Source: a virus
Taxonomy: Duplodnaviria; Caudoviricetes
DNA: 64,000 nt
Virus record (IMG/VR): IMGVR_UViG_3300034053_000029
Coordinates: 146,172-210,171 of that record
Strand: one strand, 5' to 3'
In this document: one piece after another, positions 1-64,000 of the stretch
Layout of the letters: each line of letters starts with the position of its first letter
Position numbering within the stretch: the first letter of the stretch is position 1
Position numbers and translations under genes: made by a program
Notes under the pieces: model-generated
The model's input: the letters and a program-made list of their open reading frames with translations, nothing else
Databases searched by the model: none
What the model was told of the DNA's origin: nothing

Positions 1-321
1 TTTAACTGGAGATATTCCCTTCTTCTTCACATCAAATTCGATGAGTGGATTGAGTTCAATCTGCTCTTTAAGAGGGCAAAATATTTTATCTCCAACCACA
101 ACTTCAAGACGAGATTCATATACGCCAGAAGGAAGGATTCCTTTTAATTTAGGAACAGCGGCAATGACTTCACCGTTTTCGATCTTGCACTTACATGCGA
201 CATCGAAATCTGGCCCCTCAATTACCAATCTTGCATATTGGGTTTGTTCTGTTGTGCCAAACACTTCAAGGCTAAATGCCATGTCGGTTTGTTCAGTAAG
301 TTCAAGTTTTCCTAAAATCAT
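1..321 (-). CDS. Hypothetical phage protein, partial (runs off the window edge; absent from the ORF track)
   Basis: ATG at 321 preceded by AAGGA; open frame to position 1: MILGKLELTEQTDMAFSLEVFGTTEQTQYARLVIEGPDFDVACKCKIENGEVIAAVPKLKGILPSGVYESRLEVVVGDKIFCPLKEQIELNPLIEFDVKKKGISPVK. Confidence 0.75.
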   Translation of the reverse strand, partial: MILGKLELTEQTDMAFSLEVFGTTEQTQYARLVIEGPDFDVACKCKIENGEVIAAVPKLKGILPSGVYESRLEVVVGDKIFCPLKEQIELNPLIEFDVKKKGISPVK

Positions 322-330
322 AATAATTCC

Positions 331-642
331 TTATTCTGTACGAGACATACCAGATAATTCGTCTCTATCATCTGCTCGTTTAGGTAATGCTCCTGTATGT
401 TTGGTTATGCTATGAATTTTTCCGTATACATTCTTACCACCACCACCATATTGACTATGAAGATGTGTTGTCATCGCAGAAAGATGTTCATCATCACCAA
501 CTTTACCACCTTCTAATGGGTCTGGTCCACTAACAACTCTTGTGTTTTTCTTGTCTCCATGAGTAACAATGTAATTTGAGTGATCACGGAATTTTTCCGT
601 TATAACTTGTCTGATTGCTTCGTGTAGTGAGTCAAAGTTCAT
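331..642 (-). CDS. His-rich small protein, possible internal head protein with a variant propeptide
   Basis: AAGGA RBS and late promoter at 667-674; N-terminus ends in V-I-T-E, resembling a gp21-type I/L-X-E site; 8 His in 103 aa. Confidence 0.55.
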   Translation of the reverse strand: MNFDSLHEAIRQVITEKFRDHSNYIVTHGDKKNTRVVSGPDPLEGGKVGDDEHLSAMTTHLHSQYGGGGKNVYGKIHSITKHTGALPKRADDRDELSGMSRTE

Positions 643-666
643 GATAATTCCTTTATGTGTATCGTA

Positions 667-674
667 TATTTATT
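667..674 (-). promoter_or_regulatory. T4-type late promoter (AATAAATA)
   Basis: Matches TATAAATA at 7/8; 25 nt upstream of the ATG at 642. Confidence 0.65.
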
Positions 675-2037
675 ACTTACTGTCTATAGAAAATACTTTT
701 CCACGAATCGTTGTTCCGCCATCCCTTGTGTAAAATGTCAAAATATCAACCCCATCTGAAGTCAATGTAGGAATGGTGCCACCATCCCATTTTGTATTGG
801 CAAACCATGTTTGAGCAAATAAACCACCATTCGTCAATTCGACAGTCCATGACGCAATTGTTCCACTTGATGGTAATCCAGTAATTGCCCATGATGTTAC
901 TGCAGTAGCACAAGTTGCATAATAAACAGCATCTGGTGAATATGCGATTGTCGTAGTTCCACTTGGAGTATATGAAGCAGCAACGGATGATGTACTATGT
1001 TTATGAACATCCATCTTGTTTAGGATGGTGTGCATGTTTGTGTCTGTGTTATCAAAGAACCCAACAAACGGCGCAACATCGACAATGATTTGGTCATCAG
1101 TCACTCCAGCAGCAAGTATTCTTGTCAATATTTTTCCATTTACGGCATGTGAATGTGCTACCGCACCAACAGCAACCGGATTGTTTGGTGCACTCGGTTT
1201 TGTTTTTGTCATCGCCCCTGGTGTTGATGGATGTAAGAATAGCACATCACCGTCATTCCAAGTTTCACCAACTGCAGACCCCGTTGTATTTAAATTGTGC
1301 AATATACCACTAGTAGTAACAACACCAAAAGCATTGTTTGTCATATCTGATGTGGCGATACCCAATACATCATAATTTGAATCTGTACTTGCTACCGCTA
1401 ATGATATTGTTGGTGTTTGTCCTGACGCACCACTTAATTTTACTACTTGACCATCAACAATAGTAGACCCCGAGGTATTTTTAACCTTTATCCACTGCTC
1501 AAATCCAATCTGCATAGAAGAACCAGAGATGTCAGAATAATATGACAATGCCTTTTTATCGGTGTCATACCAAATTCTACCTTCTTGATATGCTGGTGCG
1601 ATAACAGATGTGAAATTCAAATGATTTGTTATTGACCCATTCGACTCATCCACTTTCAAATCTAATGCAGTTTGGGTTGCCGACGAAACTGGTTTATTTG
1701 CATCTGAAGTATTATCGACGTTGCTAAGACCGACATCTGATTTAGTGACCCCATGAGGATTACCTGTAGTTCCAATATGTGTCTGAATGTTCGCATTTGC
1801 TGGTTCATATGAGTGAGAGTGTACTGTTGGTGCATATGTTCCATCGTGATTATGTCCTGTTGCTGATTTTCCGCTTAATGCAGAATTCAAATCAGTTTGG
1901 TCTGCTAAAGTACCGGTAATGTCTCCCCATACAAGATTTCCATCACCTGCTGGTCCTTGAACGCCTTGCGGTCCTTGAGTCCCAACAGTAACGACTGTAG
2001 TGACACCATTTTGCGAAATAACCGTAGTTTCACTCAT
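673..2037 (-). CDS. Tail fibre / virion decoration protein
   Basis: Short collagen-like GPQGVQGPAG; fibre motif VTKSDVGLSNVDNTSDANKPVSSATQTAL; Thr/Ser/Gly-rich beta domains; C-terminal W-x-GGTIPTLT...DILTF motif. Confidence 0.75.
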   Translation of the reverse strand: MSETTVISQNGVTTVVTVGTQGPQGVQGPAGDGNLVWGDITGTLADQTDLNSALSGKSATGHNHDGTYAPTVHSHSYEPANANIQTHIGTTGNPHGVTKSDVGLSNVDNTSDANKPVSSATQTALDLKVDESNGSITNHLNFTSVIAPAYQEGRIWYDTDKKALSYYSDISGSSMQIGFEQWIKVKNTSGSTIVDGQVVKLSGASGQTPTISLAVASTDSNYDVLGIATSDMTNNAFGVVTTSGILHNLNTTGSAVGETWNDGDVLFLHPSTPGAMTKTKPSAPNNPVAVGAVAHSHAVNGKILTRILAAGVTDDQIIVDVAPFVGFFDNTDTNMHTILNKMDVHKHSTSSVAASYTPSGTTTIAYSPDAVYYATCATAVTSWAITGLPSSGTIASWTVELTNGGLFAQTWFANTKWDGGTIPTLTSDGVDILTFYTRDGGTTIRGKVFSIDSK

Positions 2038-2378
2038 CTCGTTACTTCCTTAGAAACTTTGACTTTACCCTCAACCAATCGAGTGACGGTTGATCCGATA
2101 ACTACTTCAAGGTCATATACCCCTTTTACCCATGTCATTGCAGCAGTATCAGTAGCAGAAATTTCCAAATGAATTTTCCCATCAGTACCCACAGGGATCG
2201 AAAGGCGATCATTTTCCGTAGTCAATTCGATTAGCACTTCTCCATCAATACTATCTCTAACTTGCATCCTTGCGGTTGCTCCAGTTAGGTTAATGGCAAC
2301 ATCAAGTTCATCCTTCCACGTTAGTACATGAGTGAATGTAGCACCTTGTTCAATTGATAAATTTAATTTTCCTGCCAT
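2034..2378 (-). CDS. Small beta-sandwich virion structural protein (BppU-like adaptor)
   Basis: LSIEQGATF...W...INLTG.TARMQVR...GVYDLEV...RLVEGKV pattern, typical of small phage structural proteins next to fibre genes; ATGA overlap with 673..2037. Confidence 0.65.
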   Translation of the reverse strand: MAGKLNLSIEQGATFTHVLTWKDELDVAINLTGATARMQVRDSIDGEVLIELTTENDRLSIPVGTDGKIHLEISATDTAAMTWVKGVYDLEVVIGSTVTRLVEGKVKVSKEVTR

Positions 2379-2795
2379 TTATTTTCTCCAAAATGCTTTA
2401 ACCTTGATTTCTTTCGTCAATACACTATTTATGGTTGCTATGACATCTACAATAGATGTGTTCATTCTTCTAAACGATGCAAACACTTTTTCTAACGATG
2501 CTGCCATTAAGTAACTAACTGTTCTTCTCTGCTCCCATGTCTTACCTTTATGCTTTACTCTAACGATAATCTCATACGGACCTTCCCACGGTGTTTCAAT
2601 GAATGGAGGTCTAACAATTCCTCCACCACCTGCACCTTGTGGATTCTGAGGTACGATCTCAATTTCAATCGAACAACCAAATCCATTCGTTGCCATATTG
2701 AACGTAGAGAATCCTGGATAGATTCCCATCGTAGCAATCTGCAAATGCTCCTGACAGACCGATTCAGATTCATTATGAAATACACCTAATAGCAT
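2379..2795 (-). CDS. Hypothetical protein, probably virion-associated
   Basis: Abuts neighbours in a structural operon; Gly-rich linker GAGGGG. Confidence 0.6.
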   Translation of the reverse strand: MLLGVFHNESESVCQEHLQIATMGIYPGFSTFNMATNGFGCSIEIEIVPQNPQGAGGGGIVRPPFIETPWEGPYEIIVRVKHKGKTWEQRRTVSYLMAASLEKVFASFRRMNTSIVDVIATINSVLTKEIKVKAFWRK

Positions 2796-2804
2796 GATTG
2801 GTTA

Positions 2805-4286
2805 TCAGATTTCCTCACCCCAACCAAGAACCACTTCACTTGATCCGGCAGTGGAATCGTTGGTCACAATAAGGTAATCACCACGAACCAAATTCAATTC
2901 TAAATGACTATACGACAACTCTATAGATACTCTAGCACCTGCTTCCACAGTAATCGCACGAATAAACTCAAGATTTGCCACGGTTACTGCCGTTGCTCTT
3001 ACTGCACTCACATTCATGTCAGTTGAATCGGATTGAACGAATGAATGTTTACCACCATATCCTGCAACTAAAGTTTCACCTGTAATATCAGCAGCACTTC
3101 GAGTACGCCATAATTTAAACGTGCATTTCTTAGTGTTATGAACTGATAATGTTCTCAAATGAATAGTGCGAGTATTAACTAACGTACCAATTAAAAGAGG
3201 ATTATGAACAACTAAAACTGGTTTATCTGCACCAGTAGTCGCTACTGCTTGTGAATAGGCTGATCCCCATTGTTCTGGCGTCTCTTTACCATTCTCAGAT
3301 GTTATATCTACGCAACCAATTATAAGAGAGCAATTGGCAACTGCTGCATTTGCTGTGGTTGCTTTGAATGCTATAGGTAGAGCAGGATTACTCATACTTA
3401 ATGCAGTAAGAGTCCCCAACAAAGACATAGTATGAACATGAATGTTGTTGATGAAGAACTTATAATTTCCCATTCCACGCCATTGATATTGAATATCGTA
3501 AGTGTTACCCGCTTCAACATTGAATCCTGGAACTCCTGCAGTACTAATTAGTTGCTCTGCTACTTCAACGGTTAGCGATCTGCGTACTGCGTATAACAAA
3601 CCATCTGCTTTTAGGCGAAAGAATATACCCGCATCAATGTTTTGAACACCCCACTCTCTAACACATCCTGTTGCAGTCTTGCTTGGACAAATCAGTGCAG
3701 TTGAAAACAAATGACCACGATTGGGTTGATATGGTGGGCACACTCTAGATTCAAGTAATAAATTTGTTTTTCCTGTTGATGTAGTAAGAACTGCTGCTCC
3801 ACCTGTAGATACGATGTTAGTAGAGGTGTAAACTTGTACGCCACCTTCGTATGTAAACCACATTTTTGTTGGTATGTCAAAAGTGAACATCCCATGAAAT
3901 AGCGAGAACGGAAGAGACATTTTCTGAACACCCCAAGCATCTTCCGTAAGATCACCAGAACCTAGAGTGCCACTAATAGGAACAGGTGTTGCTCTCAATT
4001 GAGCATCGGTCAATGGTCCTGAGACTGGTTGTGTCGCTTGATAAAACGATCCAGAAACAGGAACTGCTGCTGCTCTCAATTGTGCATCTGTCAATGGTTG
4101 CGATAACCCAGTATTGGCAGTAACTGTGCCGGAAACAGGCAATGGATTGGTAGCACTAATGTCACCATCATTCACTCCATCATCACCATGAATCAGTTTT
4201 ACTCTCTGGTATTTTGCACCGGCAATCTCATCTGCTGCAATGACTGCTCCACCAATACCAGGATTTAGGGTTACATTATCTGCCAT
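2805..4286 (-). CDS. Virion structural protein with a lectin-like beta-sandwich domain
   Basis: N-terminal MADNVTLNPG...YQRVKL..G.DG; duplicated PLTDAQLRA motif; central Y-Q-P-x-R-G ... WG ... G-x-F-F ... Y-x-I-x-Y-Q-W-x-G-x-G pattern of phage ConA-like domains. Confidence 0.65.
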   Translation of the reverse strand: MADNVTLNPGIGGAVIAADEIAGAKYQRVKLIHGDDGVNDGDISATNPLPVSGTVTANTGLSQPLTDAQLRAAAVPVSGSFYQATQPVSGPLTDAQLRATPVPISGTLGSGDLTEDAWGVQKMSLPFSLFHGMFTFDIPTKMWFTYEGGVQVYTSTNIVSTGGAAVLTTSTGKTNLLLESRVCPPYQPNRGHLFSTALICPSKTATGCVREWGVQNIDAGIFFRLKADGLLYAVRRSLTVEVAEQLISTAGVPGFNVEAGNTYDIQYQWRGMGNYKFFINNIHVHTMSLLGTLTALSMSNPALPIAFKATTANAAVANCSLIIGCVDITSENGKETPEQWGSAYSQAVATTGADKPVLVVHNPLLIGTLVNTRTIHLRTLSVHNTKKCTFKLWRTRSAADITGETLVAGYGGKHSFVQSDSTDMNVSAVRATAVTVANLEFIRAITVEAGARVSIELSYSHLELNLVRGDYLIVTNDSTAGSSEVVLGWGEEI

Positions 4287-4296
4287 TTTTCACTTT

Positions 4297-4848
4297 CTAT
4301 TTTGCCCTAGCTACGACGTATGTATTTTTCAAATGATTTTTAACTGTATGTTTATCTTTCTTTTTTGGAACTTCATCACCATACTCATTGTCTGGTTTCT
4401 CAATTTGCTTTCTACCTTTGTGATATGTTAATTGAGTATCTGACATTTCACCAACTCTATCCATAACAGTTTTTCCACCTTCAGAATACTCATCTGAACC
4501 AATTGCTTTGATGCCTTGCTTATGAATGAGGTGATGAATGAGGTGATGCATCTTCATTGATCCATCAGACTTTTCATGTTTAGACATGGCATCTATACTT
4601 AGATGACCTTCATGTTCCTCGCCCCATATTGAAAGATCATTCACTTTTGTCTTCTTATTCTTTGCCCAATATACGGTTTGGTCATGAATATTGGTTCCTC
4701 TATGGATAGTATGAGTATCGGTCTCACCAATCTTCTTATGATCAAGATTCCAGTTTTCATCTTTTTTAGAGACATTCCAATCCATATTTTTTGGGATGTT
4801 TTTGTTTATGAATGCCATTTCTGAAATATATTCTTTAAAGGTTATCAT
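4297..4848 (-). CDS. Putative internal head (ejected) protein with T4-type capsid-targeting sequence; GNAT-like motif
   Basis: N-terminus MITFKEYISE versus T4 IPII/IPIII MKTYQEFIAE; 15 His in 183 aa; AIGSDEYSEGGKTV motif. Confidence 0.65.
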   Translation of the reverse strand: MITFKEYISEMAFINKNIPKNMDWNVSKKDENWNLDHKKIGETDTHTIHRGTNIHDQTVYWAKNKKTKVNDLSIWGEEHEGHLSIDAMSKHEKSDGSMKMHHLIHHLIHKQGIKAIGSDEYSEGGKTVMDRVGEMSDTQLTYHKGRKQIEKPDNEYGDEVPKKKDKHTVKNHLKNTYVVARAK

Positions 4849-4850
4849 GA

Positions 4851-7271
4851 TTACACCCTTTGTACCGTTGTTTGTTCTGTATTAGTGGTTATTGATTGTG
4901 TTATGTCACCTGCGAATCTACCTGTCTTGGTTACAATGAGTGGTTTCGCTGGATCAAGTCCCATCATATTGTAGAGTTCAAGTAACATCGTCGCCTGAGT
5001 ACCAGTCAATCCAGGGTTGCTACTAAGTGTCATAATATGAGCAAGTTCTGGAGTCAATTCGGTTCTAACTGCATCTGCCAATGCACCATAATCAACACCA
5101 CCAGATGAAGCGGTATTGAGTTTATTTCCAAATGTTCCTACATCGTTGTAATCGGCGGCAACTGAATTCCAAATGTCATCAGGAATCGTATCACCACGAC
5201 TACTTACCATAGCAAATTGTGCAGCAGGATCAACAAACACTTCATTTTCTGGTGCAGAAGTTCCTGTTGGGAATGTCTTATTATCTCTGATGAAGTTATC
5301 AAACAGAATCATCGTTCTTTGAGTGTTTGGTCCTATGTTGATACCATAATCGCTATTATTCTGAATGCGTGATGCTGATACCACATTCAATCGTGTCGAG
5401 TTTGAACTTGTGCCAGTAAATTTGATACCGCATCCACGGTTGTAGTAGATGTTGCAATTATCGAAGCGAACTTCTCTTGGTGATCCTTCTCCTGCTATTG
5501 GTGCATCCGTAAATCGGACACCATCCGATCCAAATTTCTCAATCTCACAACCGAATACTTTATGATAATCGCCACCCTTGAAATGCACACCAACACCGGT
5601 TCCTATTGCCGAACCACCACCGGTATCTGGTCCTACGATATACATATTCTCAAGTCGAGTAAATTTCGCATTGACCACGATACCATCTTCTGATCCGTTT
5701 GCCGAAGTTTTTAGGTAGATACCATTCAATGAGCAATTGTTTGCTGTGATATTGATAACAGGATCAGCAGTAATGGTACTTGGTTGAATCATAATACCAC
5801 GACCTGGTGCACGAATATGCACATCTTCTTTATTCATTACAATTCGTTCATCGAGTGGAGTTCCAACAGCACCTGGTGATAACAAGAAGATAACGTCACC
5901 ACGACCAGACACCGCTTTACCGATAGCAGCAGTAATCGTTTTCAATGGAGAAGCAGGTGAATTTCCTGGTGCCAAATCCGTACCATTTATGTGATCTACA
6001 TACCAACGTGATCCGAATCCTTGGTGTGATTGACGTAGCGATTCCACATCAAGTTTTGCTTGTTCTGCAACTGCTGCTGCGAAACCTGACGCATCAACTT
6101 CCGTACCTAATGAATAATTGACAAGCGTTCCGAATCCTGTAACCGTGATCTTCCCTTTGGTGCAAGTCGAATCAACGGTAACAGTTCCACCATTCAAGTG
6201 AATCCATACTTGACCAGATTGAGTAGCATGATTTTGATTGATGAATTTGATACGTCCATGAAATCCATCAAACGTCATATTCAGGCGAGCGCCGTTACGA
6301 TCAATAATTGCCGTACCTTCGTCCGAATAGCAATCTTTGAAATATGACGCATGACCATTAGATACTGCTGATGTTTGACGAATCGTATATGTTAGTGTGG
6401 ATGGAGTAAGCAAACCGCATCGTTCATAGAAACAATGTGCATTATCTAACCCATCAATAATACAATCGTGATAAATCGACTCACCACCTTGATATCCAGT
6501 GATTCTACAATGTGTCCAATGGGAATTTGTGGTGACACAACCAGAAGTCAAAGTGACTAAGGTTCTTGTAACATTCAATGTGGCACCGTCACCCTCAAAT
6601 CTCAGCGCAGTAAGATTACCACCGGATGAGTCGGTCGCTGTTGATGGAACCGTGAGATTTCCACGAATGTAAAAATTATCGAAACCTCTTGTTGTAGCAA
6701 TGGTTTTCGCATCTGCGATATTGTTTACTGGAACTTTGAATGTTCCGATTGGGTATGCCGTACCTGATGTTGCAACCGTGGAAACATTGCCTTGGTCAAT
6801 GGTAATTTCACCATTGAATGCTGCTTGTTCGATTTCAGCAATTTGTGCCAATGAAGAATCGACAAGGGATGATACTTGCAATTCGATGGTGACGCTGTAA
6901 TTACCAACAGCAGGTAGGAACGGAGAAGAACCGGAAGGGTCTGTATAAAGGTTTCCATTGACGGTTAGTCGATGATCGCCAGAATATGGACGAATACGCC
7001 AACCATTAGTTAAGAAGTACGTCGAACCAAGAGTTTTTGTGTCACTAATTGCGTCACCGCCCACTGCTCGCATGGCAGGTAAGTACTTTACGTTATCACT
7101 AACTAGTACCCATTCTTTCCAAGCAGAATATATGTCTTGAACTTCAACTAAAGTGACACCAACAGAGATTTCTATGACCTTATCATTGCCATAGAAAGTA
7201 AAATCTCTAATAGTATCGAATTCGGATATGTAACCTGCAGCAACATATCCAGTTGAGACATAATTACTCAT
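4851..7271 (-). CDS. Virion structural protein with a right-handed beta-helix (pectin-lyase-like) region
   Basis: N-terminal V.DIYSAWKEW...N.KY.PAMR.VGGD; beta-helix rungs (DGIVVN, GVGVHFKG, CEIEKFGSDGVRF, NSDYGINIG); IPDDIWN motif. Confidence 0.7.
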   Translation of the reverse strand: MSNYVSTGYVAAGYISEFDTIRDFTFYGNDKVIEISVGVTLVEVQDIYSAWKEWVLVSDNVKYLPAMRAVGGDAISDTKTLGSTYFLTNGWRIRPYSGDHRLTVNGNLYTDPSGSSPFLPAVGNYSVTIELQVSSLVDSSLAQIAEIEQAAFNGEITIDQGNVSTVATSGTAYPIGTFKVPVNNIADAKTIATTRGFDNFYIRGNLTVPSTATDSSGGNLTALRFEGDGATLNVTRTLVTLTSGCVTTNSHWTHCRITGYQGGESIYHDCIIDGLDNAHCFYERCGLLTPSTLTYTIRQTSAVSNGHASYFKDCYSDEGTAIIDRNGARLNMTFDGFHGRIKFINQNHATQSGQVWIHLNGGTVTVDSTCTKGKITVTGFGTLVNYSLGTEVDASGFAAAVAEQAKLDVESLRQSHQGFGSRWYVDHINGTDLAPGNSPASPLKTITAAIGKAVSGRGDVIFLLSPGAVGTPLDERIVMNKEDVHIRAPGRGIMIQPSTITADPVINITANNCSLNGIYLKTSANGSEDGIVVNAKFTRLENMYIVGPDTGGGSAIGTGVGVHFKGGDYHKVFGCEIEKFGSDGVRFTDAPIAGEGSPREVRFDNCNIYYNRGCGIKFTGTSSNSTRLNVVSASRIQNNSDYGINIGPNTQRTMILFDNFIRDNKTFPTGTSAPENEVFVDPAAQFAMVSSRGDTIPDDIWNSVAADYNDVGTFGNKLNTASSGGVDYGALADAVRTELTPELAHIMTLSSNPGLTGTQATMLLELYNMMGLDPAKPLIVTKTGRFAGDITQSITTNTEQTTVQRV

Positions 7272-7281
7272 GCCTCATTCC

Positions 7282-8004
7282 TTAGACAGCATAAAATGAT
7301 GGAGAAGGAGATTTGTTCTTCGTCGCTAAGTTTGAACTTTGATAATGTAAATCAATTGTTATGATGGCAGGTTCATTTATTGTACCACCTGTAATCGTTG
7401 GAATCGTCGCAACTTCGAAGTGGAACAAAAAGATTCCATCGACCTCAATCAAATTGGTATTGAGTTGATTTGGTCCAGGTGTTGATGATGTCAATTGAAT
7501 TTCATCCACACGGTGATGATATTGTGGGCAATTACCAATAGTCAAGCCAGGTATTGTAATCGTAGGTGCAATCTCAGCAGAGAAGTTTGCTTGCTGATGA
7601 CCTTTTGCGTAAGTGGTGAATACGTTTATGACAAAGTTTCCACTTATGCTTGTACCATTATGTGTCCAGTGAGCATGAAGGTGCATATCTGTACCAGGGA
7701 CATAATCGTGTGGTACATGGAATACGCAATCTGAATCATCACCAACAGAATAAAACCATACACGAACTTTTCCACCACTTCTCAATTCGGAACAAGTTGG
7801 TGGACTTGCTGCTGTTGCTCTTGATAGTTCTCCGGTCAAATCATGCCAACCGAATACCGGTGTGCCTAATGAATCGACTTTGATGCCAGTGCCGCTAACA
7901 CCAGTGACTAAAGGATTTACCCCATCCCTTAGATCAGTAAAATTGGTGTCTAAATCGTTATGGGTAAGTTCAGACCCTTTACCTGCTCTTGTTGTGATTG
8001 CCAT
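7282..8004 (-). CDS. Fibre-like virion protein
   Basis: N-terminal MAITTRAGKGSELTHNDLDTNF anchor motif common to T4-like fibre proteins, followed by a beta-sandwich domain. Confidence 0.65.
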   Translation of the reverse strand: MAITTRAGKGSELTHNDLDTNFTDLRDGVNPLVTGVSGTGIKVDSLGTPVFGWHDLTGELSRATAASPPTCSELRSGGKVRVWFYSVGDDSDCVFHVPHDYVPGTDMHLHAHWTHNGTSISGNFVINVFTTYAKGHQQANFSAEIAPTITIPGLTIGNCPQYHHRVDEIQLTSSTPGPNQLNTNLIEVDGIFLFHFEVATIPTITGGTINEPAIITIDLHYQSSNLATKNKSPSPSFYAV

Positions 8005-8035
8005 TTTCTACCGTCCATAATTTACATTATCACTA

Positions 8036-8043
8036 TATTTATT
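8036..8043 (-). promoter_or_regulatory. T4-type late promoter (AATAAATA)
   Basis: Intergenic, about 30 nt upstream of the ATG at 8004. Confidence 0.65.
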
Positions 8044-8052
8044 CATGGTGTG

Positions 8053-8337
8053 TTAAGATGATTTCACACTCTTATGCTTCAAGATGTCCTCTTTAGGGAT
8101 AAGTTTGTTCAAATCAGAAATGTATTTCTTTACAATTTTACCAGTGACAATCTTTGAGAAATCGTTTTTGTCAATATCCCATTCAATCGAAAAATCTGTT
8201 GAGTCTAATCCGTATTCACTAACATCTTGAAGATAAAATGAATAAATGTTTAGATGTTCATTTGTTGGTGTTCCCGCCTTGCATCTAAACAATGCATAAC
8301 GAATTTTGCTTCTTGTCATCCCGTCTATCGCTACCAT
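8053..8337 (-). CDS. Hypothetical protein
   Basis: GGAGG RBS 8 nt upstream; own late promoter at 8368-8375. Confidence 0.7.
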   Translation of the reverse strand: MVAIDGMTRSKIRYALFRCKAGTPTNEHLNIYSFYLQDVSEYGLDSTDFSIEWDIDKNDFSKIVTGKIVKKYISDLNKLIPKEDILKHKSVKSS

Positions 8338-8367
8338 AATAAAAATCCTCCAGAATAGGTTGTTGTA

Positions 8368-8375
8368 TATTTATT
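8368..8375 (-). promoter_or_regulatory. T4-type late promoter (AATAAATA)
   Basis: Overlaps the stop codon of 8371..9192; 30 nt upstream of the ATG at 8337. Confidence 0.55.
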
Positions 8376-9192
8376 CTGTTTTTTTGATAACTCTTCCTTT
8401 TCTCCAACCTTCGGGAATTTCATCGTTTTTTGGTACAGATTTTGAATCAACTCCATTTGTTATCCAATGCTTTCCTGAGTTTGTACCAAATCTTTTTATT
8501 TTCTCTTCTGGTGTCATTTTTGCTGCATTCTCTATAAAAGTTTGTCTACTTCTTTCTCTTGCTTCTGGTGTTGTCATTGCGTCTATTCGATACTTAGTAT
8601 ATTCTGGATCAGCAGAAAATTCCTTTTGCTTCTCTGATCTTTGTTTTCTCCACGACTCTCTGCTAGTTATTTCTTTGTTTATCTCTGTTTGTTTTCTTCT
8701 ATTTTCTTCTATTGAAAAGTATTCATTTCGTCTATTAGACTGTGCACTTCTATTCTCTTCATCGTCCCAATATTCTTGTCTGTGTTTTGTTAGTCTACTT
8801 CTAATTGCGTCATCGTCCCACATTTCTTTTGATTGTTGCGACATATGAGAAGACAAGTTTTTTCTACACATCTCGAATAAGCGACTATTACCAAATACTA
8901 TCCTATTATTTTTTGTATTGGTCAGTTTCATCATAGACAATAAGGATAGAAGCATTTTCTTTTCTGATGAAATATCATTATTTTTGAAAATTTTATATAA
9001 CAAAAGGTGTGCGATATAATGTTCTTTATGTGTCAAATTTACTACAAATTTATTTTTACCATAAATCGACTGTGGGAAGACATGGTGTGCTTCTGTTTCC
9101 CCTTGTACTTTAGTATTAAATTTCCTAGATTCAATCAAATTAACATACCATTTTTTATACTTATTGTTAGAGAACGATTCATAACTAAACAT
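8371..9192 (-). CDS. Free-standing HNH homing endonuclease
   Basis: YKKWYVNLIE..K...ETEAHHVFPQS..G......VNLTHKEHYIAHLLL catalytic HNH domain; basic helical repeats; C-terminal WITNG...IPEGWRKGR DNA-binding motif. Confidence 0.85.
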   Translation of the reverse strand: MFSYESFSNNKYKKWYVNLIESRKFNTKVQGETEAHHVFPQSIYGKNKFVVNLTHKEHYIAHLLLYKIFKNNDISSEKKMLLSLLSMMKLTNTKNNRIVFGNSRLFEMCRKNLSSHMSQQSKEMWDDDAIRSRLTKHRQEYWDDEENRSAQSNRRNEYFSIEENRRKQTEINKEITSRESWRKQRSEKQKEFSADPEYTKYRIDAMTTPEARERSRQTFIENAAKMTPEEKIKRFGTNSGKHWITNGVDSKSVPKNDEIPEGWRKGRVIKKTE

Positions 9193-9262
9193 ATTAAAAT
9201 TCCTTTCATCATGTTGTATCTTATATTTATAAGAGTCACACTGTTAGAAAGGAATGTTTAAT
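9193..9262 (-). promoter_or_regulatory. RBS-sequestering hairpin with a perfect late promoter (TATAAATA, 9224-9231) in its loop
   Basis: mRNA AUUAAA-C-AUUCCUUUC (9262-9247) pairs with GAAAGGAAU-UUUAAU (9207-9193) directly before the AUG: 15 bp with a one-base bulge. Confidence 0.75.
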
Positions 9263-9271
9263 TAAATAAAA

Positions 9272-10924
9272 TTAAAGATTCGAGTAGTTTCTTTCCAACG
9301 CAGCAACCAATGACACGGCATTCGCTTTTGATTTTGCGATAGTTGTTGTCGCTTTAACGTATTGTCCTGAACTCAAACCAATACCAACTGCGGTTACATC
9401 AGCGTTAGTGTTTGCGGTGCGATCACCACCTGCAGTTTCATTATCGTAGTCGAATGTCCAAGTCACATTTGATGCAGAAGATACATCGCCGGTAATGTCA
9501 GTGCCATCTTTGTTCTTAACCAATTTAGCACCAGACTCACCGAAGTCATTATTTGCACCGGTCAATGTGGTGTAGAACAACCAATACTTTGCTGACGCAT
9601 CATTCTTCAAATTATCACCGAAGTTAATAGTGATAGTAGCAACGTATGGGAAGGTTCTCTTGTTACCGAGTGCATCGTAAAATTCAATATCGTTGGTGTC
9701 ATTTGAATTGAATGAGTCAATATAAACGCCATTCGATGTTACCAATGTATCGCCCACGAAACGCAATAGTAGGTCAGCAGTTTTACCTGTTACGGAAGCA
9801 CTAGCATCAGCATCAATATCCGAATTCTGACGAAGTTGATATTGAACCTTCTCATATACTTCAGCACGAACCGCAGCACCGGATGCAGTTGCACCAACCG
9901 TAGTGTCAGCATCAATAATAACAGTGAATGGGTAATAAACTGTACCAACTAATCTTTCACCTTCATACGCCGCCCAATTGGTTGCATTTGCTGATGGAAG
10001 TGTACCAGTTGAGGTATAAGCAAGTATACACTTATACCAACGATTATTTCCTGTATCTTTTACGACATCTGCGAGTGCATATACAGTTGCAGCAGCAAAA
10101 TCGCCACGGACATTATATAACTCATCGCCGGTATGACGGAGATATGTGATATTGATATTCGTGTATGGTGCTAACGTAGAAACATCACCATCAATGTGAG
10201 TAACTTTAAGGTCGGCACCGTTCGATAGTGGAAAACGATACGCTTGATACGTCATTGAAGACGCACCGATTTCCGTGTTTGCTGACTGAACATACGTCTT
10301 AGCATATTCACGAAGGAATACTTTGAAGTATGATCGTCTATCGTAACCGTCACCAAAAGCACCGTCGCCATTTGGATCAGAGTAAATCTGAACTGCTTGG
10401 TTGACGTTATTCGTTAGTTTGATGTTAGTTGCTGCACCACCTGCAACTTGTTGGAAATATGCTTGGTCAGTATTAGCAGCAAACGATCCCAAAGTGATGA
10501 TACCTGCCCACATTTCTGTAACGGCACCGGCATTAGGCGCATCGGGTTTAACCACCGACCAACCACCAGTTCTAAGCAACTCAACTGTTGTCAATGACGC
10601 TGCAGTACCAGATGTCTCGGTCTTGTCCCAGTTCCAACCATTGATCATTTCAAACTGCTCGTCCGTGATTGGACCCATTGGGAATGCGAATTTGATGAGA
10701 GTGGTGTCTGTACGCCAAATTTCTTTTAACTTTGAGTAGACACACTTGATGGTTACACCATCATTAGTCAAAGTTCCAGCTACTTTCAATGCCAATCTTT
10801 TATTAGCATAATCGATCAAAAGTTCGTCAGTTGCTGCTGCGAATATGGAAGCAATACTTACACCAGTAGCGGCATAAGAAAGCGAATCTGGATCGATAAT
10901 TGGGTTTGAACCATATACTGCCAT
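9272..10924 (-). CDS. Virion structural protein with an inserted carbohydrate-binding module
   Basis: N-terminal VYSKLKEIW...FPM..IT, related to the N-terminus of 4851..7271; CBM5/12-like F.AATVYAL.DVV....RWYKC..A.TS...P...NW; ends ERNYSNL. Confidence 0.7.
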   Translation of the reverse strand: MAVYGSNPIIDPDSLSYAATGVSIASIFAAATDELLIDYANKRLALKVAGTLTNDGVTIKCVYSKLKEIWRTDTTLIKFAFPMGPITDEQFEMINGWNWDKTETSGTAASLTTVELLRTGGWSVVKPDAPNAGAVTEMWAGIITLGSFAANTDQAYFQQVAGGAATNIKLTNNVNQAVQIYSDPNGDGAFGDGYDRRSYFKVFLREYAKTYVQSANTEIGASSMTYQAYRFPLSNGADLKVTHIDGDVSTLAPYTNINITYLRHTGDELYNVRGDFAAATVYALADVVKDTGNNRWYKCILAYTSTGTLPSANATNWAAYEGERLVGTVYYPFTVIIDADTTVGATASGAAVRAEVYEKVQYQLRQNSDIDADASASVTGKTADLLLRFVGDTLVTSNGVYIDSFNSNDTNDIEFYDALGNKRTFPYVATITINFGDNLKNDASAKYWLFYTTLTGANNDFGESGAKLVKNKDGTDITGDVSSASNVTWTFDYDNETAGGDRTANTNADVTAVGIGLSSGQYVKATTTIAKSKANAVSLVAALERNYSNL

Positions 10925-10950
10925 TTGTTATCTCCTTAAAGTTCTTATTA

Positions 10951-10958
10951 TATTTATG
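10951..10958 (-). promoter_or_regulatory. T4-type late promoter (CATAAATA)
   Basis: Intergenic, upstream of the AAGGAG RBS and ATG at 10924. Confidence 0.65.
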
Positions 10959-10959
10959 T

Positions 10960-13900
10960 TTATGCTGGGTTAGAGTACTGACGATCAAATGTTTGTTGAA
11001 CTGGAATGGTCAACGTAGTACCATCCAACACCTGATCTTCTAAACGAATTGGTAAATAGTTTAGATGATGAATGACGATGATAATATCAGTATTTTCGTA
11101 GTAATCATAATTCAATGTGAATGTCGTACCTGAACTTTCCGTACCACCCAATTCAAATCCATCAGAAATACGAAACACTCTAACTTCAGAATCTGTTTGC
11201 AATCCTGTTAGAACAAGTGATCCGGATGAATATGCGTAGTTATATGCAGTATCTGTATCGGTCTCAGTGAATAATCTAAACGAATTCAAACGACTCGTAG
11301 GTTGTGGTGCAAACACGAAACTAGTGTTTACTGCCGTAATGGTTGAATGAATACCACCGATAGGACATGAGCCTGATGCAGTCGATAATGTCGCATTCGT
11401 CCCAGCAAGGGCATTATTAAAAGAAGTGGCGATTGCAATTTGTGTGCTACCTATTACTTCAGATACATAATTAGTCGATCCTGATGCAATACCACCAAAT
11501 GTCGTTCCGATAGCAACCACGCCCGCACCAACATAGAAGTTAGCATTAGATGTCAATGTGATAAGATTATTCGTTCCGTTTATGTTTTGTGTTCCAGTAG
11601 CAGAATGTGATTTGCTTACCAGCCAAGTCGAACCAGAGCCCGATCCTGCTATGTTGCTAACGATGTAAGTTCCTGTAAGGACGTTTGTTCCAGTTAGCAT
11701 CATACCTGCTGCTACCACGCCAGTTGCTTGAGTCCCCACGGTAAATGTCGTACCAGTAATGTTAGAACCAGTCGTGGTTGCAGAAGCATTCGTTGTATTT
11801 GTCATCGTGGTATTCATCGTACCAGAATAAATGGTATTTGATGTCAACCATTCACCCGTGATATTCGAAACCACTAGCGATCCTGCAACAGTAGTAACCG
11901 CTTCATCATCGACCACCACTGCTGTTGCTGTTGGACTAGTAAGCGCATTTTGTACCACCCACCCAGGCATAAACTGCCCAACTTGAGCAGTATATTTTAG
12001 TGTTGGTCTCGCAGTAATTCTGAACTTTGGTCTAACTCCAGTTGATGGTGATATTCCAGTTTCGTCGGCAAGATTATTCATTCCGATTACGCCGTTCAAC
12101 TGTTTCCACGTTCCACCGTAACCTGATCCTTTATCGAGTTGATATTCGATCAATACACCTAACGAAGTTACCAAATTCAACCCAAGGTCAGTCGAATAGA
12201 TATGTGGTAATCTTCTTGTGAATCCAGTCAACCCCTTGACAAAATGAGGCCATTCGATAACTACTTGGTCTCCTGCTGTAGTCAACGCTAAGTTTCCGTC
12301 ATTAGTGAAGAATGGAGTTCCTGAAGTAATCGTGTATGGTTTCGATGCCTTTGAAGAAGCGATCAATCTAATATCCAAACATCCTCTTGGTTGTGATCCA
12401 TAAGTATACTCACGAAACATACCATCAAACACAGACTGACTTGTAATTTGTGATCCAGAATATGTTGGTTCTGAACTCAAATTCCATGTTGTCCCATTCT
12501 GTAACGGATACGGATCACCACCAAAAACACCACGAATTTGTGTATCCAATGATTGAACATACCAAGGAACTCTTGCGACTCGATTCGATCTCACATTTTG
12601 AACTTTGATACCACTTGATGCGTTTGAAGTACTTGAACTATCCATATATGCTGTAGAAACATATGGTCTTACATTAATCACATCAATATTATGTAAGTAC
12701 ACTGAATATCCTGGACCAGCATAATAAACATATCCCAATGATCCATTGATTGTGTGCGTCGAATCTTTTACACTTACATTTGTTGCACCAGAAATCGGAA
12801 ATAACAAAAATCCATGATGAATTTGTTTTGTATTGATTGGTTGGTAATTCGATACATTTATATTCGCTGCAGAAGTTATAGCAGAAATAACTGGTTCGAC
12901 ACCAGGAGATTGGTTACTGAATAGTAAATTCTGAACCGTTGGTGTAAATGATGGTGTAGTTCCAATATGTAAATCTGCCCAAAATTGCCATGGTGAAGTG
13001 GACAACGTAGTTTCGATACCTGCTCCGCCGTCAATGTTCCATCCATATAATCCACCAGATGAATTCAAAAATTGTTGTGGAAATTGATACACAGGGAACG
13101 TGGTGGTGGCGTTTGCAATTGGTGGTGGTACTGCACTTGTTCTTGTTACAGTAACGTGTGCCACATTTATTGATGACCCAATCGCAGGAAGTGTTATGAC
13201 AGCATTGGTTGTCGATGCGGTTGTCGTAAATGATACTGAGAATCTCTGCCATTGATTTGTTAGGTTCTTCGTTTCTGAAGTCGTACCCAAATCCATCTTC
13301 ATGGTGATGTATGTTCGATTATCAGGTAAGTTTGCCCTTGCCCAAAGAGCAAAAGTGTGAACTGTACCAACTCCAGTCTGAATCGTTTGCGTTAGAGTTC
13401 CGTTTGCTGACGTAGCAATTAATTGAGTAGTAGTTGTGGCTGGGTTTGCTGAGTTGATACCGACAAAATTATTAAGTGGGGAAAACTGACCGGTTGCGTT
13501 GGTTGCAGTTATACCAGATGCAGTCCAAGGTGCAGTTGCTAAAGTTTCATTCTGTAATGCAAGATTCAAATAACACAAAGGTGCTTGTGGAATACAAGTG
13601 ATCTCAGGCAACTCAAATCCTGCGACGAATCTTAGTGTCTGCGTGGTGAATGTATTTGTGTTAGCAATTGAAACCGTCATGGAAGTATTACTATCAACCG
13701 TAACCACTTTACAATTCATACCGACGTTTGAACCATACACAAACATACCAGGAGCTGGACTAAACCCAACGTATGTTCTTGAATTACCACGATTTTTTAC
13801 ATCGGCAGTCAAATTGGCAGATAAGCGAACGGTATCGAAGTCGATAACATCAATGACGGTTGTTCCAACAGGAATACCCACACCAGTTACGATTGATCCA

Positions 13901-16900
13901 GGAACAATACCTGCCGCATAGAAGTTCAATGATAACGAAGTAAGTCTATCGGTTCCATTCTTACCTTCAACGTCATAAGTCGCTTGCCAGTAATAGAAAC
14001 CAGTTGTTGGATTAGGAACATCGGTGAATGTCGTAGTGATCGTAGATGCTGCTGCCGTACCAGAACAGTTTGCTACCGTATTGCTACCTGATAACTTTCT
14101 TACGACATAATGATACTCGGTGTCTCTTACCACACCTAAAGGATCATCAAAATAACATACACTGGATGCACCCGTACCTAACGTGGTTCCTATGAAAGTT
14201 GTATTATCTCTTGCGGTGAATCCCGGTGTAGTCGATCTGAATATCTGATAAGCGTGCTTGTAAATTGTAAATGTCTGACCACTTATTGTTCTTAATGCAG
14301 GTTTACTTATTTCAAATGTCGTGGAGTTTGTGATAGAAGTCACCAATGTTCCACTGGTATTCGTTCCAACAGCAGGAGTACCGAAATAAATTGCACCAGA
14401 AATTGTACCACCGTTTGTAAGTACTGCACCTACATATAATCCGGCAGTAGACGCACAAGTTACTGTCGTACTACCTAGTGTGGTTGCCACTGAAGTAAGA
14501 GTTAGACCCGCTGTCGTATATTCTTGCGCTTGTGATAATAATGAAATACGATTCCAAACTGGATAAACATTATCATATAACGTCCAAGTAGGAGTTCCTG
14601 CAGTAATGTCGGGTGTGTAAGCGAACTTACCTGTTTGAGTAGAGATAACACCAACGGCATTACCGTTGTTTGTCATACTAATCCAATGGGTGCGTTCTGG
14701 CAAATATTTGAGTGCACCCCATGTTATCGAAGTTGCAGTATTTGATGTGGATACGACGTAACATTGACTTGCTCTTTGTGCATTTGTTGCATCGACTTGT
14801 GGATTACCACCATTGAGTGGAGTTGTTCCTGCAAGTAATACGAATGCGGTTCCGGTATAAATGATCTTGTTGTATGACATACCTGTGGGTAATGTAGGTG
14901 CGGTTCCTGCCGTCCAAGCAACACCATCAGCAGAACACGCTGTTGGACCATTAGTTGCTGACGCAGACACGCAACAGAATGTACCGTTACCATAAGCAAT
15001 TGATTGCCATAACGATGACACATTCACACCACCTACACTCCAAGTTGCCCCATCTGTAGAATATGATGTTGCCGTACTAGCAGTACCACCACCAGAAATC
15101 GCAACGTATCTTCCTGCACTATTTGAAGTAACATCGATCCAAACTGCAGATGCAAGAGTTGTTGCTGCAAATACGATAGACCCGTTTGTGATCGTTCCTC
15201 TTGTTCCTGCCGTACTTACTGCCGTACTTCCACCAACCGCCACCCACTTGTTAGTTGCTTGTGAATTATCAAATGCGAGTGCTGACCAAATGACAGATGC
15301 AGGTTCTGTTGTTACTGTCGACCAATCTTTACCATTCGTTGAATATGCGACTCTGGTAGAAGCAACACCACCACCTTGTATTGCCATGAAGTAATTTTGA
15401 GTAGGGCACCAAATAACTTTCCACCAGCCAGTTGTTGCTGAACCAATAGGCATCATCCATGAAGTCCAAGTTGCGCCATTATCCTCTGACACTAAGCAAG
15501 TATTCACACCTATATCTGATACTAATGCCACCCATACTCCGTTACCATAAGCAAGCGTCGGTGCCGTGCTAGTTGCCCAAGCAGGTAATGCGCCCATTCT
15601 TAGTGGTAATTGTTTCCACTTCTCAGGAGCAGACATGATACCACACATCTTCATACCTTCAACATGGGTAGAAGTATCTGCAAAATTGAAACTTTTGTAT
15701 GATTTTGTCTTAAACCAATACTTTGTATCGTTTGCTAAGAATGTTCCCGTTTCTGGATTGGTAAATGCACGATAACCAGATGCCCACGAATATCCTTCAT
15801 TATGCAGACCAATTTTGTGAGTTATATTTGAAACACTGACGGTGTTAACTGCAGCCGCAGTTAAAATCGTAGATAAATTGTACGCTTTGATATTATTAAA
15901 TGTTTGATTTGCCCCCGCAGTAGTTGTTGATATTACACCATTATACGGGCGAGTTCTTGGGTAACTACCAACGGCAATGACTTTCAGTCCATCCACTGTT
16001 ACGTTATTTGAATATGAAATACTAAATACGCCAGCATTTGATGAACCAACACCAGGATTAGTGCTTGATCCCGCCGCCTGATGACCACCAAATGTCAAAA
16101 CGATATTCGTAAATGTGGCGCCAGAAATATATATCCAATATATTGCAGTGAATGAAGTCCCAGCTGATTGTCCCGTACCAGTATTCATTCTATGCTCACG
16201 CATTACCCAGTTGCCATAATATGTGAATGCAATAGTTCCTGCCGTGCCGAAAGCAGCAGTAGAAACTGTAACCGATGTTGCACTATTGACTGTTGTTACC
16301 GTACAAGCATGAAGGTTCGTTCCGGTCAACAATACACCAGGAATAATTGCTGTTGATGATGGAATGGTAACGGTTGTCGTACTATTAGTCGAACCGGTTG
16401 CACCAAGAGCAGTTGCAGCAGTCAAACACATATTTGATGGTGGTAATCCAAACGCAGTATTAGTTACCGTGACCTGATAACACTCGGATACGAATGGAAC
16501 GTAAGCAAATCCACAATTGGTTATGGTTAACTTTGACGCTTGAGTGTAGTTAGAATACGATTCCCCAAACAAACACTTATTGAATGTGAATACCCCTCCG
16601 AATGGCGTAGTGAAATAACACCCTGCATTATTTGACGCAAAGTTATTCAGTTGGAAGTTTGCGGTTGATGTATCGGTCAAGAGAATATTCTGAACACGAA
16701 TCTTAGCACCGTTTGGTGGAATCTTTCCATTTGTGCCATCACCAAAGCGCAGCGTAGTTGAATATTGCGAGCAGATTGGTAATATACCAATGATAGGAAT
16801 GTTTGCAAATACGTTAGCGGCAATGACAGTCGAGTTTGTCGTGAATATAGTTGCACTAATAATTTGTTCAACTACGCAAGTTGCCGCTAAACCACGACCT

Positions 16901-18438
16901 GTTATCCATGTACCAGGAACCAATCCTGCCGTCGAAGTACAAGTGATGACGTTTGTATTTGGTATGCAATTACAATTTGCTAAGTTCAAATATTGAACTG
17001 CTGCTTGATTGAAATCTTGAGTGAAACAAGTACCAGAATCTCCATCAGATACAGATTGGAATCCGTTTCTGAAATATTTGTATGTTTGGAAATCGGATGC
17101 ACCAGTTACATTCGTCCAAAGTTCATAAATGCCTGTACCACTTCCTGTTTCAACTTCCAATGTTGGTATGTAATCACCATAAACGTATGGAGAAGTAAAT
17201 GTTTGTCCTGCAGCACCATTAGATGTTCCGATTTGAATATAATCACCTTCAACTTCAACTGTTGCTAATCCTGACGCAGCAATAATTGTATTGAGAGCGA
17301 CAGCAGTTGCAAGTTTGTTTGTGGTGAATCGAATAGGAGTCGTGGTGCTAGTATTCTCTATGCGTAATTTACCATTGGTGATATTGAGTGCACTTGCACC
17401 AGTTAATGCTTTCTTTTGATCCGTATTTACGGTTAGTGTTGCACCATTATTGATCGTGAGTGTATCGCCGGTCATGACCTTTGGTTCGATGAGATACACA
17501 CCCAAAATTGCAGCATTAGGACCAGTGAATGGTGTCCATGTAATACCATCAAATGAGAATGCAGCATTGGTCGAAAGTACCGTCAATGCGATAAACATCT
17601 GGCGGCCATCCCATGCCGCTTTACCACCACCGATCAACCAGTTAGCAGACGCAGGTAGCGTAGTAGATGTCCATGTTGCTCCGTTGTCGGTTGAATATGC
17701 AGAAGCAGTACCTGTACTTGGAACGACAACCCATGTTCCATTTGCTCCACCCATACTTGCCCACGAAATACTTGCCCATGCTGCTGTTGATGGGAGTGCT
17801 AATGATACCGTCGACCAACTTTGTCCATTGGTGCTAGTGTAAATGTCTCTTGTACCACTTCCAATAAGAATGAATTTACCATTACGATATTTTAGATCAG
17901 TCCATGTACCGGTTGCAGGTAAAGCGACCGGATTCCATGTGGTGCCATTGTCAGTTGAATATGCACTTGAAGTAGAACCAGACGCTACTGTGACGAATGT
18001 ACCATTACCAAATTCAATCAAGTTCCATGCTGCTGCTGATGGTAAAGCACCACCTGCTGCCCAATCGAGGCCTGCTCTTGGTTTGAATAATGCACAAGAA
18101 GTTGATGACGTATTGACAGTGATAAACGTACCATTACCAAAAGCGAGACCTTTCCATGCAGCACCTGCAGGGAGTGCGGTTGCTCGGTTTGTTGCACCAC
18201 CGGTCAATTCTGGAGTAGTTGTTGCTGTTACCGTCCTATTTGCTGCAATAAAAACTGCCAATTCATCTCCGAATGCGAATCCAGTCCAAGCGACGGCAGC
18301 ATCATTGATGTTACCGGAAGTTGTCCATGTGAATCCATTGACCGATGATGAAATCGTTCTTGAAGATGCAATAGGTGCGTAGAATCTGTATCCTACTTCA
18401 TTTAAATTTTGATTTGTTGTTGCTACATAAGCAGTCAT
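10960..18438 (-). CDS. Giant tail fibre/adhesin (2492 aa) with two Asp-box/BNR beta-propeller regions
   Basis: Repeats YSTDNGTTW, STNGQSW, STDNGATW, SFDGITW, SEDNGATW, STNGKDW, STDGATW, SADGVAW; FN3-like and CBM-like segments; ends DRQYSNPA; upstream neighbour is a fibre chaperone. Confidence 0.8.
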   Translation of the reverse strand: MTAYVATTNQNLNEVGYRFYAPIASSRTISSSVNGFTWTTSGNINDAAVAWTGFAFGDELAVFIAANRTVTATTTPELTGGATNRATALPAGAAWKGLAFGNGTFITVNTSSTSCALFKPRAGLDWAAGGALPSAAAWNLIEFGNGTFVTVASGSTSSAYSTDNGTTWNPVALPATGTWTDLKYRNGKFILIGSGTRDIYTSTNGQSWSTVSLALPSTAAWASISWASMGGANGTWVVVPSTGTASAYSTDNGATWTSTTLPASANWLIGGGKAAWDGRQMFIALTVLSTNAAFSFDGITWTPFTGPNAAILGVYLIEPKVMTGDTLTINNGATLTVNTDQKKALTGASALNITNGKLRIENTSTTTPIRFTTNKLATAVALNTIIAASGLATVEVEGDYIQIGTSNGAAGQTFTSPYVYGDYIPTLEVETGSGTGIYELWTNVTGASDFQTYKYFRNGFQSVSDGDSGTCFTQDFNQAAVQYLNLANCNCIPNTNVITCTSTAGLVPGTWITGRGLAATCVVEQIISATIFTTNSTVIAANVFANIPIIGILPICSQYSTTLRFGDGTNGKIPPNGAKIRVQNILLTDTSTANFQLNNFASNNAGCYFTTPFGGVFTFNKCLFGESYSNYTQASKLTITNCGFAYVPFVSECYQVTVTNTAFGLPPSNMCLTAATALGATGSTNSTTTVTIPSSTAIIPGVLLTGTNLHACTVTTVNSATSVTVSTAAFGTAGTIAFTYYGNWVMREHRMNTGTGQSAGTSFTAIYWIYISGATFTNIVLTFGGHQAAGSSTNPGVGSSNAGVFSISYSNNVTVDGLKVIAVGSYPRTRPYNGVISTTTAGANQTFNNIKAYNLSTILTAAAVNTVSVSNITHKIGLHNEGYSWASGYRAFTNPETGTFLANDTKYWFKTKSYKSFNFADTSTHVEGMKMCGIMSAPEKWKQLPLRMGALPAWATSTAPTLAYGNGVWVALVSDIGVNTCLVSEDNGATWTSWMMPIGSATTGWWKVIWCPTQNYFMAIQGGGVASTRVAYSTNGKDWSTVTTEPASVIWSALAFDNSQATNKWVAVGGSTAVSTAGTRGTITNGSIVFAATTLASAVWIDVTSNSAGRYVAISGGGTASTATSYSTDGATWSVGGVNVSSLWQSIAYGNGTFCCVSASATNGPTACSADGVAWTAGTAPTLPTGMSYNKIIYTGTAFVLLAGTTPLNGGNPQVDATNAQRASQCYVVSTSNTATSITWGALKYLPERTHWISMTNNGNAVGVISTQTGKFAYTPDITAGTPTWTLYDNVYPVWNRISLLSQAQEYTTAGLTLTSVATTLGSTTVTCASTAGLYVGAVLTNGGTISGAIYFGTPAVGTNTSGTLVTSITNSTTFEISKPALRTISGQTFTIYKHAYQIFRSTTPGFTARDNTTFIGTTLGTGASSVCYFDDPLGVVRDTEYHYVVRKLSGSNTVANCSGTAAASTITTTFTDVPNPTTGFYYWQATYDVEGKNGTDRLTSLSLNFYAAGIVPGSIVTGVGIPVGTTVIDVIDFDTVRLSANLTADVKNRGNSRTYVGFSPAPGMFVYGSNVGMNCKVVTVDSNTSMTVSIANTNTFTTQTLRFVAGFELPEITCIPQAPLCYLNLALQNETLATAPWTASGITATNATGQFSPLNNFVGINSANPATTTTQLIATSANGTLTQTIQTGVGTVHTFALWARANLPDNRTYITMKMDLGTTSETKNLTNQWQRFSVSFTTTASTTNAVITLPAIGSSINVAHVTVTRTSAVPPPIANATTTFPVYQFPQQFLNSSGGLYGWNIDGGAGIETTLSTSPWQFWADLHIGTTPSFTPTVQNLLFSNQSPGVEPVISAITSAANINVSNYQPINTKQIHHGFLLFPISGATNVSVKDSTHTINGSLGYVYYAGPGYSVYLHNIDVINVRPYVSTAYMDSSSTSNASSGIKVQNVRSNRVARVPWYVQSLDTQIRGVFGGDPYPLQNGTTWNLSSEPTYSGSQITSQSVFDGMFREYTYGSQPRGCLDIRLIASSKASKPYTITSGTPFFTNDGNLALTTAGDQVVIEWPHFVKGLTGFTRRLPHIYSTDLGLNLVTSLGVLIEYQLDKGSGYGGTWKQLNGVIGMNNLADETGISPSTGVRPKFRITARPTLKYTAQVGQFMPGWVVQNALTSPTATAVVVDDEAVTTVAGSLVVSNITGEWLTSNTIYSGTMNTTMTNTTNASATTTGSNITGTTFTVGTQATGVVAAGMMLTGTNVLTGTYIVSNIAGSGSGSTWLVSKSHSATGTQNINGTNNLITLTSNANFYVGAGVVAIGTTFGGIASGSTNYVSEVIGSTQIAIATSFNNALAGTNATLSTASGSCPIGGIHSTITAVNTSFVFAPQPTSRLNSFRLFTETDTDTAYNYAYSSGSLVLTGLQTDSEVRVFRISDGFELGGTESSGTTFTLNYDYYENTDIIIVIHHLNYLPIRLEDQVLDGTTLTIPVQQTFDRQYSNPA

Positions 18439-18974
18439 GCGTACACCTCAGGCCAATTATTTTCAATATCAAAATGCTCAGGATACTCCAATGCCTCACA
18501 TTGCGCTTTCAGGTATTCTGCATACCCATAAATGGTTTGTTCTTGTGTCATTTGGGCATAATATATCGATGTTGCTAATTCAGGTGTCATCTCAACCTTC
18601 TCGCCTGACATTGTTTTCCACATGATCCCTGCAGGTAAATTATTTCCTGCGATAATCAATGATAGTTGTTGCACTTTTGAATGCGTGTCTGAGTGATACC
18701 AATACTCACCGACCTTGCATCCACCAGTATGAATCTTGGTGTCACGAATCTCTTGAATGCGCTTCCATACCGTGTCGAATATGTCTAATCGTGCGTTATT
18801 GATGGGACCAAATTCTCCGGCAGCAGCACGGGTGAAAAGTTCTCTATTGTATTCATCGGTATCATCACTATGAGCAATGAATGGGACTTCAGAATCGTGG
18901 TCAACAAATTTAACGATCAAACTTATCGAAGTTCTTGTCTTCCATATTGGTTTTAGCGCATACTCATAGTTCAT
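18435..18974 (-). CDS. Tail fibre assembly chaperone (Tfa-like N-terminus plus DUF4376-like C-terminus)
   Basis: V.F.D...VPF.A..DD...Y.RELF..A.AGEFGPI followed by I..IRD.K...G......W.HSD..S...Q; start reassigned to the ATG at 18974, which avoids overlap with 19015..19356 and lies behind a late promoter. Confidence 0.8.
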   Translation of the reverse strand: MNYEYALKPIWKTRTSISLIVKFVDHDSEVPFIAHSDDTDEYNRELFTRAAAGEFGPINNARLDIFDTVWKRIQEIRDTKIHTGGCKVGEYWYHSDTHSKVQQLSLIIAGNNLPAGIMWKTMSGEKVEMTPELATSIYYAQMTQEQTIYGYAEYLKAQCEALEYPEHFDIENNWPEVYA

Positions 18975-19003
18975 TGTATTTCCAACACTGTTAGGTAATA
19001 CTA

Positions 19004-19011
19004 TATTTATG
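19004..19011 (-). promoter_or_regulatory. T4-type late promoter (CATAAATA)
   Basis: Just after the stop at 19015; 30 nt upstream of the ATG at 18974. Confidence 0.6.
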
Positions 19012-19014
19012 TCA

Positions 19015-19356
19015 TCACTTGCAATATATCTTGCGCTCCCATCGATCCTTACAATTTTCACCGGCACATGATTTGATTTCGTTCTTCAACCACTGCAAGT
19101 TTTCAATCTTATCACACCCACCACACGCTAACGGAATAACATGATCTATCGCCCAACCGAGGCAAGAACCCATCGCTTTACCTGTTGATGGGCAATGGTA
19201 TAACTTCCTGAACTCAAATAAAACCTTGTTGTCTCGTTTTATCTTACCATCAACCGTTCTTTCTGGTGCCCCACATATTCTTGAATCTGCAGCATGATAT
19301 GGATCAGGATGAGCAAGTGCAAGTGTTGGGAGTATCAATAGAAATAAGAATTTCAT
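19015..19356 (-). CDS. Secreted HNH (beta-beta-alpha-metal) nuclease
   Basis: Signal peptide MKFLFLLILPTLALA|HP; CPSTG...G.C.GW.IDHVIPLACGG.D..ENLQWL...KD.WE; 8 Cys. Confidence 0.8.
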   Translation of the reverse strand: MKFLFLLILPTLALAHPDPYHAADSRICGAPERTVDGKIKRDNKVLFEFRKLYHCPSTGKAMGSCLGWAIDHVIPLACGGCDKIENLQWLKNEIKSCAGENCKDRWERKIYCK

Positions 19357-19652
19357 CTTAATGTTGGTGTTGTCGTTGCTGCATGAGTTGGTGGGCGGCG
19401 ATCCATACGATCAAGTAACATTTCGATCAATCTTTCTTGTCTTGCTTGTGACGCTTGGATCGATTGTGTTCTTTCATCAACTCGGTCACTTTGCGAACGA
19501 ATCTGGACAATTTCTTTCTTAACTTCCGCATTTGATTTGACTGCCTCTTCCAAAGACTGAATCTTGTATTGTGCTTGACCCCATGCTGCACTCATTGAAG
19601 ATAAAGCAACGATGAGAAACCAATGTTTTTGGAGCCATTCAACCATTTTCAT
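19353..19652 (-). CDS. Membrane-anchored coiled-coil protein (holin/XhlA-like architecture)
   Basis: Hydrophobic WFLIVALSSMSAAWG followed by heptad-rich QSLEEAVK...IRSQSDRVDERTQSIQASQARQE. Confidence 0.6.
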   Translation of the reverse strand: MKMVEWLQKHWFLIVALSSMSAAWGQAQYKIQSLEEAVKSNAEVKKEIVQIRSQSDRVDERTQSIQASQARQERLIEMLLDRMDRRPPTHAATTTPTLR

Positions 19653-19872
19653 GTCCCTTCACTTTAAATCCAAAACTCTTAGCCCTCTTGACAAAATCAC
19701 CTAAATCTTTTGCATGGATGTTTACATTATGAGTGCCTAGCTTTTTACCGTGTAATGGTAAACCTGCAGTTGATTGATGATGAATAATAGAAACTGGATG
19801 CATTCCATTCTCATTTGGTTCACCCACATGAACTGTTGCCATTTCCAATATAAAATCTTTAAATGTTTTCAT
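19639..19872 (-). CDS. Putative internal head protein with T4-type capsid-targeting sequence
   Basis: GGAG spacing favours the second ATG (19872), giving MKTFKDFILE|MAT, a 10-residue CTS; 8 His in 77 aa. Confidence 0.7.
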   Translation of the reverse strand: MKTFKDFILEMATVHVGEPNENGMHPVSIIHHQSTAGLPLHGKKLGTHNVNIHAKDLGDFVKRAKSFGFKVKGHENG

Positions 19873-19897
19873 CATTTCTCCGTCGATTCAATAATAA

Positions 19898-20212
19898 TTA
19901 TCCAAAATATAATATATTGTCTGAAAATCTATCTCTTTTACATTCATGTAACACTTTTGGTATCTTGTGGTTGTCAAGCAAAGTACCAATCTCCAATTTA
20001 ATAACTTTATATGAATCGCATTGTATATCTATATACTTACCATTTTTCTCTTCATAAAAAGGTTTTTTGAATTTTAAAGCTAAAGCTCCATTCAGATTGC
20101 CCTCTAATGGTTCTTCATTTAATGCAGATTGTATCTCATTCAATTCTGTGTCATTCAATTCATAGAATCGATGAATTAAATCGGTTGCAACAATTTTTAA
20201 TGTAGTTATCAT
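19898..20212 (-). CDS. Hypothetical protein
   Basis: ATGA overlap with 20209..20769; AT-rich; no recognised motif. Confidence 0.65.
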   Translation of the reverse strand: MITTLKIVATDLIHRFYELNDTELNEIQSALNEEPLEGNLNGALALKFKKPFYEEKNGKYIDIQCDSYKVIKLEIGTLLDNHKIPKVLHECKRDRFSDNILYFG

Positions 20213-20769
20213 AATGTGTCCTTGCTCAATATAATGTGCTTATCAGAATCAATATCGTCTTCAAAATATTTATCTAGATGATCATTCAAGTTGCTATGAT
20301 CCAATTTCGTCAAAGATTTACCGTCATGATAATAAACGTGGTGCCCATCATCGAGTGCTCGTTTAGTCAATCTCTTCCACATACCATGAGCAGAATCAGA
20401 TTGAGTTTTATCTGTCTTTAGTGGTAAATTTGACTGTTTAAAATGATCATAAATCACATTAGTTGCATGATGTTTAGGTAAATCGCCATGCTTTACTACA
20501 CCAGTTTGTACTTCACATGGTATAGGACTATGAGTCTTTTTTATTGAACAGTAGTGTAATGTTTCTTGTTTGTCATGATCTAAAGTATGATATTCTGTTG
20601 TTCCTTTATATTCATCTCTATGAACTTTAACATTATGGGAAATGTGATTTATTATCGGAGAATCTTTTATAGCAACAAACATCTTTTTGCGTTCATGCTC
20701 TTGTTCTAATTGATTAGGCACATTTAACCTAAATGATTGTTCATTTAAATATTCTCTAAATGTTTTCAA
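20209..20769 (-). CDS. Putative internal head protein with T4-type capsid-targeting sequence; GNAT-like motif
   Basis: TTG start at 20769 overlapping the upstream TGA (TTGA) gives MKTFREYLNE|QSF; 19 His in 186 aa; LKTDKTQSDSAHGMWKRL motif. Confidence 0.7.
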   Translation of the reverse strand: MKTFREYLNEQSFRLNVPNQLEQEHERKKMFVAIKDSPIINHISHNVKVHRDEYKGTTEYHTLDHDKQETLHYCSIKKTHSPIPCEVQTGVVKHGDLPKHHATNVIYDHFKQSNLPLKTDKTQSDSAHGMWKRLTKRALDDGHHVYYHDGKSLTKLDHSNLNDHLDKYFEDDIDSDKHIILSKDTL

Positions 20770-21251
20770 TCTTTTTCCACCCAATTCAATTGGCATCCTT
20801 TTTTTATCAGTGCCATAACTATGTTTGCAGGTATCGGTTCAGATTCAACCACACCACCTTTTTGTAATATCGAACTAACATACTCAGCACATTGCCACTC
20901 ATCATTTTTACCAACAACGACTTTCTTGAAAAATGCTCGCAATGCTTCCATTCTTGAATATTTATTACCGACCAATGAAAGTGCATACTCTTCTAAATCA
21001 GCATGCCAATATTCATCTACGGGAATCCAATAGAACGGAACCTCTTTACTCAAAGGGAATATTCTGATCTTTGGTGATACTGCTTCGAGAATGAATACTC
21101 TTCCTGCAATAACCCAAGCGATACCCACATGAGTATATTCAGATCGAGTGAATATTCTGACCATTTGTGCTTCTAAGTGTTCCCAACTAGTATCCGTCCA
21201 AGCAAGAACGTCACCGGATTTGATTTTTGGGCGGGCGTCAGAGTATTTCAT
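20766..21251 (-). CDS. Permuted papain-like NlpC/P60 enzyme (YiiX/YebB-like)
   Basis: KSGDVL...IFTRSEYTHVGI...ILEA...VGNKY...WQCAEYV: His precedes Cys, as in the permuted family. Confidence 0.85.
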   Translation of the reverse strand: MKYSDARPKIKSGDVLAWTDTSWEHLEAQMVRIFTRSEYTHVGIAWVIAGRVFILEAVSPKIRIFPLSKEVPFYWIPVDEYWHADLEEYALSLVGNKYSRMEALRAFFKKVVVGKNDEWQCAEYVSSILQKGGVVESEPIPANIVMALIKKGCQLNWVEKD

Positions 21252-21784
21252 GGTAGTCTCGTACTTTTCATATGTGATTCCGTAAACATTGGGAACATTT
21301 TATTTTCTTTCAATGTTCTCTTTATTGTAGAGGTATGCATTTCATTTCCTCCAATATTTTCAAAATCATGATTTACATCATATCCATTGTGCTTACCAAT
21401 TCTATCTATTATTGGCTTTAATTTTTTATGTATGTCTGGTCGAGCAACTATCTTAATTGTTTTATCGCTATCGATTAAATCTTTTGCATAATGTAAAGCA
21501 GTTCCAATAAATTTTGGGTTTGGTGAAGAAAGTTTTGGTGGAGCATCTCCAGAAGAATTATCACTAGCTATATGATGAAGTTCGTGATAACCTTTTCGGA
21601 TAGCATGAATCAAATGTCCATTATCGCCTTCTAACTTAAATACTTTAACCGCACCAAATTTATGATCTTTATATGCTTCATCATTATTGAAATGATGTCT
21701 AACCATTTCTTCCATGTCTGGATCATGTTCCATTTTCCATGGCTTATCAAATAACTCAAACAAATACTCTTTAAAGGTGTTCAT
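21248..21784 (-). CDS. Putative internal head protein with T4-type capsid-targeting sequence
   Basis: MNTFKEYLFE|LFDKP; 15 His in 178 aa; additional L-K-E and F-T-E sites near the C-terminus. Confidence 0.7.
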   Translation of the reverse strand: MNTFKEYLFELFDKPWKMEHDPDMEEMVRHHFNNDEAYKDHKFGAVKVFKLEGDNGHLIHAIRKGYHELHHIASDNSSGDAPPKLSSPNPKFIGTALHYAKDLIDSDKTIKIVARPDIHKKLKPIIDRIGKHNGYDVNHDFENIGGNEMHTSTIKRTLKENKMFPMFTESHMKSTRLP

Positions 21785-22122
21785 TTCTTTTGTTCTTTTA
21801 CCGGTTCTTTATGTGCATGATGAAACTCGATATCCTTTTGTAGTTTCTCAATTCGCAAATATGCAATCTGCAATTCATGTTGAGTCTTCAAATCCTGCTG
21901 CTGATGCATGAATAGTAGAATGATTATACCAATAATGGATAACCATGTAACAAACATACCCCATGTGAAGAATGTTTTTAACATTCCAAGTTGATTGATT
22001 ATGTTATCATTTATCGTGTCAAAGATGCGAATCTTATCGATAACTCCACACTTGATGCAATGATCTTTTTCAACAATGCGTGGTCTGTGACGACGATCAA
22101 CGGTGATAGTTTCGTTTTCCAT
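21781..22122 (-). CDS. Single-pass inner-membrane protein with a C-terminal coiled coil
   Basis: TM segment FFTWGMFVTWLSIIGIIILLF; N-terminal DRR and CxxC (CIKC); ATG 2 nt after the porin stop. Confidence 0.7.
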   Translation of the reverse strand: MENETITVDRRHRPRIVEKDHCIKCGVIDKIRIFDTINDNIINQLGMLKTFFTWGMFVTWLSIIGIIILLFMHQQQDLKTQHELQIAYLRIEKLQKDIEFHHAHKEPVKEQKK

Positions 22123-22124
22123 GA

Positions 22125-23195
22125 TTAAAACCTATAAGTTAGTGTTAGGACATAAGTGTTCCATTTTTCACCTGATGAAATTGGGGATGTGTGTTTCTTC
22201 CATTCTCTACCTGATCCAATATGCCATTCTGCTGATATGGTAAATGAATCAATGAGTTTTGTCACACCAATATAGTTATCCTGATATGCTCTTGACGTTA
22301 CCTTGTTGTTACCGTATGAACGACCAACGTATGCGAACCAACTATCCGTGATACATTTACCTACCATGTAATTATATCCAACGGAATCAATGGAAGCAGT
22401 TTGTCTCCCTGATGCACTAAATCCTTTGGTGATACCATGATACCATTCGACTTGGGCAACAAAATCATTCTCGTTAGCGTATTGAACCCCAATCTTGTTG
22501 ATGTAGTATTCCATGTTGTCAATTGATCTGAATACTGCTTTTGCTATTGGAGAATTGTTATCTGCTTCTCCGGTCACTCTGTAATGATTTCTCGACACAT
22601 ACAAGTGCCAATTTTGCATTTCCATGTGACCCGATATATCATAATTGTTTGATGTGCTGTTATGGGTGTAACCAGGAACCAATCGATTGAATGCTTCATA
22701 GTGAAGATCAGTTTGTCTAGGAATGTTCGCCTTACCGTATGACACTTTGGTTTTATAAAGAACGTGATCTGTCTTGAATGTCATTTCGTTCTTGATGCCA
22801 TCCATCAATGTGAATGTGCCATTGAGCATACGGAATGAATAACCTGCAAATGGTAGGATTGCTTGACGATAATTAGCAGGTGAATCGGTGATGCCTTCGT
22901 AGAATGAATCCAAACGACTGAATCTACCAACTTGAAATGTAGTTTCAATGCGCTCCGATAATGGAATCGAATATTCCAAAACTGCTCTTCTGATGGTTTG
23001 ATCTTTGAATGTTGAGAGTTGAGTTCTCGCAGCAAAGGCACCGTTGAAGTAATCAACATTGACCGAAACTATCGTGCGAGGATCATGCCAATCGTGATCA
23101 CCAAACTGAGTCGTATATGCAAATCCAGTAACACTTGTCTCTGCAAATGCTGACGTTATGAAGAATGAGAGTAAAAAGAGAATGTGTTTCATCAT
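22125..23195 (-). CDS. Outer-membrane beta-barrel (porin-like) protein
   Basis: Signal peptide ending AFA|E; alternating beta-strand pattern throughout; C-terminal BAM-type signal YVLTLTYRF; QVGRF....FYE..D.P......LP...Y motif. Confidence 0.85.
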   Translation of the reverse strand: MMKHILFLLSFFITSAFAETSVTGFAYTTQFGDHDWHDPRTIVSVNVDYFNGAFAARTQLSTFKDQTIRRAVLEYSIPLSERIETTFQVGRFSRLDSFYEGITDSPANYRQAILPFAGYSFRMLNGTFTLMDGIKNEMTFKTDHVLYKTKVSYGKANIPRQTDLHYEAFNRLVPGYTHNSTSNNYDISGHMEMQNWHLYVSRNHYRVTGEADNNSPIAKAVFRSIDNMEYYINKIGVQYANENDFVAQVEWYHGITKGFSASGRQTASIDSVGYNYMVGKCITDSWFAYVGRSYGNNKVTSRAYQDNYIGVTKLIDSFTISAEWHIGSGREWKKHTSPISSGEKWNTYVLTLTYRF

Positions 23196-23665
23196 GGTGC
23201 TCCGTCATCGTAAATCTTGAATATTTCAACCTCACCAGTATTGATGATCATTTGGTTTGAATCTAGATATCCAATTGCCCCAATCGTTTTTGCCACTTTT
23301 CTAACGACATCTGCTTGGTTCTCTGCTTTGATGAAATATGCAGCATTACCCTTGTTGATGTATGTAGAGACATTTCTCTCAAATCGTGATACGGAAACAC
23401 CTAGCACTTTCTCACAAAATTCTTGGTGTTCCTTTGAATTGAAATCTTGATAGATCACCGTGATCTTCGTACCGTCATCCCAAAATCGTTTCTTCATAGT
23501 ATACATCCAGAATACTTCCAATTTGGATATTTGATGTGTGTGTTTAGGGATGATACTTTTGATGGGTGCGACTTCAGCAAACACTTTACCAGTAACCGGA
23601 CCTACCATTGCGATAGATGCTCCGATGAGGAATGGCAACCAGAATTTTCTAAGGAATTTAATCAT
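23192..23665 (-). CDS. Small periplasmic protein with a single-lobe type-2 periplasmic-binding-protein-like fold
   Basis: Signal peptide ending VFA|E; ISK.EV..MY..K.R.W.DG.KI.V......S..H.EFCEKVLG...G......EN..DV...VA.T.GAIGYLD; ATGA-coupled to the porin gene. Confidence 0.8.
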   Translation of the reverse strand: MIKFLRKFWLPFLIGASIAMVGPVTGKVFAEVAPIKSIIPKHTHQISKLEVFWMYTMKKRFWDDGTKITVIYQDFNSKEHQEFCEKVLGVSVSRFERNVSTYINKGNAAYFIKAENQADVVRKVAKTIGAIGYLDSNQMIINTGEVEIFKIYDDGAP

Positions 23666-24306
23666 TTAGGTAAACTAACCTGTTTCAATGCTCTGACGTT
23701 GGTTTGAATCAGCTCCATCTGTCTTTCATTCTCTGCAAAGCGATTATCCATCTTTTGTAGAGACACTTTCGTATCTGACATATGGGATTCTATGTCACTA
23801 AAATATTTGTAGAGGAAGTATTGGGCACCGGAACTGAATATGGCAAATGCAGCGAATATACCCTTGAAGAATGACACCCGACTATTGTAATCATCTTTCA
23901 GTGTTTTGAGTTTTTCGTTGGTGTCTTTGATGAGGTCTTGAATCGACGTATTGGTTACTTTGGTTGTAACTTCATGCTCTTTGTCATAAGCATCAAAGTC
24001 CTTGTTAATTGCATCAATTCTCTCATGTATGCGATCAACATTTTTCACTCTCTCAAGTTCGATCTTGTCAATTTTTGTTTCGACCAAAGCGATCTTTTTA
24101 TCAAGAAGATCACCAAGAATGGATACCGATCCTTCGACTTTTTTGATGTTCTCTGAGTTCTGACCTTGCTTCTCTTGAAGAACGGATACATTCTTCAATA
24201 AATCCATCAAGAGGTCTAGTTTTTTATCTTGCTCATTGAAACGCTTATTTGAGGTTTCAATAAATTGAGAGAGCATTCTCTCTAGCAGTTCGTCACTATT
24301 AGCCAT
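23662..24306 (-). CDS. Long coiled-coil protein with one transmembrane helix
   Basis: About 140-aa heptad region, TM FFKGIFAAFAIFSSGAQYFLY, then a second coiled coil; first gene after the late promoter at 24345-24352. Confidence 0.7.
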   Translation of the reverse strand: MANSDELLERMLSQFIETSNKRFNEQDKKLDLLMDLLKNVSVLQEKQGQNSENIKKVEGSVSILGDLLDKKIALVETKIDKIELERVKNVDRIHERIDAINKDFDAYDKEHEVTTKVTNTSIQDLIKDTNEKLKTLKDDYNSRVSFFKGIFAAFAIFSSGAQYFLYKYFSDIESHMSDTKVSLQKMDNRFAENERQMELIQTNVRALKQVSLPK

Positions 24307-24344
24307 TTAATTCGTCCATGAAGTTGTCTTCATTATTATTCTTA

Positions 24345-24352
24345 TATTTATC
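24345..24352 (-). promoter_or_regulatory. T4-type late promoter (GATAAATA) heading the 19015-24306 operon
   Basis: Intergenic; about 40 nt upstream of the ATG at 24306. Confidence 0.6.
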
Positions 24353-24380
24353 AATAACTAAAGTTGAACTCAGTTATTGA
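24351..24380 (-). terminator. AT-rich hairpin after 24388..24960 (terminator or processing site, uncertain)
   Basis: Perfect 9-bp inverted repeat TCAATAACT/AGTTATTGA with a 12-nt loop; no U-tract. Confidence 0.3.
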
Positions 24381-24387
24381 AGACCGC

Positions 24388-24960
24388 TTATGGCTTAGTA
24401 ATCTTCTTCCAGAATCCTGTTGGTGAAAAGACGAACATACATTTGCGATCTCTAGAAATATCGTTTCTGGACCAGAGTTTGTGTCCGAAGTTGAGCTTAG
24501 TGCAGTGAGTATCATTCCAATGATGATTGATGTATAATTGCCATGCATAGTCACATCTAGCGAAGAACCACCCACCCATAGTTAAGTCACCAGAGATTAA
24601 TCTAATGTCATTCTTGACAATCTCACCATTGATCTTACGTCTTCCCCATACCTTAACTTCATCACCTTCTTTGTATTGGAACGCTAAAACATCCCAGTCA
24701 AAAGAATATGCAGGATTGCGAAAATACCAAAATACTCTATTGACATACCTTTGCCAACGTGTTATGTTATCCCCTCTATATGGGGCATGATGTTCTTTAA
24801 ATGGTTCATCACCATCTGCGGTATTATCAGGAGTATCTAGATATTTTAACCATCGTGGAAGGTGTCCATTTTCTTGAACAAATAGCGCCCATATAGGAGA
24901 ACCAAGACCACCAATAATAGCCATTATAATATTTAATGGTAAATATAAAAACCAACGCAT
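24388..24960 (-). CDS. Conserved phage protein of unknown function (TPDNxxDGD family), N-terminal hydrophobic segment
   Basis: G.LP.WL.YLDTPDN..DGD...Y..RV.W..RNPAY.F motif that I recognise from proteins next to phage fibre genes; GGAG RBS. Confidence 0.75.
   Translation of the reverse strand: MRWFLYLPLNIIMAIIGGLGSPIWALFVQENGHLPRWLKYLDTPDNTADGDEPFKEHHAPYRGDNITRWQRYVNRVFWYFRNPAYSFDWDVLAFQYKEGDEVKVWGRRKINGEIVKNDIRLISGDLTMGGWFFARCDYAWQLYINHHWNDTHCTKLNFGHKLWSRNDISRDRKCMFVFSPTGFWKKITKP
24938..24945 (+). promoter_or_regulatory. Probable late promoter variant (GGTAAATA) for the + strand HNH gene
   Basis: Same octamer precedes the only other complete + strand gene (gp4); 35 nt upstream of the ATG at 24981, inside the antisense coding sequence. 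Confidence 0.45.
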
Positions 24961-24980
24961 ATTAAACTCCAGAGGAAATT

Positions 24981-25589
24981 ATGTTAAAAGATGAAACTAA
25001 TAATATTTATGGTAGATTGACTGTTATATCAAGATCAGAAAACTATAAAGATGGAACTGCAATGTGGAATTGTTTGTGTTCATGTGGAAATACAACTACC
25101 CAAAAAGGAACATTTTTGCGAAGTGGTACTGTAGTATCATGTGGATGTTACAATAATGATCTACATTCCACCCACAGAATGTCCAAATCTAAAGAATATA
25201 AAACTTGGCAAGGCATTAAAGAAAGATGTTGCAATGTTCATAGTGAGGATTATCTAAATTATGGAGCAAAAGGAATTACTGTGTGCGAAGAATGGAAAAA
25301 TTCATTTGAAAAATTCTTAGAAGATATGGGATCAAGACCAACAGGATGTTCAATAGATAGAATAGATAATTCAAAAGGATATTATTTAGAAAATTGTCGT
25401 TGGGCAACTGCAAAAGAACAAGCTATTAATAGATCATCAACACATTTTGTAACCATTAACGGCGTAACAAAAAGTTTAAGTGATTGGGGAAAATTTCTTG
25501 GTATGTCTCACGCTGCATTTAATAAAAGATTATCAAAAACTAATGATCCAAATAAACTACTTGCACCAAAAGATTCCAGATTCATATGA
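24981..25589 (+). CDS. Free-standing HNH homing endonuclease, antisense to the surrounding genes
   Basis: YGRLTV...W.CLCSCG...LRSG...SCGC...EY.TW.GIK.RC...YG.KGI.VC.EW...FE.FL.DMG.RP...SIDRIDN..GY..ENCRWAT.KEQ..NR; AGAGGA RBS. Confidence 0.9.
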   Translation: MLKDETNNIYGRLTVISRSENYKDGTAMWNCLCSCGNTTTQKGTFLRSGTVVSCGCYNNDLHSTHRMSKSKEYKTWQGIKERCCNVHSEDYLNYGAKGITVCEEWKNSFEKFLEDMGSRPTGCSIDRIDNSKGYYLENCRWATAKEQAINRSSTHFVTINGVTKSLSDWGKFLGMSHAAFNKRLSKTNDPNKLLAPKDSRFI

Positions 25590-25689
25590 TCCACCCTTCC
25601 TTGTTAGAGAAGAGTGGTAGGAATGGTGCTAATAGTGCGGATAACAGCACCATTAGAATGTTAGCGGGTAGTAAAAAGAACCATCTCAT
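25582..25689 (-). pseudogene. Truncated 5' copy (35 codons) of the TPDNxxDGD-family gene
   Basis: MRWFFLLPANILMVLLSALLAPFLPLFSNKEGWII* aligns without gaps to MRWFLYLPLNIIMAIIGGLGSPIWALFVQENGHLP (14/35 identical); ATGA-coupled to 25686..25913; similarity ends at the HNH stop codon. Confidence 0.8.
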
Positions 25690-25913
25690 GTTAGATTGGC
25701 TAACTGTGCTTGAATTGCAGCTAATTGAGCCTCTAGCTGTGCTCTCTGCACGTTAGGGTCTACTGGAACGTCTTCCCATACTCCATTAACGTATTTCTTT
25801 CCAATATATCCAAAACTAGCAGTCTCAATCATAGTATTCTTATTAACTATATTTGAGGTTTCTAATTCTGCAAAACAAATGTTTTGATTGTTTATTTCTG
25901 CATAATATGTCAT
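25686..25913 (-). CDS. Small fibre-associated chaperone-like protein
   Basis: Start reassigned to MTYYAEIN at 25913 (1 nt after the upstream stop); YA.I...NIC...IGKKY.NG.W plus a C-terminal coiled coil. Confidence 0.65.
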   Translation of the reverse strand: MTYYAEINNQNICFAELETSNIVNKNTMIETASFGYIGKKYVNGVWEDVPVDPNVQRAQLEAQLAAIQAQLANLT

Positions 25914-25914
25914 T

Positions 25915-26250
25915 TTAATAATACTCCGTAACTTCGTAACCAATATACACCGAATACCCACCTCCGGCTGCACTATTTAATGTGGCAGTAAGTGTTGTGC
26001 TGTTTGTTAATACTAAAGTAGCATGAGATGACCTAGACTCTGAGTATGAGGTAGTGCCTGTCCCAACGCCTGCCCAAGCTCTAGTGCCCGTGGGCCAGCT
26101 ACCTAAAATCCCCATGTACCTAAGAACTGACTTGCTAGTATTAGTACTAGATATAGTGGCTGTTCCTGATGAAGCATTAGCTGCAATAGTTATCCAACCA
26201 CGTTGTATGGACTTAATGTTTCCCGAAAAATTTTGACTTAAAGTAGACAT
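25915..26250 (-). CDS. Small fibre-tip/adhesin-like protein (MSTLSQ...IKSIQRG), paralogue 2
   Basis: IKSIQRG..T......TATISS.NTSKS.L...Y.V.EYY; TAATG-coupled. Confidence 0.65.
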   Translation of the reverse strand: MSTLSQNFSGNIKSIQRGWITIAANASSGTATISSTNTSKSVLRYMGILGSWPTGTRAWAGVGTGTTSYSESRSSHATLVLTNSTTLTATLNSAAGGGYSVYIGYEVTEYY

Positions 26251-26528
26251 TAAAAATACTCCACCACTATATATGTTACATCATATGTTTCTGTACCCGA
26301 AGTTGGTTTCTGGAAGGAAATCTGTGTACTACTAGTTAATTCACCCCCATAACACTGTGCGGATTGTCCTGTGCATTTAAATGATACCAGATGTAACTCC
26401 GATTTCGTTGTGACGACTGACGAAATAGTAACCGTTGTTGCGGCATCTCCATAAGAGCCATAAGAGGAATTTACCGTACCAGTTTGAATACTTTTAATTC
26501 TGGAATTAAATTGACTCAATGTGCTCAT
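26250..26528 (-). CDS. Small fibre-tip/adhesin-like protein (MSTLSQ...IKSIQTG), paralogue 1
   Basis: Start reassigned to 26528 (TAATG overlap); IKSIQTG...TVTISSV.T.KS.L...Y.VVEYF. Confidence 0.65.
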   Translation of the reverse strand: MSTLSQFNSRIKSIQTGTVNSSYGSYGDAATTVTISSVVTTKSELHLVSFKCTGQSAQCYGGELTSSTQISFQKPTSGTETYDVTYIVVEYF

Positions 26529-27067
26529 TACATAATCCTCCATTTACTAGTTGCATCTATATACCTTAGCTGCAATGTAGCATATGCACTATCAATAGTC
26601 ATATTAGTTGCATCACCATTAACACTTTGAGAATTGGTAGTAACATTTAATACGTTATCAACTCTACCATTGGCTACCGTCACCCATACAATATCCCCAG
26701 CTGCAGGAGTATGCAAAGTTACCGTGGTTGCTGCAGCGTTAGTTAATACATAATGATTATTTACCGCAGTTGTTTGAGTTGGGCCACTAACGACCACAAT
26801 GGTAGGTGCAACCGCAGATGCCGTAGCAGGTGCAGGAGTTTGCCAAGTAGCGGTCGTGCTACTTGTAGCCATTAACACTTGACCATTACTTGGAGCAGTT
26901 GCACCGCTAACAGAAACATCCGTAGTTGCAGACTTTAGCTTACCTGCGACGGTATTAGCTGTAGTAGTGACTCCAGTTCCTCCATTAACTACGGGGGTTA
27001 CGAAGTTAGGGTCTAAATCGGTTGCATTAACTAATTGATCTGTTGCCGCATTTCCAACGTAGCTCAT
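26528..27067 (-). CDS. Short fibre (cassette C base)
   Basis: MSYVGN anchor; PV.NGGTG and GQVLMA...ATWQTP shaft motifs; C-terminal TVTL.TP..GD.V.V...N...NG....L.Y.DA...W domain. Confidence 0.7.
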   Translation of the reverse strand: MSYVGNAATDQLVNATDLDPNFVTPVVNGGTGVTTTANTVAGKLKSATTDVSVSGATAPSNGQVLMATSSTTATWQTPAPATASAVAPTIVVVSGPTQTTAVNNHYVLTNAAATTVTLHTPAAGDIVWVTVANGRVDNVLNVTTNSQSVNGDATNMTIDSAYATLQLRYIDATSKWRIM

Positions 27068-27411
27068 GGTGTTAATATCTCCGTTGCTCTTTCTTCGGTG
27101 AGGATTCCTGCAGTTACTAAGGATTGGATACCTGATACAGTACGAGAATCTGTAAGATTGACTTCAGTAGTCGCTTTGAATTTCTCTAGCCAGATTTCCA
27201 TTTGCACATTAGTTTTTGCTAGTGTATAGATTGCTGCGAGTTCTTCGTCAGTGAAGCGTTCCATGTATTGGAGCTTAGTGATTGGGAGGATTGGTTGTGG
27301 TGGAACTACCTCTTCTCCTTCGTACTCCCAATCATTAGGGAAATATTCTTCACAGAAATACTGATCTGCAACAATACGAGTATTTGTGCTAATAATTTTA
27401 TATATAGGCAT
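27064..27411 (-). CDS. Fibre assembly chaperone
   Basis: ITKLQYMERFT.EE.AAI...AK......W.......VNL.D.RT..G...LV..GILT.ERA.EIL motif of chaperones found after Gly-rich adhesins. Confidence 0.7.
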   Translation of the reverse strand: MPIYKIISTNTRIVADQYFCEEYFPNDWEYEGEEVVPPQPILPITKLQYMERFTDEELAAIYTLAKTNVQMEIWLEKFKATTEVNLTDSRTVSGIQSLVTAGILTEERATEILTP

Positions 27412-27420
27412 TTGTTATCC

Positions 27421-28380
27421 TTACCATTCAATTACTACGAAACCATCACCACCGGCACCGGAACTTCCACCACTATACCCATACCCTCCGCCCCCTCCGC
27501 CCCCCGCACCGCCTGCGCCTCCGTAGGACCACTGATTCTGTACGTTTACCCACCCAGCCCCTCCGCCCCCCGCACAAAATCCTCCACGACCTCCATAACC
27601 TGTTCCACCGTCTGTAGAAGTCCAAATTGACCCTCCACCACACCCCGGGTCTCCTGGATTTGCAGTGCCCTGTCCCGACGCAACAGCGCCGCCCGCACCT
27701 GTAAATATAAAAGGAGAATAATGTATATTAGAACCTATTGCTGTACCTGAGGCTGCTCTAGTACCACAACCGTTATCTGCCTGATACCCCGTTCCTACAG
27801 GATAAAAGTATACGCTAGAACCGCCATGCGTTAGAAATGTATTTGCGGGGCCTATAGCAGCGGATGGCGGGGTCCCCCACACTCCCCCAGCTGCACCTCC
27901 ACCCCCTACAGCAGCAGCGGCAGTATTTGTAAATGTTACTGCTGCACCTCCAGTAACATTTAAGTCCCCATTAAGCGCAGTACCTCCAGTACCCCCATTA
28001 CATTGAACTGAACTAGCAGAGCGCTGTCCGGCTCCCGCCCCTCCTCCCGTAATAGTATATCCCCCATACGTTACTGTGGTACTACCCCCGCCATTTCCAT
28101 TCCCTACTCCCGAGACTGCAGCACCACCAGCCCCTATAACTATAGTAAGTCTATCTCCTGGTACAGTATTGAAGGTTTTAATAGCACATCCCCCTCCTCC
28201 GCCTCCTGTAACTCTGCCGCCACTTGCAGGAGTAGAGTACCCTCCGCTCCCCCCTGCACCGGTAGCATGTACTCTAATCTTATATACATCTGGAGGGACT
28301 ATCCAGGTAGTTGATATAGGAATTAGTACTATATTACTATAGTTACCCAATTTCCCATTCTTATAATCAAAAGCACCCAT
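27421..28380 (-). CDS. Glycine-rich adhesin (polyglycine, gp38-like architecture)
   Basis: W.VPP.V.KIRV.A.GAGGSGG...GGGGGG.A.K...V.PG..L.I.IGAGG; many poly-Gly segments; ends GAGGDGFVVIEW. Confidence 0.8.
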   Translation of the reverse strand: MGAFDYKNGKLGNYSNIVLIPISTTWIVPPDVYKIRVHATGAGGSGGYSTPASGGRVTGGGGGGCAIKTFNTVPGDRLTIVIGAGGAAVSGVGNGNGGGSTTVTYGGYTITGGGAGAGQRSASSVQCNGGTGGTALNGDLNVTGGAAVTFTNTAAAAVGGGGAAGGVWGTPPSAAIGPANTFLTHGGSSVYFYPVGTGYQADNGCGTRAASGTAIGSNIHYSPFIFTGAGGAVASGQGTANPGDPGCGGGSIWTSTDGGTGYGGRGGFCAGGGGAGWVNVQNQWSYGGAGGAGGGGGGGYGYSGGSSGAGGDGFVVIEW

Positions 28381-28382
28381 GA

Positions 28383-28793
28383 TTAGTATGCTCCACCAAA
28401 TGCAGCAACATTAACCAGTTGACTAGCCACTGTACTTGTAGCATATAGCTTAAAGTTAGGACCAAATATTACACTATCATATGTTTTACTAGTAGTGAAA
28501 CCTGATGCGGTTGTACTAGGTGTTACTACTGTTACAACGAATTCATCAAATACATAAGCATCCGTTCCATCATATGCCCATATGATGACTACACCTGCTA
28601 GTGTGGTTCCATTTCCAATCAACGAGATTTTATCCAAACGGATTCCATTAGTATTGGTATTTGGAGTGATTAGAACGCCGTTAGTAGGAACAGCCGCTGC
28701 GGACTTCGATCTTGATGTATTTGCCGTAGCAGATACCGCATTAGTAATACCAAAAGGCGTCTGTGCAAAAATAGGTGTTGATGTTACTGGCAT
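28383..28793 (-). CDS. Small virion adaptor protein (cassette B)
   Basis: MP.T.TPIF.Q.P...G.R.DKI.....GTT.AG...IW.YDG.....DE...L..GG.Y pattern; lies between fibre base and adhesin. Confidence 0.6.
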   Translation of the reverse strand: MPVTSTPIFAQTPFGITNAVSATANTSRSKSAAAVPTNGVLITPNTNTNGIRLDKISLIGNGTTLAGVVIIWAYDGTDAYVFDEFVVTVVTPSTTASGFTTSKTYDSVIFGPNFKLYATSTVASQLVNVAAFGGAY

Positions 28794-29225
28794 TTAAAAT
28801 CCTCCGAAATTAGCAGCAAGATATAAGTTGCCACCTGTTGATACTGAATTTAAGTTTGTTGCTCCCGTACCGCCGTTAGCAATGGGTAGGATGAAACCTG
28901 CATTTAGTTTTGGCACAGTAACAGCACCATCCTGAATCGAAATTGTTTCAACCGTATTATCTGCAGGTTTATACAAAGCTCCCATTGCCAAACCAACTAC
29001 GGTAATATTTACCCCATTTGGTGGAGCAGAAGTAAATGTTAATGTAGTACCAGATATCGTGTAATCTGTGGTTGGTCTTTGTTGAACACCGGAGAGAAAT
29101 ACGATAACGGTATTAACGGTTCCTGGTGTCCATGTCAAAGTATGAGCAGTTGTTGTTCCATTACCAGTTGCAGTATAAATTGGAACATTCAAATACTTCG
29201 GTTGATTTCCTACATAGGTACTCAT
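28794..29225 (-). CDS. Fibre base protein (cassette B)
   Basis: MSTYVGNQP anchor; GNGTTT..TL...V.V.LSGVQQ.P.TDYTISGTTLTFTSAPP.G Ig-like module; LPIANGGTG. Confidence 0.75.
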   Translation of the reverse strand: MSTYVGNQPKYLNVPIYTATGNGTTTAHTLTWTPGTVNTVIVFLSGVQQRPTTDYTISGTTLTFTSAPPNGVNITVVGLAMGALYKPADNTVETISIQDGAVTVPKLNAGFILPIANGGTGATNLNSVSTGGNLYLAANFGGF

Positions 29226-29581
29226 AGTGATTTAGCCAATTCAAAAAGGTTGGTTAATTGCTCTTCTGATATATTTAATGCAGTTGCCCTCTCGATAACT
29301 TGTGGATGATTTGATTCAATTTGAGTGGAGAACTCCCACCAGTCTTTAAGGTCTTGATCACCAGAAGATACTGCAGATTCGACTTGAGAACGTAGATTTG
29401 AGGCTGTTAGAGCTTGGCGAATCTGTCTTGGCGAAACGATGATTGGTTGCGGCGGAATTGGATCGGCGGGTTCGATGGTGATGTCATCAGGGAATGCAGA
29501 GCGCAGACCTGAAATACGACATATACCATCTTCATCGAACTGTTGAACCATACCATCAGCAGCGTATTTGTAAGTCTTCAT
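29222..29581 (-). CDS. Fibre assembly chaperone (cassette A)
   Basis: VSPRQIRQAL....L..QV..AV.......K.WWEFS.....NHP.V motif; start reassigned to 29581 (ATGA overlap). Confidence 0.7.
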   Translation of the reverse strand: MKTYKYAADGMVQQFDEDGICRISGLRSAFPDDITIEPADPIPPQPIIVSPRQIRQALTASNLRSQVESAVSSGDQDLKDWWEFSTQIESNHPQVIERATALNISEEQLTNLFELAKSL

Positions 29582-31290
29582 AGTTCTGCGCTCCATCCGA
29601 GATACGCTGCATTGCCGTTAGTTGCGTCAGTTCGTATTTGACAAGCATGACCAGGGGTAAGAACTGACGCAAAATTAAATGTGGTGGACGCAAAATGTTG
29701 AGTAGCAACATTGAATCCAGGGATGGCATTACAAACCACCGTAGAACCTGCTACTACAGCAGCATAATGACTCCCACTACCAGATTGTTCTAAAGCACTT
29801 GGTGGAATTCGCATCGGCACAGGGAAATGTGTACCACCAAAAGCGGTCGATGAAGTCCAAACCATACCATTAGCAATACCAACTCCATTATTTCCAGGAG
29901 CAATTCGATAGTAATACCTCTGACACAGAGCCAACTCCACACCATAAGGACGGCGCTCAAACGGTGTTGCCACTGTCCCGGATTCTACTTGCACATCTTC
30001 AAGGGTAAAACTATCATCTGCACCGGCAGTTCCACTTGGCGTATATCCGAATCGCAAACCCAATTCATTAACTGCACTTGATAACGGGACAAAAGAAGTG
30101 AACGTAAATTTGGTTAGTGTAGTTGTGGTGTTTGGTATATTTACCGACCCAACTGTGGCAAATCCGGTATATGCTCCACCAATAATACCAGTCGCAGCCT
30201 CTTGATCTATTCCTGTGCCTGAAACCAAAACTGCTTGTAAGATCGTGCCTGAAAAGTTTGCTCCAACTTTAACCCAAAACGAAACGGTTACATATTCATC
30301 GTGCATACCCCATACGTTTTTAGATTCAATTGCTTGGCAAATGTATGCACCCAAACCAACAGTAGCATCACCGGCGTTTCTTTGATACTTTAATGCGTAC
30401 TTCTTTCTCGACCCAGCAACGACACTCACTGTATTGTTTGCTGAACTATAACGATATGCAAACCACCTATCTGCGGTATATACTTTAGTATCTGCTGCCA
30501 CGGCAATTGATGAACCACGTTGCCAAGGATTGGTTGCGAAGTCGCCACCAATGATTTTGTTCCTAAAATTGAACGATCCTGCGGCTTGCAAATATGGATT
30601 AGAATCTGAACCAATACTAGATGAAGAATTAGGTATTCCGCATAATAGTTTCTCTATAGAAGACGGTCTGGTTTCAAATGGGGTTGCTGCTTGTCCGGCT
30701 TCTAATTGAACTAGCGCAAGATCAATAATTCTAGCTGCAGGAATAGATGTCAATCCGCCAAAAGTAAGACTAAGGTGATCATCCCCTCCAGAAACTGTTT
30801 TACCAGAGATTGAAGGAACAGAAAACGTAACGGTGAATAACTGCCAAGATGTATTCAAGTTTACCGTTGTGTCTCCTATGTTGTATACTGCTGTTGATCC
30901 AGTTGATCCATAGTATTGATTAAGTGACACTGAAAATGTTGTTGCTGAATCTGATTTAGCATAAAATGATACAGTAGCAGTACTACCAGAAAGAGTTGAT
31001 ACTTGTGCAATTCTTTGCGATATCGATTTGGATGCAGCACCTGAACCTATAGTTAAATAGTACGTTGGATTATACGGAACACTCGTTTGTCCAACGGTAA
31101 AAGCATTTCTTGAGACTGTGAATGCTGAAACAGAGTAACCGTACCACATATCGGCAGTATAAGTTCCTGAAGTGCTAGAAATGCTCGTTCCACGTTGCCA
31201 GATATCGAACGTACCATTAATAATTTTATTTCTAAAACCAAGAGTTCCACCTTCTACTGATAATAACCCATTATTGACTGTCTGAGTCAT
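29578..31290 (-). CDS. Receptor-binding protein with tandem CBM-like domains (cassette A)
   Basis: Two FRNKII.G.F..WQRG domains, each ending in Q(L/V)E.G..ATPFE.RP; ELALCQRYY...SAEL terminus. Confidence 0.75.
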   Translation of the reverse strand: MTQTVNNGLLSVEGGTLGFRNKIINGTFDIWQRGTSISSTSGTYTADMWYGYSVSAFTVSRNAFTVGQTSVPYNPTYYLTIGSGAASKSISQRIAQVSTLSGSTATVSFYAKSDSATTFSVSLNQYYGSTGSTAVYNIGDTTVNLNTSWQLFTVTFSVPSISGKTVSGGDDHLSLTFGGLTSIPAARIIDLALVQLEAGQAATPFETRPSSIEKLLCGIPNSSSSIGSDSNPYLQAAGSFNFRNKIIGGDFATNPWQRGSSIAVAADTKVYTADRWFAYRYSSANNTVSVVAGSRKKYALKYQRNAGDATVGLGAYICQAIESKNVWGMHDEYVTVSFWVKVGANFSGTILQAVLVSGTGIDQEAATGIIGGAYTGFATVGSVNIPNTTTTLTKFTFTSFVPLSSAVNELGLRFGYTPSGTAGADDSFTLEDVQVESGTVATPFERRPYGVELALCQRYYYRIAPGNNGVGIANGMVWTSSTAFGGTHFPVPMRIPPSALEQSGSGSHYAAVVAGSTVVCNAIPGFNVATQHFASTTFNFASVLTPGHACQIRTDATNGNAAYLGWSAEL

Positions 31291-31291
31291 A

Positions 31292-31633
31292 TTATGCTGC
31301 CTCTAACACGCTAAGAACACAATCAGCACTTGATGCAATACTAGAAACAACATTCACCACATCACCACTCTTGATAACAACTTTATCGGCATCACCAGAA
31401 ATAACCACAATACTACCACCAACAGGAACGTCTGCTCCCATCGTACCATTTGTTGGACCACCCACCAAATAAACATCACCAGTTCCACCTATAGTCACAT
31501 ATGCAGAAACCTTAATTAAGTTTGCGGTTCTATTTGTAATTCTCATACCGATAATTACGTCGGTCGAAGTTGCAGTCCTAATTCCAGATGCACTCGTACC
31601 TATATTAATTGCAGCATATCTATTAAAAGCCAT
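31292..31633 (-). CDS. Small virion adaptor protein (cassette A)
   Basis: VIIG..I.N.T...I.V...V......L.....VP.GGS...I....K.V...GD.V.V.SS...S.D..LSVLE, the family that follows AMAIALG-ending fibres in T4-like phages. Confidence 0.7.
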   Translation of the reverse strand: MAFNRYAAINIGTSASGIRTATSTDVIIGMRITNRTANLIKVSAYVTIGGTGDVYLVGGPTNGTMGADVPVGGSIVVISGDADKVVIKSGDVVNVVSSIASSADCVLSVLEAA

Positions 31634-31653
31634 TTAAATTATCCTCTGTTTTA

Positions 31654-32637
31654 TCAACCTAAAGCAATTGCCATCGCAGTTGCATAATCATTTGTTGCTA
31701 ACGTTCCTGCCAATGGTGGCAACGTAATATTTCCATTAACACCTTGAATCAACGTAGTTTGTCCCACTTTAGTTTTACCTGTTGGAAGTTGAACCGCAGT
31801 TGCACTCGTGGAACCAATCGTAATCGTTCCTGTAGTAGCACCACCAAGTGTTATCGCTTGACTTCCCGTTGCAGGGAATAATGAAACTGCTCCGGTTGAT
31901 CCTGTTGCCCCAACCGTAAATGTGCCTGAAGTTAATCCAGTTGCAACCGTAATATTTGTTGTAGTATTTCCTGCAAATAATGATGCTGCTACGTTACCTG
32001 CAGTAATATCACCACCAGATACCGTCAAGTCTCCACCAATGGCAACGTTACCTGTTGATGGATTAATGTTGAAACTTGAATTAGTTGCCGTAGCTACCGA
32101 TACACCTTGAGTTGTTGCAAATACAGGGTAGTAAGTTGCAGAGGTCGTATTATTGGAACCACCAATGGTTACTCTTGCACCATTAATCGTGGTTGTTCCT
32201 TGATTCAATATGGTAATAGCATTATCTGGAGTGACTTCTTCGGTGTCTCCTGCAGCAGCACTAATTCTACCTAGAATACGATATTGGGCAGAGATGTTTT
32301 GCATCTTTGCATAGGTAACGGCATCATCCGTAATACCTGCAGTGACTATCGTACCCCATGTTGGAGCAGCACCATTAGTTCCTGTACCAGTTTGAGTTAA
32401 GTATTTTGGAGTAGTAGTTGTATTTGGAGCCAACATCGTTGTAACGTCAGCACCAGATTGATATGGGATAGAACCTAGTAAGGTAGTAGAGTTGCCGCCT
32501 TCCAAATTGGGCACGGAAAATGAATCAGCATCTTGAAATGCAAGTGATCCTACGTCGGCAGCAGTTAAAACTTCTGTTGGGCCTGAACCCGTAATAATCT
32601 TGTTTCCAAGACTAATACCTTCTTTTACCTTAAACAT
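31654..32637 (-). CDS. Fibre base/shaft protein (cassette A)
   Basis: F.VK.G N-terminus; GSIPYQSG...T.L, ITDDAVT.AKMQN, TYYPVF shaft motifs; ends AMAIALG. Confidence 0.75.
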   Translation of the reverse strand: MFKVKEGISLGNKIITGSGPTEVLTAADVGSLAFQDADSFSVPNLEGGNSTTLLGSIPYQSGADVTTMLAPNTTTTPKYLTQTGTGTNGAAPTWGTIVTAGITDDAVTYAKMQNISAQYRILGRISAAAGDTEEVTPDNAITILNQGTTTINGARVTIGGSNNTTSATYYPVFATTQGVSVATATNSSFNINPSTGNVAIGGDLTVSGGDITAGNVAASLFAGNTTTNITVATGLTSGTFTVGATGSTGAVSLFPATGSQAITLGGATTGTITIGSTSATAVQLPTGKTKVGQTTLIQGVNGNITLPPLAGTLATNDYATAMAIALG

Positions 32638-32674
32638 GTCGTCCCTTTATTCAATCAGAAATGTTTGTATTCAT

Positions 32675-32682
32675 TATTTATA
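32675..32682 (-). promoter_or_regulatory. T4-type late promoter (TATAAATA, perfect)
   Basis: Intergenic, upstream of the ATG at 32637. Confidence 0.75.
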
Positions 32683-32686
32683 CAAA

Positions 32687-35600
32687 CTAACTTGTGACTC
32701 TTGTAATATCTCGTAGTTGATCTTCGGATAGCTTATCTGCATAATAGATGAACTTTGAAACGTGCCCATTTGTTTGCGCTCCACCTGAAAGATTACCAAT
32801 TCCCAATTGATTCATTGTTGGAAACCCTTCTAATGTAGAATCTATACTTCCCTTGGTTCCATCTGCAGCACCAAGAAGTGTCGTTTGATCGTATGAACAT
32901 GCAATAGTATTAAATGATCCAGAAGTTGTAGTTACGCCAGTAGTGTATCCTCTAGACAAACTATTATCCCATACACTCCAATATGAGTTATTTCCTGCAG
33001 TAGCGCATAAGCATTGGATACATTCGGTTTGACCAGTACCATCGTTTATTGCTATTAATCTAGGGAAAGCAGATACTGATGAGTTGTATACTACATTACC
33101 TCTTACGATTATTGATCCTTCATTCTTGTTGAACCATGAAGTGAAATTCGTACCTGTCATGGTGGCAACGTCTGCTGCTCTTGTCGTTGATCCTGTAGCT
33201 AAATTTGGAATATATGACGTTGGGAATGCACCTGCTTCTAATTGTGCACCCCAAACATAAAAACTTGTTGTTGTGTCGAAGTTATTAAATTGAGTTGTTC
33301 CTGTAGATTGAATAGATAATGCCCATCTACCTAAAGTGGAAACCGTTCCTGCAGTACCAGTAATAGTTATTCTATACCAACCATTACCAACTGAAGTTAT
33401 TGATGATGTCGCATTTGCCCCTGTACCATATGTTACTGCTGCTCGACTAATTGTTCCGTTCAATAAATCAAATGTAGTCGTTACGCCATTGGTTGTTGCA
33501 TTATCATCAAATGTAAATGAAACATATCTAGCATCATTTTGTTTGATGTAACATGACGCAGTATATGTAGTTCCTGCAGTAATTGATATTGCACTAGTTG
33601 GAGCAATAATCTTTAGTGTCGCACCGGAAACACCGGTAATCGTTTCTGATGTTGTGTTTCCTGCCGGAGTAACTATTGAATTAGCTAATGCTGTCACATT
33701 AGCTTTAGTCCAATTTGCATGAGTAAAATCTTCACTATATGTTATGTAGTTAGTCCTACTCTCTTCCACCAACAACCCAAGATTCTTCAACGTGACGGGA
33801 TCATAATCAAATCTTGCCACGTTTGCAGCAGCAGTTCTCATGACACCTAGCTTATCGAAATATGTTGCACAAGTAGTTGCATCAGCACGAGTGAATGTGA
33901 TGCCTCTTGGTATCTCACTCATACGATCAAAATGGAATGCCAACGTTGGAGTGTTTCTAGTTTGAATCGAATCAGAAACCATCTCTTGAAGTTTTGACGT
34001 TGGCACTTGTTCACCATAAATCATAACTTTATCGATATAACCGTGCCAAGGAGAACCACCAGATACATAGGCACCAATTCTCAAAATAGAACAACTTGGT
34101 AAAGTTTTACCAGAGACAGAAACGGGAACTCTATTATCTAAAACTGTGGTTACGATTCCATTACCAACAGTTAGTCCATGATTGAATCTGGTTCCTCGAA
34201 CGATAGACTCATTATTCGGATGACTATTAAATTGTGAAACACTATTATCAAATATTTCCGTATACAATCTTGGAAAATTCTGATCATATGTTAAATGGAT
34301 ACGTTCTGCTGCAGAATCATTAGATAGCGAATAAATTGTTGGATATGCAGTACCACTAGTTTGTCCCAAATATGTTCCTGAACAAAGTACGGTATATTCT
34401 GCAGATGATGATGTGTTAAACCAATTTGTGAATGTCGTTCCTGACACGATACAATTTTCTGCTTGTCTTGTTACTGCTGTGGTTGTTGTTGGGATATATG
34501 ATGTTATAACACTCCCAATTTCAAGTTGCATACACCTATATTGAAATCCAGAAGAACCATCTGCAGTATATGTGGCAGTATTTGCTTCGTTATAGCACTG
34601 AATATAAAATCTATTTTTTGTTCTTAGTAATGCTTGTTGAGTATATCGAACTATCCAAGTAACATACCACATACCACAAGGCATTAGTGTTGCCGATGGT
34701 GCTTGAATTTCCGTCCATCCACCAGAATATGCTTTAAGCGAAAATGTTCCAGCAGATGCATCAAATAATACTAAGGCATATAATATATTTCCATTTCCTG
34801 CATCAACTGCATCAATTACAATATATGGTTTGTAGTTTAATGGACCAAAATTCTTAAAATATCCAGAGAATGCGAAATCAGTAGTACCACCGGCAGAAGT
34901 TCCGTTTGCAAATTGTTCTCCACCGTTACCTCTAGTTGGGAACGAAACTGCACCTGCAGTTGGTACAAATTTATATGCTAAATTACCATCAGGTCCAATA
35001 GCAGTTCCAGTGCTAACAGTACCTAAAGATGCGCTAGTTGCTGTATTGAAAATACCATTAGTCCTACTAGGTTCCATCAACAAACCTTTACATTCCAACG
35101 TTGCGGGATCATAATCGATTCGAGGTTGATCATTGGTTGCGGTTCTCAGTACTCCGGTTTTATCGAAGTACGTTGCAACAGCATCATTTCTTGTGAATTG
35201 AATATTTGGTTGGTATATGTCACCCTTACCAAAGTTAAACTCTTGAGATTCCTTTGGATAATATTCAAGTTGATTAAGAGAAAGTGATCTTAGTTGATTA
35301 TTCGTTAATCGTTTTGGGTAGTACCTTATTGAATTAATACATCCATTCCAAATTTGATCACCATCACCAATTTCCAATCTATCCATTGTTGGTAATGATG
35401 TTGCATTAGAACTTGTTGTGATCGAACTGCCATCAAATATTGAAGCATGATCAGAAACTTTATAACCAGTTGCTGAAGTAAAATTTGTATTAGCTACAGA
35501 GGTCATTGTCGCACTATACAAAGAAACGTTTGCAACTTTAACCGTCGAAGTGATAGTCATCGAACTAGGATTATTGTATATTAATATTGAATTTGTTGTA

Positions 35601-36499
35601 CTAGCAGAGTTTGATATGTTCAATGCAGCAGGGTATGTTGTTGCGGCAGCAGGGTATGGTCTTTGTGCAGTAATAACAACCGATCCTTCACTCTGGTTAT
35701 ACCATGAAGTGAAATTAGTTCCTGTCATGGTGGCAGAATCTGCTTGTCTTACCGTAGTTCCTGATCCTAAATTTGGAATGTATGAAGTAGGAAATGCTCC
35801 AACTTCAACTTGAGCGCCCCAAACGTAAACCGTACCAGTTCCTGTACCACCAAGACCCCAATCTTCTAATTGCACTCTTGGATCAAATCTTGTTGCTCCA
35901 ACTTGAGTATTTTGAACGGTAATTGATACCCTAAACCACCCATTTCCAACGTTGGTGATTGTATGTGATCCAGTGCTACCAGCTAACATCGTACCAACAC
36001 CAGCCGTACTAATTTTAACACCATATGACAACCAGGCAGAACCATTATAATACCCACCCCAAATAACAGGTAGTGGGGCCGTACCATGTTTCAAGAAAAC
36101 TGAAAATGTTCTGTAAAGATTATCTGCACTTGTCACGCCAGAAGTTACTGATAGTGCCGAATAACCTTCTGCTGCAGCATTTGTGTCAGTTAATCTATCT
36201 GCATTATTTGATCCATCTGGAGCAACTGTATCAGCAGTATTTGTCGCAACAGTTATGTTTGAGTTTCCCCAAAGACTAAAATCTTCACTGTAAACTGCTA
36301 AATTGGTTCTCGACTCTTCCACCAACAAACCCAAAGAAACCTTCGACACAGGATCATGATCGAATCGAGGAATGTTTGCAGCAGCAGTCTTTAATATGCC
36401 ATTACGATCAAAATAAGTACCCACACTATTTCTAGTGAAGGTAACTCGTTTATCTAATTTCTTTGTTTCAGCAAAATTCAGATTCAATGATGGAAGCAT
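32687..36499 (-). CDS. Head-spike/fibre-type protein with three tandem lectin-like repeats
   Basis: Three units starting TFTR....TYFD..G.L.TA....(P/A)R.D.DP......GLL(V/M)E..RTN and containing Q(L/V)E.G...TSYIP....T.R.A. Confidence 0.75.
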   Translation of the reverse strand: MLPSLNLNFAETKKLDKRVTFTRNSVGTYFDRNGILKTAAANIPRFDHDPVSKVSLGLLVEESRTNLAVYSEDFSLWGNSNITVATNTADTVAPDGSNNADRLTDTNAAAEGYSALSVTSGVTSADNLYRTFSVFLKHGTAPLPVIWGGYYNGSAWLSYGVKISTAGVGTMLAGSTGSHTITNVGNGWFRVSITVQNTQVGATRFDPRVQLEDWGLGGTGTGTVYVWGAQVEVGAFPTSYIPNLGSGTTVRQADSATMTGTNFTSWYNQSEGSVVITAQRPYPAAATTYPAALNISNSASTTNSILIYNNPSSMTITSTVKVANVSLYSATMTSVANTNFTSATGYKVSDHASIFDGSSITTSSNATSLPTMDRLEIGDGDQIWNGCINSIRYYPKRLTNNQLRSLSLNQLEYYPKESQEFNFGKGDIYQPNIQFTRNDAVATYFDKTGVLRTATNDQPRIDYDPATLECKGLLMEPSRTNGIFNTATSASLGTVSTGTAIGPDGNLAYKFVPTAGAVSFPTRGNGGEQFANGTSAGGTTDFAFSGYFKNFGPLNYKPYIVIDAVDAGNGNILYALVLFDASAGTFSLKAYSGGWTEIQAPSATLMPCGMWYVTWIVRYTQQALLRTKNRFYIQCYNEANTATYTADGSSGFQYRCMQLEIGSVITSYIPTTTTAVTRQAENCIVSGTTFTNWFNTSSSAEYTVLCSGTYLGQTSGTAYPTIYSLSNDSAAERIHLTYDQNFPRLYTEIFDNSVSQFNSHPNNESIVRGTRFNHGLTVGNGIVTTVLDNRVPVSVSGKTLPSCSILRIGAYVSGGSPWHGYIDKVMIYGEQVPTSKLQEMVSDSIQTRNTPTLAFHFDRMSEIPRGITFTRADATTCATYFDKLGVMRTAAANVARFDYDPVTLKNLGLLVEESRTNYITYSEDFTHANWTKANVTALANSIVTPAGNTTSETITGVSGATLKIIAPTSAISITAGTTYTASCYIKQNDARYVSFTFDDNATTNGVTTTFDLLNGTISRAAVTYGTGANATSSITSVGNGWYRITITGTAGTVSTLGRWALSIQSTGTTQFNNFDTTTSFYVWGAQLEAGAFPTSYIPNLATGSTTRAADVATMTGTNFTSWFNKNEGSIIVRGNVVYNSSVSAFPRLIAINDGTGQTECIQCLCATAGNNSYWSVWDNSLSRGYTTGVTTTSGSFNTIACSYDQTTLLGAADGTKGSIDSTLEGFPTMNQLGIGNLSGGAQTNGHVSKFIYYADKLSEDQLRDITRVTS

Positions 36500-38403
36500 T
36501 ATGCCATTAACTTTCTAAACGTGAATGTGTAGGTTTGTGTCGATCTTGTGGCATTAGCAGATAGTTGAATCTTAGGAGCAGCACTTGATACTCTTAGTAT
36601 TCTTGCATATACGACACCTGCTTCGTTACCATCACTATACTTAGTTAATGGAATCTCAGTATATTCGTCACCTAACGTAGCTACACCATTACCAGAGTAC
36701 CAAGGCATAACTCCCATGTACCATTCATTCGATGCTGCCACTTGCAACTTGAATACATACAAACCATTTGTCGTTAGTTGAGTTGTTCCAGAGATACCAG
36801 AATCAGTCCATGTTGTTTGATTAAGAATAATCGATCCAGAAGTAAACGCAACGGTCTGATCTACGTTATTACCTGCAGACATGGATAAGCCACTATGTTG
36901 CAAGAATCCACCACAATCTACCGTAGAGGTAGCAGAACCAATATTAATCGTTCCTGTAGATGACGTAGCAATATTGACCGTACTTGTTGACGTTGCAAAT
37001 ATGTTTACAGCATTACCAACTGTGGTTGCAACTAACGTTGGAGTTCCGCTTATAGTTAGATCGCCACCTGAGATAGTTACGTCTGCAGAGAATGTTGCAT
37101 TATTTGATGCATCCAAAGACAAACCACCATCTGCAGCAGCATTACTAACGAAGTTCGATCCAATAGCTAGATTTGAGGAACTTCCTGTTAGAGTGATACC
37201 TGCAGATACATCCATATCATCTATGGATAAACCTTTACCTGCTCCTGCATTTGTTACGGTGATTGCAGGACTTGCCGAGTTTACCGTATATGTATTCGTG
37301 TTAGTAAATGTTTGTGATGTTCCCAATCCGGCAACGGTTGTCGTTGCTGCAGGAAACGTAAAGGTTTGTCCATCTGCACCTGCTGCTAACGTGATCGTAT
37401 TGCTTGATGCTAAGGTCTTGCCATCTGTAATGGTTAGAGTTGATCCGGTTGCAGGTTGAGTAATGGTAACTTTATTGATCGTTGAGCCAACATGCAATGC
37501 GCCAGAAATACCCACACCACCGGTTACAACTAACGTACCCGTAGTAGTCGTTGTAGATGCCGTTCCTGCGGTGAATGTCGTAGCACCATTAGATGCTAAC
37601 GTAGTAAATGCTCCAGAACCTCTAACGCTTACACCGATATTCGTGCCATCAACGGTTCCACCATTAATATCTACTGTGGTTACGGCACCTAGATTTGACC
37701 ATGTTGCACTTGCAGCACTATTTGCCGCACCAGATAAAGTTAAATTACCAGTTACACCTAAAGTTCCTGCAACTAAAGTATTTCCAGAAGTATCTACACT
37801 GAATTTACTGACAGCAGACGAATCCTTCAAATTCAAAATGGTTGCGATAGAAGAATCGAATGCCTTAACATTCAATGCGGTAGTTTGAGTAACTGCTTCA
37901 CCAATTGACAACAATCTTTCAGTAGTTACTTCTCCACCGATAAGAGCAGCACCTGTTCCTGCACCACCAGACGAAGCATGAGTTATGTCAAATGTGTTTG
38001 TTGCAGCATTAGAAACGGTATAGAGTGCGGTTGGTGGCTTATTTGTGCCAGTTGAGAAATATATGGTAACTGCATTACCGTTAACCAAACCATGATTATT
38101 ATAGGTGATGGTGGTAGTCGTACCATTTCCAGACCATGTAGCTGCAACACCAACCTTCAAGTTACCAACTGCAGTAACGTTTGCAGGAAGAGTTCCTGTG
38201 GTGGAAATTAATATCGTATTTGATGTCGGATTGGTAATTGTAATACCTGCGCCAGAGGAAATGGTTTTCCACTCTGCTGCTGTATTTCCTGCGTTATTAC
38301 CGATTACTTGTTGGGCACTTCCTGCTGACCCCGATAACTTAATCTTTGAATTAGCTACATCAAGACCGTTCTTTACGACGAATTCTTTTTCTTGTAATGC
38401 CAT
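36499..38403 (-). CDS. Tail fibre protein
   Basis: EFVVKNGL N-terminus; DINGGT.DGT.IG, TTTTGTLVVTGGVGI.G.L.VG and ATGSTLTI.DGKTL shaft motifs. Confidence 0.75.
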   Translation of the reverse strand: MALQEKEFVVKNGLDVANSKIKLSGSAGSAQQVIGNNAGNTAAEWKTISSGAGITITNPTSNTILISTTGTLPANVTAVGNLKVGVAATWSGNGTTTTITYNNHGLVNGNAVTIYFSTGTNKPPTALYTVSNAATNTFDITHASSGGAGTGAALIGGEVTTERLLSIGEAVTQTTALNVKAFDSSIATILNLKDSSAVSKFSVDTSGNTLVAGTLGVTGNLTLSGAANSAASATWSNLGAVTTVDINGGTVDGTNIGVSVRGSGAFTTLASNGATTFTAGTASTTTTTGTLVVTGGVGISGALHVGSTINKVTITQPATGSTLTITDGKTLASSNTITLAAGADGQTFTFPAATTTVAGLGTSQTFTNTNTYTVNSASPAITVTNAGAGKGLSIDDMDVSAGITLTGSSSNLAIGSNFVSNAAADGGLSLDASNNATFSADVTISGGDLTISGTPTLVATTVGNAVNIFATSTSTVNIATSSTGTINIGSATSTVDCGGFLQHSGLSMSAGNNVDQTVAFTSGSIILNQTTWTDSGISGTTQLTTNGLYVFKLQVAASNEWYMGVMPWYSGNGVATLGDEYTEIPLTKYSDGNEAGVVYARILRVSSAAPKIQLSANATRSTQTYTFTFRKLMA

Positions 38404-38418
38404 AGGTTCACTCTCCCC

Positions 38419-38426
38419 TATTTAAT
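38419..38426 (-). promoter_or_regulatory. Possible late promoter (ATTAAATA) abutting a GGGGAG RBS
   Basis: TAAATA core in the 31-nt intergenic gap before the ATG at 38403. Confidence 0.35.
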
Positions 38427-38434
38427 TGTTATAA

Positions 38435-40411
38435 TTACACTTTTATCAACGTCGCATGTATCTTGTAAACGGTCGAAGTTGCCAATGTCTGATTAATATT
38501 TATCCTCCAATCATTGGATACGATAGCGGTATCAATAGCTCCTGGTGCAGTTCCAAGTGATCCGAATTCAGTTTCAAACGTATCCGTACCATCATGACTC
38601 ATCAATAACTTAGTTACATGGTATGTTGTGCCCTGAGTCGATTGGATAATGACCTCGGCAGAACGATAAACAGTTTTATCTAATGTGACTAACGTAGAAA
38701 CTCCACTTGCAGAAATTGTGGCAGTTGTCGTTAATGTATCTGCAATAACACCAAAGCTAAGATTGGTATTCAACGTCATCGTTGGAGTATTACCTGCCGT
38801 CAAGGTAATCATATCCACATAAGTTGTGCCATCTACGTCATATGCTTGCAATTTCAAGGTGTTACCGGAACCAGTTCCAGTTTTCAAAGGCGCACCATTA
38901 GCAAACAATATTCCATCTGAATTTACGGTAGCATTAATATCTAATACATCACCGACAGCATTACCCAAAGTGACATTACCGTTTGCCGTGAATGATGATC
39001 CATCAGCAACTGTAGTATTACCGTTTAATGATACTGCGCCAGTTCCTGTAGCAAACGTTCCTGATCCATTTTGAGTAAATGTATAGTTAGCAGGAATGGT
39101 TACGTTGCCGTTGACTGTTGTTGTACCGTATAGTGATACTGATCCAGTAGCACCACCAGTCGATGACCCTAATGTAATGTTAGTGATGCTACCAGAAGCG
39201 CCACCAGAACCTAAAGTTACTGTTTTTGTTACCCCAGTGGTAGTGAGTGCACTAGCAATATTGGTTGTTTGGGTACTTGTTGCAGTATTTCCGATGTTAA
39301 AGGTTGCAGATGATGTTGTTATGTCTCCACCATTAACCGCTAGGTCTAATGTGACAACTGCATTATTGTTGATCGTGGTGTTTCCAGAACCTGCACTAAT
39401 TGAAGTGGTTGTAGAAGCACCTGCAAAGTTGACCGTAGTAGCATTCGTATTAATCAAATTGAATGTTGTTTCGGTGGTTGTCAAATCAAATTGGGTATCA
39501 CCAGAATCAGTTAGAGTCAATGAACCACCATTTATCGTGGTCATGCCATGAATCGTGGTGGTATCTGCAAGAGTTGTGTTTAGAACCACATCACCAACCA
39601 AATTTTGAGTTCCTGCTGCTGATCCAATGTTGGTTGTCGTAGCGGCACCAGAAATATTCACGATTCCGGTTGATGTATTGAAAACGGAAGCAGTATTGGC
39701 AACGTTTGTTGCTACAATATTAGGAGTACCACCAACGGAAACATCTCCACCAGTAACCGTCAAATCACCATCTAGAGATACGGTTGCATTCTTAATATTC
39801 AAATCACCTGTAGCAGCACCGATATTGATATCTGTGCCTGCACCAAATGCATTTACCGTAGTAGCATTCGTATTAATCAAATTGAATGTTGTTTCGTTTG
39901 TTCCTAATATACCAGTCGTACTTGCCGCTGCATTACCATCAACTATTAGATCACCACGAATAGTATCACCATGACGGTCAACTTTTCCCATTTCAAGGTC
40001 ATTGATATGGGACATCACAGTTTTAGTGAAAGTGAATATGCAGTTTGTATAAGTTGTCGAGAATGAATTCGATAAAGTTAGTACGACATTCCCTGCCGAA
40101 TATGTAATTGCATTAATAACGGTTCCTACAGGAAGAACCTCAACGCTCGATACGGTTGCACTAACATTCATCCCTGGTCTTAGTTTTCTCCCATTCGAAG
40201 TATCCGTAATGGTTACGGTAGCACCAGATGGTTGTGATGCAATAGTCAAAGATGAAACATCTGCATGGTTAACAAGATATTCTTGATCATTAGGGACATC
40301 TGCATTGTTTAATACTTTAACAGATGCGTCTCCAATAATATCTGTAGTGACATTTACCGTTTGTCTCCAGAAATCGAAGCTATCATCTTGATTTACATAT
40401 TGTTTTGTCAT
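38435..40411 (-). CDS. Fibre protein (fibritin/collar-type N-terminus)
   Basis: V...DSFD.WRQ..N N-terminal motif; repeated GGD....TFNL.NT.ATTVN..GA.T..I units; C-terminal YRSA...IQ.......L..HDG.....E.G domain. Confidence 0.7.
   Translation of the reverse strand: MTKQYVNQDDSFDFWRQTVNVTTDIIGDASVKVLNNADVPNDQEYLVNHADVSSLTIASQPSGATVTITDTSNGRKLRPGMNVSATVSSVEVLPVGTVINAITYSAGNVVLTLSNSFSTTYTNCIFTFTKTVMSHINDLEMGKVDRHGDTIRGDLIVDGNAAASTTGILGTNETTFNLINTNATTVNAFGAGTDINIGAATGDLNIKNATVSLDGDLTVTGGDVSVGGTPNIVATNVANTASVFNTSTGIVNISGAATTTNIGSAAGTQNLVGDVVLNTTLADTTTIHGMTTINGGSLTLTDSGDTQFDLTTTETTFNLINTNATTVNFAGASTTTSISAGSGNTTINNNAVVTLDLAVNGGDITTSSATFNIGNTATSTQTTNIASALTTTGVTKTVTLGSGGASGSITNITLGSSTGGATGSVSLYGTTTVNGNVTIPANYTFTQNGSGTFATGTGAVSLNGNTTVADGSSFTANGNVTLGNAVGDVLDINATVNSDGILFANGAPLKTGTGSGNTLKLQAYDVDGTTYVDMITLTAGNTPTMTLNTNLSFGVIADTLTTTATISASGVSTLVTLDKTVYRSAEVIIQSTQGTTYHVTKLLMSHDGTDTFETEFGSLGTAPGAIDTAIVSNDWRININQTLATSTVYKIHATLIKV
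39432..39896. repeat. Exact 42-nt direct repeat (39432-39473 and 39855-39896)
   Basis: ACCGTAGTAGCATTCGTATTAATCAAATTGAATGTTGTTTCG occurs twice; encodes ETTFNLINTNATTV. Confidence 0.9.
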
Positions 40412-40414
40412 TTA

Positions 40415-40642
40415 CTAACCTTTTTGCAGAAGTAGTTGAAGCATTTCTTTAATCGAGCTTATGTCATCTTTCATATTATTTATTTGATCCTTCATACGAT
40501 TGATTTCATTATCTTTTGCCTCAAGCTCCATTCGTCTTTTCTTGTATGCATTCACGGTAGAACGATCATTAGCAAAGAGGAAGGTTCCTTCATTCGTTTT
40601 GAATAAACCTTCGACCTCTGTTTTCTCAATCTTATTCATCAT
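40415..40642 (-). CDS. Small coiled-coil protein
   Basis: K..VEGL.K...G.....D......Y.K.R...E.....IN..K.DI..IK.ML..LL; typical small gene downstream of vrlC-like genes. Confidence 0.65.
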   Translation of the reverse strand: MMNKIEKTEVEGLFKTNEGTFLFANDRSTVNAYKKRRMELEAKDNEINRMKDQINNMKDDISSIKEMLQLLLQKG

Positions 40643-43600
40643 GCTAGAGCAATAACTCTCAAATCTTTGAATGATGCATAATTTTGATTCGTGCTAACTG
40701 GAACAAACTTAATCTGGAACTTAGTAAATTCTGCCAAGTTATTGATCTCTAATCTGTTTTCGTAGAATGTGCGTGAATCATTTGTTGGTACTGTTGTGTA
40801 AGTATGCTGATACCATCTTGCATCCCTCAAATCTTGAGAAGACGTTCTATACCACAATTCAAGATCAGTTCCTGTTGGAGTTGACATTGCAACCGTGATA
40901 TGGAGTGATGATGAAGTCTCTGCCAATTCAATTTCACGAGAGATAAACTTGGATTGTGATGTTCCGCCACCAGGGTTTGACTCGCTAATGAACTCCATAC
41001 CCATTTTGAGAGTGGTTGCAGCAGCAGTTTCATTCACCAAGTTTGCATCAACATATACCTTACGGGTTTCTACATCCAACCCAATAATATTGCATGATAC
41101 GTTATTGCTTGATGTTCCTGTAATCTCAAGTCTTCCGCCGATCATGAAATGGGTGATGGTATTGGTTGAGAGTGGGACAGTGATCGAATCATCACTTGTA
41201 GCAAACACACATGACTCACCAGAAAGAATCGTAACGAAGTCAGTAGTTCCAGAAACGTTATCCGTATCAGCATGTGTCCTAGCAAGATTTCTAGCCACAG
41301 ACAATGTTAATGAAGGTAGAAGAACGATTGGAGAAATCCACTTGTTGTTGGTAGAGCAATGTAATCTGAAGTTATGACCATATTGAGATTGGGTATTTGC
41401 TGATGCTGCCCCAACGTCAAACGATGCATCTGTATTAAGTTTATGACGTTGAACTTCACCACCCAAGAATGATACAAACTGACCTGTTCCTTGAATGTCT
41501 TGGTTCGCAGGAATGGTTGTGTATGCAGAATCTAACACATATCCAGTTGTGGCATTATGAGTTACCATCTTAGCAGTAAAGTACAAGTCGGTATCAGGTA
41601 GAACCATGGTTCCTGCATTCAACTTGAACAAATCAAAGTAACCACCACCAGAAATCCCCCACATATTGCTGCCCCAACGTCTTACGCCACCTGATGATGG
41701 TTTTGTTCCAAGAGCATTGATAGTTGCAGTAACGTCGGTTACGGTAAGAATTCCATTTACCAACTCATAACGATTATTCAAATTGAGTTCGTATGAATTT
41801 GGTTTTGCATTCTCTACCTTGAAGTAGTAATTATCGATAACTGCCTTGATTGCATGAGTTAATGTATCAGATGACGTATCGGTAACGATGGTCGTTAATC
41901 TAACAAATGAGCTACCCTTTACACTTGAGTAGAATTGGTGGTATGGGTGATACACTTTGATAGTGTTGTTTGTCCCATTAGCACCAAATGCGTTAGTAGG
42001 CAATACTCTAAACTCGTCCTGAATTTGTGTGTAGCTATTTGGAACGAAGGTCGAAGGAGCAGAAATTCCATTATATCCAGGAACTGGATTTGCGCCACCT
42101 AATTCGGTTCTTAGTTGAACTGCAGTAGGCATATCCGTTGGATAATTAACAACGTTAATGATTGCACCCAAGTCAGCATATTGATCTGCAGTCCAAGTCG
42201 ATGAATTTTGTGACTTGAATAATGATCCGTCAGCTTGTTGCTCGGTAATCACTTGTCCCAAGTAATTCACGGATATCTTACCCATTTCAGAACACCACAC
42301 TTCAAAACCATTAGTCGTTGGTGCCATGATACGGATTGCATACTCTTCACCTGTTCTTAGAAGAACTGGAGCAGGGAATCTAAACACGGTAGACTGGAAT
42401 GAGTTTGCTAAGGTTGCCACATAGACATCTGGATCAACGGAGAACTTGGTTGAAACAGCATGTTCTGCAGCAAGTTCTGGAGCAGGATATCCATTATCTG
42501 TTCTAATGATGGAAACGCTAATCTCATGACGAGCAGATGGTTTAGTTGCAATGAAGATTTCGATGTTATCTACCATAATGAAATCGGTATTGACAGTATC
42601 ATTCTTCTTGATTCTAAACGTTTGAGCTAGAGGATCACCCCATCTCCATTGCCATAATTGAGACACGTTATTCATTGAGAAATTGGCTAGAAGTCTATAT
42701 GTGAATTTCTCTACATGAATTTCGGTGATACCTGTTCCAGTATAAGTACATTCTGCAGATGAATCAGATGAGACGGTTTCTTCAGCAGCAACTTTAATTG
42801 CAGTAGTCTTAGCTGCAGCAACATTTGAAGAAGTAATCAACTTGGATAATGTTACTTTTCTCTCACCTGTTCTAAACACATCGGGAAGAATCTGAATCAA
42901 GAAGTACAAGTTGCCTTGTGAAGTTGATTTTGGAATATATCTTCCAGAAGTTGTTGACGTTAATGGTGAAGTCCAATCGGTTAACAATTGTTTTTGGGCA
43001 CCGGTAAACTTCATGAATGGTGAAAGAACGGTTGTCGTTCCAGAAGCATTCTCATTTTGGAACTCTACGGTGATTGCAGTATTTTCTGCTAGTGCGTATA
43101 ACGTGTCCTTATTTGATGACGTTGGGAAGATGAACAAATCAACGGTGTTTGTTGCGGTGTGTTCCCATCCAACTAGAATACCATAACAATCTGCACCTGA
43201 AGTGAGCTTAACAAGCTGACCATAGAACGCATTGTCATAATTCATCCCTGTCCAATTAGCAAATGTTCTATGTGATGACCATGACGTAACGGTATTAATA
43301 GTCCATTTGTTATCCAAAGTAGATGCAGATGATTCTACGTTAGCATTTGATCCATATACCGAAAACTCATCATAGAACTTAAACATTCTGCTAGTAACAA
43401 GAGAATCAATCGTCGTTCCTGCGGCAACAGATGCCCCACTCAAAGTAGAACCAGTGATGGTCACTTTCAATGGACGATGCACTCTGAAACTTCCACCAAA
43501 TGCCCATGACATATTGTCAAAGTTCACATCATGGTGCATGTTTGGCATCAAGTTTCTTGCCACATGAACTAGAGTTCTTGGACGAATTGTGGTATCGGTC

Positions 43601-46600
43601 TCAGCATGACTAAATGCTCTTGGTTGAACTGAAGCAAGCTCAACGTTAGAAGGACTTAATGAGTTTGTGTTAAGGTTGATTGTAGACGATGTTAATCCCC
43701 ACCATGCACCATTCCAAGCAGAGTTCCACAGATTTGAATCTCCGGTTTGTGTTGATTGCGCCCCCCATTGACCCTGAAACCAACCATTAAACCATGATTG
43801 ATTGAGTGTTGATGTGCTGAGAGTATTTCCACCCAATCTTTGATTCAAAGTGTCTGGATTTAATGCAAATGTGTTAATTGCTGAACCGTTGTTCCATGCA
43901 CTTCTAAAACTTGCTGCTGCTTGCTCGAAGGTTCCTGTTCTTGCTTGAGCAGATGACACACCAAGACTTCCTGATGTGGTGAATAAGGTCTCACTACGAA
44001 GGACGGAGTTTCTCCATGTATCAACTGATGGATATACATTCGATCTACCAAAATAATGGAACGCATTGAATGGGTTGACATTAATCTTTGAAGTTAGTTT
44101 TGGTTGAGTTGCATCAACAACACCCTTTAAGTTGAACTTTGACATTGCCGTTGGGCGAAGTGTCATTAGCAAGTTTGGGTACATTGCCATATCAGCAACG
44201 GAACCAACGCTATCGGCAATCTCGCTATTCGTATTAGATATTAGAACTGGATATTCTGTTGTAAATCTACCAGGAATACATGCAGCATATGCAGGATCGA
44301 CGTTACAACGATAATCTGCCGTGTTTGATCCCATGTTGATATGAACATTATTATCATTAAATTCAACGACATAGAATCCATTCTTCAAGCGATCTAGACC
44401 ATACTTGTCCTTAACATCATACTTTGCAGTATTCTGCTCAAGTAATGTAAGTTGAACATAATCTTCCACATTAGAAAGTCTTTTTTCCAACTTCTCAATT
44501 TCCTTCATCGTGTAATTCTTGTTGCCTAACACTTTGTAAGTTACTTCGGTCTCGGCATCATGGGTGTATGGTGCAATATCAAGAGACAATATTGGCATCG
44601 AATCACCAACGATGTTTACACTTGGAAGTTGTGGAAATTCAGCAGGTGTTCCATAGATGTACTCAAGTTGATTTTGTGGCTTCAACACGAGCATGTCTTT
44701 TCTTCCAAGGTAGTATGAGAAATCAAATACGAATATCTCATTAGTCTGCATGGTATCACCTACCATACTAAACTTACTACCAACAGAGGAATCATTAACA
44801 CGAATACGGAAGTCGACACAATCTCTTAGGTTAAGTCGTTTTTTATTCAACTCGATTGTTGGAATCAATGCATATGGAATATCAACGTAGGAATCTACGG
44901 TGAAGTAATCTCCAGAGGTATGCTCGAAGTAATCATACGAAATACGAAGTGGTCCAGTAATAACTGCAGAAGTGTTCTTCAACTTAACTGCACCAAAGTC
45001 GTAGAATTCAGGTCTCTGACCGCTATCTAGATCGAAGTATGAGGTCATATCAGTTGCGGTTGCATCTGCCCACACAACGGCATCTGCTGCCATTGCATGG
45101 ATAGAATTAACACGAATTACGTCGGCCTTACCAAGATTGATCCAATCTTTTCTCTTGTAGTTATTCTTAGCGTACTCAGGAATCCATGTAAGTTGAGTTC
45201 CACCAGTTTTATTTGGAGTTGACCATACACCATCAGCAAACACATAAACGGTGATCGACTTGAAGTTCTTTTGACGTTCTGCGGCAGCAACATTTGACTT
45301 CGTGATCTTTGCATGGATACGATACGTTTGTGATGCATCTAGAGAAGAATTAGGAACTGTTAGAGTTGATCCATCACCACTAATCCATGCATCTAAAATA
45401 ACGACAGAAGTTGTTGTGTTATCCTTATATAAGAAATGACCAGATGGCATAAACTTCTCACCAGGAGGCAATGTGTGAACTAATCCACCTGCTGCTGTAG
45501 AGTTTTGAGTGATTTGTTTGATACAACGATATGATGTATTAGTATTACCATTCGCATCAACTGAACGAAGAGTCTTAATATTTGTTTTAGGTAATTGTGA
45601 AACGTAAGTGTCAGCACCCTTAGTAAACGATACGATGTTCACATATAGGTCTTGATTTGATAATGCTGGTGATGGTGCAGGAGTAACCGACATCTGAACA
45701 CTTGAAGTAATCGAAGTGACTTTATGAAGAGTCTTTGTTCTTGTTCCCACAGAAACATAATTTCCAACACGAACTTCAGTTTCAAAGTTTGCCCCATTCT
45801 CACCAGTAACCGTAGTGGTTGATGATGAATATGAACCATTCAATTTGATTAATTGTCTTGAAAGAACGATGGTTGCTGCTGAAGAAGTTCCGGTGCCAAC
45901 CAACTTAAATGCATTATATGCAAATTCTTTATCAGTATTCATTTTGATATTGAATATTGAGACCTTATAAATCTCATCATCATATGCAGTACTAGTGGTC
46001 TCGACACTCTTTACGTTACATGTCCCAATTGTTACACTGTCGATATCTTGAATATTAAAAGAATCCAATGCCTGAATGTTTGGAATACTTGTAATTGGAG
46101 TCTGTGCAGAGTTATTTGCTAGGTTGGTTGCATAAACGACAAATGGATTTGGGGCAACAAGTTGTGAGTTGAATATTTCTTTACTTGTTCTAGCTTTATC
46201 GACAACCTTACTAGCAACACCTTTGATCTCAGTTCTGAAACCATTGATATATGCCACACCAGATTTGGTATCCACGATGAATGAATTATCTGCTTCTTTT
46301 TCTTTATCTAAAGCATCGGTAATGTCAAATCCATAATTTACTGGATTGATGTACTTACCAAAGTTTTTATATTGACGAGCATTTTTAATCCATGTCCAAC
46401 TAATACCACCATCAGAAACTGTACCGGTTGTATGTGTTGGTGCAGTTCCACCAGAAATACCTGAAGTTACAGAGTAATATGTGTTTGATCCATTGGTTAC
46501 GAGGTCGCCTTCAAGATATGCCGTATTCTGAACCCAATCTCCACGTTCATTGTTTCTGAAATCATAAGTTGCAAACTCGAATGGATCGATGATATAGTTT

Positions 46601-47529
46601 CCAGATTCTTCGAATGTTCTCTTCGCTAGAAGTTTCTCAAATCTTGCATATTCGGTATCATCGCCTTTCTCAAACTGAATAACACCATTATTCAAACTGT
46701 ATAGAAGGATAAAGTCAACTCGTGTGTTATTAGCCTCATCAATGGTAGTATCCGTTGAGTATTCTCTCTTAGCAAGAGTTAGTGCAATCTTCAAGCGATG
46801 GGCACCAGGAGCAGTATAGTTTGTGCTTCCAATAGCATTATCGAATAGCGTTTCATCATCTGCTTCGGTTACGATTGACTCTTCAACATTTAATCCAATT
46901 TGAATAGTTGGTTTGTCTGTAGAATTGGAAACAACGATGATTTGGTCTTGAACTTGAATGAAGTATCCATTAGCGTAATAAACACCTTCAGAGATGCTTA
47001 CAACAGATGCTGATTGGGTAACTTGATATGTCTTTGATCCAGTTAAACCAAGTGCAGGGAACTCGACGGTAGTTAGAGTATCATTTGTTTCGAATGTTTC
47101 TTTACCTAGAGTGCCACCAGAGACGAACTTCACATAAATTATTGGTGGGTTTGAGGTAGTAACACCATTGCTTGTAGTCGTACTACTTGTTTCGGCATGA
47201 ATGATCTTTGCAGTTGTACCTGTTGCATTTGAAATATTCAATCCAATTAGACTTACGATGTAAGCATCAACCGAAGCCTCATTATATTTGCTCTCTACAC
47301 GAATTGCCTTTACCGAATTATCATAATAGGTGTGGCCTGGAAGAATGACAGTACCATTCTTGAAGAAATGGTTTCCCATCTTCTTAACCTGATCCTGAAG
47401 GATAGATTGTAATTGAGTAAGTTCTCTTGCCTGAATAGGTCTTGCAGGAACGAATGCAATTTTATGAAAACCCTTCGATGCATCGTAGTCATCGTGGTAT
47501 GGATATGAAGATAGGTTTACTGCTGTCAT
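40639..47529 (-). CDS. vrlC: VrlC/DUF4815-type large virion structural protein
   Basis: PYHDDYD..KGFHKI.F.P.RPIQARELTQLQSILQ.Q N-terminus; DKYGLDRLKNGF.V..F; DPLAQTF; LFKSQN.STWTA.Q..DL; C-terminal F.KFQIK...DLR.IALA. Confidence 0.85.
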   Translation of the reverse strand: MTAVNLSSYPYHDDYDASKGFHKIAFVPARPIQARELTQLQSILQDQVKKMGNHFFKNGTVILPGHTYYDNSVKAIRVESKYNEASVDAYIVSLIGLNISNATGTTAKIIHAETSSTTTSNGVTTSNPPIIYVKFVSGGTLGKETFETNDTLTTVEFPALGLTGSKTYQVTQSASVVSISEGVYYANGYFIQVQDQIIVVSNSTDKPTIQIGLNVEESIVTEADDETLFDNAIGSTNYTAPGAHRLKIALTLAKREYSTDTTIDEANNTRVDFILLYSLNNGVIQFEKGDDTEYARFEKLLAKRTFEESGNYIIDPFEFATYDFRNNERGDWVQNTAYLEGDLVTNGSNTYYSVTSGISGGTAPTHTTGTVSDGGISWTWIKNARQYKNFGKYINPVNYGFDITDALDKEKEADNSFIVDTKSGVAYINGFRTEIKGVASKVVDKARTSKEIFNSQLVAPNPFVVYATNLANNSAQTPITSIPNIQALDSFNIQDIDSVTIGTCNVKSVETTSTAYDDEIYKVSIFNIKMNTDKEFAYNAFKLVGTGTSSAATIVLSRQLIKLNGSYSSSTTTVTGENGANFETEVRVGNYVSVGTRTKTLHKVTSITSSVQMSVTPAPSPALSNQDLYVNIVSFTKGADTYVSQLPKTNIKTLRSVDANGNTNTSYRCIKQITQNSTAAGGLVHTLPPGEKFMPSGHFLYKDNTTTSVVILDAWISGDGSTLTVPNSSLDASQTYRIHAKITKSNVAAAERQKNFKSITVYVFADGVWSTPNKTGGTQLTWIPEYAKNNYKRKDWINLGKADVIRVNSIHAMAADAVVWADATATDMTSYFDLDSGQRPEFYDFGAVKLKNTSAVITGPLRISYDYFEHTSGDYFTVDSYVDIPYALIPTIELNKKRLNLRDCVDFRIRVNDSSVGSKFSMVGDTMQTNEIFVFDFSYYLGRKDMLVLKPQNQLEYIYGTPAEFPQLPSVNIVGDSMPILSLDIAPYTHDAETEVTYKVLGNKNYTMKEIEKLEKRLSNVEDYVQLTLLEQNTAKYDVKDKYGLDRLKNGFYVVEFNDNNVHINMGSNTADYRCNVDPAYAACIPGRFTTEYPVLISNTNSEIADSVGSVADMAMYPNLLMTLRPTAMSKFNLKGVVDATQPKLTSKINVNPFNAFHYFGRSNVYPSVDTWRNSVLRSETLFTTSGSLGVSSAQARTGTFEQAAASFRSAWNNGSAINTFALNPDTLNQRLGGNTLSTSTLNQSWFNGWFQGQWGAQSTQTGDSNLWNSAWNGAWWGLTSSTINLNTNSLSPSNVELASVQPRAFSHAETDTTIRPRTLVHVARNLMPNMHHDVNFDNMSWAFGGSFRVHRPLKVTITGSTLSGASVAAGTTIDSLVTSRMFKFYDEFSVYGSNANVESSASTLDNKWTINTVTSWSSHRTFANWTGMNYDNAFYGQLVKLTSGADCYGILVGWEHTATNTVDLFIFPTSSNKDTLYALAENTAITVEFQNENASGTTTVLSPFMKFTGAQKQLLTDWTSPLTSTTSGRYIPKSTSQGNLYFLIQILPDVFRTGERKVTLSKLITSSNVAAAKTTAIKVAAEETVSSDSSAECTYTGTGITEIHVEKFTYRLLANFSMNNVSQLWQWRWGDPLAQTFRIKKNDTVNTDFIMVDNIEIFIATKPSARHEISVSIIRTDNGYPAPELAAEHAVSTKFSVDPDVYVATLANSFQSTVFRFPAPVLLRTGEEYAIRIMAPTTNGFEVWCSEMGKISVNYLGQVITEQQADGSLFKSQNSSTWTADQYADLGAIINVVNYPTDMPTAVQLRTELGGANPVPGYNGISAPSTFVPNSYTQIQDEFRVLPTNAFGANGTNNTIKVYHPYHQFYSSVKGSSFVRLTTIVTDTSSDTLTHAIKAVIDNYYFKVENAKPNSYELNLNNRYELVNGILTVTDVTATINALGTKPSSGGVRRWGSNMWGISGGGYFDLFKLNAGTMVLPDTDLYFTAKMVTHNATTGYVLDSAYTTIPANQDIQGTGQFVSFLGGEVQRHKLNTDASFDVGAASANTQSQYGHNFRLHCSTNNKWISPIVLLPSLTLSVARNLARTHADTDNVSGTTDFVTILSGESCVFATSDDSITVPLSTNTITHFMIGGRLEITGTSSNNVSCNIIGLDVETRKVYVDANLVNETAAATTLKMGMEFISESNPGGGTSQSKFISREIELAETSSSLHITVAMSTPTGTDLELWYRTSSQDLRDARWYQHTYTTVPTNDSRTFYENRLEINNLAEFTKFQIKFVPVSTNQNYASFKDLRVIALA

Positions 47530-47541
47530 TTAGATTCCTTT

Positions 47542-49113
47542 TTAAAATTCAATGACGATTAAAAATGTTTCAGACTGCTGAACTGCTCGTGTAATTGGTC
47601 TTCTGTAATCAGTATATATGATGTCTCCAGAACCATATAAGGCATCTGGTAGTGTGATCGAATCATTAACAACGTAAGTGCCACCACTAGAAACATTATA
47701 TGTCGCCAACGTTGGGTCTTCATTTGAGCCAGTTGCAGGAACGTCGAAATCAGTCTGAACGCATCTTACGATTCCCTTTGCTGCTGACGTTGTTCCTGAG
47801 TCAACCACTCGTAAAACGCATTTGTTATTTGTATGGGTTAGTAATGCACCAGAATTCACTCCACTTGGTGGCGTTGCTGATATTAAACCATACGTCATAT
47901 CTAATTTATTTATTGTTGCTAGTGTACCTGCTTGAAGTTTTGGATTTGAAACCAAACACACTTTGCGGTATTCACTTAACGTAGTAATATCCGCACCATG
48001 ATCTACTGAGCTAGAATAATCGTTTTCATCGTCATAAATTGTCGTTGCGATCATTACGTTGAATGCATTTAACGTTTTAACCGGATCAACACCAAGACCG
48101 TACAATGGTGACAAGATTGCGGTTGCTTGGGCACCTGTACCACCTGCAGCAACAATTTGTACCGTTGCCCATGTGTATCCAGAGCCAGGGTTTGTTATTA
48201 CGATATTCTCAAGTGTTCCACCAGAACCAAATATGACAACGTATTCCAATCCAGAACCATCACCAATGATTTTAACTAATGCCGTTCCTGATCCATCAAC
48301 AGCAACCGTACCTGCCACTGGATTTTTGATTTCATAGTCTCCAGAAGAACCACCATTGTATCCAGAACCTCTTTGATTCCTTGGTACGAGTACGCTATAA
48401 ATTCCACCCTTATATGATGCAGAATTTACTTGTAATGTATATTGGTCTGCACTATTTCCAGTAGCGGTATCCGTCGTTGTTTGCACTGGATAATAATCAA
48501 CCGTGTTAAACGTTGCAACCAAATCAACTGAGTTTCCAACTTCTAACCAAACATAACCGTCAGAACAGTATTTAATTCCAGTTGTGGATGGTGTTGTATA
48601 TGTTCCAACAGTTCCTGGGACGGTAGTAGTACCCAAATCTGGATTGACAGTTGAAGGAACGATGTTTCCGCTGTTATCCTTTTTATTGTAAAGACATACA
48701 TACACTTTGTTTGATGACGTTGAGCAATAGTATGCAACTTGCGACATGTCGGTTGGAACTTCACCATTAACATCAGACGTTACTGAGTTATTAGCAGGAG
48801 AAGTAGAGTACCCATTCCAATCGGCACGATAAATGTCCCATAAGGAGTTTGCAGACCATACACGCTTAGGTACGCAATGAGAAATATTCTGAGCGAATAT
48901 TCTCTTCATGAACATCAAGTCTGCCCAATCTTTAGATTCAGTTAATACGTTATTTCCTGGTGGGAGTGGATTATCATCAAGCGCACCCCATTGAGTAGGT
49001 CTACCTATACCAAGATATAATGAATTCGAATAAACATTACTAACTGGAAGCAAAGAAGAGATAAACTTTCTTGCATTGTGAACTCTAAAATTATTTCTAA
49101 CGATTGCTGTCAT
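47542..49113 (-). CDS. gp8: Baseplate wedge subunit
   Basis: AIV...FRV.NA..F...LYL.IGR...W...P.P; VY.C..N; DGY.W; G.G.DPV..L.A..V; YR...L..NP; SGDIIY.D.R.PITR...Q.E...IVIEF. Confidence 0.9.
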   Translation of the reverse strand: MTAIVRNNFRVHNARKFISSLLPVSNVYSNSLYLGIGRPTQWGALDDNPLPPGNNVLTESKDWADLMFMKRIFAQNISHCVPKRVWSANSLWDIYRADWNGYSTSPANNSVTSDVNGEVPTDMSQVAYYCSTSSNKVYVCLYNKKDNSGNIVPSTVNPDLGTTTVPGTVGTYTTPSTTGIKYCSDGYVWLEVGNSVDLVATFNTVDYYPVQTTTDTATGNSADQYTLQVNSASYKGGIYSVLVPRNQRGSGYNGGSSGDYEIKNPVAGTVAVDGSGTALVKIIGDGSGLEYVVIFGSGGTLENIVITNPGSGYTWATVQIVAAGGTGAQATAILSPLYGLGVDPVKTLNAFNVMIATTIYDDENDYSSSVDHGADITTLSEYRKVCLVSNPKLQAGTLATINKLDMTYGLISATPPSGVNSGALLTHTNNKCVLRVVDSGTTSAAKGIVRCVQTDFDVPATGSNEDPTLATYNVSSGGTYVVNDSITLPDALYGSGDIIYTDYRRPITRAVQQSETFLIVIEF

Positions 49114-49137
49114 GTCTTATTCCTTAATATATCCAAT

Positions 49138-49145
49138 TATTTATG
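49138..49145 (-). promoter_or_regulatory. T4-type late promoter (CATAAATA)
   Basis: Overlaps the gp7 stop; upstream of the AAGGA RBS of gp8. Confidence 0.55.
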
Positions 49146-52100
49146 GTTGTGCATACGAGAATGTGGTCATTTGACTAAAACCAATTTCTGCAGGGTGAGT
49201 TTGATCCAAAGTGAATTTAATATTCATCGTTCCTGTAATGGAATCGCCGCCACCTTTAACAAATGTTATTGTGTTATTCGTAATCGAACTGATAGTGAAA
49301 TACTTATATCCACCACTCCATTCAACTAGAATAACATTACCACCCATTAAAGTATGTGTCCCTGGTAATCCTGTAACCGTCACATCATTTCCAGATATTT
49401 CATATGCAACATTTGATAATCTAACGTGCTGACCAAATTGTCTTGGTACGCTACTAGTAGTTCCATACTTCAAGTTTCCAGTAGCACGGCTTCCAACAAC
49501 AACGGTATCTATGACGAAATTATTTGTCGTTGCGCTAACAACATTACAATACATACTTGCCACTTCAGCATTCACCGTTCCATCGTTTGGAAGATCGACA
49601 TATACGAAAGTATTTGGCCCAGGAATTATTCCATGTGAGTTATGAGTAACGGTAACTAGATTTGATGAACGAGTAAACGCACATGTATGCAATTCGTCAT
49701 ATAGTTTGATTGCAATGATGGTTCCAGTAGATGAAATTGTCTCTTGGGTGTCATCATAGAATTCAAAGTTGTTAGGATCAACTACATTAGTCACAACGAA
49801 TGAACGATTCTCAAATTTAGCATGACTTGGGTTTGTTATAGTGAAACCATCACCGACCTTGAATCCGTGAGCAGTTGCAGTAAAAGTCACATCATTTAAT
49901 AGCTGAGAATATGATCCTGAAATATGTGATGTTGATAATCTGACATCAGCAGGTTGAGCCAATCCATACCACACAGTGTAATCTTTTGGATCAGACTCTG
50001 GAGATGGTTTCCACTCTCTATATTCTGGATAAGTCCATAGGTCAAAATCTGACATAGGTATCGAAAGAACATTTATCGAATGATCTGCTGCGGTGGCGTT
50101 TGTATTAAATCTCTTTGCATATACCTCTTTAGAAGCAGTCTCATCATATTGACGCAAGTAATACAATGACCCAAGGGCACCAATGATAGCCAATGCAATA
50201 TAGTTTGCAGTTTGACCTTCAAGTATCTCAGGAATACCTGCTTGTAATTGATTGATGATGTATGTTTCATCTTCAACGATACCACTCAAATAGTATCCTG
50301 CAGGATGTACGGTATGACGTAGCATATCACCATAAGTCTTTACGTCCAATCCAGTTTTAACTTCATATGAGTAATCCTGAACATTTCGACTATTGATTAC
50401 ACGCATACCTTTTTGGTTGAGAAGACCTTTATTTGAAGTGAATATTTTCTTGGTCTTTCCAATACTCATTTGGTTTGCAACGCTATTAGCTTTGGATGAC
50501 CACAATATTTGAGCTTTGGCACCGTAACTCTTACCGTACATAGCATTGTTTTGATTGATTGTAAATTGGAACTCTGTAACAATATCAAATCCTTCGAATG
50601 CTCCACCTTCTGCTAAGTACGATGTGTCCTGAATGAAGTCATACATGTTATCTGCATTTTCCAACCACATCATATTTCTGGTCGAATCGATCTTTATGAT
50701 CTTTGCAAGTTTCTCAGATTGAACTAAATCGGTTGCATCATATGTACCACTCAAACGAATATACGTTCCTGCAGGAATAATTGATCCACAAGATGCAGTT
50801 ATTGTTTTTGTATATTGGTCAATCTCCATTACTGTGAAAATTTTGCCACGAATGTTTGCATGGAACTTTGGATCATTCACGATGGTTAATACCTGACCCA
50901 CGTTAAATGCAATCGTGTTAAACGTTGAAGTGAAGTTTAAAGTCACTTGCGAAGTCCCTGTTGATGTAACTCCAACAAAGATTTCTCCAATGTTTGCTGT
51001 CGATGATCCTGATGAAATTCCTACCTGTTCATTTATCTTGAATCCATAAGTGGAATCAACCAATACCACCAATGGATAAACCACTTCAGGAGATTCATAG
51101 TATCCATAACCAAATTTTGTTTGATTGAGTGTTCTAATCGATCCGATTGATCTGCTTGATGCTAGTAATTTTGCCCCGATTGCAGGATTAGGTCTTCCAT
51201 CAACACCGATCATGTCGAGAATAACATTACCATTTCCATCAATGGTTTGTGTGGATTCAAAGTGCTCACAACTAAGAAGTGGGAATCTTCTGAAACCAGA
51301 ACCACCTTTATTCACTTTGACTTTTGATATGGCACCAACACCAGACTGGTCAACGACTTCTAAGGTAGGCAATGACGTATAGTTTTTATTCGTATTGGCT
51401 ACAGCATTAATCGTTATGGATTTGATTTGACCAGAACCATCAACTTGTGGGGATACTGATGCTTCTGCACCTTCACCACGAATATAGACTTGAGTAAATT
51501 TATTGTATCCAGAACCAGGAACTGAAACGGTGACACTATCAATTTTTCCAGATGATCCGAGTTCGATGATTGGAGAAGCACCTGCACCATCACCTATAAC
51601 TGCGTAAGGAACTCCATTTAAATTAATTGATCCAGAACCAGTGGTAGATGCGATTGGAATAGTAAATGTGTTAGCATCGACAAACGTAACAACATACACT
51701 CCATCAGCAGGTTTTGGTGATCCTGTGAATGTTGCTCTAACTTTGCTTCCAGAAATGAACCCATGACCAGTAATACTGATTGTGGCAACGATACCTGCGG
51801 CAGACCATGTTCCAGAAAAATCTAGGAAATTGTTACCTCTTGGATATACCCATGCAGCAGGTTGTCCGTTCAATGTGGCAATCTTACCAAACATATCAAC
51901 GTAGTAATTTAGTAGGGCAGCATTACCACCAACTATTTGTTCAGTTTTGTATAGTAGTTGTTGTGGATTTCCTTTATCATCAACCACAGTTTTCCATGGA
52001 TCAGACTGATTTATTATAAATGCATTAGCAGCACCAACGTAATCCACTCTAAGTTGATCTACTCCGGTAAACACATTGGCAACCAAAGTTGCAGGTGATG

Positions 52101-55062
52101 TGCTACTTCCATCAATGTAGATGTTTGTTGTGGAAGGCTTATATCCATATCCTGGCTTGATAACATCGACTTTTACGATTGCGCCTGCACCATCAATTAC
52201 AACATCGGCATCGACTTGAGCTTGACCTAGTGTTAATGTTGGTTTGTTAATCGTATATGTGAAGTTTGATGAAGTATAACCAGAACCACCATTGGTAACA
52301 TTAACTCCTGTCAATATTCCATTTTCATTTATCACTAACGTTGCTGCCCCACTTACAACACCGTTACTCAATTCGATTACACTTTGAGAATGGTATCCAG
52401 AACCACCACTAGCAACAACGATACTCTCTATGATCCCACCACTAATGATTGGGTATAGTATTGCACCTTCACCAACTCCAGAGGTAGAATCTACGATAGT
52501 TTGAACAGGATGTAGATATCCCTCGCCTGGTTCAATGACGGCAATGCTCTTGATCTTATATGTCAAGTCAATTTTTAGATCGTATCCAGTTGCAGATTTA
52601 TGTGATATAGGAATATTGACTGAACTAGATGGTAGAGAAACATAATCACCGTTGGTAACGACTGACATTGCCGTTACCATTCCAGTTGTTGCTGTATCAC
52701 ATATTGCTTGAGCGATACATCCAGAACCATCTTTACCTTCTAGAATTTGAATCGTGGTGGTTCCTAGAGTATACCCTTCGCCACCATTAACAATTTGCCA
52801 CCCTTTAATCGAACCAAGTATGCTATATGCGCCTGGGTTAGTACTCAAGAAATATTTAAATGATGTTGCATTAATTTTTGATGCAGTATATTTCCCATTA
52901 TATCCAGATGGAGTAACACCTGTTATGGTTATCTTTGCACCATCCTTGATATTGTGTGCCGCACCTGTAGTCACCGTAACATAACTATTTGACCAAACTA
53001 TGTTTGTTATGTTAATTGAATCGATTAGTTTTCCGTCAGCTTCACTCGAATTGACTATGATTTCTGCATTTTTCTTACCAGTTCTATCACCGGTAGCAAT
53101 GACCTTTGCAATTGGGTTTCGATAGTTGTAACCAACATTTCCTCCGGTGAAATCTAGTCCATCGATCACACCACTAGTCATTGTCTCATTTACAACGGCA
53201 CCAAATCCATTAATCAAAAGATATGCATTTACCAAATTAGCCGCAGGAGTGGGAGCAGTAACAATTTCAATGTCATCGATTCTCTTAAATGCGGTACTCG
53301 TATCTAAGTTGATTGCATATGGGTTGGTCCCTTTTGTTCCATACGTCGTAATAGTAAGTCCTGCGATTGGAGTGATTGCTCCGGTTATTGATATTGCTCC
53401 ACCAGAATATGATACTTGAGTTGATGGAACAAGTACGGCAGTTTGAACGGCATTATAGCTTGTTCCCGATTTGAGTATTTTGAATTTTGTTAACGTTGGT
53501 GTTCCTGCCGTGGTTACAGCATCAACGTTAAGTTCTAGATTGGGTAATGAAGGAACTTGAATCCTATCATTTACTGTATAGTTTGTTCCACCATCTTTTA
53601 TGATAATGTTATGAACTTCCATTGTAGGATGCAATCTGGCACCATATCCATCAACCTTCTCAACTTCAACGTCAAACTCGGTCAATGTTATTGTGTTTTC
53701 TGGATCAAGTGCTAATGATACTTTATCCCCAATTTGATATCCTGTACCACCAGCAATAACATGAACCGCATCAACACTTCCTGTAACAATGTCTCCGACG
53801 AATGCATTAGCATCACCACCACTTCCACCTGTCAGAGAAACAGGAATTCCTTCGTGGTATCCTGCACCAACGTCAATATGCTCGAAGTTAGAAATACATT
53901 CAGACACAACACCCAAACAATAATCGTTTGTCGTTAGATGTGAATCTTCTTCTGCTTTCGTTACGATGTAAAGCACATCACCATGTGAACATGTTCCGGT
54001 GACATTTGTTATCACGAGATCATAAAAGAGATCATTTCCAGATTGAGTATATGCGATTATAGATTCGATCTCTGCTCTAAAGGTGTCACCTAGAGTTTCA
54101 ATGATCAATCCTTTAAATAGGTCTAGTTGCTTTGATGCATTAATTCTTAGCGTATTGACCTCATTTGCAACAGTGGCATTACCTGTGCCTGTCATTGATT
54201 CTGTTAGAAGGAATGTTAGTTGAGTATCTGATGGCACAGAATACACCGTATATGTCCCATCAGCAGGTTTTGGTGCACCGGTAAAGGTTGCGTTAATGGT
54301 ATCTCCAACAGACCTGCCATGGCTTAATGTAAAGGTCATGGTGACGATTACTTCACCTGTTGCTGCCCAAGTTGCCGATCTGGAAACATCAACACCCTCA
54401 ACGGTGTGATAATCTTGTACTTCAACGAATGTTGGGTTTGCCGTTCTCTTTATTGCCTTAACGTTTCCATTAATGGAAAATTGACCATTCAAATATCTTG
54501 GGTCAAATTTTAGAACATAGAACTTTCTACCATCACCCAACACACGGTATGATGCTTCTTGAATAATTACTGATGCATTAGTTGAAGGTTGAACAAGTTT
54601 GGAACCCAAACAAAGATTAAAGTCGTTCGTAATATTATCTTGAACTTCAACCGAAATATATCCATCTTGCAGATATTCATTATCAGATGCCCTGAGAACA
54701 TGCTCTGACATATTAGTTCTCTTAGCAGTTTCTCCGTATACTGCTTGCATGATAAAGTTTAATGATTCTTCAGAACCCTTTGATTGTAGGAATAATTTAA
54801 TATTCTTAATCAATAGTGATTTATCGACAACTGACCCTGCAGGAATATATTTTGAAATCTTTGAAATAATCAATTCCAAATATTCTTCATGGGATTGATC
54901 TACGTCAATATTCTCATCAATATTGCGAATGAAATCTAATGAACTACCAGTGCTATCAAGCCACTCATAATAATATTTGATAAACTCTAAAAATCTTTCG
55001 TTAGAAGCAACCCATTCTGGAATTCTTCTTTCAATAACTTCAGATAACTTAGGTTTTACCAT
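49141..55062 (-). CDS. gp7: Baseplate wedge initiator (gp7-like), expanded
   Basis: F..FIK.YYEWL...IK..LQSKGSE.S..F....YG...LRASD N-terminus; many G.GY/I..I.V..GGSGY repeats; QDYSYEVK....Y...L...VHPAG; position between gp6 and gp8. Confidence 0.85.
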   Translation of the reverse strand: MVKPKLSEVIERRIPEWVASNERFLEFIKYYYEWLDSTGSSLDFIRNIDENIDVDQSHEEYLELIISKISKYIPAGSVVDKSLLIKNIKLFLQSKGSEESLNFIMQAVYGETAKRTNMSEHVLRASDNEYLQDGYISVEVQDNITNDFNLCLGSKLVQPSTNASVIIQEASYRVLGDGRKFYVLKFDPRYLNGQFSINGNVKAIKRTANPTFVEVQDYHTVEGVDVSRSATWAATGEVIVTMTFTLSHGRSVGDTINATFTGAPKPADGTYTVYSVPSDTQLTFLLTESMTGTGNATVANEVNTLRINASKQLDLFKGLIIETLGDTFRAEIESIIAYTQSGNDLFYDLVITNVTGTCSHGDVLYIVTKAEEDSHLTTNDYCLGVVSECISNFEHIDVGAGYHEGIPVSLTGGSGGDANAFVGDIVTGSVDAVHVIAGGTGYQIGDKVSLALDPENTITLTEFDVEVEKVDGYGARLHPTMEVHNIIIKDGGTNYTVNDRIQVPSLPNLELNVDAVTTAGTPTLTKFKILKSGTSYNAVQTAVLVPSTQVSYSGGAISITGAITPIAGLTITTYGTKGTNPYAINLDTSTAFKRIDDIEIVTAPTPAANLVNAYLLINGFGAVVNETMTSGVIDGLDFTGGNVGYNYRNPIAKVIATGDRTGKKNAEIIVNSSEADGKLIDSINITNIVWSNSYVTVTTGAAHNIKDGAKITITGVTPSGYNGKYTASKINATSFKYFLSTNPGAYSILGSIKGWQIVNGGEGYTLGTTTIQILEGKDGSGCIAQAICDTATTGMVTAMSVVTNGDYVSLPSSSVNIPISHKSATGYDLKIDLTYKIKSIAVIEPGEGYLHPVQTIVDSTSGVGEGAILYPIISGGIIESIVVASGGSGYHSQSVIELSNGVVSGAATLVINENGILTGVNVTNGGSGYTSSNFTYTINKPTLTLGQAQVDADVVIDGAGAIVKVDVIKPGYGYKPSTTNIYIDGSSTSPATLVANVFTGVDQLRVDYVGAANAFIINQSDPWKTVVDDKGNPQQLLYKTEQIVGGNAALLNYYVDMFGKIATLNGQPAAWVYPRGNNFLDFSGTWSAAGIVATISITGHGFISGSKVRATFTGSPKPADGVYVVTFVDANTFTIPIASTTGSGSINLNGVPYAVIGDGAGASPIIELGSSGKIDSVTVSVPGSGYNKFTQVYIRGEGAEASVSPQVDGSGQIKSITINAVANTNKNYTSLPTLEVVDQSGVGAISKVKVNKGGSGFRRFPLLSCEHFESTQTIDGNGNVILDMIGVDGRPNPAIGAKLLASSRSIGSIRTLNQTKFGYGYYESPEVVYPLVVLVDSTYGFKINEQVGISSGSSTANIGEIFVGVTSTGTSQVTLNFTSTFNTIAFNVGQVLTIVNDPKFHANIRGKIFTVMEIDQYTKTITASCGSIIPAGTYIRLSGTYDATDLVQSEKLAKIIKIDSTRNMMWLENADNMYDFIQDTSYLAEGGAFEGFDIVTEFQFTINQNNAMYGKSYGAKAQILWSSKANSVANQMSIGKTKKIFTSNKGLLNQKGMRVINSRNVQDYSYEVKTGLDVKTYGDMLRHTVHPAGYYLSGIVEDETYIINQLQAGIPEILEGQTANYIALAIIGALGSLYYLRQYDETASKEVYAKRFNTNATAADHSINVLSIPMSDFDLWTYPEYREWKPSPESDPKDYTVWYGLAQPADVRLSTSHISGSYSQLLNDVTFTATAHGFKVGDGFTITNPSHAKFENRSFVVTNVVDPNNFEFYDDTQETISSTGTIIAIKLYDELHTCAFTRSSNLVTVTHNSHGIIPGPNTFVYVDLPNDGTVNAEVASMYCNVVSATTNNFVIDTVVVGSRATGNLKYGTTSSVPRQFGQHVRLSNVAYEISGNDVTVTGLPGTHTLMGGNVILVEWSGGYKYFTISSITNNTITFVKGGGDSITGTMNIKFTLDQTHPAEIGFSQMTTFSYAQP

Positions 55063-55063
55063 A

Positions 55064-56851
55064 TTATTCGCCTTGTGATGCTACTGTTACATTTTCGTTT
55101 TTCATTCTTAGAATGACATTTTTTGTGGTTGTGATGTTTTGATCTTGAGGAATTGCACTAATAATCAAATTGCTTCCTACATACGATGTGACGTAGAATG
55201 TAACGACTATTTCTCCTGTAGCATAATCAACGGAACCAACGTTATTATTTACTATGGTGTAATTTCCATCAGAAGTGAATGTGATTAACATCATGTTGCC
55301 TTTTCTATCATCCCTCAAATAACACAACGATGTTATTACGTTTGTGTAAAATCCGGTTGATGAAACGGTGTAATCTGATGACTTTGAATCGATCTTATTA
55401 TCAAAACTCAAAATGTGATTTTGATCTGTGTATGGCTGAACACTGAGAGTTTTTGCTAATGTAATATCCACATTGGTTCCAGTAATCGAGTCATCGACCT
55501 TATCTAATCTAGCTAAGAATTTTGATAGTTTTAGTGATCCAGTGAAACTGAATAGATTTTCAGATGAGAATGCATTGATTTCATCTCGTACAAGTGACTC
55601 AAGTTCATTTACAGCAAGTTTAATTATGTTTTTATCATAAGTGAATTTGGCATATAACACGATATCCAAATATTCTGGCGATTTGAATATGATGTTTGTA
55701 TTGCCAACCGCCTTCTTCTTCAGAAACTCTTTGATTGCGGTCTTTTCAGAGTCGATCAAGTCTTCTCCGGACTCTGGAATGACGCAAAGAACTACAGAGT
55801 TATATAAAGGAGGAATATTCTCTTCACCACCCCATGAAATAATTTGTTTTACGTTATTTGAATATCTCTTAGCTAATGCTGCATAGTCATCTGCCACAAC
55901 AGCACGATTCTGCACACCATAGTTATTAACTGCATTAAACTTGATGGATGTTAGACTTTCTCTATTGCTGCCACTAGTAGATAATCCGGTGATAACTTCG
56001 GTTGTATAGTTTGTGGCAAATACTGTTTGATTTGGGTTGTTGAGAATCCAACGAGTTGCGCCATTACCTTCGATACCGTGAGTGACCATATATGAAAGTC
56101 TTACGGTTGTTCTGTCTGGTGGAGCTACACCAAATGTACCATCACCAAAATATATTTGGAATAATCCATTAAATCCTTCTTGAATAAAATATACCTTGTC
56201 ACTTGCGCCAATATCAAGAATGTTACTTGCTAAAGCGTATGAGTCATATATGATTTCGCCTTCACGCTTAACTTCAACAATCAATGTAGATAAGTCAATA
56301 TCTAAATTTGGAATGGTGATGAATTTTGTAACATCACTATATTCTAGATAGTTAGTCGTAAACTCTCCTTCATAAATCTCCACCCCATTTAGAATCAATT
56401 CATAGTTATTGCTTCCTAGTGAAACGATAGCGGCACTGTATGTATTTGCCGTAGTGAATGTATATGAGAATCCATCAATAACTGTTTTGAATACAGGTGA
56501 ACCTTTTTGGAACACGAAAGAAGTTCCTGGGTTGCTAGTATTAGAGAAAGTGATATTCAAGTCAACAGTTGCTCTTGCTGCTGCTCTTGATCTAGGAACA
56601 TATCCTAGTGATTTCGCATGAGAAACTACGCTTGACCTTTTTGCGGCAGTATCAATGAACATTTCGTTGGCAAGGAAGTTTGCCATCAACGCATGGTAGT
56701 GGGTATTATATGCAAGAATGTCTAGCAACACATTCAAGTTTGACCCTTCGAAGTTGTAATCGGTAAACTCAGGACGAGTCTTGAGAAAGTCCTTGAAGTT
56801 TACTTTAAGGGTATCAAAATCGAAGTCTGTGACTTTTAATTTGTGTGTCAT
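55064..56851 (-). CDS. gp6: Baseplate wedge subunit
   Basis: DFDFD.LK.N.K.FL....EFTDYNFEGS.L..LLD.LAYNTHY...ANF..NE.F.D.A..RSSVVS.AK.LGY.PRS; QNRAV...DY. Confidence 0.95.
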   Translation of the reverse strand: MTHKLKVTDFDFDTLKVNFKDFLKTRPEFTDYNFEGSNLNVLLDILAYNTHYHALMANFLANEMFIDTAAKRSSVVSHAKSLGYVPRSRAAARATVDLNITFSNTSNPGTSFVFQKGSPVFKTVIDGFSYTFTTANTYSAAIVSLGSNNYELILNGVEIYEGEFTTNYLEYSDVTKFITIPNLDIDLSTLIVEVKREGEIIYDSYALASNILDIGASDKVYFIQEGFNGLFQIYFGDGTFGVAPPDRTTVRLSYMVTHGIEGNGATRWILNNPNQTVFATNYTTEVITGLSTSGSNRESLTSIKFNAVNNYGVQNRAVVADDYAALAKRYSNNVKQIISWGGEENIPPLYNSVVLCVIPESGEDLIDSEKTAIKEFLKKKAVGNTNIIFKSPEYLDIVLYAKFTYDKNIIKLAVNELESLVRDEINAFSSENLFSFTGSLKLSKFLARLDKVDDSITGTNVDITLAKTLSVQPYTDQNHILSFDNKIDSKSSDYTVSSTGFYTNVITSLCYLRDDRKGNMMLITFTSDGNYTIVNNNVGSVDYATGEIVVTFYVTSYVGSNLIISAIPQDQNITTTKNVILRMKNENVTVASQGE

Positions 56852-57252
56852 TATCTGATTCTCTCCATCTCTACTCTAAGAGATTGTGGGCCATAGTCTT
56901 TAACCGTATAGAAAATGTCTATAACTAGTTGATTTGTATCATAATATAGAGCAATAGTTTTTGCGTTACCACTATTAACAACAACATTGTCTATCGTAAT
57001 GCGTGGTTCATATAGCTCAAGTTTTTCTTTCAACAATCTTTTGGCGATTATCTCGGTCATTGGGGATTGCAACGTAAATAGCAAATCCCTTATGTTGGTG
57101 CCATAAAATTCATCAAATGGCTTTTCAAATGGCTTTCCATTGATGATGTTTCTCATAGAATTCTTAATCGCATCCAAGTCGAATATCCGCATCACATCAT
57201 TTGTAGCAGGATGTGGTATGAACGATAAGTCTATATCTATAAATTTCTGCAT
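56851..57252 (-). CDS. gp25: Baseplate wedge subunit
   Basis: F.DIDLSF..HP.T.DV....D..AIKNS..NI......E.PF...G.....LLF......YEPRI. Confidence 0.95.
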   Translation of the reverse strand: MQKFIDIDLSFIPHPATNDVMRIFDLDAIKNSMRNIINGKPFEKPFDEFYGTNIRDLLFTLQSPMTEIIAKRLLKEKLELYEPRITIDNVVVNSGNAKTIALYYDTNQLVIDIFYTVKDYGPQSLRVEMERIR

Positions 57253-57277
57253 GGTCTTTGTCTTTATCTAGATATAA

Positions 57278-57285
57278 TATTTATT
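57278..57285 (-). promoter_or_regulatory. T4-type late promoter (AATAAATA)
   Basis: Overlaps the gp5 stop; 25 nt upstream of the gp25 ATG. Confidence 0.6.
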
Positions 57286-59812
57286 AGTTCCTAATCAACT
57301 TGAATCCTTGACCAACATTGACATGGTTATTATAAGTGAATGTCTGTCTTCTTCTTTGTCTTGTGGTACATGAAATATGAATCCATGCTTTCTCTTTTCC
57401 TTCAAACTCCAATAGCAACTGATCATAAGGAACAAACTGAGCAATTTCTTGAACTGCTTGGAACATGAATTCTTGCTTGGAAACGCCTTCGGGGAAGCTC
57501 GTGAATCCAATGTCAACTGCCTCTCCTAGCTCATGTTGTGATGGGTTTCCAGACTTCTTAGAATTTGGATTTCCGATCAAACGAATTCCAGAGTTGATCT
57601 TCAGTCTTGATCCATATTTCGCCTTGATAGGTTCTAAAATATTCACACACAAATATTGTAGATTCTCTATCAACTGCTCTCCTGTCAATGAGTGCTGACC
57701 TCCGAATGGGAATGCACTCGAACCGCATAGTGCCTTCAACTTGAAGTTTGGTGACAATTGGATATTTTCTCTATCATTCATGTTTGGTTTCTTTACTTCA
57801 ACTGGTGGTGGAGTTACAGGTACGGTTACTGGCTTAGTTACTGGTGCCACCGCAGGTGCAGGATTAGTCACTTGAACAATTTGAGCAGGAACCACCACCG
57901 ACGCTTCCGGAACTGAAGGTGTCTCTGTGGTTTGTGGCTCACTTGTTGATGCTTCTTCAGACGCATTAACGACACCAACATTAGTATGCTCAACTTCAGC
58001 ACTAGCAGATTCACCTGCGGATACTGCTTGAATGTTCATCACTTCTTTGGTGAATTTATCCAAATCTGATATTTTAGATATATCTGTCGATTTCGCAATT
58101 CCACTATTCAAATGAACTTGACTTCCATCGGCGGCGACCTGACCTTCTGAAAGGATATGAACACTACCCTTACCAACAAGCTCAGTACTTGCCGTTGATT
58201 CTAAGTGTGTTATGATAGATGACTTTAATGTAATAGTCTCAGACTCAACAGCAAACTTAGTTTTTGCCTTGACATCAAATGTCTCACACTCAACTCTAAC
58301 GTCTTGTGCCTTGACCATCACATTATTCATTTCAATGAATGCATTATCGGTTTGTAATGTGAAATTTCCCTCAATAGTAATATGACCATTACCTTTTATG
58401 GACACATATCCATCCTGCTCAATTATTTGAATACCATGTCCAACGATCTTGTTGGTTTGATTTCCACCCACATCAATCTCGATGAATGTGCCTTCTTTAT
58501 GATATAAGTGAACACGCTCTGCTCTAGGGGAATCATCCAATTCGAATACATGACCAGATTCAGTTTGAGTAACGTGGTTGTATGGGTACTTTGCACCAAA
58601 AGGAATACTTGGTTGACTCCATGTCTTTTCACTTAATGCAATACTAATGTTTCTCTTTCGTTCTAGGTCTTTTAGCTTAACGATAGTGTTATCTAAATTC
58701 TGACTTCTAGCCAAACGTGATGTGTCTGCCTCATTTCTCCACAAAGGATATTTCCTCTCCGGATCATTAAACCCATCATTCTGATTTACATCATTTCTTT
58801 TTGTGACCACCACCTCTTCTTGAGGTGGAACTGGTTGTGGTTGTTCTTCATCTGGTTGTGGTGGAAGATCGTTTGTCGTTTGTTCAGGTCGCACTACGAT
58901 GGAACGATAGCAAAGATCATAATACTTTTGAGTGGTCGTGCCATATCCATCTGCCTTAATCTCTCCACGAAGGAATTGACTAACTGCACCTGTACCTTGA
59001 TTATGTGCAACGCCTAAAAGTCCTGCCAGAACTCTTGGATCGGTTCCTGATGAGATTTGATTCTTGTTCAACATAATCTTATAGCTACGTTGAGTGTAAA
59101 GCAGCATACATTTATCTTGGACAGAGTTATTCTGAAGGAATAATGTTTTGGAAGTTATTCCATCTTTACCTGTCCAATTTGAATCAACATCCATGGCAGC
59201 ATTTTTACCATATGGTCTTACTTTACTATCTGCAGCACCAAATGTTCCTTTTTTAATATATCCAAGGTCTTCTAATCCTGCTACCCCAAATTGATATGCA
59301 CCAATGTAACCTATTGAATTAACAATTGAATAGTTGTTTGATGATTCTTTAAAACGAACAGCAGCAACCCACGCATCATATTGTGATTTTGTTAATGATC
59401 CTAGATAGGGTTGTCCATCTTGCAATACGCTTGCATCATAAACCCCTGCTGCTACACCTGCTTCTTTTTGTGTTGGAGTTGCTTCTTCTGGTGGTGGTGG
59501 TTTTGGTGAATTGTCAATATCATCAACAGAACCTGGGATTCCCGCAACGGAACCCAAGATGACAGGTACTTGATAATCATTATTCGTAAACACAACAAGA
59601 ACCCATGATCCATTAACCAATCCTGGGTTCATACCTATTCCAGATGTTGCGGCACTCGTTGTTGGTTGCAAACAAGTTGCCCATGGAAGCTCACTCGTAG
59701 ACATTTGAGTTTTGTCTTTTGGATGAATTCCAACTATGCGAACTTGATATCTACCCAAACGTAAAGGGTCTTCTCTATTTTCTACACAACCATAAAAAAA
59801 TGTCTGACTCAT
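57284..59812 (-). CDS. gp5: Baseplate hub/cell-puncturing protein with a lysozyme-like domain and a C-terminal M15 peptidase
   Basis: OB-fold FYG.VE.R.DPL.LGR..VRI.G.H...LPWA; ESS.NY...N..GY.GAYQFG; YP.NHV.QTESGHV.E.DD.P..ER...YH..GT; LS.NF.L...INSG.R...SQH..GEAVDI...DQL.LE...WIHIS. Confidence 0.9.
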   Translation of the reverse strand: MSQTFFYGCVENREDPLRLGRYQVRIVGIHPKDKTQMSTSELPWATCLQPTTSAATSGIGMNPGLVNGSWVLVVFTNNDYQVPVILGSVAGIPGSVDDIDNSPKPPPPEEATPTQKEAGVAAGVYDASVLQDGQPYLGSLTKSQYDAWVAAVRFKESSNNYSIVNSIGYIGAYQFGVAGLEDLGYIKKGTFGAADSKVRPYGKNAAMDVDSNWTGKDGITSKTLFLQNNSVQDKCMLLYTQRSYKIMLNKNQISSGTDPRVLAGLLGVAHNQGTGAVSQFLRGEIKADGYGTTTQKYYDLCYRSIVVRPEQTTNDLPPQPDEEQPQPVPPQEEVVVTKRNDVNQNDGFNDPERKYPLWRNEADTSRLARSQNLDNTIVKLKDLERKRNISIALSEKTWSQPSIPFGAKYPYNHVTQTESGHVFELDDSPRAERVHLYHKEGTFIEIDVGGNQTNKIVGHGIQIIEQDGYVSIKGNGHITIEGNFTLQTDNAFIEMNNVMVKAQDVRVECETFDVKAKTKFAVESETITLKSSIITHLESTASTELVGKGSVHILSEGQVAADGSQVHLNSGIAKSTDISKISDLDKFTKEVMNIQAVSAGESASAEVEHTNVGVVNASEEASTSEPQTTETPSVPEASVVVPAQIVQVTNPAPAVAPVTKPVTVPVTPPPVEVKKPNMNDRENIQLSPNFKLKALCGSSAFPFGGQHSLTGEQLIENLQYLCVNILEPIKAKYGSRLKINSGIRLIGNPNSKKSGNPSQHELGEAVDIGFTSFPEGVSKQEFMFQAVQEIAQFVPYDQLLLEFEGKEKAWIHISCTTRQRRRQTFTYNNHVNVGQGFKLIRN

Positions 59813-59814
59813 AA

Positions 59815-61104
59815 TTATGCCCTATAACTATCTGTTGATAAACCAATAACCATCTTATGTGCTGAACTATCGAAACGATGTTGGATTGCAGTTATTAAAT
59901 AATTTCCACTAAGCAATTGATCTATAGCACTTTTTTGATTATTTGCTTCTGGATTTTTTGCTGAAGGAATTACGAGTGTCAATTGCTGACCAACACATAG
60001 ATCAGTTCTTCCCCACACTTCTATTTCAATCTGAACAGAATTCATGATACCTAAAGCAACTCGGTTTTTAATCGGATTGATTGTACTGTCTGTTGGTGCA
60101 ACTCCCTTATGATATGATGAATGAGAAACAATTTTACCATCCCCAATAAAATCATAAAAGTTGCTAAGTGGAAACCCGTTCATTGATTTTGTTGAATCAA
60201 ATGATTTCATATAATCGTATGGTATGTTATACTTAACCACTTTAGATAATACATCAAACTCAATCACTTGGTTCTTATATATTCCAGTACTGAGGTTCTC
60301 TAACATATCAAATTGCTGATCCACTCTGAATATATGAATCTGCCTCATTTCTGATATGTAATCACGATTCCCATCTTTTTGCCTATTTGGATTTTGATCA
60401 TAATAATATGTGTCATTTCCATTATTCTTTTTCTTTGTCAATGCGCTGAGTGGATATAAATTCAACCCATTTCTATTTTCATAGAATAAGTAATTTGCTG
60501 CGGCACCATCAGTTAAAACAGTTTGATCATCTATACATAATGACGTTAATTTATTAATGGCGGCAATAGGTGAAACGTTAGGAGCAATATATGCAACTTC
60601 GTTTTTACTCTTCTCGTCTTCCAAATAATTAAATGGCAACACTGTCAGATCGACTTTTAAATCATTCTGCAATATTCCACGAATAGAGTTGATAGCATTG
60701 CCTCGAAAAGCTCTCATCAATCTAACATGATTATCCTTGTATGCGAATTCACTAACAAGATGAAGAAAATATACAGATTTTGCAGATTGGATGATTTTGC
60801 TCTCAACCTTATACACTATCATTTTCTTCTTGATAATAGCTTCATCTGGCATTTCTGGTGTCTTAAACATGATGGAAATTTCTTCTCCACCAATGATTGG
60901 CAATATACTAGAAAATGCGATTGAGTCGGACAGCATAAGAGTTGCAGACATAGTTGGTGAGAACAAGTCCTCAAACAACGACATTTCAACCATGAAATTT
61001 GTTAAACTTATCCCCTCTGATCCATTTTTATGAATAGTGAGTCTAAGTATCTGAATATCACCAGGTCGCTTGAACCTTTCTTCCGATTTAACTTCAGTGG
61101 TCAT
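59815..61104 (-). CDS. Baseplate hub subunit (gp27-like)
   Basis: PGD..I..L.I......I.L...E.S.FED.FSP.M...L...DS....LPIIG.E.I...F.TP; Y.FYEN..G....L; G..D..VG...SG.YLIT.I.H.F; directly upstream of gp5. Confidence 0.75.
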   Translation of the reverse strand: MTTEVKSEERFKRPGDIQILRLTIHKNGSEGISLTNFMVEMSLFEDLFSPTMSATLMLSDSIAFSSILPIIGGEEISIMFKTPEMPDEAIIKKKMIVYKVESKIIQSAKSVYFLHLVSEFAYKDNHVRLMRAFRGNAINSIRGILQNDLKVDLTVLPFNYLEDEKSKNEVAYIAPNVSPIAAINKLTSLCIDDQTVLTDGAAANYLFYENRNGLNLYPLSALTKKKNNGNDTYYYDQNPNRQKDGNRDYISEMRQIHIFRVDQQFDMLENLSTGIYKNQVIEFDVLSKVVKYNIPYDYMKSFDSTKSMNGFPLSNFYDFIGDGKIVSHSSYHKGVAPTDSTINPIKNRVALGIMNSVQIEIEVWGRTDLCVGQQLTLVIPSAKNPEANNQKSAIDQLLSGNYLITAIQHRFDSSAHKMVIGLSTDSYRA

Positions 61105-61904
61105 TATACGATCTTGTTAAAATATAGATTCACAAATGCAGATATCGAATCTTGTTTAACTACCTTGATGTATCGTTTCTTGTCATTCTCATGATACATT
61201 GCTTGTAATTTAGATATGATATATGCTTTTTCATTAGCACCAAAAGATTCAATATCTTTCACTATGCCGTTGGCAGTAATATAGTGAGAAACATTCAAAT
61301 AATCCTCGATACCTTTTCTGAACGTTTGATTTGTAATATTATTCATAGAGGATATAGTTGGTCGACTCAATGTTAATGTGATCTTATTTTGTCCTTCATC
61401 TTTAGTTACGGTTTTCACATAACTATTTGGTGAAAGATTTTCTGAAACGAATGTTCCTGGAACAACCATGTCTGGTCTATTTACAATTATTGATGCTTCA
61501 TTGATTATAGATATATCTATGGTAGTCGTATTTGCCGCATATGGTTTAATTTCAACGGTAAAAGAATCACTTGGTTTTATTGATGCAGATTTATTTGGAT
61601 ATAACTTTTTAGCATAATCTTCCAATTCGTCAGAAGACAAAGGCCAATCGGCAGTCATATCAAACAGATTATTGACATACATGATAGTCCAATAATAGTC
61701 CGTTGTGCCATATATCTTATATGAGATTTTTTCTGGTGTATCACCATCACGGATATAATAACTATCAAATATTAAATCAATAGATTCATCTTCATAAAAT
61801 GATTGTACTCTAGTAGTTACGTCAGCAAGAGAATGAATCTTCTTTGTGTCTTCATTTGTTGTGAAGTCATATGTGATGATCGGAAAGTTTTTAAAGTAAT
61901 CCAT
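61104..61904 (-). CDS. gp53: Baseplate wedge subunit
   Basis: YF..FP.I.YD; Y.I.DGDTPE.IS..IYG...Y.W.I...N...D...DWPL; E..ND.KR.IKV.K. Confidence 0.9.
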   Translation of the reverse strand: MDYFKNFPIITYDFTTNEDTKKIHSLADVTTRVQSFYEDESIDLIFDSYYIRDGDTPEKISYKIYGTTDYYWTIMYVNNLFDMTADWPLSSDELEDYAKKLYPNKSASIKPSDSFTVEIKPYAANTTTIDISIINEASIIVNRPDMVVPGTFVSENLSPNSYVKTVTKDEGQNKITLTLSRPTISSMNNITNQTFRKGIEDYLNVSHYITANGIVKDIESFGANEKAYIISKLQAMYHENDKKRYIKVVKQDSISAFVNLYFNKIV

Positions 61905-63451
61905 TAGAATCCTCTTCTACGTTTTTGTGCGGCCTTATTTGCGCCATCTGCATAATAACCAACATCAACAGAATACCTTGATCCTTCGTTATCACCAACA
62001 TCTTGAACCATTGCACGATGAATTGGTTCAACTTCTTGGAAAGTTGCTTGAATGGATACATATGGTGGAATCATGGTTCCTTCAAACGAAATCCAATGTC
62101 CATGTGGAGTATAGTCGACTCGCAACCCTGACAATACACATGTTGCAATCTTTGGAAGGGTTTCAGATTCTTTGAATGTTCCACTAGACATCATAGAATC
62201 CTTCTCAACATCTTTCCTTACGTTTTCATAGAACTCGATATCAAACTCATTCGGCATGATCATATACGTTCCAAGATCGGTAGTTTCCAATTCTGGATGC
62301 ATATTTTCTTTGAGAAGTGATATGATTTTTCTGATGGTGTTCCACTCTCTTACGGTAGTAATTGGAAGATGCCATTGGAAAGGCCACGACCTAAGCTCAA
62401 TTTGTTGAAATACTTGTTCTGTTCTCGGGTTTGATACTGTTCCCAATACTTTATCAAACGTTGCTCCACCACCATTAACTCCACCTAATGATGTGAATGG
62501 CATATTTTTGGCATTCGTGACATTTTCCACAATAGTTCTTATTTCACCACGAAGAAGGTCTGTCATAACGGCAGCACCAACTCCCTTAATATCACCTGCC
62601 ATATTTGGGCCACCGGTTGCTTGATGTAATACTGAGCCAATCAAACCTGACGAACCGGCAAGCCCATACTTTGCGGTATATTCTGCAGCAATCGTTAGAG
62701 GGATAGGAAGCATAATACATCCAGTAAACCTCTTATATTTTGCGATATTTTCTGAAAGTTTTTCGAATGCTTTATTAACTTCAATTGCTGCAGTTAGTAT
62801 TCCTCGCTTAGTATTAGCCTCAAGATCATTGCCTTGTACGTTTTTTAGTTCTTGTTTAAGACCTATACCAGTATCTCTTACCGCATTTGTTGTCGATGCA
62901 GATGATCCATTATTGGTTGTTCCCAATGCTTGATTCGCAGAACTTCCCCCTAAGTCGTTACCATCCAATCTTCTTTCTGCCACATAGCTATCTTTCTTCG
63001 CCATAAACTTACCAAGTTTAGACTTGGAATTGACATTCATGAATATTCCCATTGCATGTGGGTATCGCTTTTGTAATGATCCCTCATTCATCAATCCGGT
63101 TGGAAAATATAATATGTCATATTTCTTTGCACCTTGTTGAAAATCGACAACATCATCAATACCAACAATGTTATTTTCGGTTCTATTTCTAGTGGCAACT
63201 GACGTTGGAGTAGTTTCTCCTGTACCAGAATCCGATCCTGTGTTGTACTCTGGTGGCGGTCTATTCCAATAATCGTTATAGTCTCCGTCTGCTCCAGATT
63301 CGAATGTTGGTGGAGGGTTTCCCCAATAGCCATTGTTACCTTGCTGTGCCTCAAACCCTGCAATATCGTTATGCTCAGTGAGATCGTATTGTTGGGTTTG
63401 TTGTGCAGGTGCGGTAATTTCAGAATCTGGTAGATCAAGTATAATTGCCAT
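61904..63451 (-). CDS. gp48: Baseplate-tail tube cap
   Basis: I.LP.P..I...Y...Y; NP..EQ.F....LR.W.F.W.L.......I.KII......MHPE.....P.EF.I.FY; LP.I.TCVL....VDYTP.G; F.E.EP. Confidence 0.85.
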   Translation of the reverse strand: MAIILDLPDSEITAPAQQTQQYDLTEHNDIAGFEAQQGNNGYWGNPPPTFESGADGDYNDYWNRPPPEYNTGSDSGTGETTPTSVATRNRTENNIVGIDDVVDFQQGAKKYDILYFPTGLMNEGSLQKRYPHAMGIFMNVNSKSKLGKFMAKKDSYVAERRLDGNDLGGSSANQALGTTNNGSSASTTNAVRDTGIGLKQELKNVQGNDLEANTKRGILTAAIEVNKAFEKLSENIAKYKRFTGCIMLPIPLTIAAEYTAKYGLAGSSGLIGSVLHQATGGPNMAGDIKGVGAAVMTDLLRGEIRTIVENVTNAKNMPFTSLGGVNGGGATFDKVLGTVSNPRTEQVFQQIELRSWPFQWHLPITTVREWNTIRKIISLLKENMHPELETTDLGTYMIMPNEFDIEFYENVRKDVEKDSMMSSGTFKESETLPKIATCVLSGLRVDYTPHGHWISFEGTMIPPYVSIQATFQEVEPIHRAMVQDVGDNEGSRYSVDVGYYADGANKAAQKRRRGF

Positions 63452-63455
63452 GATG

Positions 63456-63488
63456 GGTAAATATGTGATTATGAATGTATTATTTATA
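63456..63488. promoter_or_regulatory. Divergent late promoters: GGTAAATA (+, 63456-63463) for gp4 and TATAAATA (-, 63481-63488) for gp48
   Basis: Both lie in the 42-nt gap between the divergent starts; the resulting 5' ends would overlap. Confidence 0.6.
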
Positions 63489-63493
63489 CCGCT

Positions 63494-63940
63494 ATGTCAA
63501 AATATCATCAAGGAAAATTTACCCCACTTAGACCAGAGAAGTATATTGGTGATGTGAAGAATATTGTCTATCGATCTGGATGGGAGTTGAGTGTGATGCA
63601 ATGGTTAGATAAGAACCCATCTATATTGAAATGGGGTAGTGAAGAACTAATCATTGCGTATATCCATCCATTGGATAATATGCCACACCGTTATTATCCA
63701 GATTTCATAGCATTAACAAAACAAAAAGATGGTACGGTAAAGAAGATCATCATCGAAATCAAACCAGATGCTCAAACTAAGCCACCAGTTAAGCCAAAAA
63801 GAATGACTAAGAGATACTTAAAAGAGATAGAAACATATGCAATAAATATTAACAAGTGGAAAGCAGCAACGGAATTTGCAAAGAAAAATAACTTTGAATT
63901 CAAAATATTAACGGAACATCACATCGACGGAATTAAATGA
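63494..63940 (+). CDS. gp4: Head completion nuclease (TnsA-like)
   Basis: YHQGKF.P..PEKY.GD..NI.YRS.WE...M.W.D.NP.I.KW.SEE..I.Y..P.D...HRYYPDF...IEIKP..QT.PP...Y..N..KW.AA..F.......F.I.TE. Confidence 0.95.
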   Translation: MSKYHQGKFTPLRPEKYIGDVKNIVYRSGWELSVMQWLDKNPSILKWGSEELIIAYIHPLDNMPHRYYPDFIALTKQKDGTVKKIIIEIKPDAQTKPPVKPKRMTKRYLKEIETYAININKWKAATEFAKKNNFEFKILTEHHIDGIK

Positions 63941-64000
63941 CACAACCAACACCATCAGCACCACCAATCAATGCAAATATATCTCTATTTGATATATTAA
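63937..64000 (+). CDS. 5' end of the next gene (partial, unidentified)
   Basis: ATGA overlap with the gp4 stop; open frame MTQPTPSAPPINANISLFDIL to the window edge. Confidence 0.6.
   Translation, partial: MTQPTPSAPPINANISLFDIL

Follow-up and report, generated by a model that had tools for sequence, protein, structure and literature searches.

We analysed a window of 64,000 nucleotides from the complete 210-kb genome of an uncultured, aquatic T4-like phage. Four open reading frames (ORFs) on its minus strand start with M-x-T-F-[KR]-[ED]-[FY]-[IL]-x-E. A preliminary description of this DNA had noticed these decapeptides at 4848, 19872, 20769 and 21784, added a variant ORF at 642, and likened them to the start MKTYQEFIAE of the T4 internal proteins IPII and IPIII. 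All five ORFs are on the minus strand, and the start positions, translations and His counts proved exact (15/183 residues for ORF 4848, 8/77 for 19872, 19/186 for 20769, 15/178 for 21784 and 8/103 for 642), and the T4 sequence reads as quoted in NC_000866, where IPI begins MKTFKEF... and has ITE ahead of its mature part. The features of the window, with ORFs named by their start position, are:

21248..21784, minus strand: ORF 21784, 178 aa, tag MNTFKEYLFE (21755-21784), 8.4% His, predicted GNAT-like mature part
20209..20769, minus strand: ORF 20769, 186 aa, TTG start, tag (M)KTFREYLNE (20740-20769), 10.2% His, predicted divergent GNAT fold
19639..19872, minus strand: ORF 19872, 77 aa, tag MKTFKDFILE followed by MA (19843-19872), 10.4% His, orphan small protein
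4297..4848, minus strand: ORF 4848, 183 aa, tag MITFKEYISE followed by MA (4819-4848), 8.2% His
331..642, minus strand: ORF 642, 103 aa, 7.8% His, possible long IPI-style leader MNFDSLHEAIRQVITE, doubtful member
24345..24351, minus strand: late-promoter box heading a tight gene run from 24306 to 19639, which includes ORFs 21784, 20769 and 19872
20959..20965, minus strand: internal late-promoter box, 190 nt ahead of the ORF 20769 start
667..673, minus strand: T4-type late-promoter box ATAAATA, directly upstream (25 nt) of ORF 642

The TTG start of ORF 20769 overlaps the upstream stop codon (TTGA), and five of five metagenomic homologues begin at the same site, with M-[KI]-[TSK]-F. In ORF 19872, a Shine-Dalgarno sequence (GGAG) lies 5 nt ahead of the second ATG; homologues of this protein were not found, and a comparison of its fold gave no informative match. 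ORF 4848 sits among tail-fibre-type genes, and its upstream neighbour encodes a beta-helix protein. ORF 642 was proposed as a fifth member of the set. Its start, translation and His count stand, but its membership is doubtful: its leader has D4 and H7 where the others have aromatics, and a search detected no homologues.

The tagged genes of the window share their orientation with the structural genes. Of the late-promoter boxes in the window, 18 of 19 are on the coding (minus) strand and at least 11 lie 25-45 nt upstream of gene starts, while the total count of such heptamers is not above chance. Genes in the run from 24306 to 19639 overlap (ATGA, TTGA), and no convincing terminator was found within it. 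These promoter-like heptamers suggest that the tagged genes may be expressed late.

We counted the core motif [TS][FY][KRQ][EDQ][FY][ILVM]x[ED] in the whole proteome of the phage (66,536 residues). It occurs 7 times, against 0.04 expected, and in six of the seven cases it begins at the third residue of an ORF. A profile scan of the proteome brought the tagged ORFs to eight, of which four are outside the window:

genome 98990-100465: tagged ORF, MKTYKEFIVE
genome 56312-56791: tagged ORF, MISFKQYLEE
genome 53696-54262: tagged ORF, MITFKTFITE
genome 84806-85435: tagged ORF, MKSYLQLIKE

Experiments on T4 IPIII established that residues 4 and 7 set targeting and that residues 8 and 10 set processing (PMC9026906). 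All four window ORFs have F4 together with Y7 or F7. Similarly, L8 or I8 and E10 (Glu, not Asp) are present in all four and in the four members outside the window. The motif by itself is insufficient proof, because T4 gene 61.1, a 54-aa hypothetical gene adjoining the primase gene, begins MKTFKEFIKE and is no known internal protein.

The genome also encodes the machinery such a tag would need. A gp21-type protease, whose absence the preliminary description had named as evidence against its proposal, is predicted by a profile match at genome 132367-132786 (Peptidase_S77, PF03420, 68 bits, E 8e-20). The gp23 shell protein (PF07068, E 2.5e-135) shares about 62% identity with its counterpart in pelagiphage HTVC008M, and its Delta region ends in M-L-Q-E|A, consistent with the I/L-x-E cleavage rule of the tags. 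Adjacent ORFs encode an acidic 413-aa candidate gp22-like scaffold and a portal-like (gp20) protein, both assigned by position and composition. In IMG/VR, an S77 protease is likewise encoded on four of four large contigs that carry this tag.

In three of the tagged families, homologues from metagenomic data begin with the tag. Those of ORF 21784 retain it together with the E|LFDKP junction, and those of ORF 4848 retain it as well. For the ORF 20769 family, 103 representatives were collected; conservation was analysed in 67 representatives, and the junction in 64 that have a leader. These leaders are 5 to 26 residues long, and the junction is L or I at P3 in 55/64, E at P1 in 63/64, M at P1' in 57/64 and A at P2' in 45/64. 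No homology of the mature parts to IPI, IPII or IPIII was found: the window ORFs gave no phage-database match and no Pfam or PHROG internal-protein match. This is expected, because the T4 internal proteins have only the tag in common (PMC3012670).

The tag is modular: in this genome eight proteins or more carry it, and they belong to several kinds that are not related to one another. The PHROG match of genome ORF 56312 (phrog_16075) starts exactly at residue 11, and homologues of genome ORF 98990 (phrog_2319) in other phage types lack the leader and align only from residues 15-20. In IMG/VR, the same tag occurs at 120 or more loci, heading about 25 unrelated cargo families, and related contigs have arrays of tagged ORFs beside syntenic tail-fibre genes. 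The window ORFs had been called otherwise dissimilar. This applies to the ORF 21784 family, which matches the others only over its first 11-12 residues. ORFs 20769 and 4848, however, are distant kin (hhalign 88% and 81%, E 3e-6 and 1e-5), and the related set includes two paralogues outside the window, genome ORF 84806-85435 (E 1e-31 to ORF 20769) and genome ORF 102321.

Structure prediction, another suggestion of the preliminary description, yielded models with a GNAT (acyl-CoA N-acyltransferase) fold for two of the tagged proteins. ORF 20769 is predicted to adopt the GNAT alpha/beta fold. Its AF2 model has a pLDDT of 91.6, and confidence is low in the leader alone (residues 1-20 at 56-60, residues 10-13 below 50, body mean above 90). 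The top PDB matches are all GNAT proteins (Z 7.3-9.2 over 107-121 residues, rmsd about 3 Å), the best has Z 9.2 over 121 residues at 3.2 Å, 28 chains have Z of at least 8, and matches to AFDB models have TM 0.64-0.72. ORF 21784 probably has a GNAT-like fold too, but the case is weaker: the pLDDT is 72.6, nearly all top PDB matches are GNAT proteins, and the best (Z 7.5 over 122 residues, rmsd 4.2 Å) counts as middling on the tool's scale. The ESM Atlas model is similar to GNAT models. For ORF 4848, a putative GNAT assignment comes from the profile link to ORF 20769 and from its ESM feature neighbours, which include viral GNAT clusters.

At the sequence level, none of the Acetyltransf families matched the 67 analysed members of the ORF 20769 family at E <= 0.1, and the family profile matched no PDB sequence. 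The pyrophosphate loop of GNAT proteins (Q/R-x-x-G-x-G/A, beta4-alpha3) has a loose counterpart in the ORF 21784 family, [KR]-F-[IV]-G-T-[AMS], at a helix start in residues 90-105. The corresponding site of the ORF 20769 family reads L-P-K-x-x-A, is poorly conserved and lacks a clear Q/R-x-x-G-x-G/A.

The shared His bias reported earlier is real within the window, where the four tagged ORFs have 8-10% His compared to 2.33% genome-wide, and the tagged ORFs rank within the top 11 of 317 (Mann-Whitney p = 2e-5). It does not extend to tagged proteins generally, since their median in IMG/VR is 1.2%; a high His content characterises these particular families and this phage lineage.

We consider it probable, at roughly 70%, that a T4-type capsid-targeting system takes up the products of the four window ORFs as cargo, as judged in silico. 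This reading is supported because the head genes and the protease are present, the determinants at positions 4, 7, 8 and 10 are kept, and homologues keep the tag and the junction; at the sequence level, the capsid-targeting proposal of the preliminary description is likewise supported. During prohead assembly, the N-terminal decapeptide would bind the cargo to the gp22-type scaffolding core, with the aromatic residues 4 and 7 making contact. The gp21-type S77 protease would then cleave after E10, at I/L-x-E. The mature protein would remain amid the packaged DNA and most likely exit with it at infection, like T4 IPI-III and Alt. We infer packaging, cleavage and ejection alike from sequence features. 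ORFs 20769, 4848 and 21784 would be divergent His- and Lys-rich GNAT-fold proteins, whose semi-conserved histidines may form a metal- or phosphate-binding surface. Our working hypothesis is that these three, once injected, would hit host targets at the start of infection, either as enzymes or as proteins that bind acyl-CoA.

It is possible, if somewhat doubtful, that the proteins are packaged and cleaved but act as bulk internal proteins, which neutralise DNA charge and aid condensation, with the histidines adding charge at slightly acidic pH and the GNAT-like fold being a relic scaffold. The mature parts are indeed Lys-rich, and in three of four the pI is 8.1-9.6, as in T4 internal proteins such as IPII and IPIII, whose lysines touch DNA phosphates (PMC3012670); mature ORF 20769 is not basic, since its pI is 6.9. 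From pH 7.5 to 6.0 the proteins tabulated gain 4 to 15 units of calculated charge, and the four window ORFs about 4 to 10. The apparent lack of a canonical acetyl-CoA loop and the absence of a Pfam GNAT match also fit a bulk role, as does the best-scoring PDB match of ORF 20769, which is the regulatory, non-catalytic GNAT-like domain of M. tuberculosis ICL2. However, among the 67 representatives of the ORF 20769 family about 10 His positions are conserved in 50-76%, and the block P116...Q123...G127...W131 is 97-100% conserved, which argues for a specific site rather than bulk composition. Moreover, tagged cargo in relatives includes plainly enzyme-like proteins, e.g., HAD-like and nucleotidyltransferase-like ones.

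The remaining alternatives concern the decapeptide itself. We think it unlikely that the proteins stay cytoplasmic and that the decapeptide is an N-terminal helix they share for some other purpose, for instance to bind a partner they have in common or to favour translation initiation. T4 gp61.1 might be such a case, and the motif is missing from most cultured Kyanoviridae relatives (no canonical tag ORF was found in the nearest ones, HTVC008M, Melnitz and P-RSM6, and S-CREM1 has one). Yet the conserved positions are exactly those required for targeting and gp21 processing, and within the 67-member family the L/I-x-E|M-A junction is conserved better than anything else at the N-terminus, even where leaders differ. 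The co-occurrence with S77, the co-orientation with structural genes behind late-promoter boxes and a weak match of the dominant tagged IMG/VR family to a PHROG with the annotation 'virion structural protein' (E 0.003) also point away from this role. Common descent of one paralogous family, rather than a modular tag, appears quite improbable. It would account for the kinship of ORFs 20769 and 4848 with genome ORFs 84806 and 102321, and ORF 21784 may have the same fold class, but it accommodates neither the confinement of similarity to the first residues of the ORF 21784 family, nor the unrelated cargo of genome ORFs 98990, 56312 and 53696, nor the leaderless homologues of ORF 98990, nor the many unrelated IMG/VR families behind an identical tag. 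Finally, what is shared could be a cassette at the level of DNA or RNA, whether promoter, leader or recombination site, with the peptide incidental to it; conserved ends could help exchange at polymorphic ip loci. Such loci in T-even phages (Repoila et al. 1994, to the extent cited in PMC3012670 and PMC9026906) favour this idea, which nonetheless seems barely credible. Between genes, the tag DNA is about 70% identical at codon positions 1 and 2 and 39% at position 3, the 30-nt flanks are about 30% identical, and 63 of 113 same-residue codon pairs use different codons; therefore, selection acts on the tag peptide and not on the DNA.

If the packaged-cargo reading is taken further, this aquatic T4-like lineage might use the T4 tag to pack a set of His-rich enzymes, comprising GNAT-fold acyltransferases and ADP-ribosyltransferase-, HAD- and nucleotidyltransferase-like proteins of this genome or its relatives. 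Once injected, they would covalently modify host molecules within seconds, and the conserved histidines would be an adaptation of the cargo. This broader picture is speculative, and we think it rather doubtful. If it is true, the histidines might serve, for example, metal-dependent folding or pH-dependent DNA binding and release. The packaged-cargo reading itself, with the tag on at least eight genes, extends a known T4 trick without introducing a new principle.

The closest known system is that of T4 IPI-III. The N-terminal peptide is nearly the same (MKTYQEFIAE and MKTFKEF... in T4, MKTFKDFILE and MITFKEYISE here), with aromatics at 4 and 7, I or L at 8 and E at 10. In both cases a gp21-type protease, a gp22-type scaffold and gp23 are encoded in the same genome, the genes are dispersed (T4 ipI lies apart from ipII and ipIII), and the cargo proteins are unrelated except for the tag and have Lys-rich, mostly basic mature parts. 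By contrast, T4 has three known internal proteins, whereas eight or more genes are tagged in this distant aquatic T4-like virus. The cargo here has no sequence similarity to IPI-III, has 8-10% His rather than the 1-3% of T4 internal proteins and includes several proteins with a predicted enzyme-type GNAT fold.

T4 Alt is a head-carried ADP-ribosyltransferase that is trimmed by gp21, injected and modifies host proteins, and we propose the same scheme here. Unlike the window proteins, Alt does not use the IPIII-type decapeptide, and the window proteins are not ADP-ribosyltransferases. A 210-aa ADP-ribosyltransferase (PF03496, E 1e-8, 9% His) is encoded 3.4 kb before the window and has no clear tag.

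The GNAT superfamily includes AtaT, TacT and KacT, toxins that acetylate tRNA, as well as the C-terminal domain of M. tuberculosis ICL2, which binds acetyl-CoA. The predicted fold of ORF 20769 matches it, and that of ORF 21784 does so more weakly, but the window proteins lack a sequence-level match (identity 6-12%), and their pyrophosphate-binding loop appears non-canonical. They add many semi-conserved histidines and a predicted cleavable capsid tag. Giant phages of the phiKZ/SPN3US type reportedly load many head-internal proteins via propeptides that a T4-gp21-like protease cleaves after Glu. Those ejection proteins have other propeptides and cleavage contexts, whereas the phage studied here uses the T4 decapeptide itself.

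The virus is, going by its sequence, a T4-like myovirus. Its record is complete (210,171 bp, 38% G+C, direct terminal repeats), and the window forms its final 64 kb. The preliminary description proposed that His-rich proteins with T4-type capsid-targeting tags are packaged and ejected, a reading that depends on a gp21-type protease in the genome. Such a protease, of family S77, is present. An acidic 413-aa scaffold-like ORF sits between it and the gp23 gene, and a portal-like ORF lies farther along. Two homing-endonuclease-like ORFs interrupt this head module. In coordinates of the full record (called genome coordinates below; L numbers are locus handles), the features are:

126505-127353 (L007:1505-2353), minus strand: 282-aa His-rich ORF
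127387-128862 (L007:2387-3862): homing-endonuclease-like ORF, separating the capsid gene from the His-rich ORF
128983-130098: Gp23 major capsid protein (Pfam, E 2.5e-135)
131550-132125 (L007:6550-7125): homing-endonuclease-like ORF, separating the protease gene from the scaffold gene
132367-132786: Peptidase_S77 (gp21) prohead protease (68 bits)

The closest capsid proteins (59-62%) are those of Pelagibacter phage HTVC008M, Methylophilales phage Melnitz and Kyanoviridae cyanomyoviruses; the phage is thus aquatic and distantly related to T4. A megablast search with the region gave no match.

The tagged genes of the window are all on the minus strand, amid genes of tail-fibre type (a beta-helix protein, a DUF4376 protein and a 2,492-aa fibre-like protein). 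A whole-genome scan found the eight-residue core of the tag seven times in the 66,536-residue proteome, as compared with 0.04 occurrences expected from composition, and six of the seven lie at residue 3 of an ORF. A profile scan from every possible start codon added two members, giving eight tagged ORFs in the genome. These, and a doubtful further one, are:

W21784, W20769, W19872 and W4848 (window, named by start), minus strand
ORF 642 (window 331..642): doubtful fifth member of the window set, 103 aa
Genome 98990-100465 (L006:990-2465), minus strand: 491 aa, tag MKTYKEFIVE
Genome 84806-85435: paralogue of W20769
Genome 56312-56791
Genome 53696-54262

Our translations of the five window ORFs agree with those first reported, and the His counts are exact. 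The TTG start proposed at 20769 is also correct: it overlaps the upstream stop (TTGA), and 5/5 metagenomic homologues start there with M-[KI]-[TSK]-F. At 21784, the start codon shares bases with the preceding gene's stop codon in the same way (ATGA). The ORFs had been called otherwise dissimilar. This is true of the W21784 family, which resembles the other families only in its first 11-12 residues. It does not hold for W20769, which has the paralogue at genome 84806 (36-41% identity, E 1e-31) and whose family is linked to that of W4848 (88% and 81% probability) and to genome ORF 102321 (80%) by profile comparison.

The capsid tag of T4 is the textbook route by which a phage loads proteins that are to be injected. 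As stated previously, MKTYQEFIAE opens both IPII and IPIII in the T4 genome (NC_000866); IPI opens with MKTFKEF and has ITE ahead of its mature part. Suppressor and truncation work on IPIII assigned targeting mainly to residues 4 and 7 and processing to residues 8 and 10, where Asp at position 10 prevents cleavage (PMC9026906). F4, Y7 or F7, L8 or I8, and E10 occur in each of the four window ORFs, and the tag is kept in metagenomic homologues of W20769, W21784 and W4848.

An exhaustive profile search extended the W20769 family to 103 cluster representatives, 67 of which were aligned. Their leaders, i.e., the N-terminal parts up to the predicted cut, vary in sequence and in length (5 to 26 residues). 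Among the 64 members that have a leader, the junction hardly varies: L or I at P3 (55/64), E at P1 (63/64), M at P1′ (57/64) and A at P2′ (45/64). Read from the alignment, this is the gp21 rule of I/L-x-E followed by the cut. The N-terminal extension of gp23 itself ends M-L-Q-E|A. In the AF2 model of W20769 (pLDDT 91.6), uncertainty is confined to residues 1-20, with residues 10-13 below 50, which fits an exposed, cleavable propeptide. In the alignment (A4, representatives P0032-P0090), many family members have leaders of 14-26 residues instead of the canonical decapeptide, often of the form D-x-[IV]-A-x-x-Y-[IL]. These still finish L-x-E|M-A, and other lineages of phages may thus use a second type of capsid leader. 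Packaging, cleavage and ejection of the tagged proteins are predictions from sequence.

Other origins of the shared N-terminus were considered. When the eight tags are compared as DNA, identity is ~70% at the first two codon positions, 39% at the third and ~30% in the 30-nt flanks. Selection therefore acts on the peptide, and we rejected a DNA or RNA cassette. A secretion signal was rejected because the leaders, as read from sequence, have no hydrophobic stretch. Descent from a single paralogous family applies to some members, and was rejected as the whole explanation since the likeness of the W21784 family to the others is confined to its N-terminus. The capsid tag is also modular elsewhere in the genome. 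The PHROG match of ORF 56312 begins exactly at residue 11. ORF 98990 belongs to the widespread phage family phrog_2319, whose members in Ackermannviridae, vibriophages and actinophages align to it only from residues 15-20 on; it is a clear example of a tag joined to a pre-existing protein.

It is also necessary to ask whether the motif suffices for packaging. T4 gene 61.1 (NC_000866 18966-19130; L140:667-831, minus strand), a 54-aa hypothetical ORF adjoining the primase gene, opens with MKTFKEFIKE and is the third exact-pattern ORF in T4. Its product has not, to our knowledge, been recognized as an internal protein. It could be a packaged protein that was overlooked; otherwise, the motif is insufficient for packaging. 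The motif alone is therefore no proof, and timing matters. T4-type late promoters are expected to have ATAAATA 25-45 nt before gene starts. The window has 19 such sites, a total that is not above chance; 18 are on the minus (coding) strand, and at least 11 are in short gaps 25-45 nt ahead of gene starts. One box is directly ahead of ORF 642 and another at the head of the gene run 24306-19639. Late expression of the tagged genes, suggested by these boxes, is likewise predicted. A scan of 18000-25700 for sigma-70 promoters and terminators gave nothing above chance.

None of the five window ORFs had a significant Pfam or PHROG match, and W4848, W20769 and W21784 had no tblastn match among GenBank phages. 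The W20769 model matches only GNAT acyltransferases (KKT23, NatD, AtaT and GCN5 in Foldseek). In VIA-align, 28 chains have Z >= 8, the highest being 9.2 (121 residues aligned, 3.2 Å), and TM against AlphaFold DB clusters reaches 0.72, with proteins named GNAT at 0.64-0.70. The W21784 model (pLDDT 72.6) has the GNAT order of strands and helices, nearly all of its best PDB matches are GNAT, and an ESM Atlas model agrees; its best Z, 7.5, is in the tool's "middling" range, and we therefore rate this assignment lower. Neither Pfam on all 67 aligned W20769-family members nor the family profile against PDB sequences found GNAT or any other family, and the acetyl-CoA loop is not canonical. The W20769 family is therefore described as having a predicted GNAT-like fold, with acyltransferase activity as a candidate function only. 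W19872 has a mature part of just 67 residues, for which the ESM Atlas search was uninformative, and no relatives of it or of ORF 642 were found in IMG/VR. Between W21784 and W20769, a 161-aa ORF without the capsid tag (window 20766-21251, minus strand) matches phrog_1128 (E 1e-11), annotated as "enoyl-CoA hydratase/carnithine racemase-like, host takeover".

Histidine makes up 2.33% of residues genome-wide and 5-10% in 7/8 tagged ORFs. Of the genome's 317 ORFs, the 11 richest in His include the tagged ORFs of the window (p = 2e-5). We rejected His-richness as a general trait of tagged proteins: among the IMG/VR matches listed, the median is 1.2% in 110 complete ORFs with MKTFKEY[LIF]xE, and just 6/110 have at least 5%. 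High His is a trait of these families and this lineage, not of the tag. The median is 6.8% in the W20769 family (61 representatives), with ~10 alignment columns that are His in 50-76% of members, and the W21784 and W4848 families have five invariant His each. Tagged HAD-like and nucleotidyltransferase-like proteins of relatives have 8-10%.

Most other His-rich ORFs of the genome have leaders ending I/L-x-E, for example LQE in ORF 102321 and ILE in ORF 56788. The most His-rich ORF of all is that at 126505-127353 (11% His), which adjoins the capsid gene and follows a late-promoter box. T4 IPI has a long leader similar to the 17-residue one of this ORF (M-T-F-H-T-F ... I-L-S-E). Two further His-rich loci are:

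Genome 142148-142780 (L008:1148-1780), minus strand, 3.4 kb before the window: 210-aa ADP-ribosyltransferase (PF03496, E 1e-8; 9% His) with R-S-ExE-type motifs
Genome 53696-57378 (L004:696-4378), minus strand: cluster of four His-rich ORFs, namely two with canonical tags (MITFKTFITE, MISFKQYLEE), one 577-aa PF17338 (GP88) protein and the one with the ILE leader

The ADP-ribosyltransferase and the PF17338 protein have no clear leader. By analogy, the former is a candidate Alt-like packaged cargo. The mature tagged proteins are Lys-rich and mostly basic (pI 8.1-9.6; 6.9 for W20769), and a drop in pH from 7.5 to 6 adds 4 to 15 units to their calculated charge. The histidines may bind metal, bind phosphate or tune DNA binding.

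A DNA-pattern scan of IMG/VR for MKTFKEY[LIF]xE found at least 120 loci, and the 110 complete ORFs among the matches listed fall into ~25 unrelated groups. All four large tag-bearing contigs tested encode an S77 protease. Eighty of these 110 ORFs belong to one ~190-aa family (L012 and about 79 others) with low His, in which MKTFKEYLxE is followed by NK, SK or GK. This family weakly matches a PHROG annotated as a virion structural protein (E 0.003) and is absent from the studied genome. Arrays of tagged ORFs occur on contigs with homologues of W21784 (L009, syntenic with the tail-fibre genes of the window) and W20769 (L142), and include HAD-like, nucleotidyltransferase-like and DUF6267 proteins; DUF6267, tagged in L009, was not found in the studied genome. 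Another contig (L017:2357-3739, IMGVR_UViG_3300048834_000096), which also has an S77 protease, carries four tandem ORFs that each start with MKTFKEY[IL]xE, one of them HAD-like (DxDxT motif, 8.8% His). Beside the array in L009:1-3797 and L010 (Logan contigs with the W21784 homologue) are genes for GTP cyclohydrolase I, a TGT/DpdA-like protein and QueC, which suggests 7-deazaguanine DNA modification in these phages. Among the nearest cultured relatives, S-CREM1 has one canonical tag ORF, and none was found in HTVC008M, Melnitz or P-RSM6. In Synechococcus phage S-CREM1, gene SCREM1_177 opens with MKSYKQFLSE.

Together, the tag and the S77 protease give a cheap sequence rule for finding candidate injected phage proteins in metagenomes, and the tagged set provides concrete candidates for enzymes of host takeover or anti-defence. 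In related contigs, too, the cargo is biased toward histidine, and this bias could bear on protein survival when packed among DNA.

Most descriptions of the T4 capsid tag come from T-even coliphages and concern small, non-enzymatic cargo. According to published reviews, the internal proteins of T-even phages are diverse and have only the targeting sequence in common (PMC3012670), and this sequence may be a general route by which T4-like phages take up varied cargo (PMC9026906); what we describe is therefore a known system varied, not a new principle. New are the number of tagged genes in one genome (eight or more), the lineage-wide histidine bias and, as predicted from models, enzyme-fold cargo, above all an undescribed, conserved His-rich family with a GNAT-like fold (about 100 clusters at 50% identity). 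Also new is the tag's occurrence in a distant lineage: compared with T4, the decapeptide recurs almost letter for letter in uncultured aquatic T4-like phages, known here from sequence.

What the first reader, a model, noticed from the sequence alone, without database searches (positions are those of the whole stretch)
21781..24306. Phage-borne porin plus mini periplasmic-binding protein flanked by inner-membrane coiled-coil proteins: candidate trans-envelope signalling or gating system
Seen: four coupled genes encode a coiled-coil/TM/coiled-coil protein (214 aa), a 157-aa exported single-lobe PBP-like protein, a 356-aa exported beta-barrel ending YRF, and a single-TM protein with a C-terminal coiled coil (113 aa). 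From recall, to be verified: this porin and mini-PBP pair occurs in proteobacterial chromosomes next to chemoreceptor, GGDEF/EAL or histidine-kinase genes, and the small protein is often mis-annotated as a phosphate-binding protein. Here no such receptor is adjacent and two phage-style membrane proteins flank the pair, under a late promoter. Inference: the phage has captured an outer-membrane-to-periplasm sensing module and either rewired it to its own membrane proteins (for example lysis-timing control, analogous to T4 RI-T lysis inhibition) or uses it to jam the host version, alter permeability, or mask receptors. I know of no described phage system with this composition.
Basis: partly seen in the sequence, partly recalled or inferred. 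Interest (0 to 1): 0.9.

Follow-up and report, generated by a model that had tools for sequence, protein, structure and literature searches.

The report
Phage porin plus half binding-protein module
A complete 210-kb T4-like freshwater phage, and a whole family of uncultured phages, carry an outer-membrane pore and a half-sized periplasmic binding protein taken from a bacterial envelope-sensing gene pair. The phages lack the bacterial receptor and usually carry their own small inner-membrane proteins beside the pair, a combination found in no deposited phage genome; its function is still unknown.

Summary
Four tightly packed minus-strand genes encode:
- a 214-aa helical membrane protein;
- an exported 157-aa one-lobe PstS-like protein;
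- an exported 356-aa 16-strand porin-like barrel ending in YRF;
- a 113-aa single-pass membrane protein.

The phage mini-PBP profile hits short ORFs in 79 of 400 sampled Gammaproteobacteria genomes. For 19 of the 26 closest hits, a barrel recognised by the phage barrel profile lies directly downstream. In 18 of the 25 closest loci a dCache_3 receptor is nearby, 17 with GGDEF-EAL output. More distant subfamilies sit beside chemoreceptors. This scan had already noted that bacterial module on other DNA.

The phage pair is one deep clade, separate from the bacterial ones (SH-aLRT 98 and 95). It is conserved in all 10 phage loci checked by sequence, usually inside tail-fibre modules. It has no receptor anywhere in the 210-kb genome and lies behind a T4-type late-promoter motif. 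At least four unrelated families of single-pass membrane proteins flank it in different clades; one locus has the pair alone.

Function is unproven. My best guess is an envelope cue relay to phage membrane proteins. The rivals are host-sensor jamming, exclusion and uptake. No deposited phage genome has any of the components.

The parts
24345..24351 (-). ATAAATA box (context GATAAATA), a T4-type late-promoter-like motif 38 nt upstream of the ATG of the 214-aa gene
   Evidence: 14 of 18 coding-strand copies in the window lie within 80 nt upstream of a start codon, against 6.5% expected (p = 5e-14). This is motif evidence only; no transcript data.
23662..24306 (-). g1: 214-aa helical protein with a moderately hydrophobic segment at about 145-167. 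Predicted N-terminus in the cytoplasm and a C-terminal tail of about 45 aa in the periplasm. Phage-specific.
   Evidence: Orthologues (26-41% identity) lie directly upstream of the pair in L001, L002, L223, L006 and L007. No Pfam family, no hit in bacterial loci, none in deposited phages.
23192..23665 (-). g2: exported 157-aa one-lobe PstS-fold protein (mini-PBP), one half of the conserved core pair
   Evidence: Model and fold matches. Present in 10 of 10 phage loci checked. The profile hits 79 of 400 Gammaproteobacteria genomes, best E 6.8e-28. It has no PF12849 match and no sequence match to any solved PstS.
22125..23195 (-). g3: exported 356-aa 16-strand porin-like outer-membrane barrel. 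It has a long conserved loop (about 94-129) at the L3 position and a C-terminal YRF signal. Other half of the core pair.
   Evidence: fold; 96 clusters at 50% identity; bacterial homologues adjacent to mini-PBPs; shared loop residues, shortened outer loops; complex score 0.56 against best control 0.01, weak support.
21781..22122 (-). g4: 113-aa single-pass membrane protein (TM 54-72) with a helical C-terminal tail of about 40 aa. Specific to this lineage.
   Evidence: Homologues occur only in L001, L002 and L223. Proteins of similar topology but unrelated sequence lie beside the pair in L008/L220 and L010.

Best explanation
What is shown. The core of the finding is a phage-domesticated copy of a bacterial gene pair: a dedicated outer-membrane porin plus a secreted one-lobe relative of phosphate-binding proteins. 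In bacteria this pair sits beside membrane receptors with periplasmic Cache domains (GGDEF-EAL enzymes, chemoreceptors). The phage lineage took the pair once, long ago, without the receptor, and has kept it under selection.

What is inferred. Both proteins are exported. The barrel is inserted in the host outer membrane through its C-terminal signal, and the mini-PBP probably docks on it. The pair is made late, together with tail fibres. In most phage clades the pair has picked up its own single-pass inner-membrane proteins, here the 214-aa and 113-aa proteins, each with a short periplasmic helical tail.

My committed mechanism (inferred, not shown). The pore admits, or the pair registers, an envelope or extracellular cue. 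The mini-PBP passes that state to the periplasmic tails of the phage membrane proteins in place of the missing Cache receptor. Their cytoplasmic parts then set a late-infection decision, most plausibly lysis timing or a response to superinfection.
For: Homology to the bacterial pair:
- The mini-PBP profile hits 79 of 400 Gammaproteobacteria genomes, E down to 6.8e-28.
- The phage barrel profile hits the ORF directly downstream, in the same order as in the phage, for 19 of the 26 closest bacterial mini-PBPs.
- A dCache_3-(PAS)-GGDEF-EAL receptor is adjacent in 6 of the first 10 loci. One lies within about 3.4 kb in 18 of the 25 closest loci.
- More distant subfamilies sit beside chemoreceptors (5 of 10) or dCache_1-GGDEF-EAL proteins (2 of 10).

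One old capture:
- Phage and bacterial sequences split at a single branch for the barrel (54 against 26, SH-aLRT 98) and for the mini-PBP (26 against 51, SH-aLRT 95).

Conservation in phages:
- The pair is present in 10 of 10 loci checked, at 21-75% identity.
- The barrel family has 96 clusters at 50% identity.
- The L3-position loop residues G90, R91, D104, L114, P115, Y119, D132 and G133 are shared with the bacterial barrels.

Physical pairing:
- Complex score 0.56 against a best control of 0.01. Runs agree in at least 87% of contacts and partner pLDDT is at least 77. The tool rates this weak support.
- One bacterial mini-PBP cluster is fused to a TonB C-terminal domain.

Other points:
- No GGDEF, EAL or dCache_3 gene in the complete genome.
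- Late-promoter-like motif upstream, inside the tail-fibre module.
- Membrane partners: g1 in 6 of 10 loci and g4 in 4 of 10. Unrelated single-pass proteins lie beside the pair in L008/L220 and L010, so 9 of 10 loci have at least one.
- The phage mini-PBP has lost bacteria-invariant W99 and P111, as expected if its partner changed.
Against: - No experiment, and no transcript or protein data.
- The pair stands alone in L221, so a phage membrane partner is not obligatory.
- The flanking proteins have no recognisable signalling or lysis domain.
- The complex score is in the range the tool calls weak.
- The only recognisable muralytic gene of this phage is about 95 kb away.
- Small membrane proteins are common in phage genomes, and the loci are not independent of each other.
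- The hydrophobic segment of g1 is marginal in this copy.
- Only about 8 of the 54 'phage' barrels in the tree had their genomic context inspected.
Confidence: 0.35

Rival explanations
1. Host-sensor hijack or jamming. The phage pair acts on the host's own Cache-domain receptors or its resident porin/mini-PBP pair. It would either mimic the signal-bound state or compete as a dominant negative. The result would be a shift in host c-di-GMP or chemotaxis output (matrix, motility, surface receptors) during infection. The flanking membrane proteins would be accessories.
For: - The closest bacterial relatives are the subfamily wired to dCache_3-GGDEF-EAL enzymes.
- The pair alone is enough in L221.
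- The phage carries no receptor of its own.
- The loss of bacteria-invariant W99 and P111 would fit a dominant-negative binder.
Against: - The host is unknown, so there is no evidence that it has the resident module.
- Late expression beside tail fibres is an odd time for host takeover.
- If the mini-PBP alone jams the receptor, the strict retention of the porin in 10 of 10 loci is unexplained.
- Loss of the invariant residues could equally mean that the phage protein no longer touches the host receptor.
Confidence: 0.2
2. Receptor-linked outer-membrane remodelling or superinfection exclusion. This would be a tail-fibre-module moron, like T5 Llp, phi80 Cor, lambda Lom or the PA-2 Lc porin. It would change the cell surface late in infection so that progeny or rival phages do not adsorb to or inject into infected cells and debris.
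For: - The cassette lies inside or next to tail-fibre genes in the window. It does so in at least four other loci too: L007, L010, L006 and the P0023 contig.
- The phage barrels are about 50 residues shorter than the bacterial ones, mainly at predicted outer loops L1, L2 and L7. Those are the parts phages usually recognise.
- Established knowledge: known exclusion morons cluster with receptor-binding genes.
Against: - A newly made porin cannot remove receptors already in the outer membrane within one lytic cycle.
- Nothing explains the obligatory mini-PBP.
- There is no sequence relation to any known exclusion protein.
- The position in the genome is only guilt by association.
Confidence: 0.2
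3. Auxiliary uptake module. The porin raises outer-membrane permeability for a particular solute, and the mini-PBP captures it in the periplasm. This would boost a nutrient supply late in infection, in the way cyanophage PstS boosts phosphate uptake.
For: - The fold is that of a diffusion porin with a conserved loop at the L3 position.
- The partner has a PstS-like fold.
- The phage's tail protein is about 30% identical to those of T4-like cyanophages, which carry pstS (established knowledge).
Against: - One lobe cannot close on a ligand as PstS does.
- No S-G-T phosphate motif, no PF12849 match and no sequence match to solved PstS.
- No inner-membrane transporter is encoded beside the pair in any phage locus.
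- In bacteria the pair accompanies sensors, not ABC permeases.
Confidence: 0.12
4. A non-functional passenger or an assembly artefact: a recently acquired bacterial fragment that is decaying, or a chimeric contig.
For: None beyond the lack of any functional data.
Against: - The frames are intact and signal peptides and the C-terminal barrel signal are kept.
- The same order is found in many independent contigs.
- The phage clade is deep and has conserved motifs.
- GC content matches the surrounding genome.
- The genome is complete, with terminal repeats.
Confidence: 0.02

Closest known systems
Bacterial 'porin + one-lobe PstS-like protein + Cache-domain receptor' cassette. I found no paper describing it; this scan has noted it repeatedly on other genomes, and I re-tested it here.
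   Same: - Both proteins are homologous. The bacterial mini-PBPs score down to E 6.8e-28 and the adjacent barrels down to about 1e-21 against the phage profiles.
- In the closest subfamily the gene order is the same, mini-PBP then barrel, and the genes are tightly packed.
- The L3-position loop residues are shared.
   Different: - The phage version has no Cache receptor at the locus or anywhere in the genome.
- It forms its own deep clade.
- Its barrels have shorter outer loops.
- Its mini-PBP lacks bacteria-invariant W99 and P111.
- It is flanked by phage-specific single-pass membrane proteins and lies in a late tail-fibre module.
Porins of lambdoid (pro)phages: Lc of PA-2 and NmpC of DLP12 (established knowledge)
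   Same: Each is a phage-borne 16-strand porin exported to the host outer membrane.
   Different: - Lc and NmpC are OmpC-family general porins of temperate phages, expressed in lysogens and with no binding-protein partner.
- The barrel here matches no Pfam porin family.
- It is always paired with a mini-PBP.
- It lies in a T4-like lytic-type genome behind a late-promoter motif.
Cyanophage PstS auxiliary metabolic gene (structures 7xg7 and 7xg8)
   Same: It is a phage-encoded periplasmic protein of the PstS fold. 7xg8 and 7xg7 appear among the weak fold matches.
   Different: - Cyanophage PstS is a full two-lobe phosphate binder that feeds the host PstCAB transporter.
- The protein here is one lobe, with no phosphate motif, no PF12849 match and no transporter partner.
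T4 lysis inhibition: RI antiholin and T holin (established knowledge)
   Same: It works like a periplasm-facing phage sensor that adjusts lysis timing through single-pass membrane proteins. That is the functional analogy behind my best explanation.
   Different: - No sequence or domain relation.
- T4 has no outer-membrane component and no binding protein.
- The topology of g1 (long N-terminal cytoplasmic part, short periplasmic tail) is the reverse of holin T.
Tail-fibre-adjacent exclusion morons: T5 Llp, phi80/N15 Cor and lambda Lom (established knowledge)
   Same: These are envelope-targeted accessory genes embedded in or next to receptor-binding genes.
   Different: They are single small lipoproteins or 8-strand barrels. 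None is a porin plus binding-protein pair, and there is no homology.
Binding-protein-dependent receptors: NspS-MbaA, ScrB-ScrC and LuxP-LuxQ (established knowledge)
   Same: In each, a periplasmic binding-type protein reports to a membrane protein. This is the likely logic of the bacterial parent module.
   Different: Those use full two-lobe binding proteins, have no dedicated porin, and have enzymatic receptors that the phage lacks.

Membership tests
General 16-strand bacterial porins (OmpF/OmpC/OmpT/Omp32 type) | 16-strand antiparallel beta-barrel | tested here: met
   The AF2 model has 16 strands (pLDDT 76, pTM 0.74). Foldseek matches OmpT 6ehd at E 2.6e-12, plus Omp32, OmpF, OmpK36 and PorB, and AFDB 'Porin' clusters.
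General 16-strand bacterial porins (OmpF/OmpC/OmpT/Omp32 type) | Cleavable signal peptide and C-terminal aromatic beta-signal ending in F | tested here: met
   Read from the sequence: AFA|ET near residue 18 and C-terminal ...LTYRF. F356 is conserved in 94% of phage and 100% of bacterial homologues.
General 16-strand bacterial porins (OmpF/OmpC/OmpT/Omp32 type) | Loop L3 between strands 5 and 6 folded into the lumen as a constriction | tested here: inconclusive
   A 36-residue loop lies at exactly that position and is the most conserved part of the family. The model gives it pLDDT below 50, so its placement is unknown.
General 16-strand bacterial porins (OmpF/OmpC/OmpT/Omp32 type) | Sequence membership in a curated porin family (Pfam Porin_1, Porin_4, Porin_O_P and others) | tested here: not met
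   No Pfam, NCBIfam or PHROG family at E <= 0.1-1.
General 16-strand bacterial porins (OmpF/OmpC/OmpT/Omp32 type) | Trimeric assembly and measurable channel conductance | not testable with these tools
   Needs biochemistry or electrophysiology.
PstS / PBP_like_2 phosphate-binding proteins | Two-lobe Venus-flytrap fold | tested here: not met
   The model has a single alpha/beta lobe of about 110 residues. It covers only about 30% of PstS targets (TM by target 0.17-0.32).
PstS / PBP_like_2 phosphate-binding proteins | Sequence match to PF12849 or to solved PstS proteins | tested here: not met
   No PF12849 hit on the protein or anywhere in the genome. The profile finds no PstS among PDB sequences.
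PstS / PBP_like_2 phosphate-binding proteins | Phosphate-clamp residues, including the S-G-T motif (E. coli S139-G140-T141; from established knowledge) | tested here: not met
   No S-G-T or S-G-S anywhere in the 157-aa sequence (read). No residue-level structural mapping was available.
Bacterial porin + one-lobe PBP sensory-input pair | Mini-PBP homologous to the bacterial short PBP family | tested here: met
   The profile hits 79 of 400 Gammaproteobacteria genomes and 23 of 301 genomes of the Roseivirga phylum; best E 6.8e-28. Atlas and AFDB neighbours are bacterial 120-196-aa PBP-domain proteins.
Bacterial porin + one-lobe PBP sensory-input pair | Homologous barrel gene immediately adjacent | tested here: met
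   The phage barrel profile hits the adjacent ORF for 19 of the 26 closest bacterial mini-PBPs, in the same order as in the phage.
Bacterial porin + one-lobe PBP sensory-input pair | Adjacent membrane receptor with a periplasmic Cache domain (GGDEF-EAL, chemoreceptor or kinase) | tested here: not met
   It is present beside the bacterial pairs. It is absent from all phage loci inspected and from the whole 210-kb genome.
Bacterial porin + one-lobe PBP sensory-input pair | Family-invariant mini-PBP residues (W at window position 99, P at 111) | tested here: not met
   W99 is 100% conserved and P111 92% conserved in 51 bacterial sequences. The phage set has V (58%) at 99 and variable residues at 111.
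Two-component spanin (i-spanin plus o-spanin) | Outer-membrane lipoprotein with a lipobox cysteine, paired with an N-terminally anchored coiled-coil inner-membrane protein | tested here: not met
   None of the four proteins has a lipobox. The outer-membrane component is a 16-strand barrel. The TM segments of g1 and g4 are not N-terminal.
T4 RI / holin T lysis-inhibition proteins | Sequence membership in the holin T or RI families | tested here: not met
   No Pfam or PHROG match for g1 or g4 beyond chance-level hits.

The most novel reading that the evidence does not exclude
A lineage of T4-like and other large phages runs its own trans-envelope sensor. It was built by taking the porin and half-binding-protein input stage of a bacterial sensory cassette and coupling it to phage-invented single-pass membrane transducers, recruited several times independently. 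The sensor lets the phage read an external or periplasmic cue and set lysis timing or its response to superinfection. This would be the first outer-membrane-to-cytoplasm signalling device known to be encoded by a virus.
Probability: 0.3. Interest if true: 0.9.

Novelty: new variant of a known kind. Interest (0 to 1): 0.72.

Why it matters
- Phages are known to carry single outer-membrane proteins and single binding proteins. A conserved, co-evolving pore and binding-protein pair lifted from a bacterial sensing module has not been described.
- It is kept in at least 96 sequence clusters of uncultured phages. It shows that phages domesticate the input stages of bacterial signalling.
- It offers a natural 'receptor-less' version of a widespread bacterial module that is itself unstudied, which could help work out what that module senses.
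- If the relay reading is right, it would give a handle on how large lytic phages time lysis or detect competitors.

Tried and rejected
- Pfam, PHROG and NCBIfam scans of all four proteins gave only chance-level hits.
- Megablast and tblastn of the region, the barrel, three divergent barrels, the mini-PBP and g1 against 50,697 deposited phage genomes found no match.
- Pattern-based scans of 185k bacterial species genomes and of IMG/VR with the barrel and mini-PBP alignments found no relatives. These scans were too insensitive: profile searches of sampled genomes then found the bacterial family.
- The word-indexed profile search for the mini-PBP reached only phage members.
- Sequence search of the PDB with the mini-PBP profile found nothing real.
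- hhalign found no relation between g1 or g4 and the single-pass proteins of L008 and L010.
- The Atlas search for g1 gave only unnamed clusters.
- My heptad-periodicity script could not tell g1 or g4 from the globular mini-PBP, so 'coiled coil' remains unverified.
- Endolysin searches in the genome (Phage_lysozyme, Peptidase_M15_4, Amidase_2) found nothing. SLT gave one hit about 95 kb away.
- Relatives cannot be drawn for a virus record, and L008 is not held.
- Spanin, PstS-type uptake and chimera readings were considered and rejected, as set out under Membership tests and Rival explanations.
- Complex prediction for the barrel plus mini-PBP gave 0.56 against a best control of 0.01 ('weak support'). 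I use it only as a minor point.
- The tally includes genome G044, which is flagged unpublished.

Full report
**1. The observation**

- g1/g2 and g2/g3 overlap by ATGA. Two bases separate g3's stop codon from g4's start. g4 overlaps the next ORF by ATGA.
- g2 and g3 have ordinary cleavable signal peptides and no lipobox.
- g3 ends in TYRF.
- g4 has a strong TM segment at 54-72.
- The hydrophobic stretch of g1 (about 145-167) is only moderate in this copy (Kyte-Doolittle 1.25). It lies at the same position, and is stronger (1.5-1.8), in orthologues.
- I could not verify 'coiled coil' formally.
- GC content is the same as in the surrounding DNA.

**2. What the genome is**

The window is the last 64 kb of a complete 210,171-bp IMG/VR virus record with direct terminal repeats.
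- The cassette lies inside the tail-fibre module. PHROG tail and tail-fibre families hit 27424-28380, 29581-31290 and 32690-36499 upstream, and a DUF4376 tail-fibre protein lies at 18438-19067 downstream.
- A tail protein is about 30% identical to those of T4-like cyanomyoviruses.
- The DNA shows up only weakly, in freshwater metagenomes.
- The heptamer ATAAATA is not enriched overall. However, 18 of 19 copies are on the coding strand, and 14 of those 18 lie within 80 nt upstream of a start codon (6.5% expected, p = 5e-14). One copy (GATAAATA) lies 38 nt upstream of g1.

**3. The two exported proteins**

*g3 (barrel)*
- With a six-sequence alignment, g3 folds as a 16-strand barrel (pLDDT 76, pTM 0.74).
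- It matches general porins: V. cholerae OmpT at E 2.6e-12, then DcaP, Omp32 and OmpF. It also matches AFDB 'Porin' clusters.
- A 36-residue loop between strands 5 and 6, the position of porin loop L3, is poorly modelled but is the most conserved part of the family.

*g2 (mini-PBP)*
- g2 folds as one alpha/beta lobe with core pLDDT above 90.
- Its PDB matches are all PstS proteins, but weak (best E 1.6e-3).
- Better matches are short bacterial 'PBP domain-containing' proteins of 120-196 aa.
- The ESM Atlas places it among bacterial 136-161-aa clusters auto-named 'phosphate ABC transporter substrate-binding protein', mostly from Pseudomonadota. One of the neighbouring clusters is fused to a TonB C-terminal domain.
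- It is not a PstS. It has no PF12849 match, no sequence match to solved PstS, a single lobe, and no S-G-T phosphate motif.

**4. A conserved phage module**

The barrel's close homologues are all metagenomic. A profile search of 1.84 billion representatives found 96 clusters at 50% identity. None of the 20 clusters looked up carries a telling name; most have a single member, and a few are also held in NCBI or JGI assemblies. Every context I inspected is phage-like: many small ORFan genes, tail-fibre domains, T5_p143, Gp77, PhoH, endolysins, ribonucleotide reductase and giant proteins.

All-against-all comparison and profile scans give the following for ten loci with sequence:

| Component | Loci where present |
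|---|---|
| g2 + g3 (core pair) | 10 of 10, identities from 75% down to about 21% |
| g1 family | 6 of 10: window, L001, L002, L223, L006, L007 |
| g4 family | 4 of 10: window, L001, L002, L223 |
| Other single-pass membrane protein next to the pair | L008/L220 and L010, unrelated to g1 and g4 |
| Pair alone | L221 |

- L223 tolerates two inserted genes inside the cassette.
- Outside the cassette these phages share few genes.
- No deposited phage genome has any of the components.

**5.

Pattern scans were too insensitive. A profile of eleven phage mini-PBPs then hit short ORFs in the sampled genomes as follows:

| Group sampled | Genomes with a hit | Best E-value |
|---|---|---|
| Gammaproteobacteria | 79 of 400 | 6.8e-28 |
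| Phylum of a Roseivirga genome | 23 of 301 | 2e-16 |
| Class of a Rhodospirillaceae genome | 1 of 301 | 8e-4 |

In 50 fetched loci:
- The phage barrel profile recognises the ORF directly downstream of the mini-PBP for 19 of the 26 closest hits. This is the same gene order as in the phage.
- The next gene is a dCache_3-(PAS)-GGDEF-EAL membrane protein in 6 of the first 10 loci.
- With a local profile of its periplasmic part, such a receptor lies within about 3.4 kb in 18 of the 25 closest loci. Seventeen of these have GGDEF-EAL output.
- More distant mini-PBP subfamilies mostly have the reverse gene order. They sit beside chemoreceptors (5 of 10 sampled) or dCache_1-GGDEF-EAL proteins (2 of 10).
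- The best bacterial hit is in Methylotuvimicrobium buryatense 5G. Relatives occur in Methylococcaceae, Chromatiaceae and Cellvibrionaceae.

So the recall is correct. Earlier notes of this scan describe the same bacterial module on other genomes; I used them as leads and re-tested the claim. I found no paper describing it.

**6. How the phage pair relates to the bacterial pair**

- In maximum-likelihood trees the phage and bacterial sequences split at one branch. This holds for the barrel (54 against 26, SH-aLRT 98) and for the mini-PBP (26 against 51, SH-aLRT 95).
- That fits a single old capture followed by long diversification in phages. Two caveats apply. The bacterial sample is Gammaproteobacteria only. 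Only about eight of the 'phage' barrels had their context inspected.
- Shared conserved barrel residues cluster in the L3-position loop (G90, R91, D104, L114, P115, Y119, D132, G133) and in the last strands (E250, E323, H325, W345, F356).
- The phage barrels are about 50 residues shorter, mainly at predicted outer loops L1, L2 and L7.
- The phage mini-PBPs keep the fold-core residues but have lost residues that are near-invariant in bacteria: W99 (100%), P111 (92%), F104, Q94 and P63.
- The complete phage genome has no GGDEF, EAL or dCache_3 gene.

**7. Do the two proteins bind?**

A complex prediction with controls scored 0.56, against a best control of 0.01. The three runs agree in at least 87% of contacts and the partner's pLDDT is at least 77. 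In the tool's calibration the pass mark was reached by 58 of 80 solved complexes and 2 of 110 mismatched pairs, but the tool rates scores of 0.60 or under as weak support. Together with strict co-occurrence, overlapping genes and the TonB_C fusion, I consider binding likely but not shown.

**8. Mechanism**

*Shown*
- The homology of both proteins to the bacterial pair.
- The predicted folds.
- Long conservation inside phages.
- The absence of a receptor.
- The position in the tail-fibre module.
- The late-promoter-like motif.

*Inferred*
- Export and outer-membrane insertion.
- Contact between the barrel and the mini-PBP.
- Late expression.

*Speculative but committed (confidence 0.35)*
- The pair registers an envelope cue and hands it to the short periplasmic tails of phage single-pass membrane proteins.
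- Different clades have recruited such proteins at least four times, much as the bacterial pair partners with many receptor types.
- Their cytoplasmic parts then set a late decision such as lysis timing.

*Against this reading*
- The pair stands alone in L221.
- g1 and g4 have no recognisable domain.
- The only recognisable muralytic gene (SLT) is about 95 kb away.

*Rivals*
- Jamming or hijack of host Cache receptors (0.20).
- A tail-fibre-module exclusion or surface-remodelling moron (0.20).
- A permeability or uptake module (0.12).
- An artefact or decaying passenger (0.02).

**9. Comparison and novelty**

It works like, and descends from, the bacterial porin/one-lobe-PBP input pair, but it fails that module's defining third feature, the adjacent Cache receptor. 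It is not a member of the PstS family, of any curated porin family, of the spanins, or of the T4 RI/T proteins (see Membership tests). Phage-borne porins (Lc, NmpC) and phage PstS genes exist, but neither resembles this paired, receptor-less, late-expressed module. I rate it a new variant of a known kind, with real interest because the family is large, confined to phages and functionally unexplained.

Noticed in passing
window, minus strand: 63487, 57284, 49144, 40483, 32681, 25010, 24351, 20273, 10957, 9230, 8374, 8042, 2432, 673: ATAAATA boxes lie 24-65 nt upstream of start codons (14 of 18 coding-strand copies, p = 5e-14). This is probably the phage's T4-type late promoter. Exact TATAAATA occurs only three times, at 9224, 32675 and 63481.
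   Followed up: partly
window 21248-21784, 20209-20796, 19639-19875 (minus strand); also L223:7456-7932: ORFs downstream of the cassette begin with, or contain near the N-terminus, leaders like MNTFKEYLFE, LKTFREYLNE and MMKTFKDFILE. These resemble T4 internal-protein capsid-targeting sequences. In L223 a gene with the leader VKTFKEYLEE is inserted between the mini-PBP and the barrel.
   Followed up: no
window 19353-19652 and 19015-19356 (minus strand): A 99-aa protein has an N-terminal hydrophobic segment and a long charged helical tail (i-spanin-like shape). It overlaps by 4 bp a 113-aa protein that has a signal peptide and a weak HNH-like motif (PF14279 E 8.5e-4; phrog_6050). There is no lipobox, so it is not a classic spanin pair.
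   Followed up: partly
window 24981-25589 (+ strand): An HNH homing endonuclease (phrog_374, E 3.9e-64) is the only large plus-strand gene here. It lies between the tail-fibre genes and the DUF7338 gene.
   Followed up: partly
window 24388-24960 (minus strand): A DUF7338 / phrog_2143 membrane protein (E 5e-32) lies directly upstream of the cassette with its own ATAAATA box. It does not accompany the cassette in the other loci.
   Followed up: partly
window 10960-18438 (minus strand): A 2,492-aa ORF with no Pfam or PHROG match lies next to a DUF4376 tail-fibre protein. Giant proteins of about 2,400-2,700 aa also flank the cassette in the P0023 contig (2,407 aa), L008 and L009 (2,713 aa) and L220 (2,670 aa).
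   Followed up: no
L010:9210-9365: A 51-aa ORF after the barrel duplicates the C-terminal part of that locus's own mini-PBP (43% identity over 44 aa, including the IGYL motif). It is probably a remnant of a second copy.
   Followed up: no
L144, L147, L153, L168, L172, L174, L182 (bacterial loci): In several bacterial genomes the mini-PBP, the barrel or both are duplicated in tandem. One genome (G316) has seven mini-PBP hits.
   Followed up: partly
G000:C1:74300-74593 (outside the window; L225): An SLT-domain ORF (E 3e-19) is the only recognisable muralytic gene I found in the phage. It lies about 95 kb from the cassette.
   Followed up: no
window 20766-21251 (minus strand): A 161-aa protein (phrog_1128, E 1.3e-11) is 51% identical to a gene at the equivalent downstream position in L002. 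It is the only flanking gene shared with that locus.
   Followed up: no
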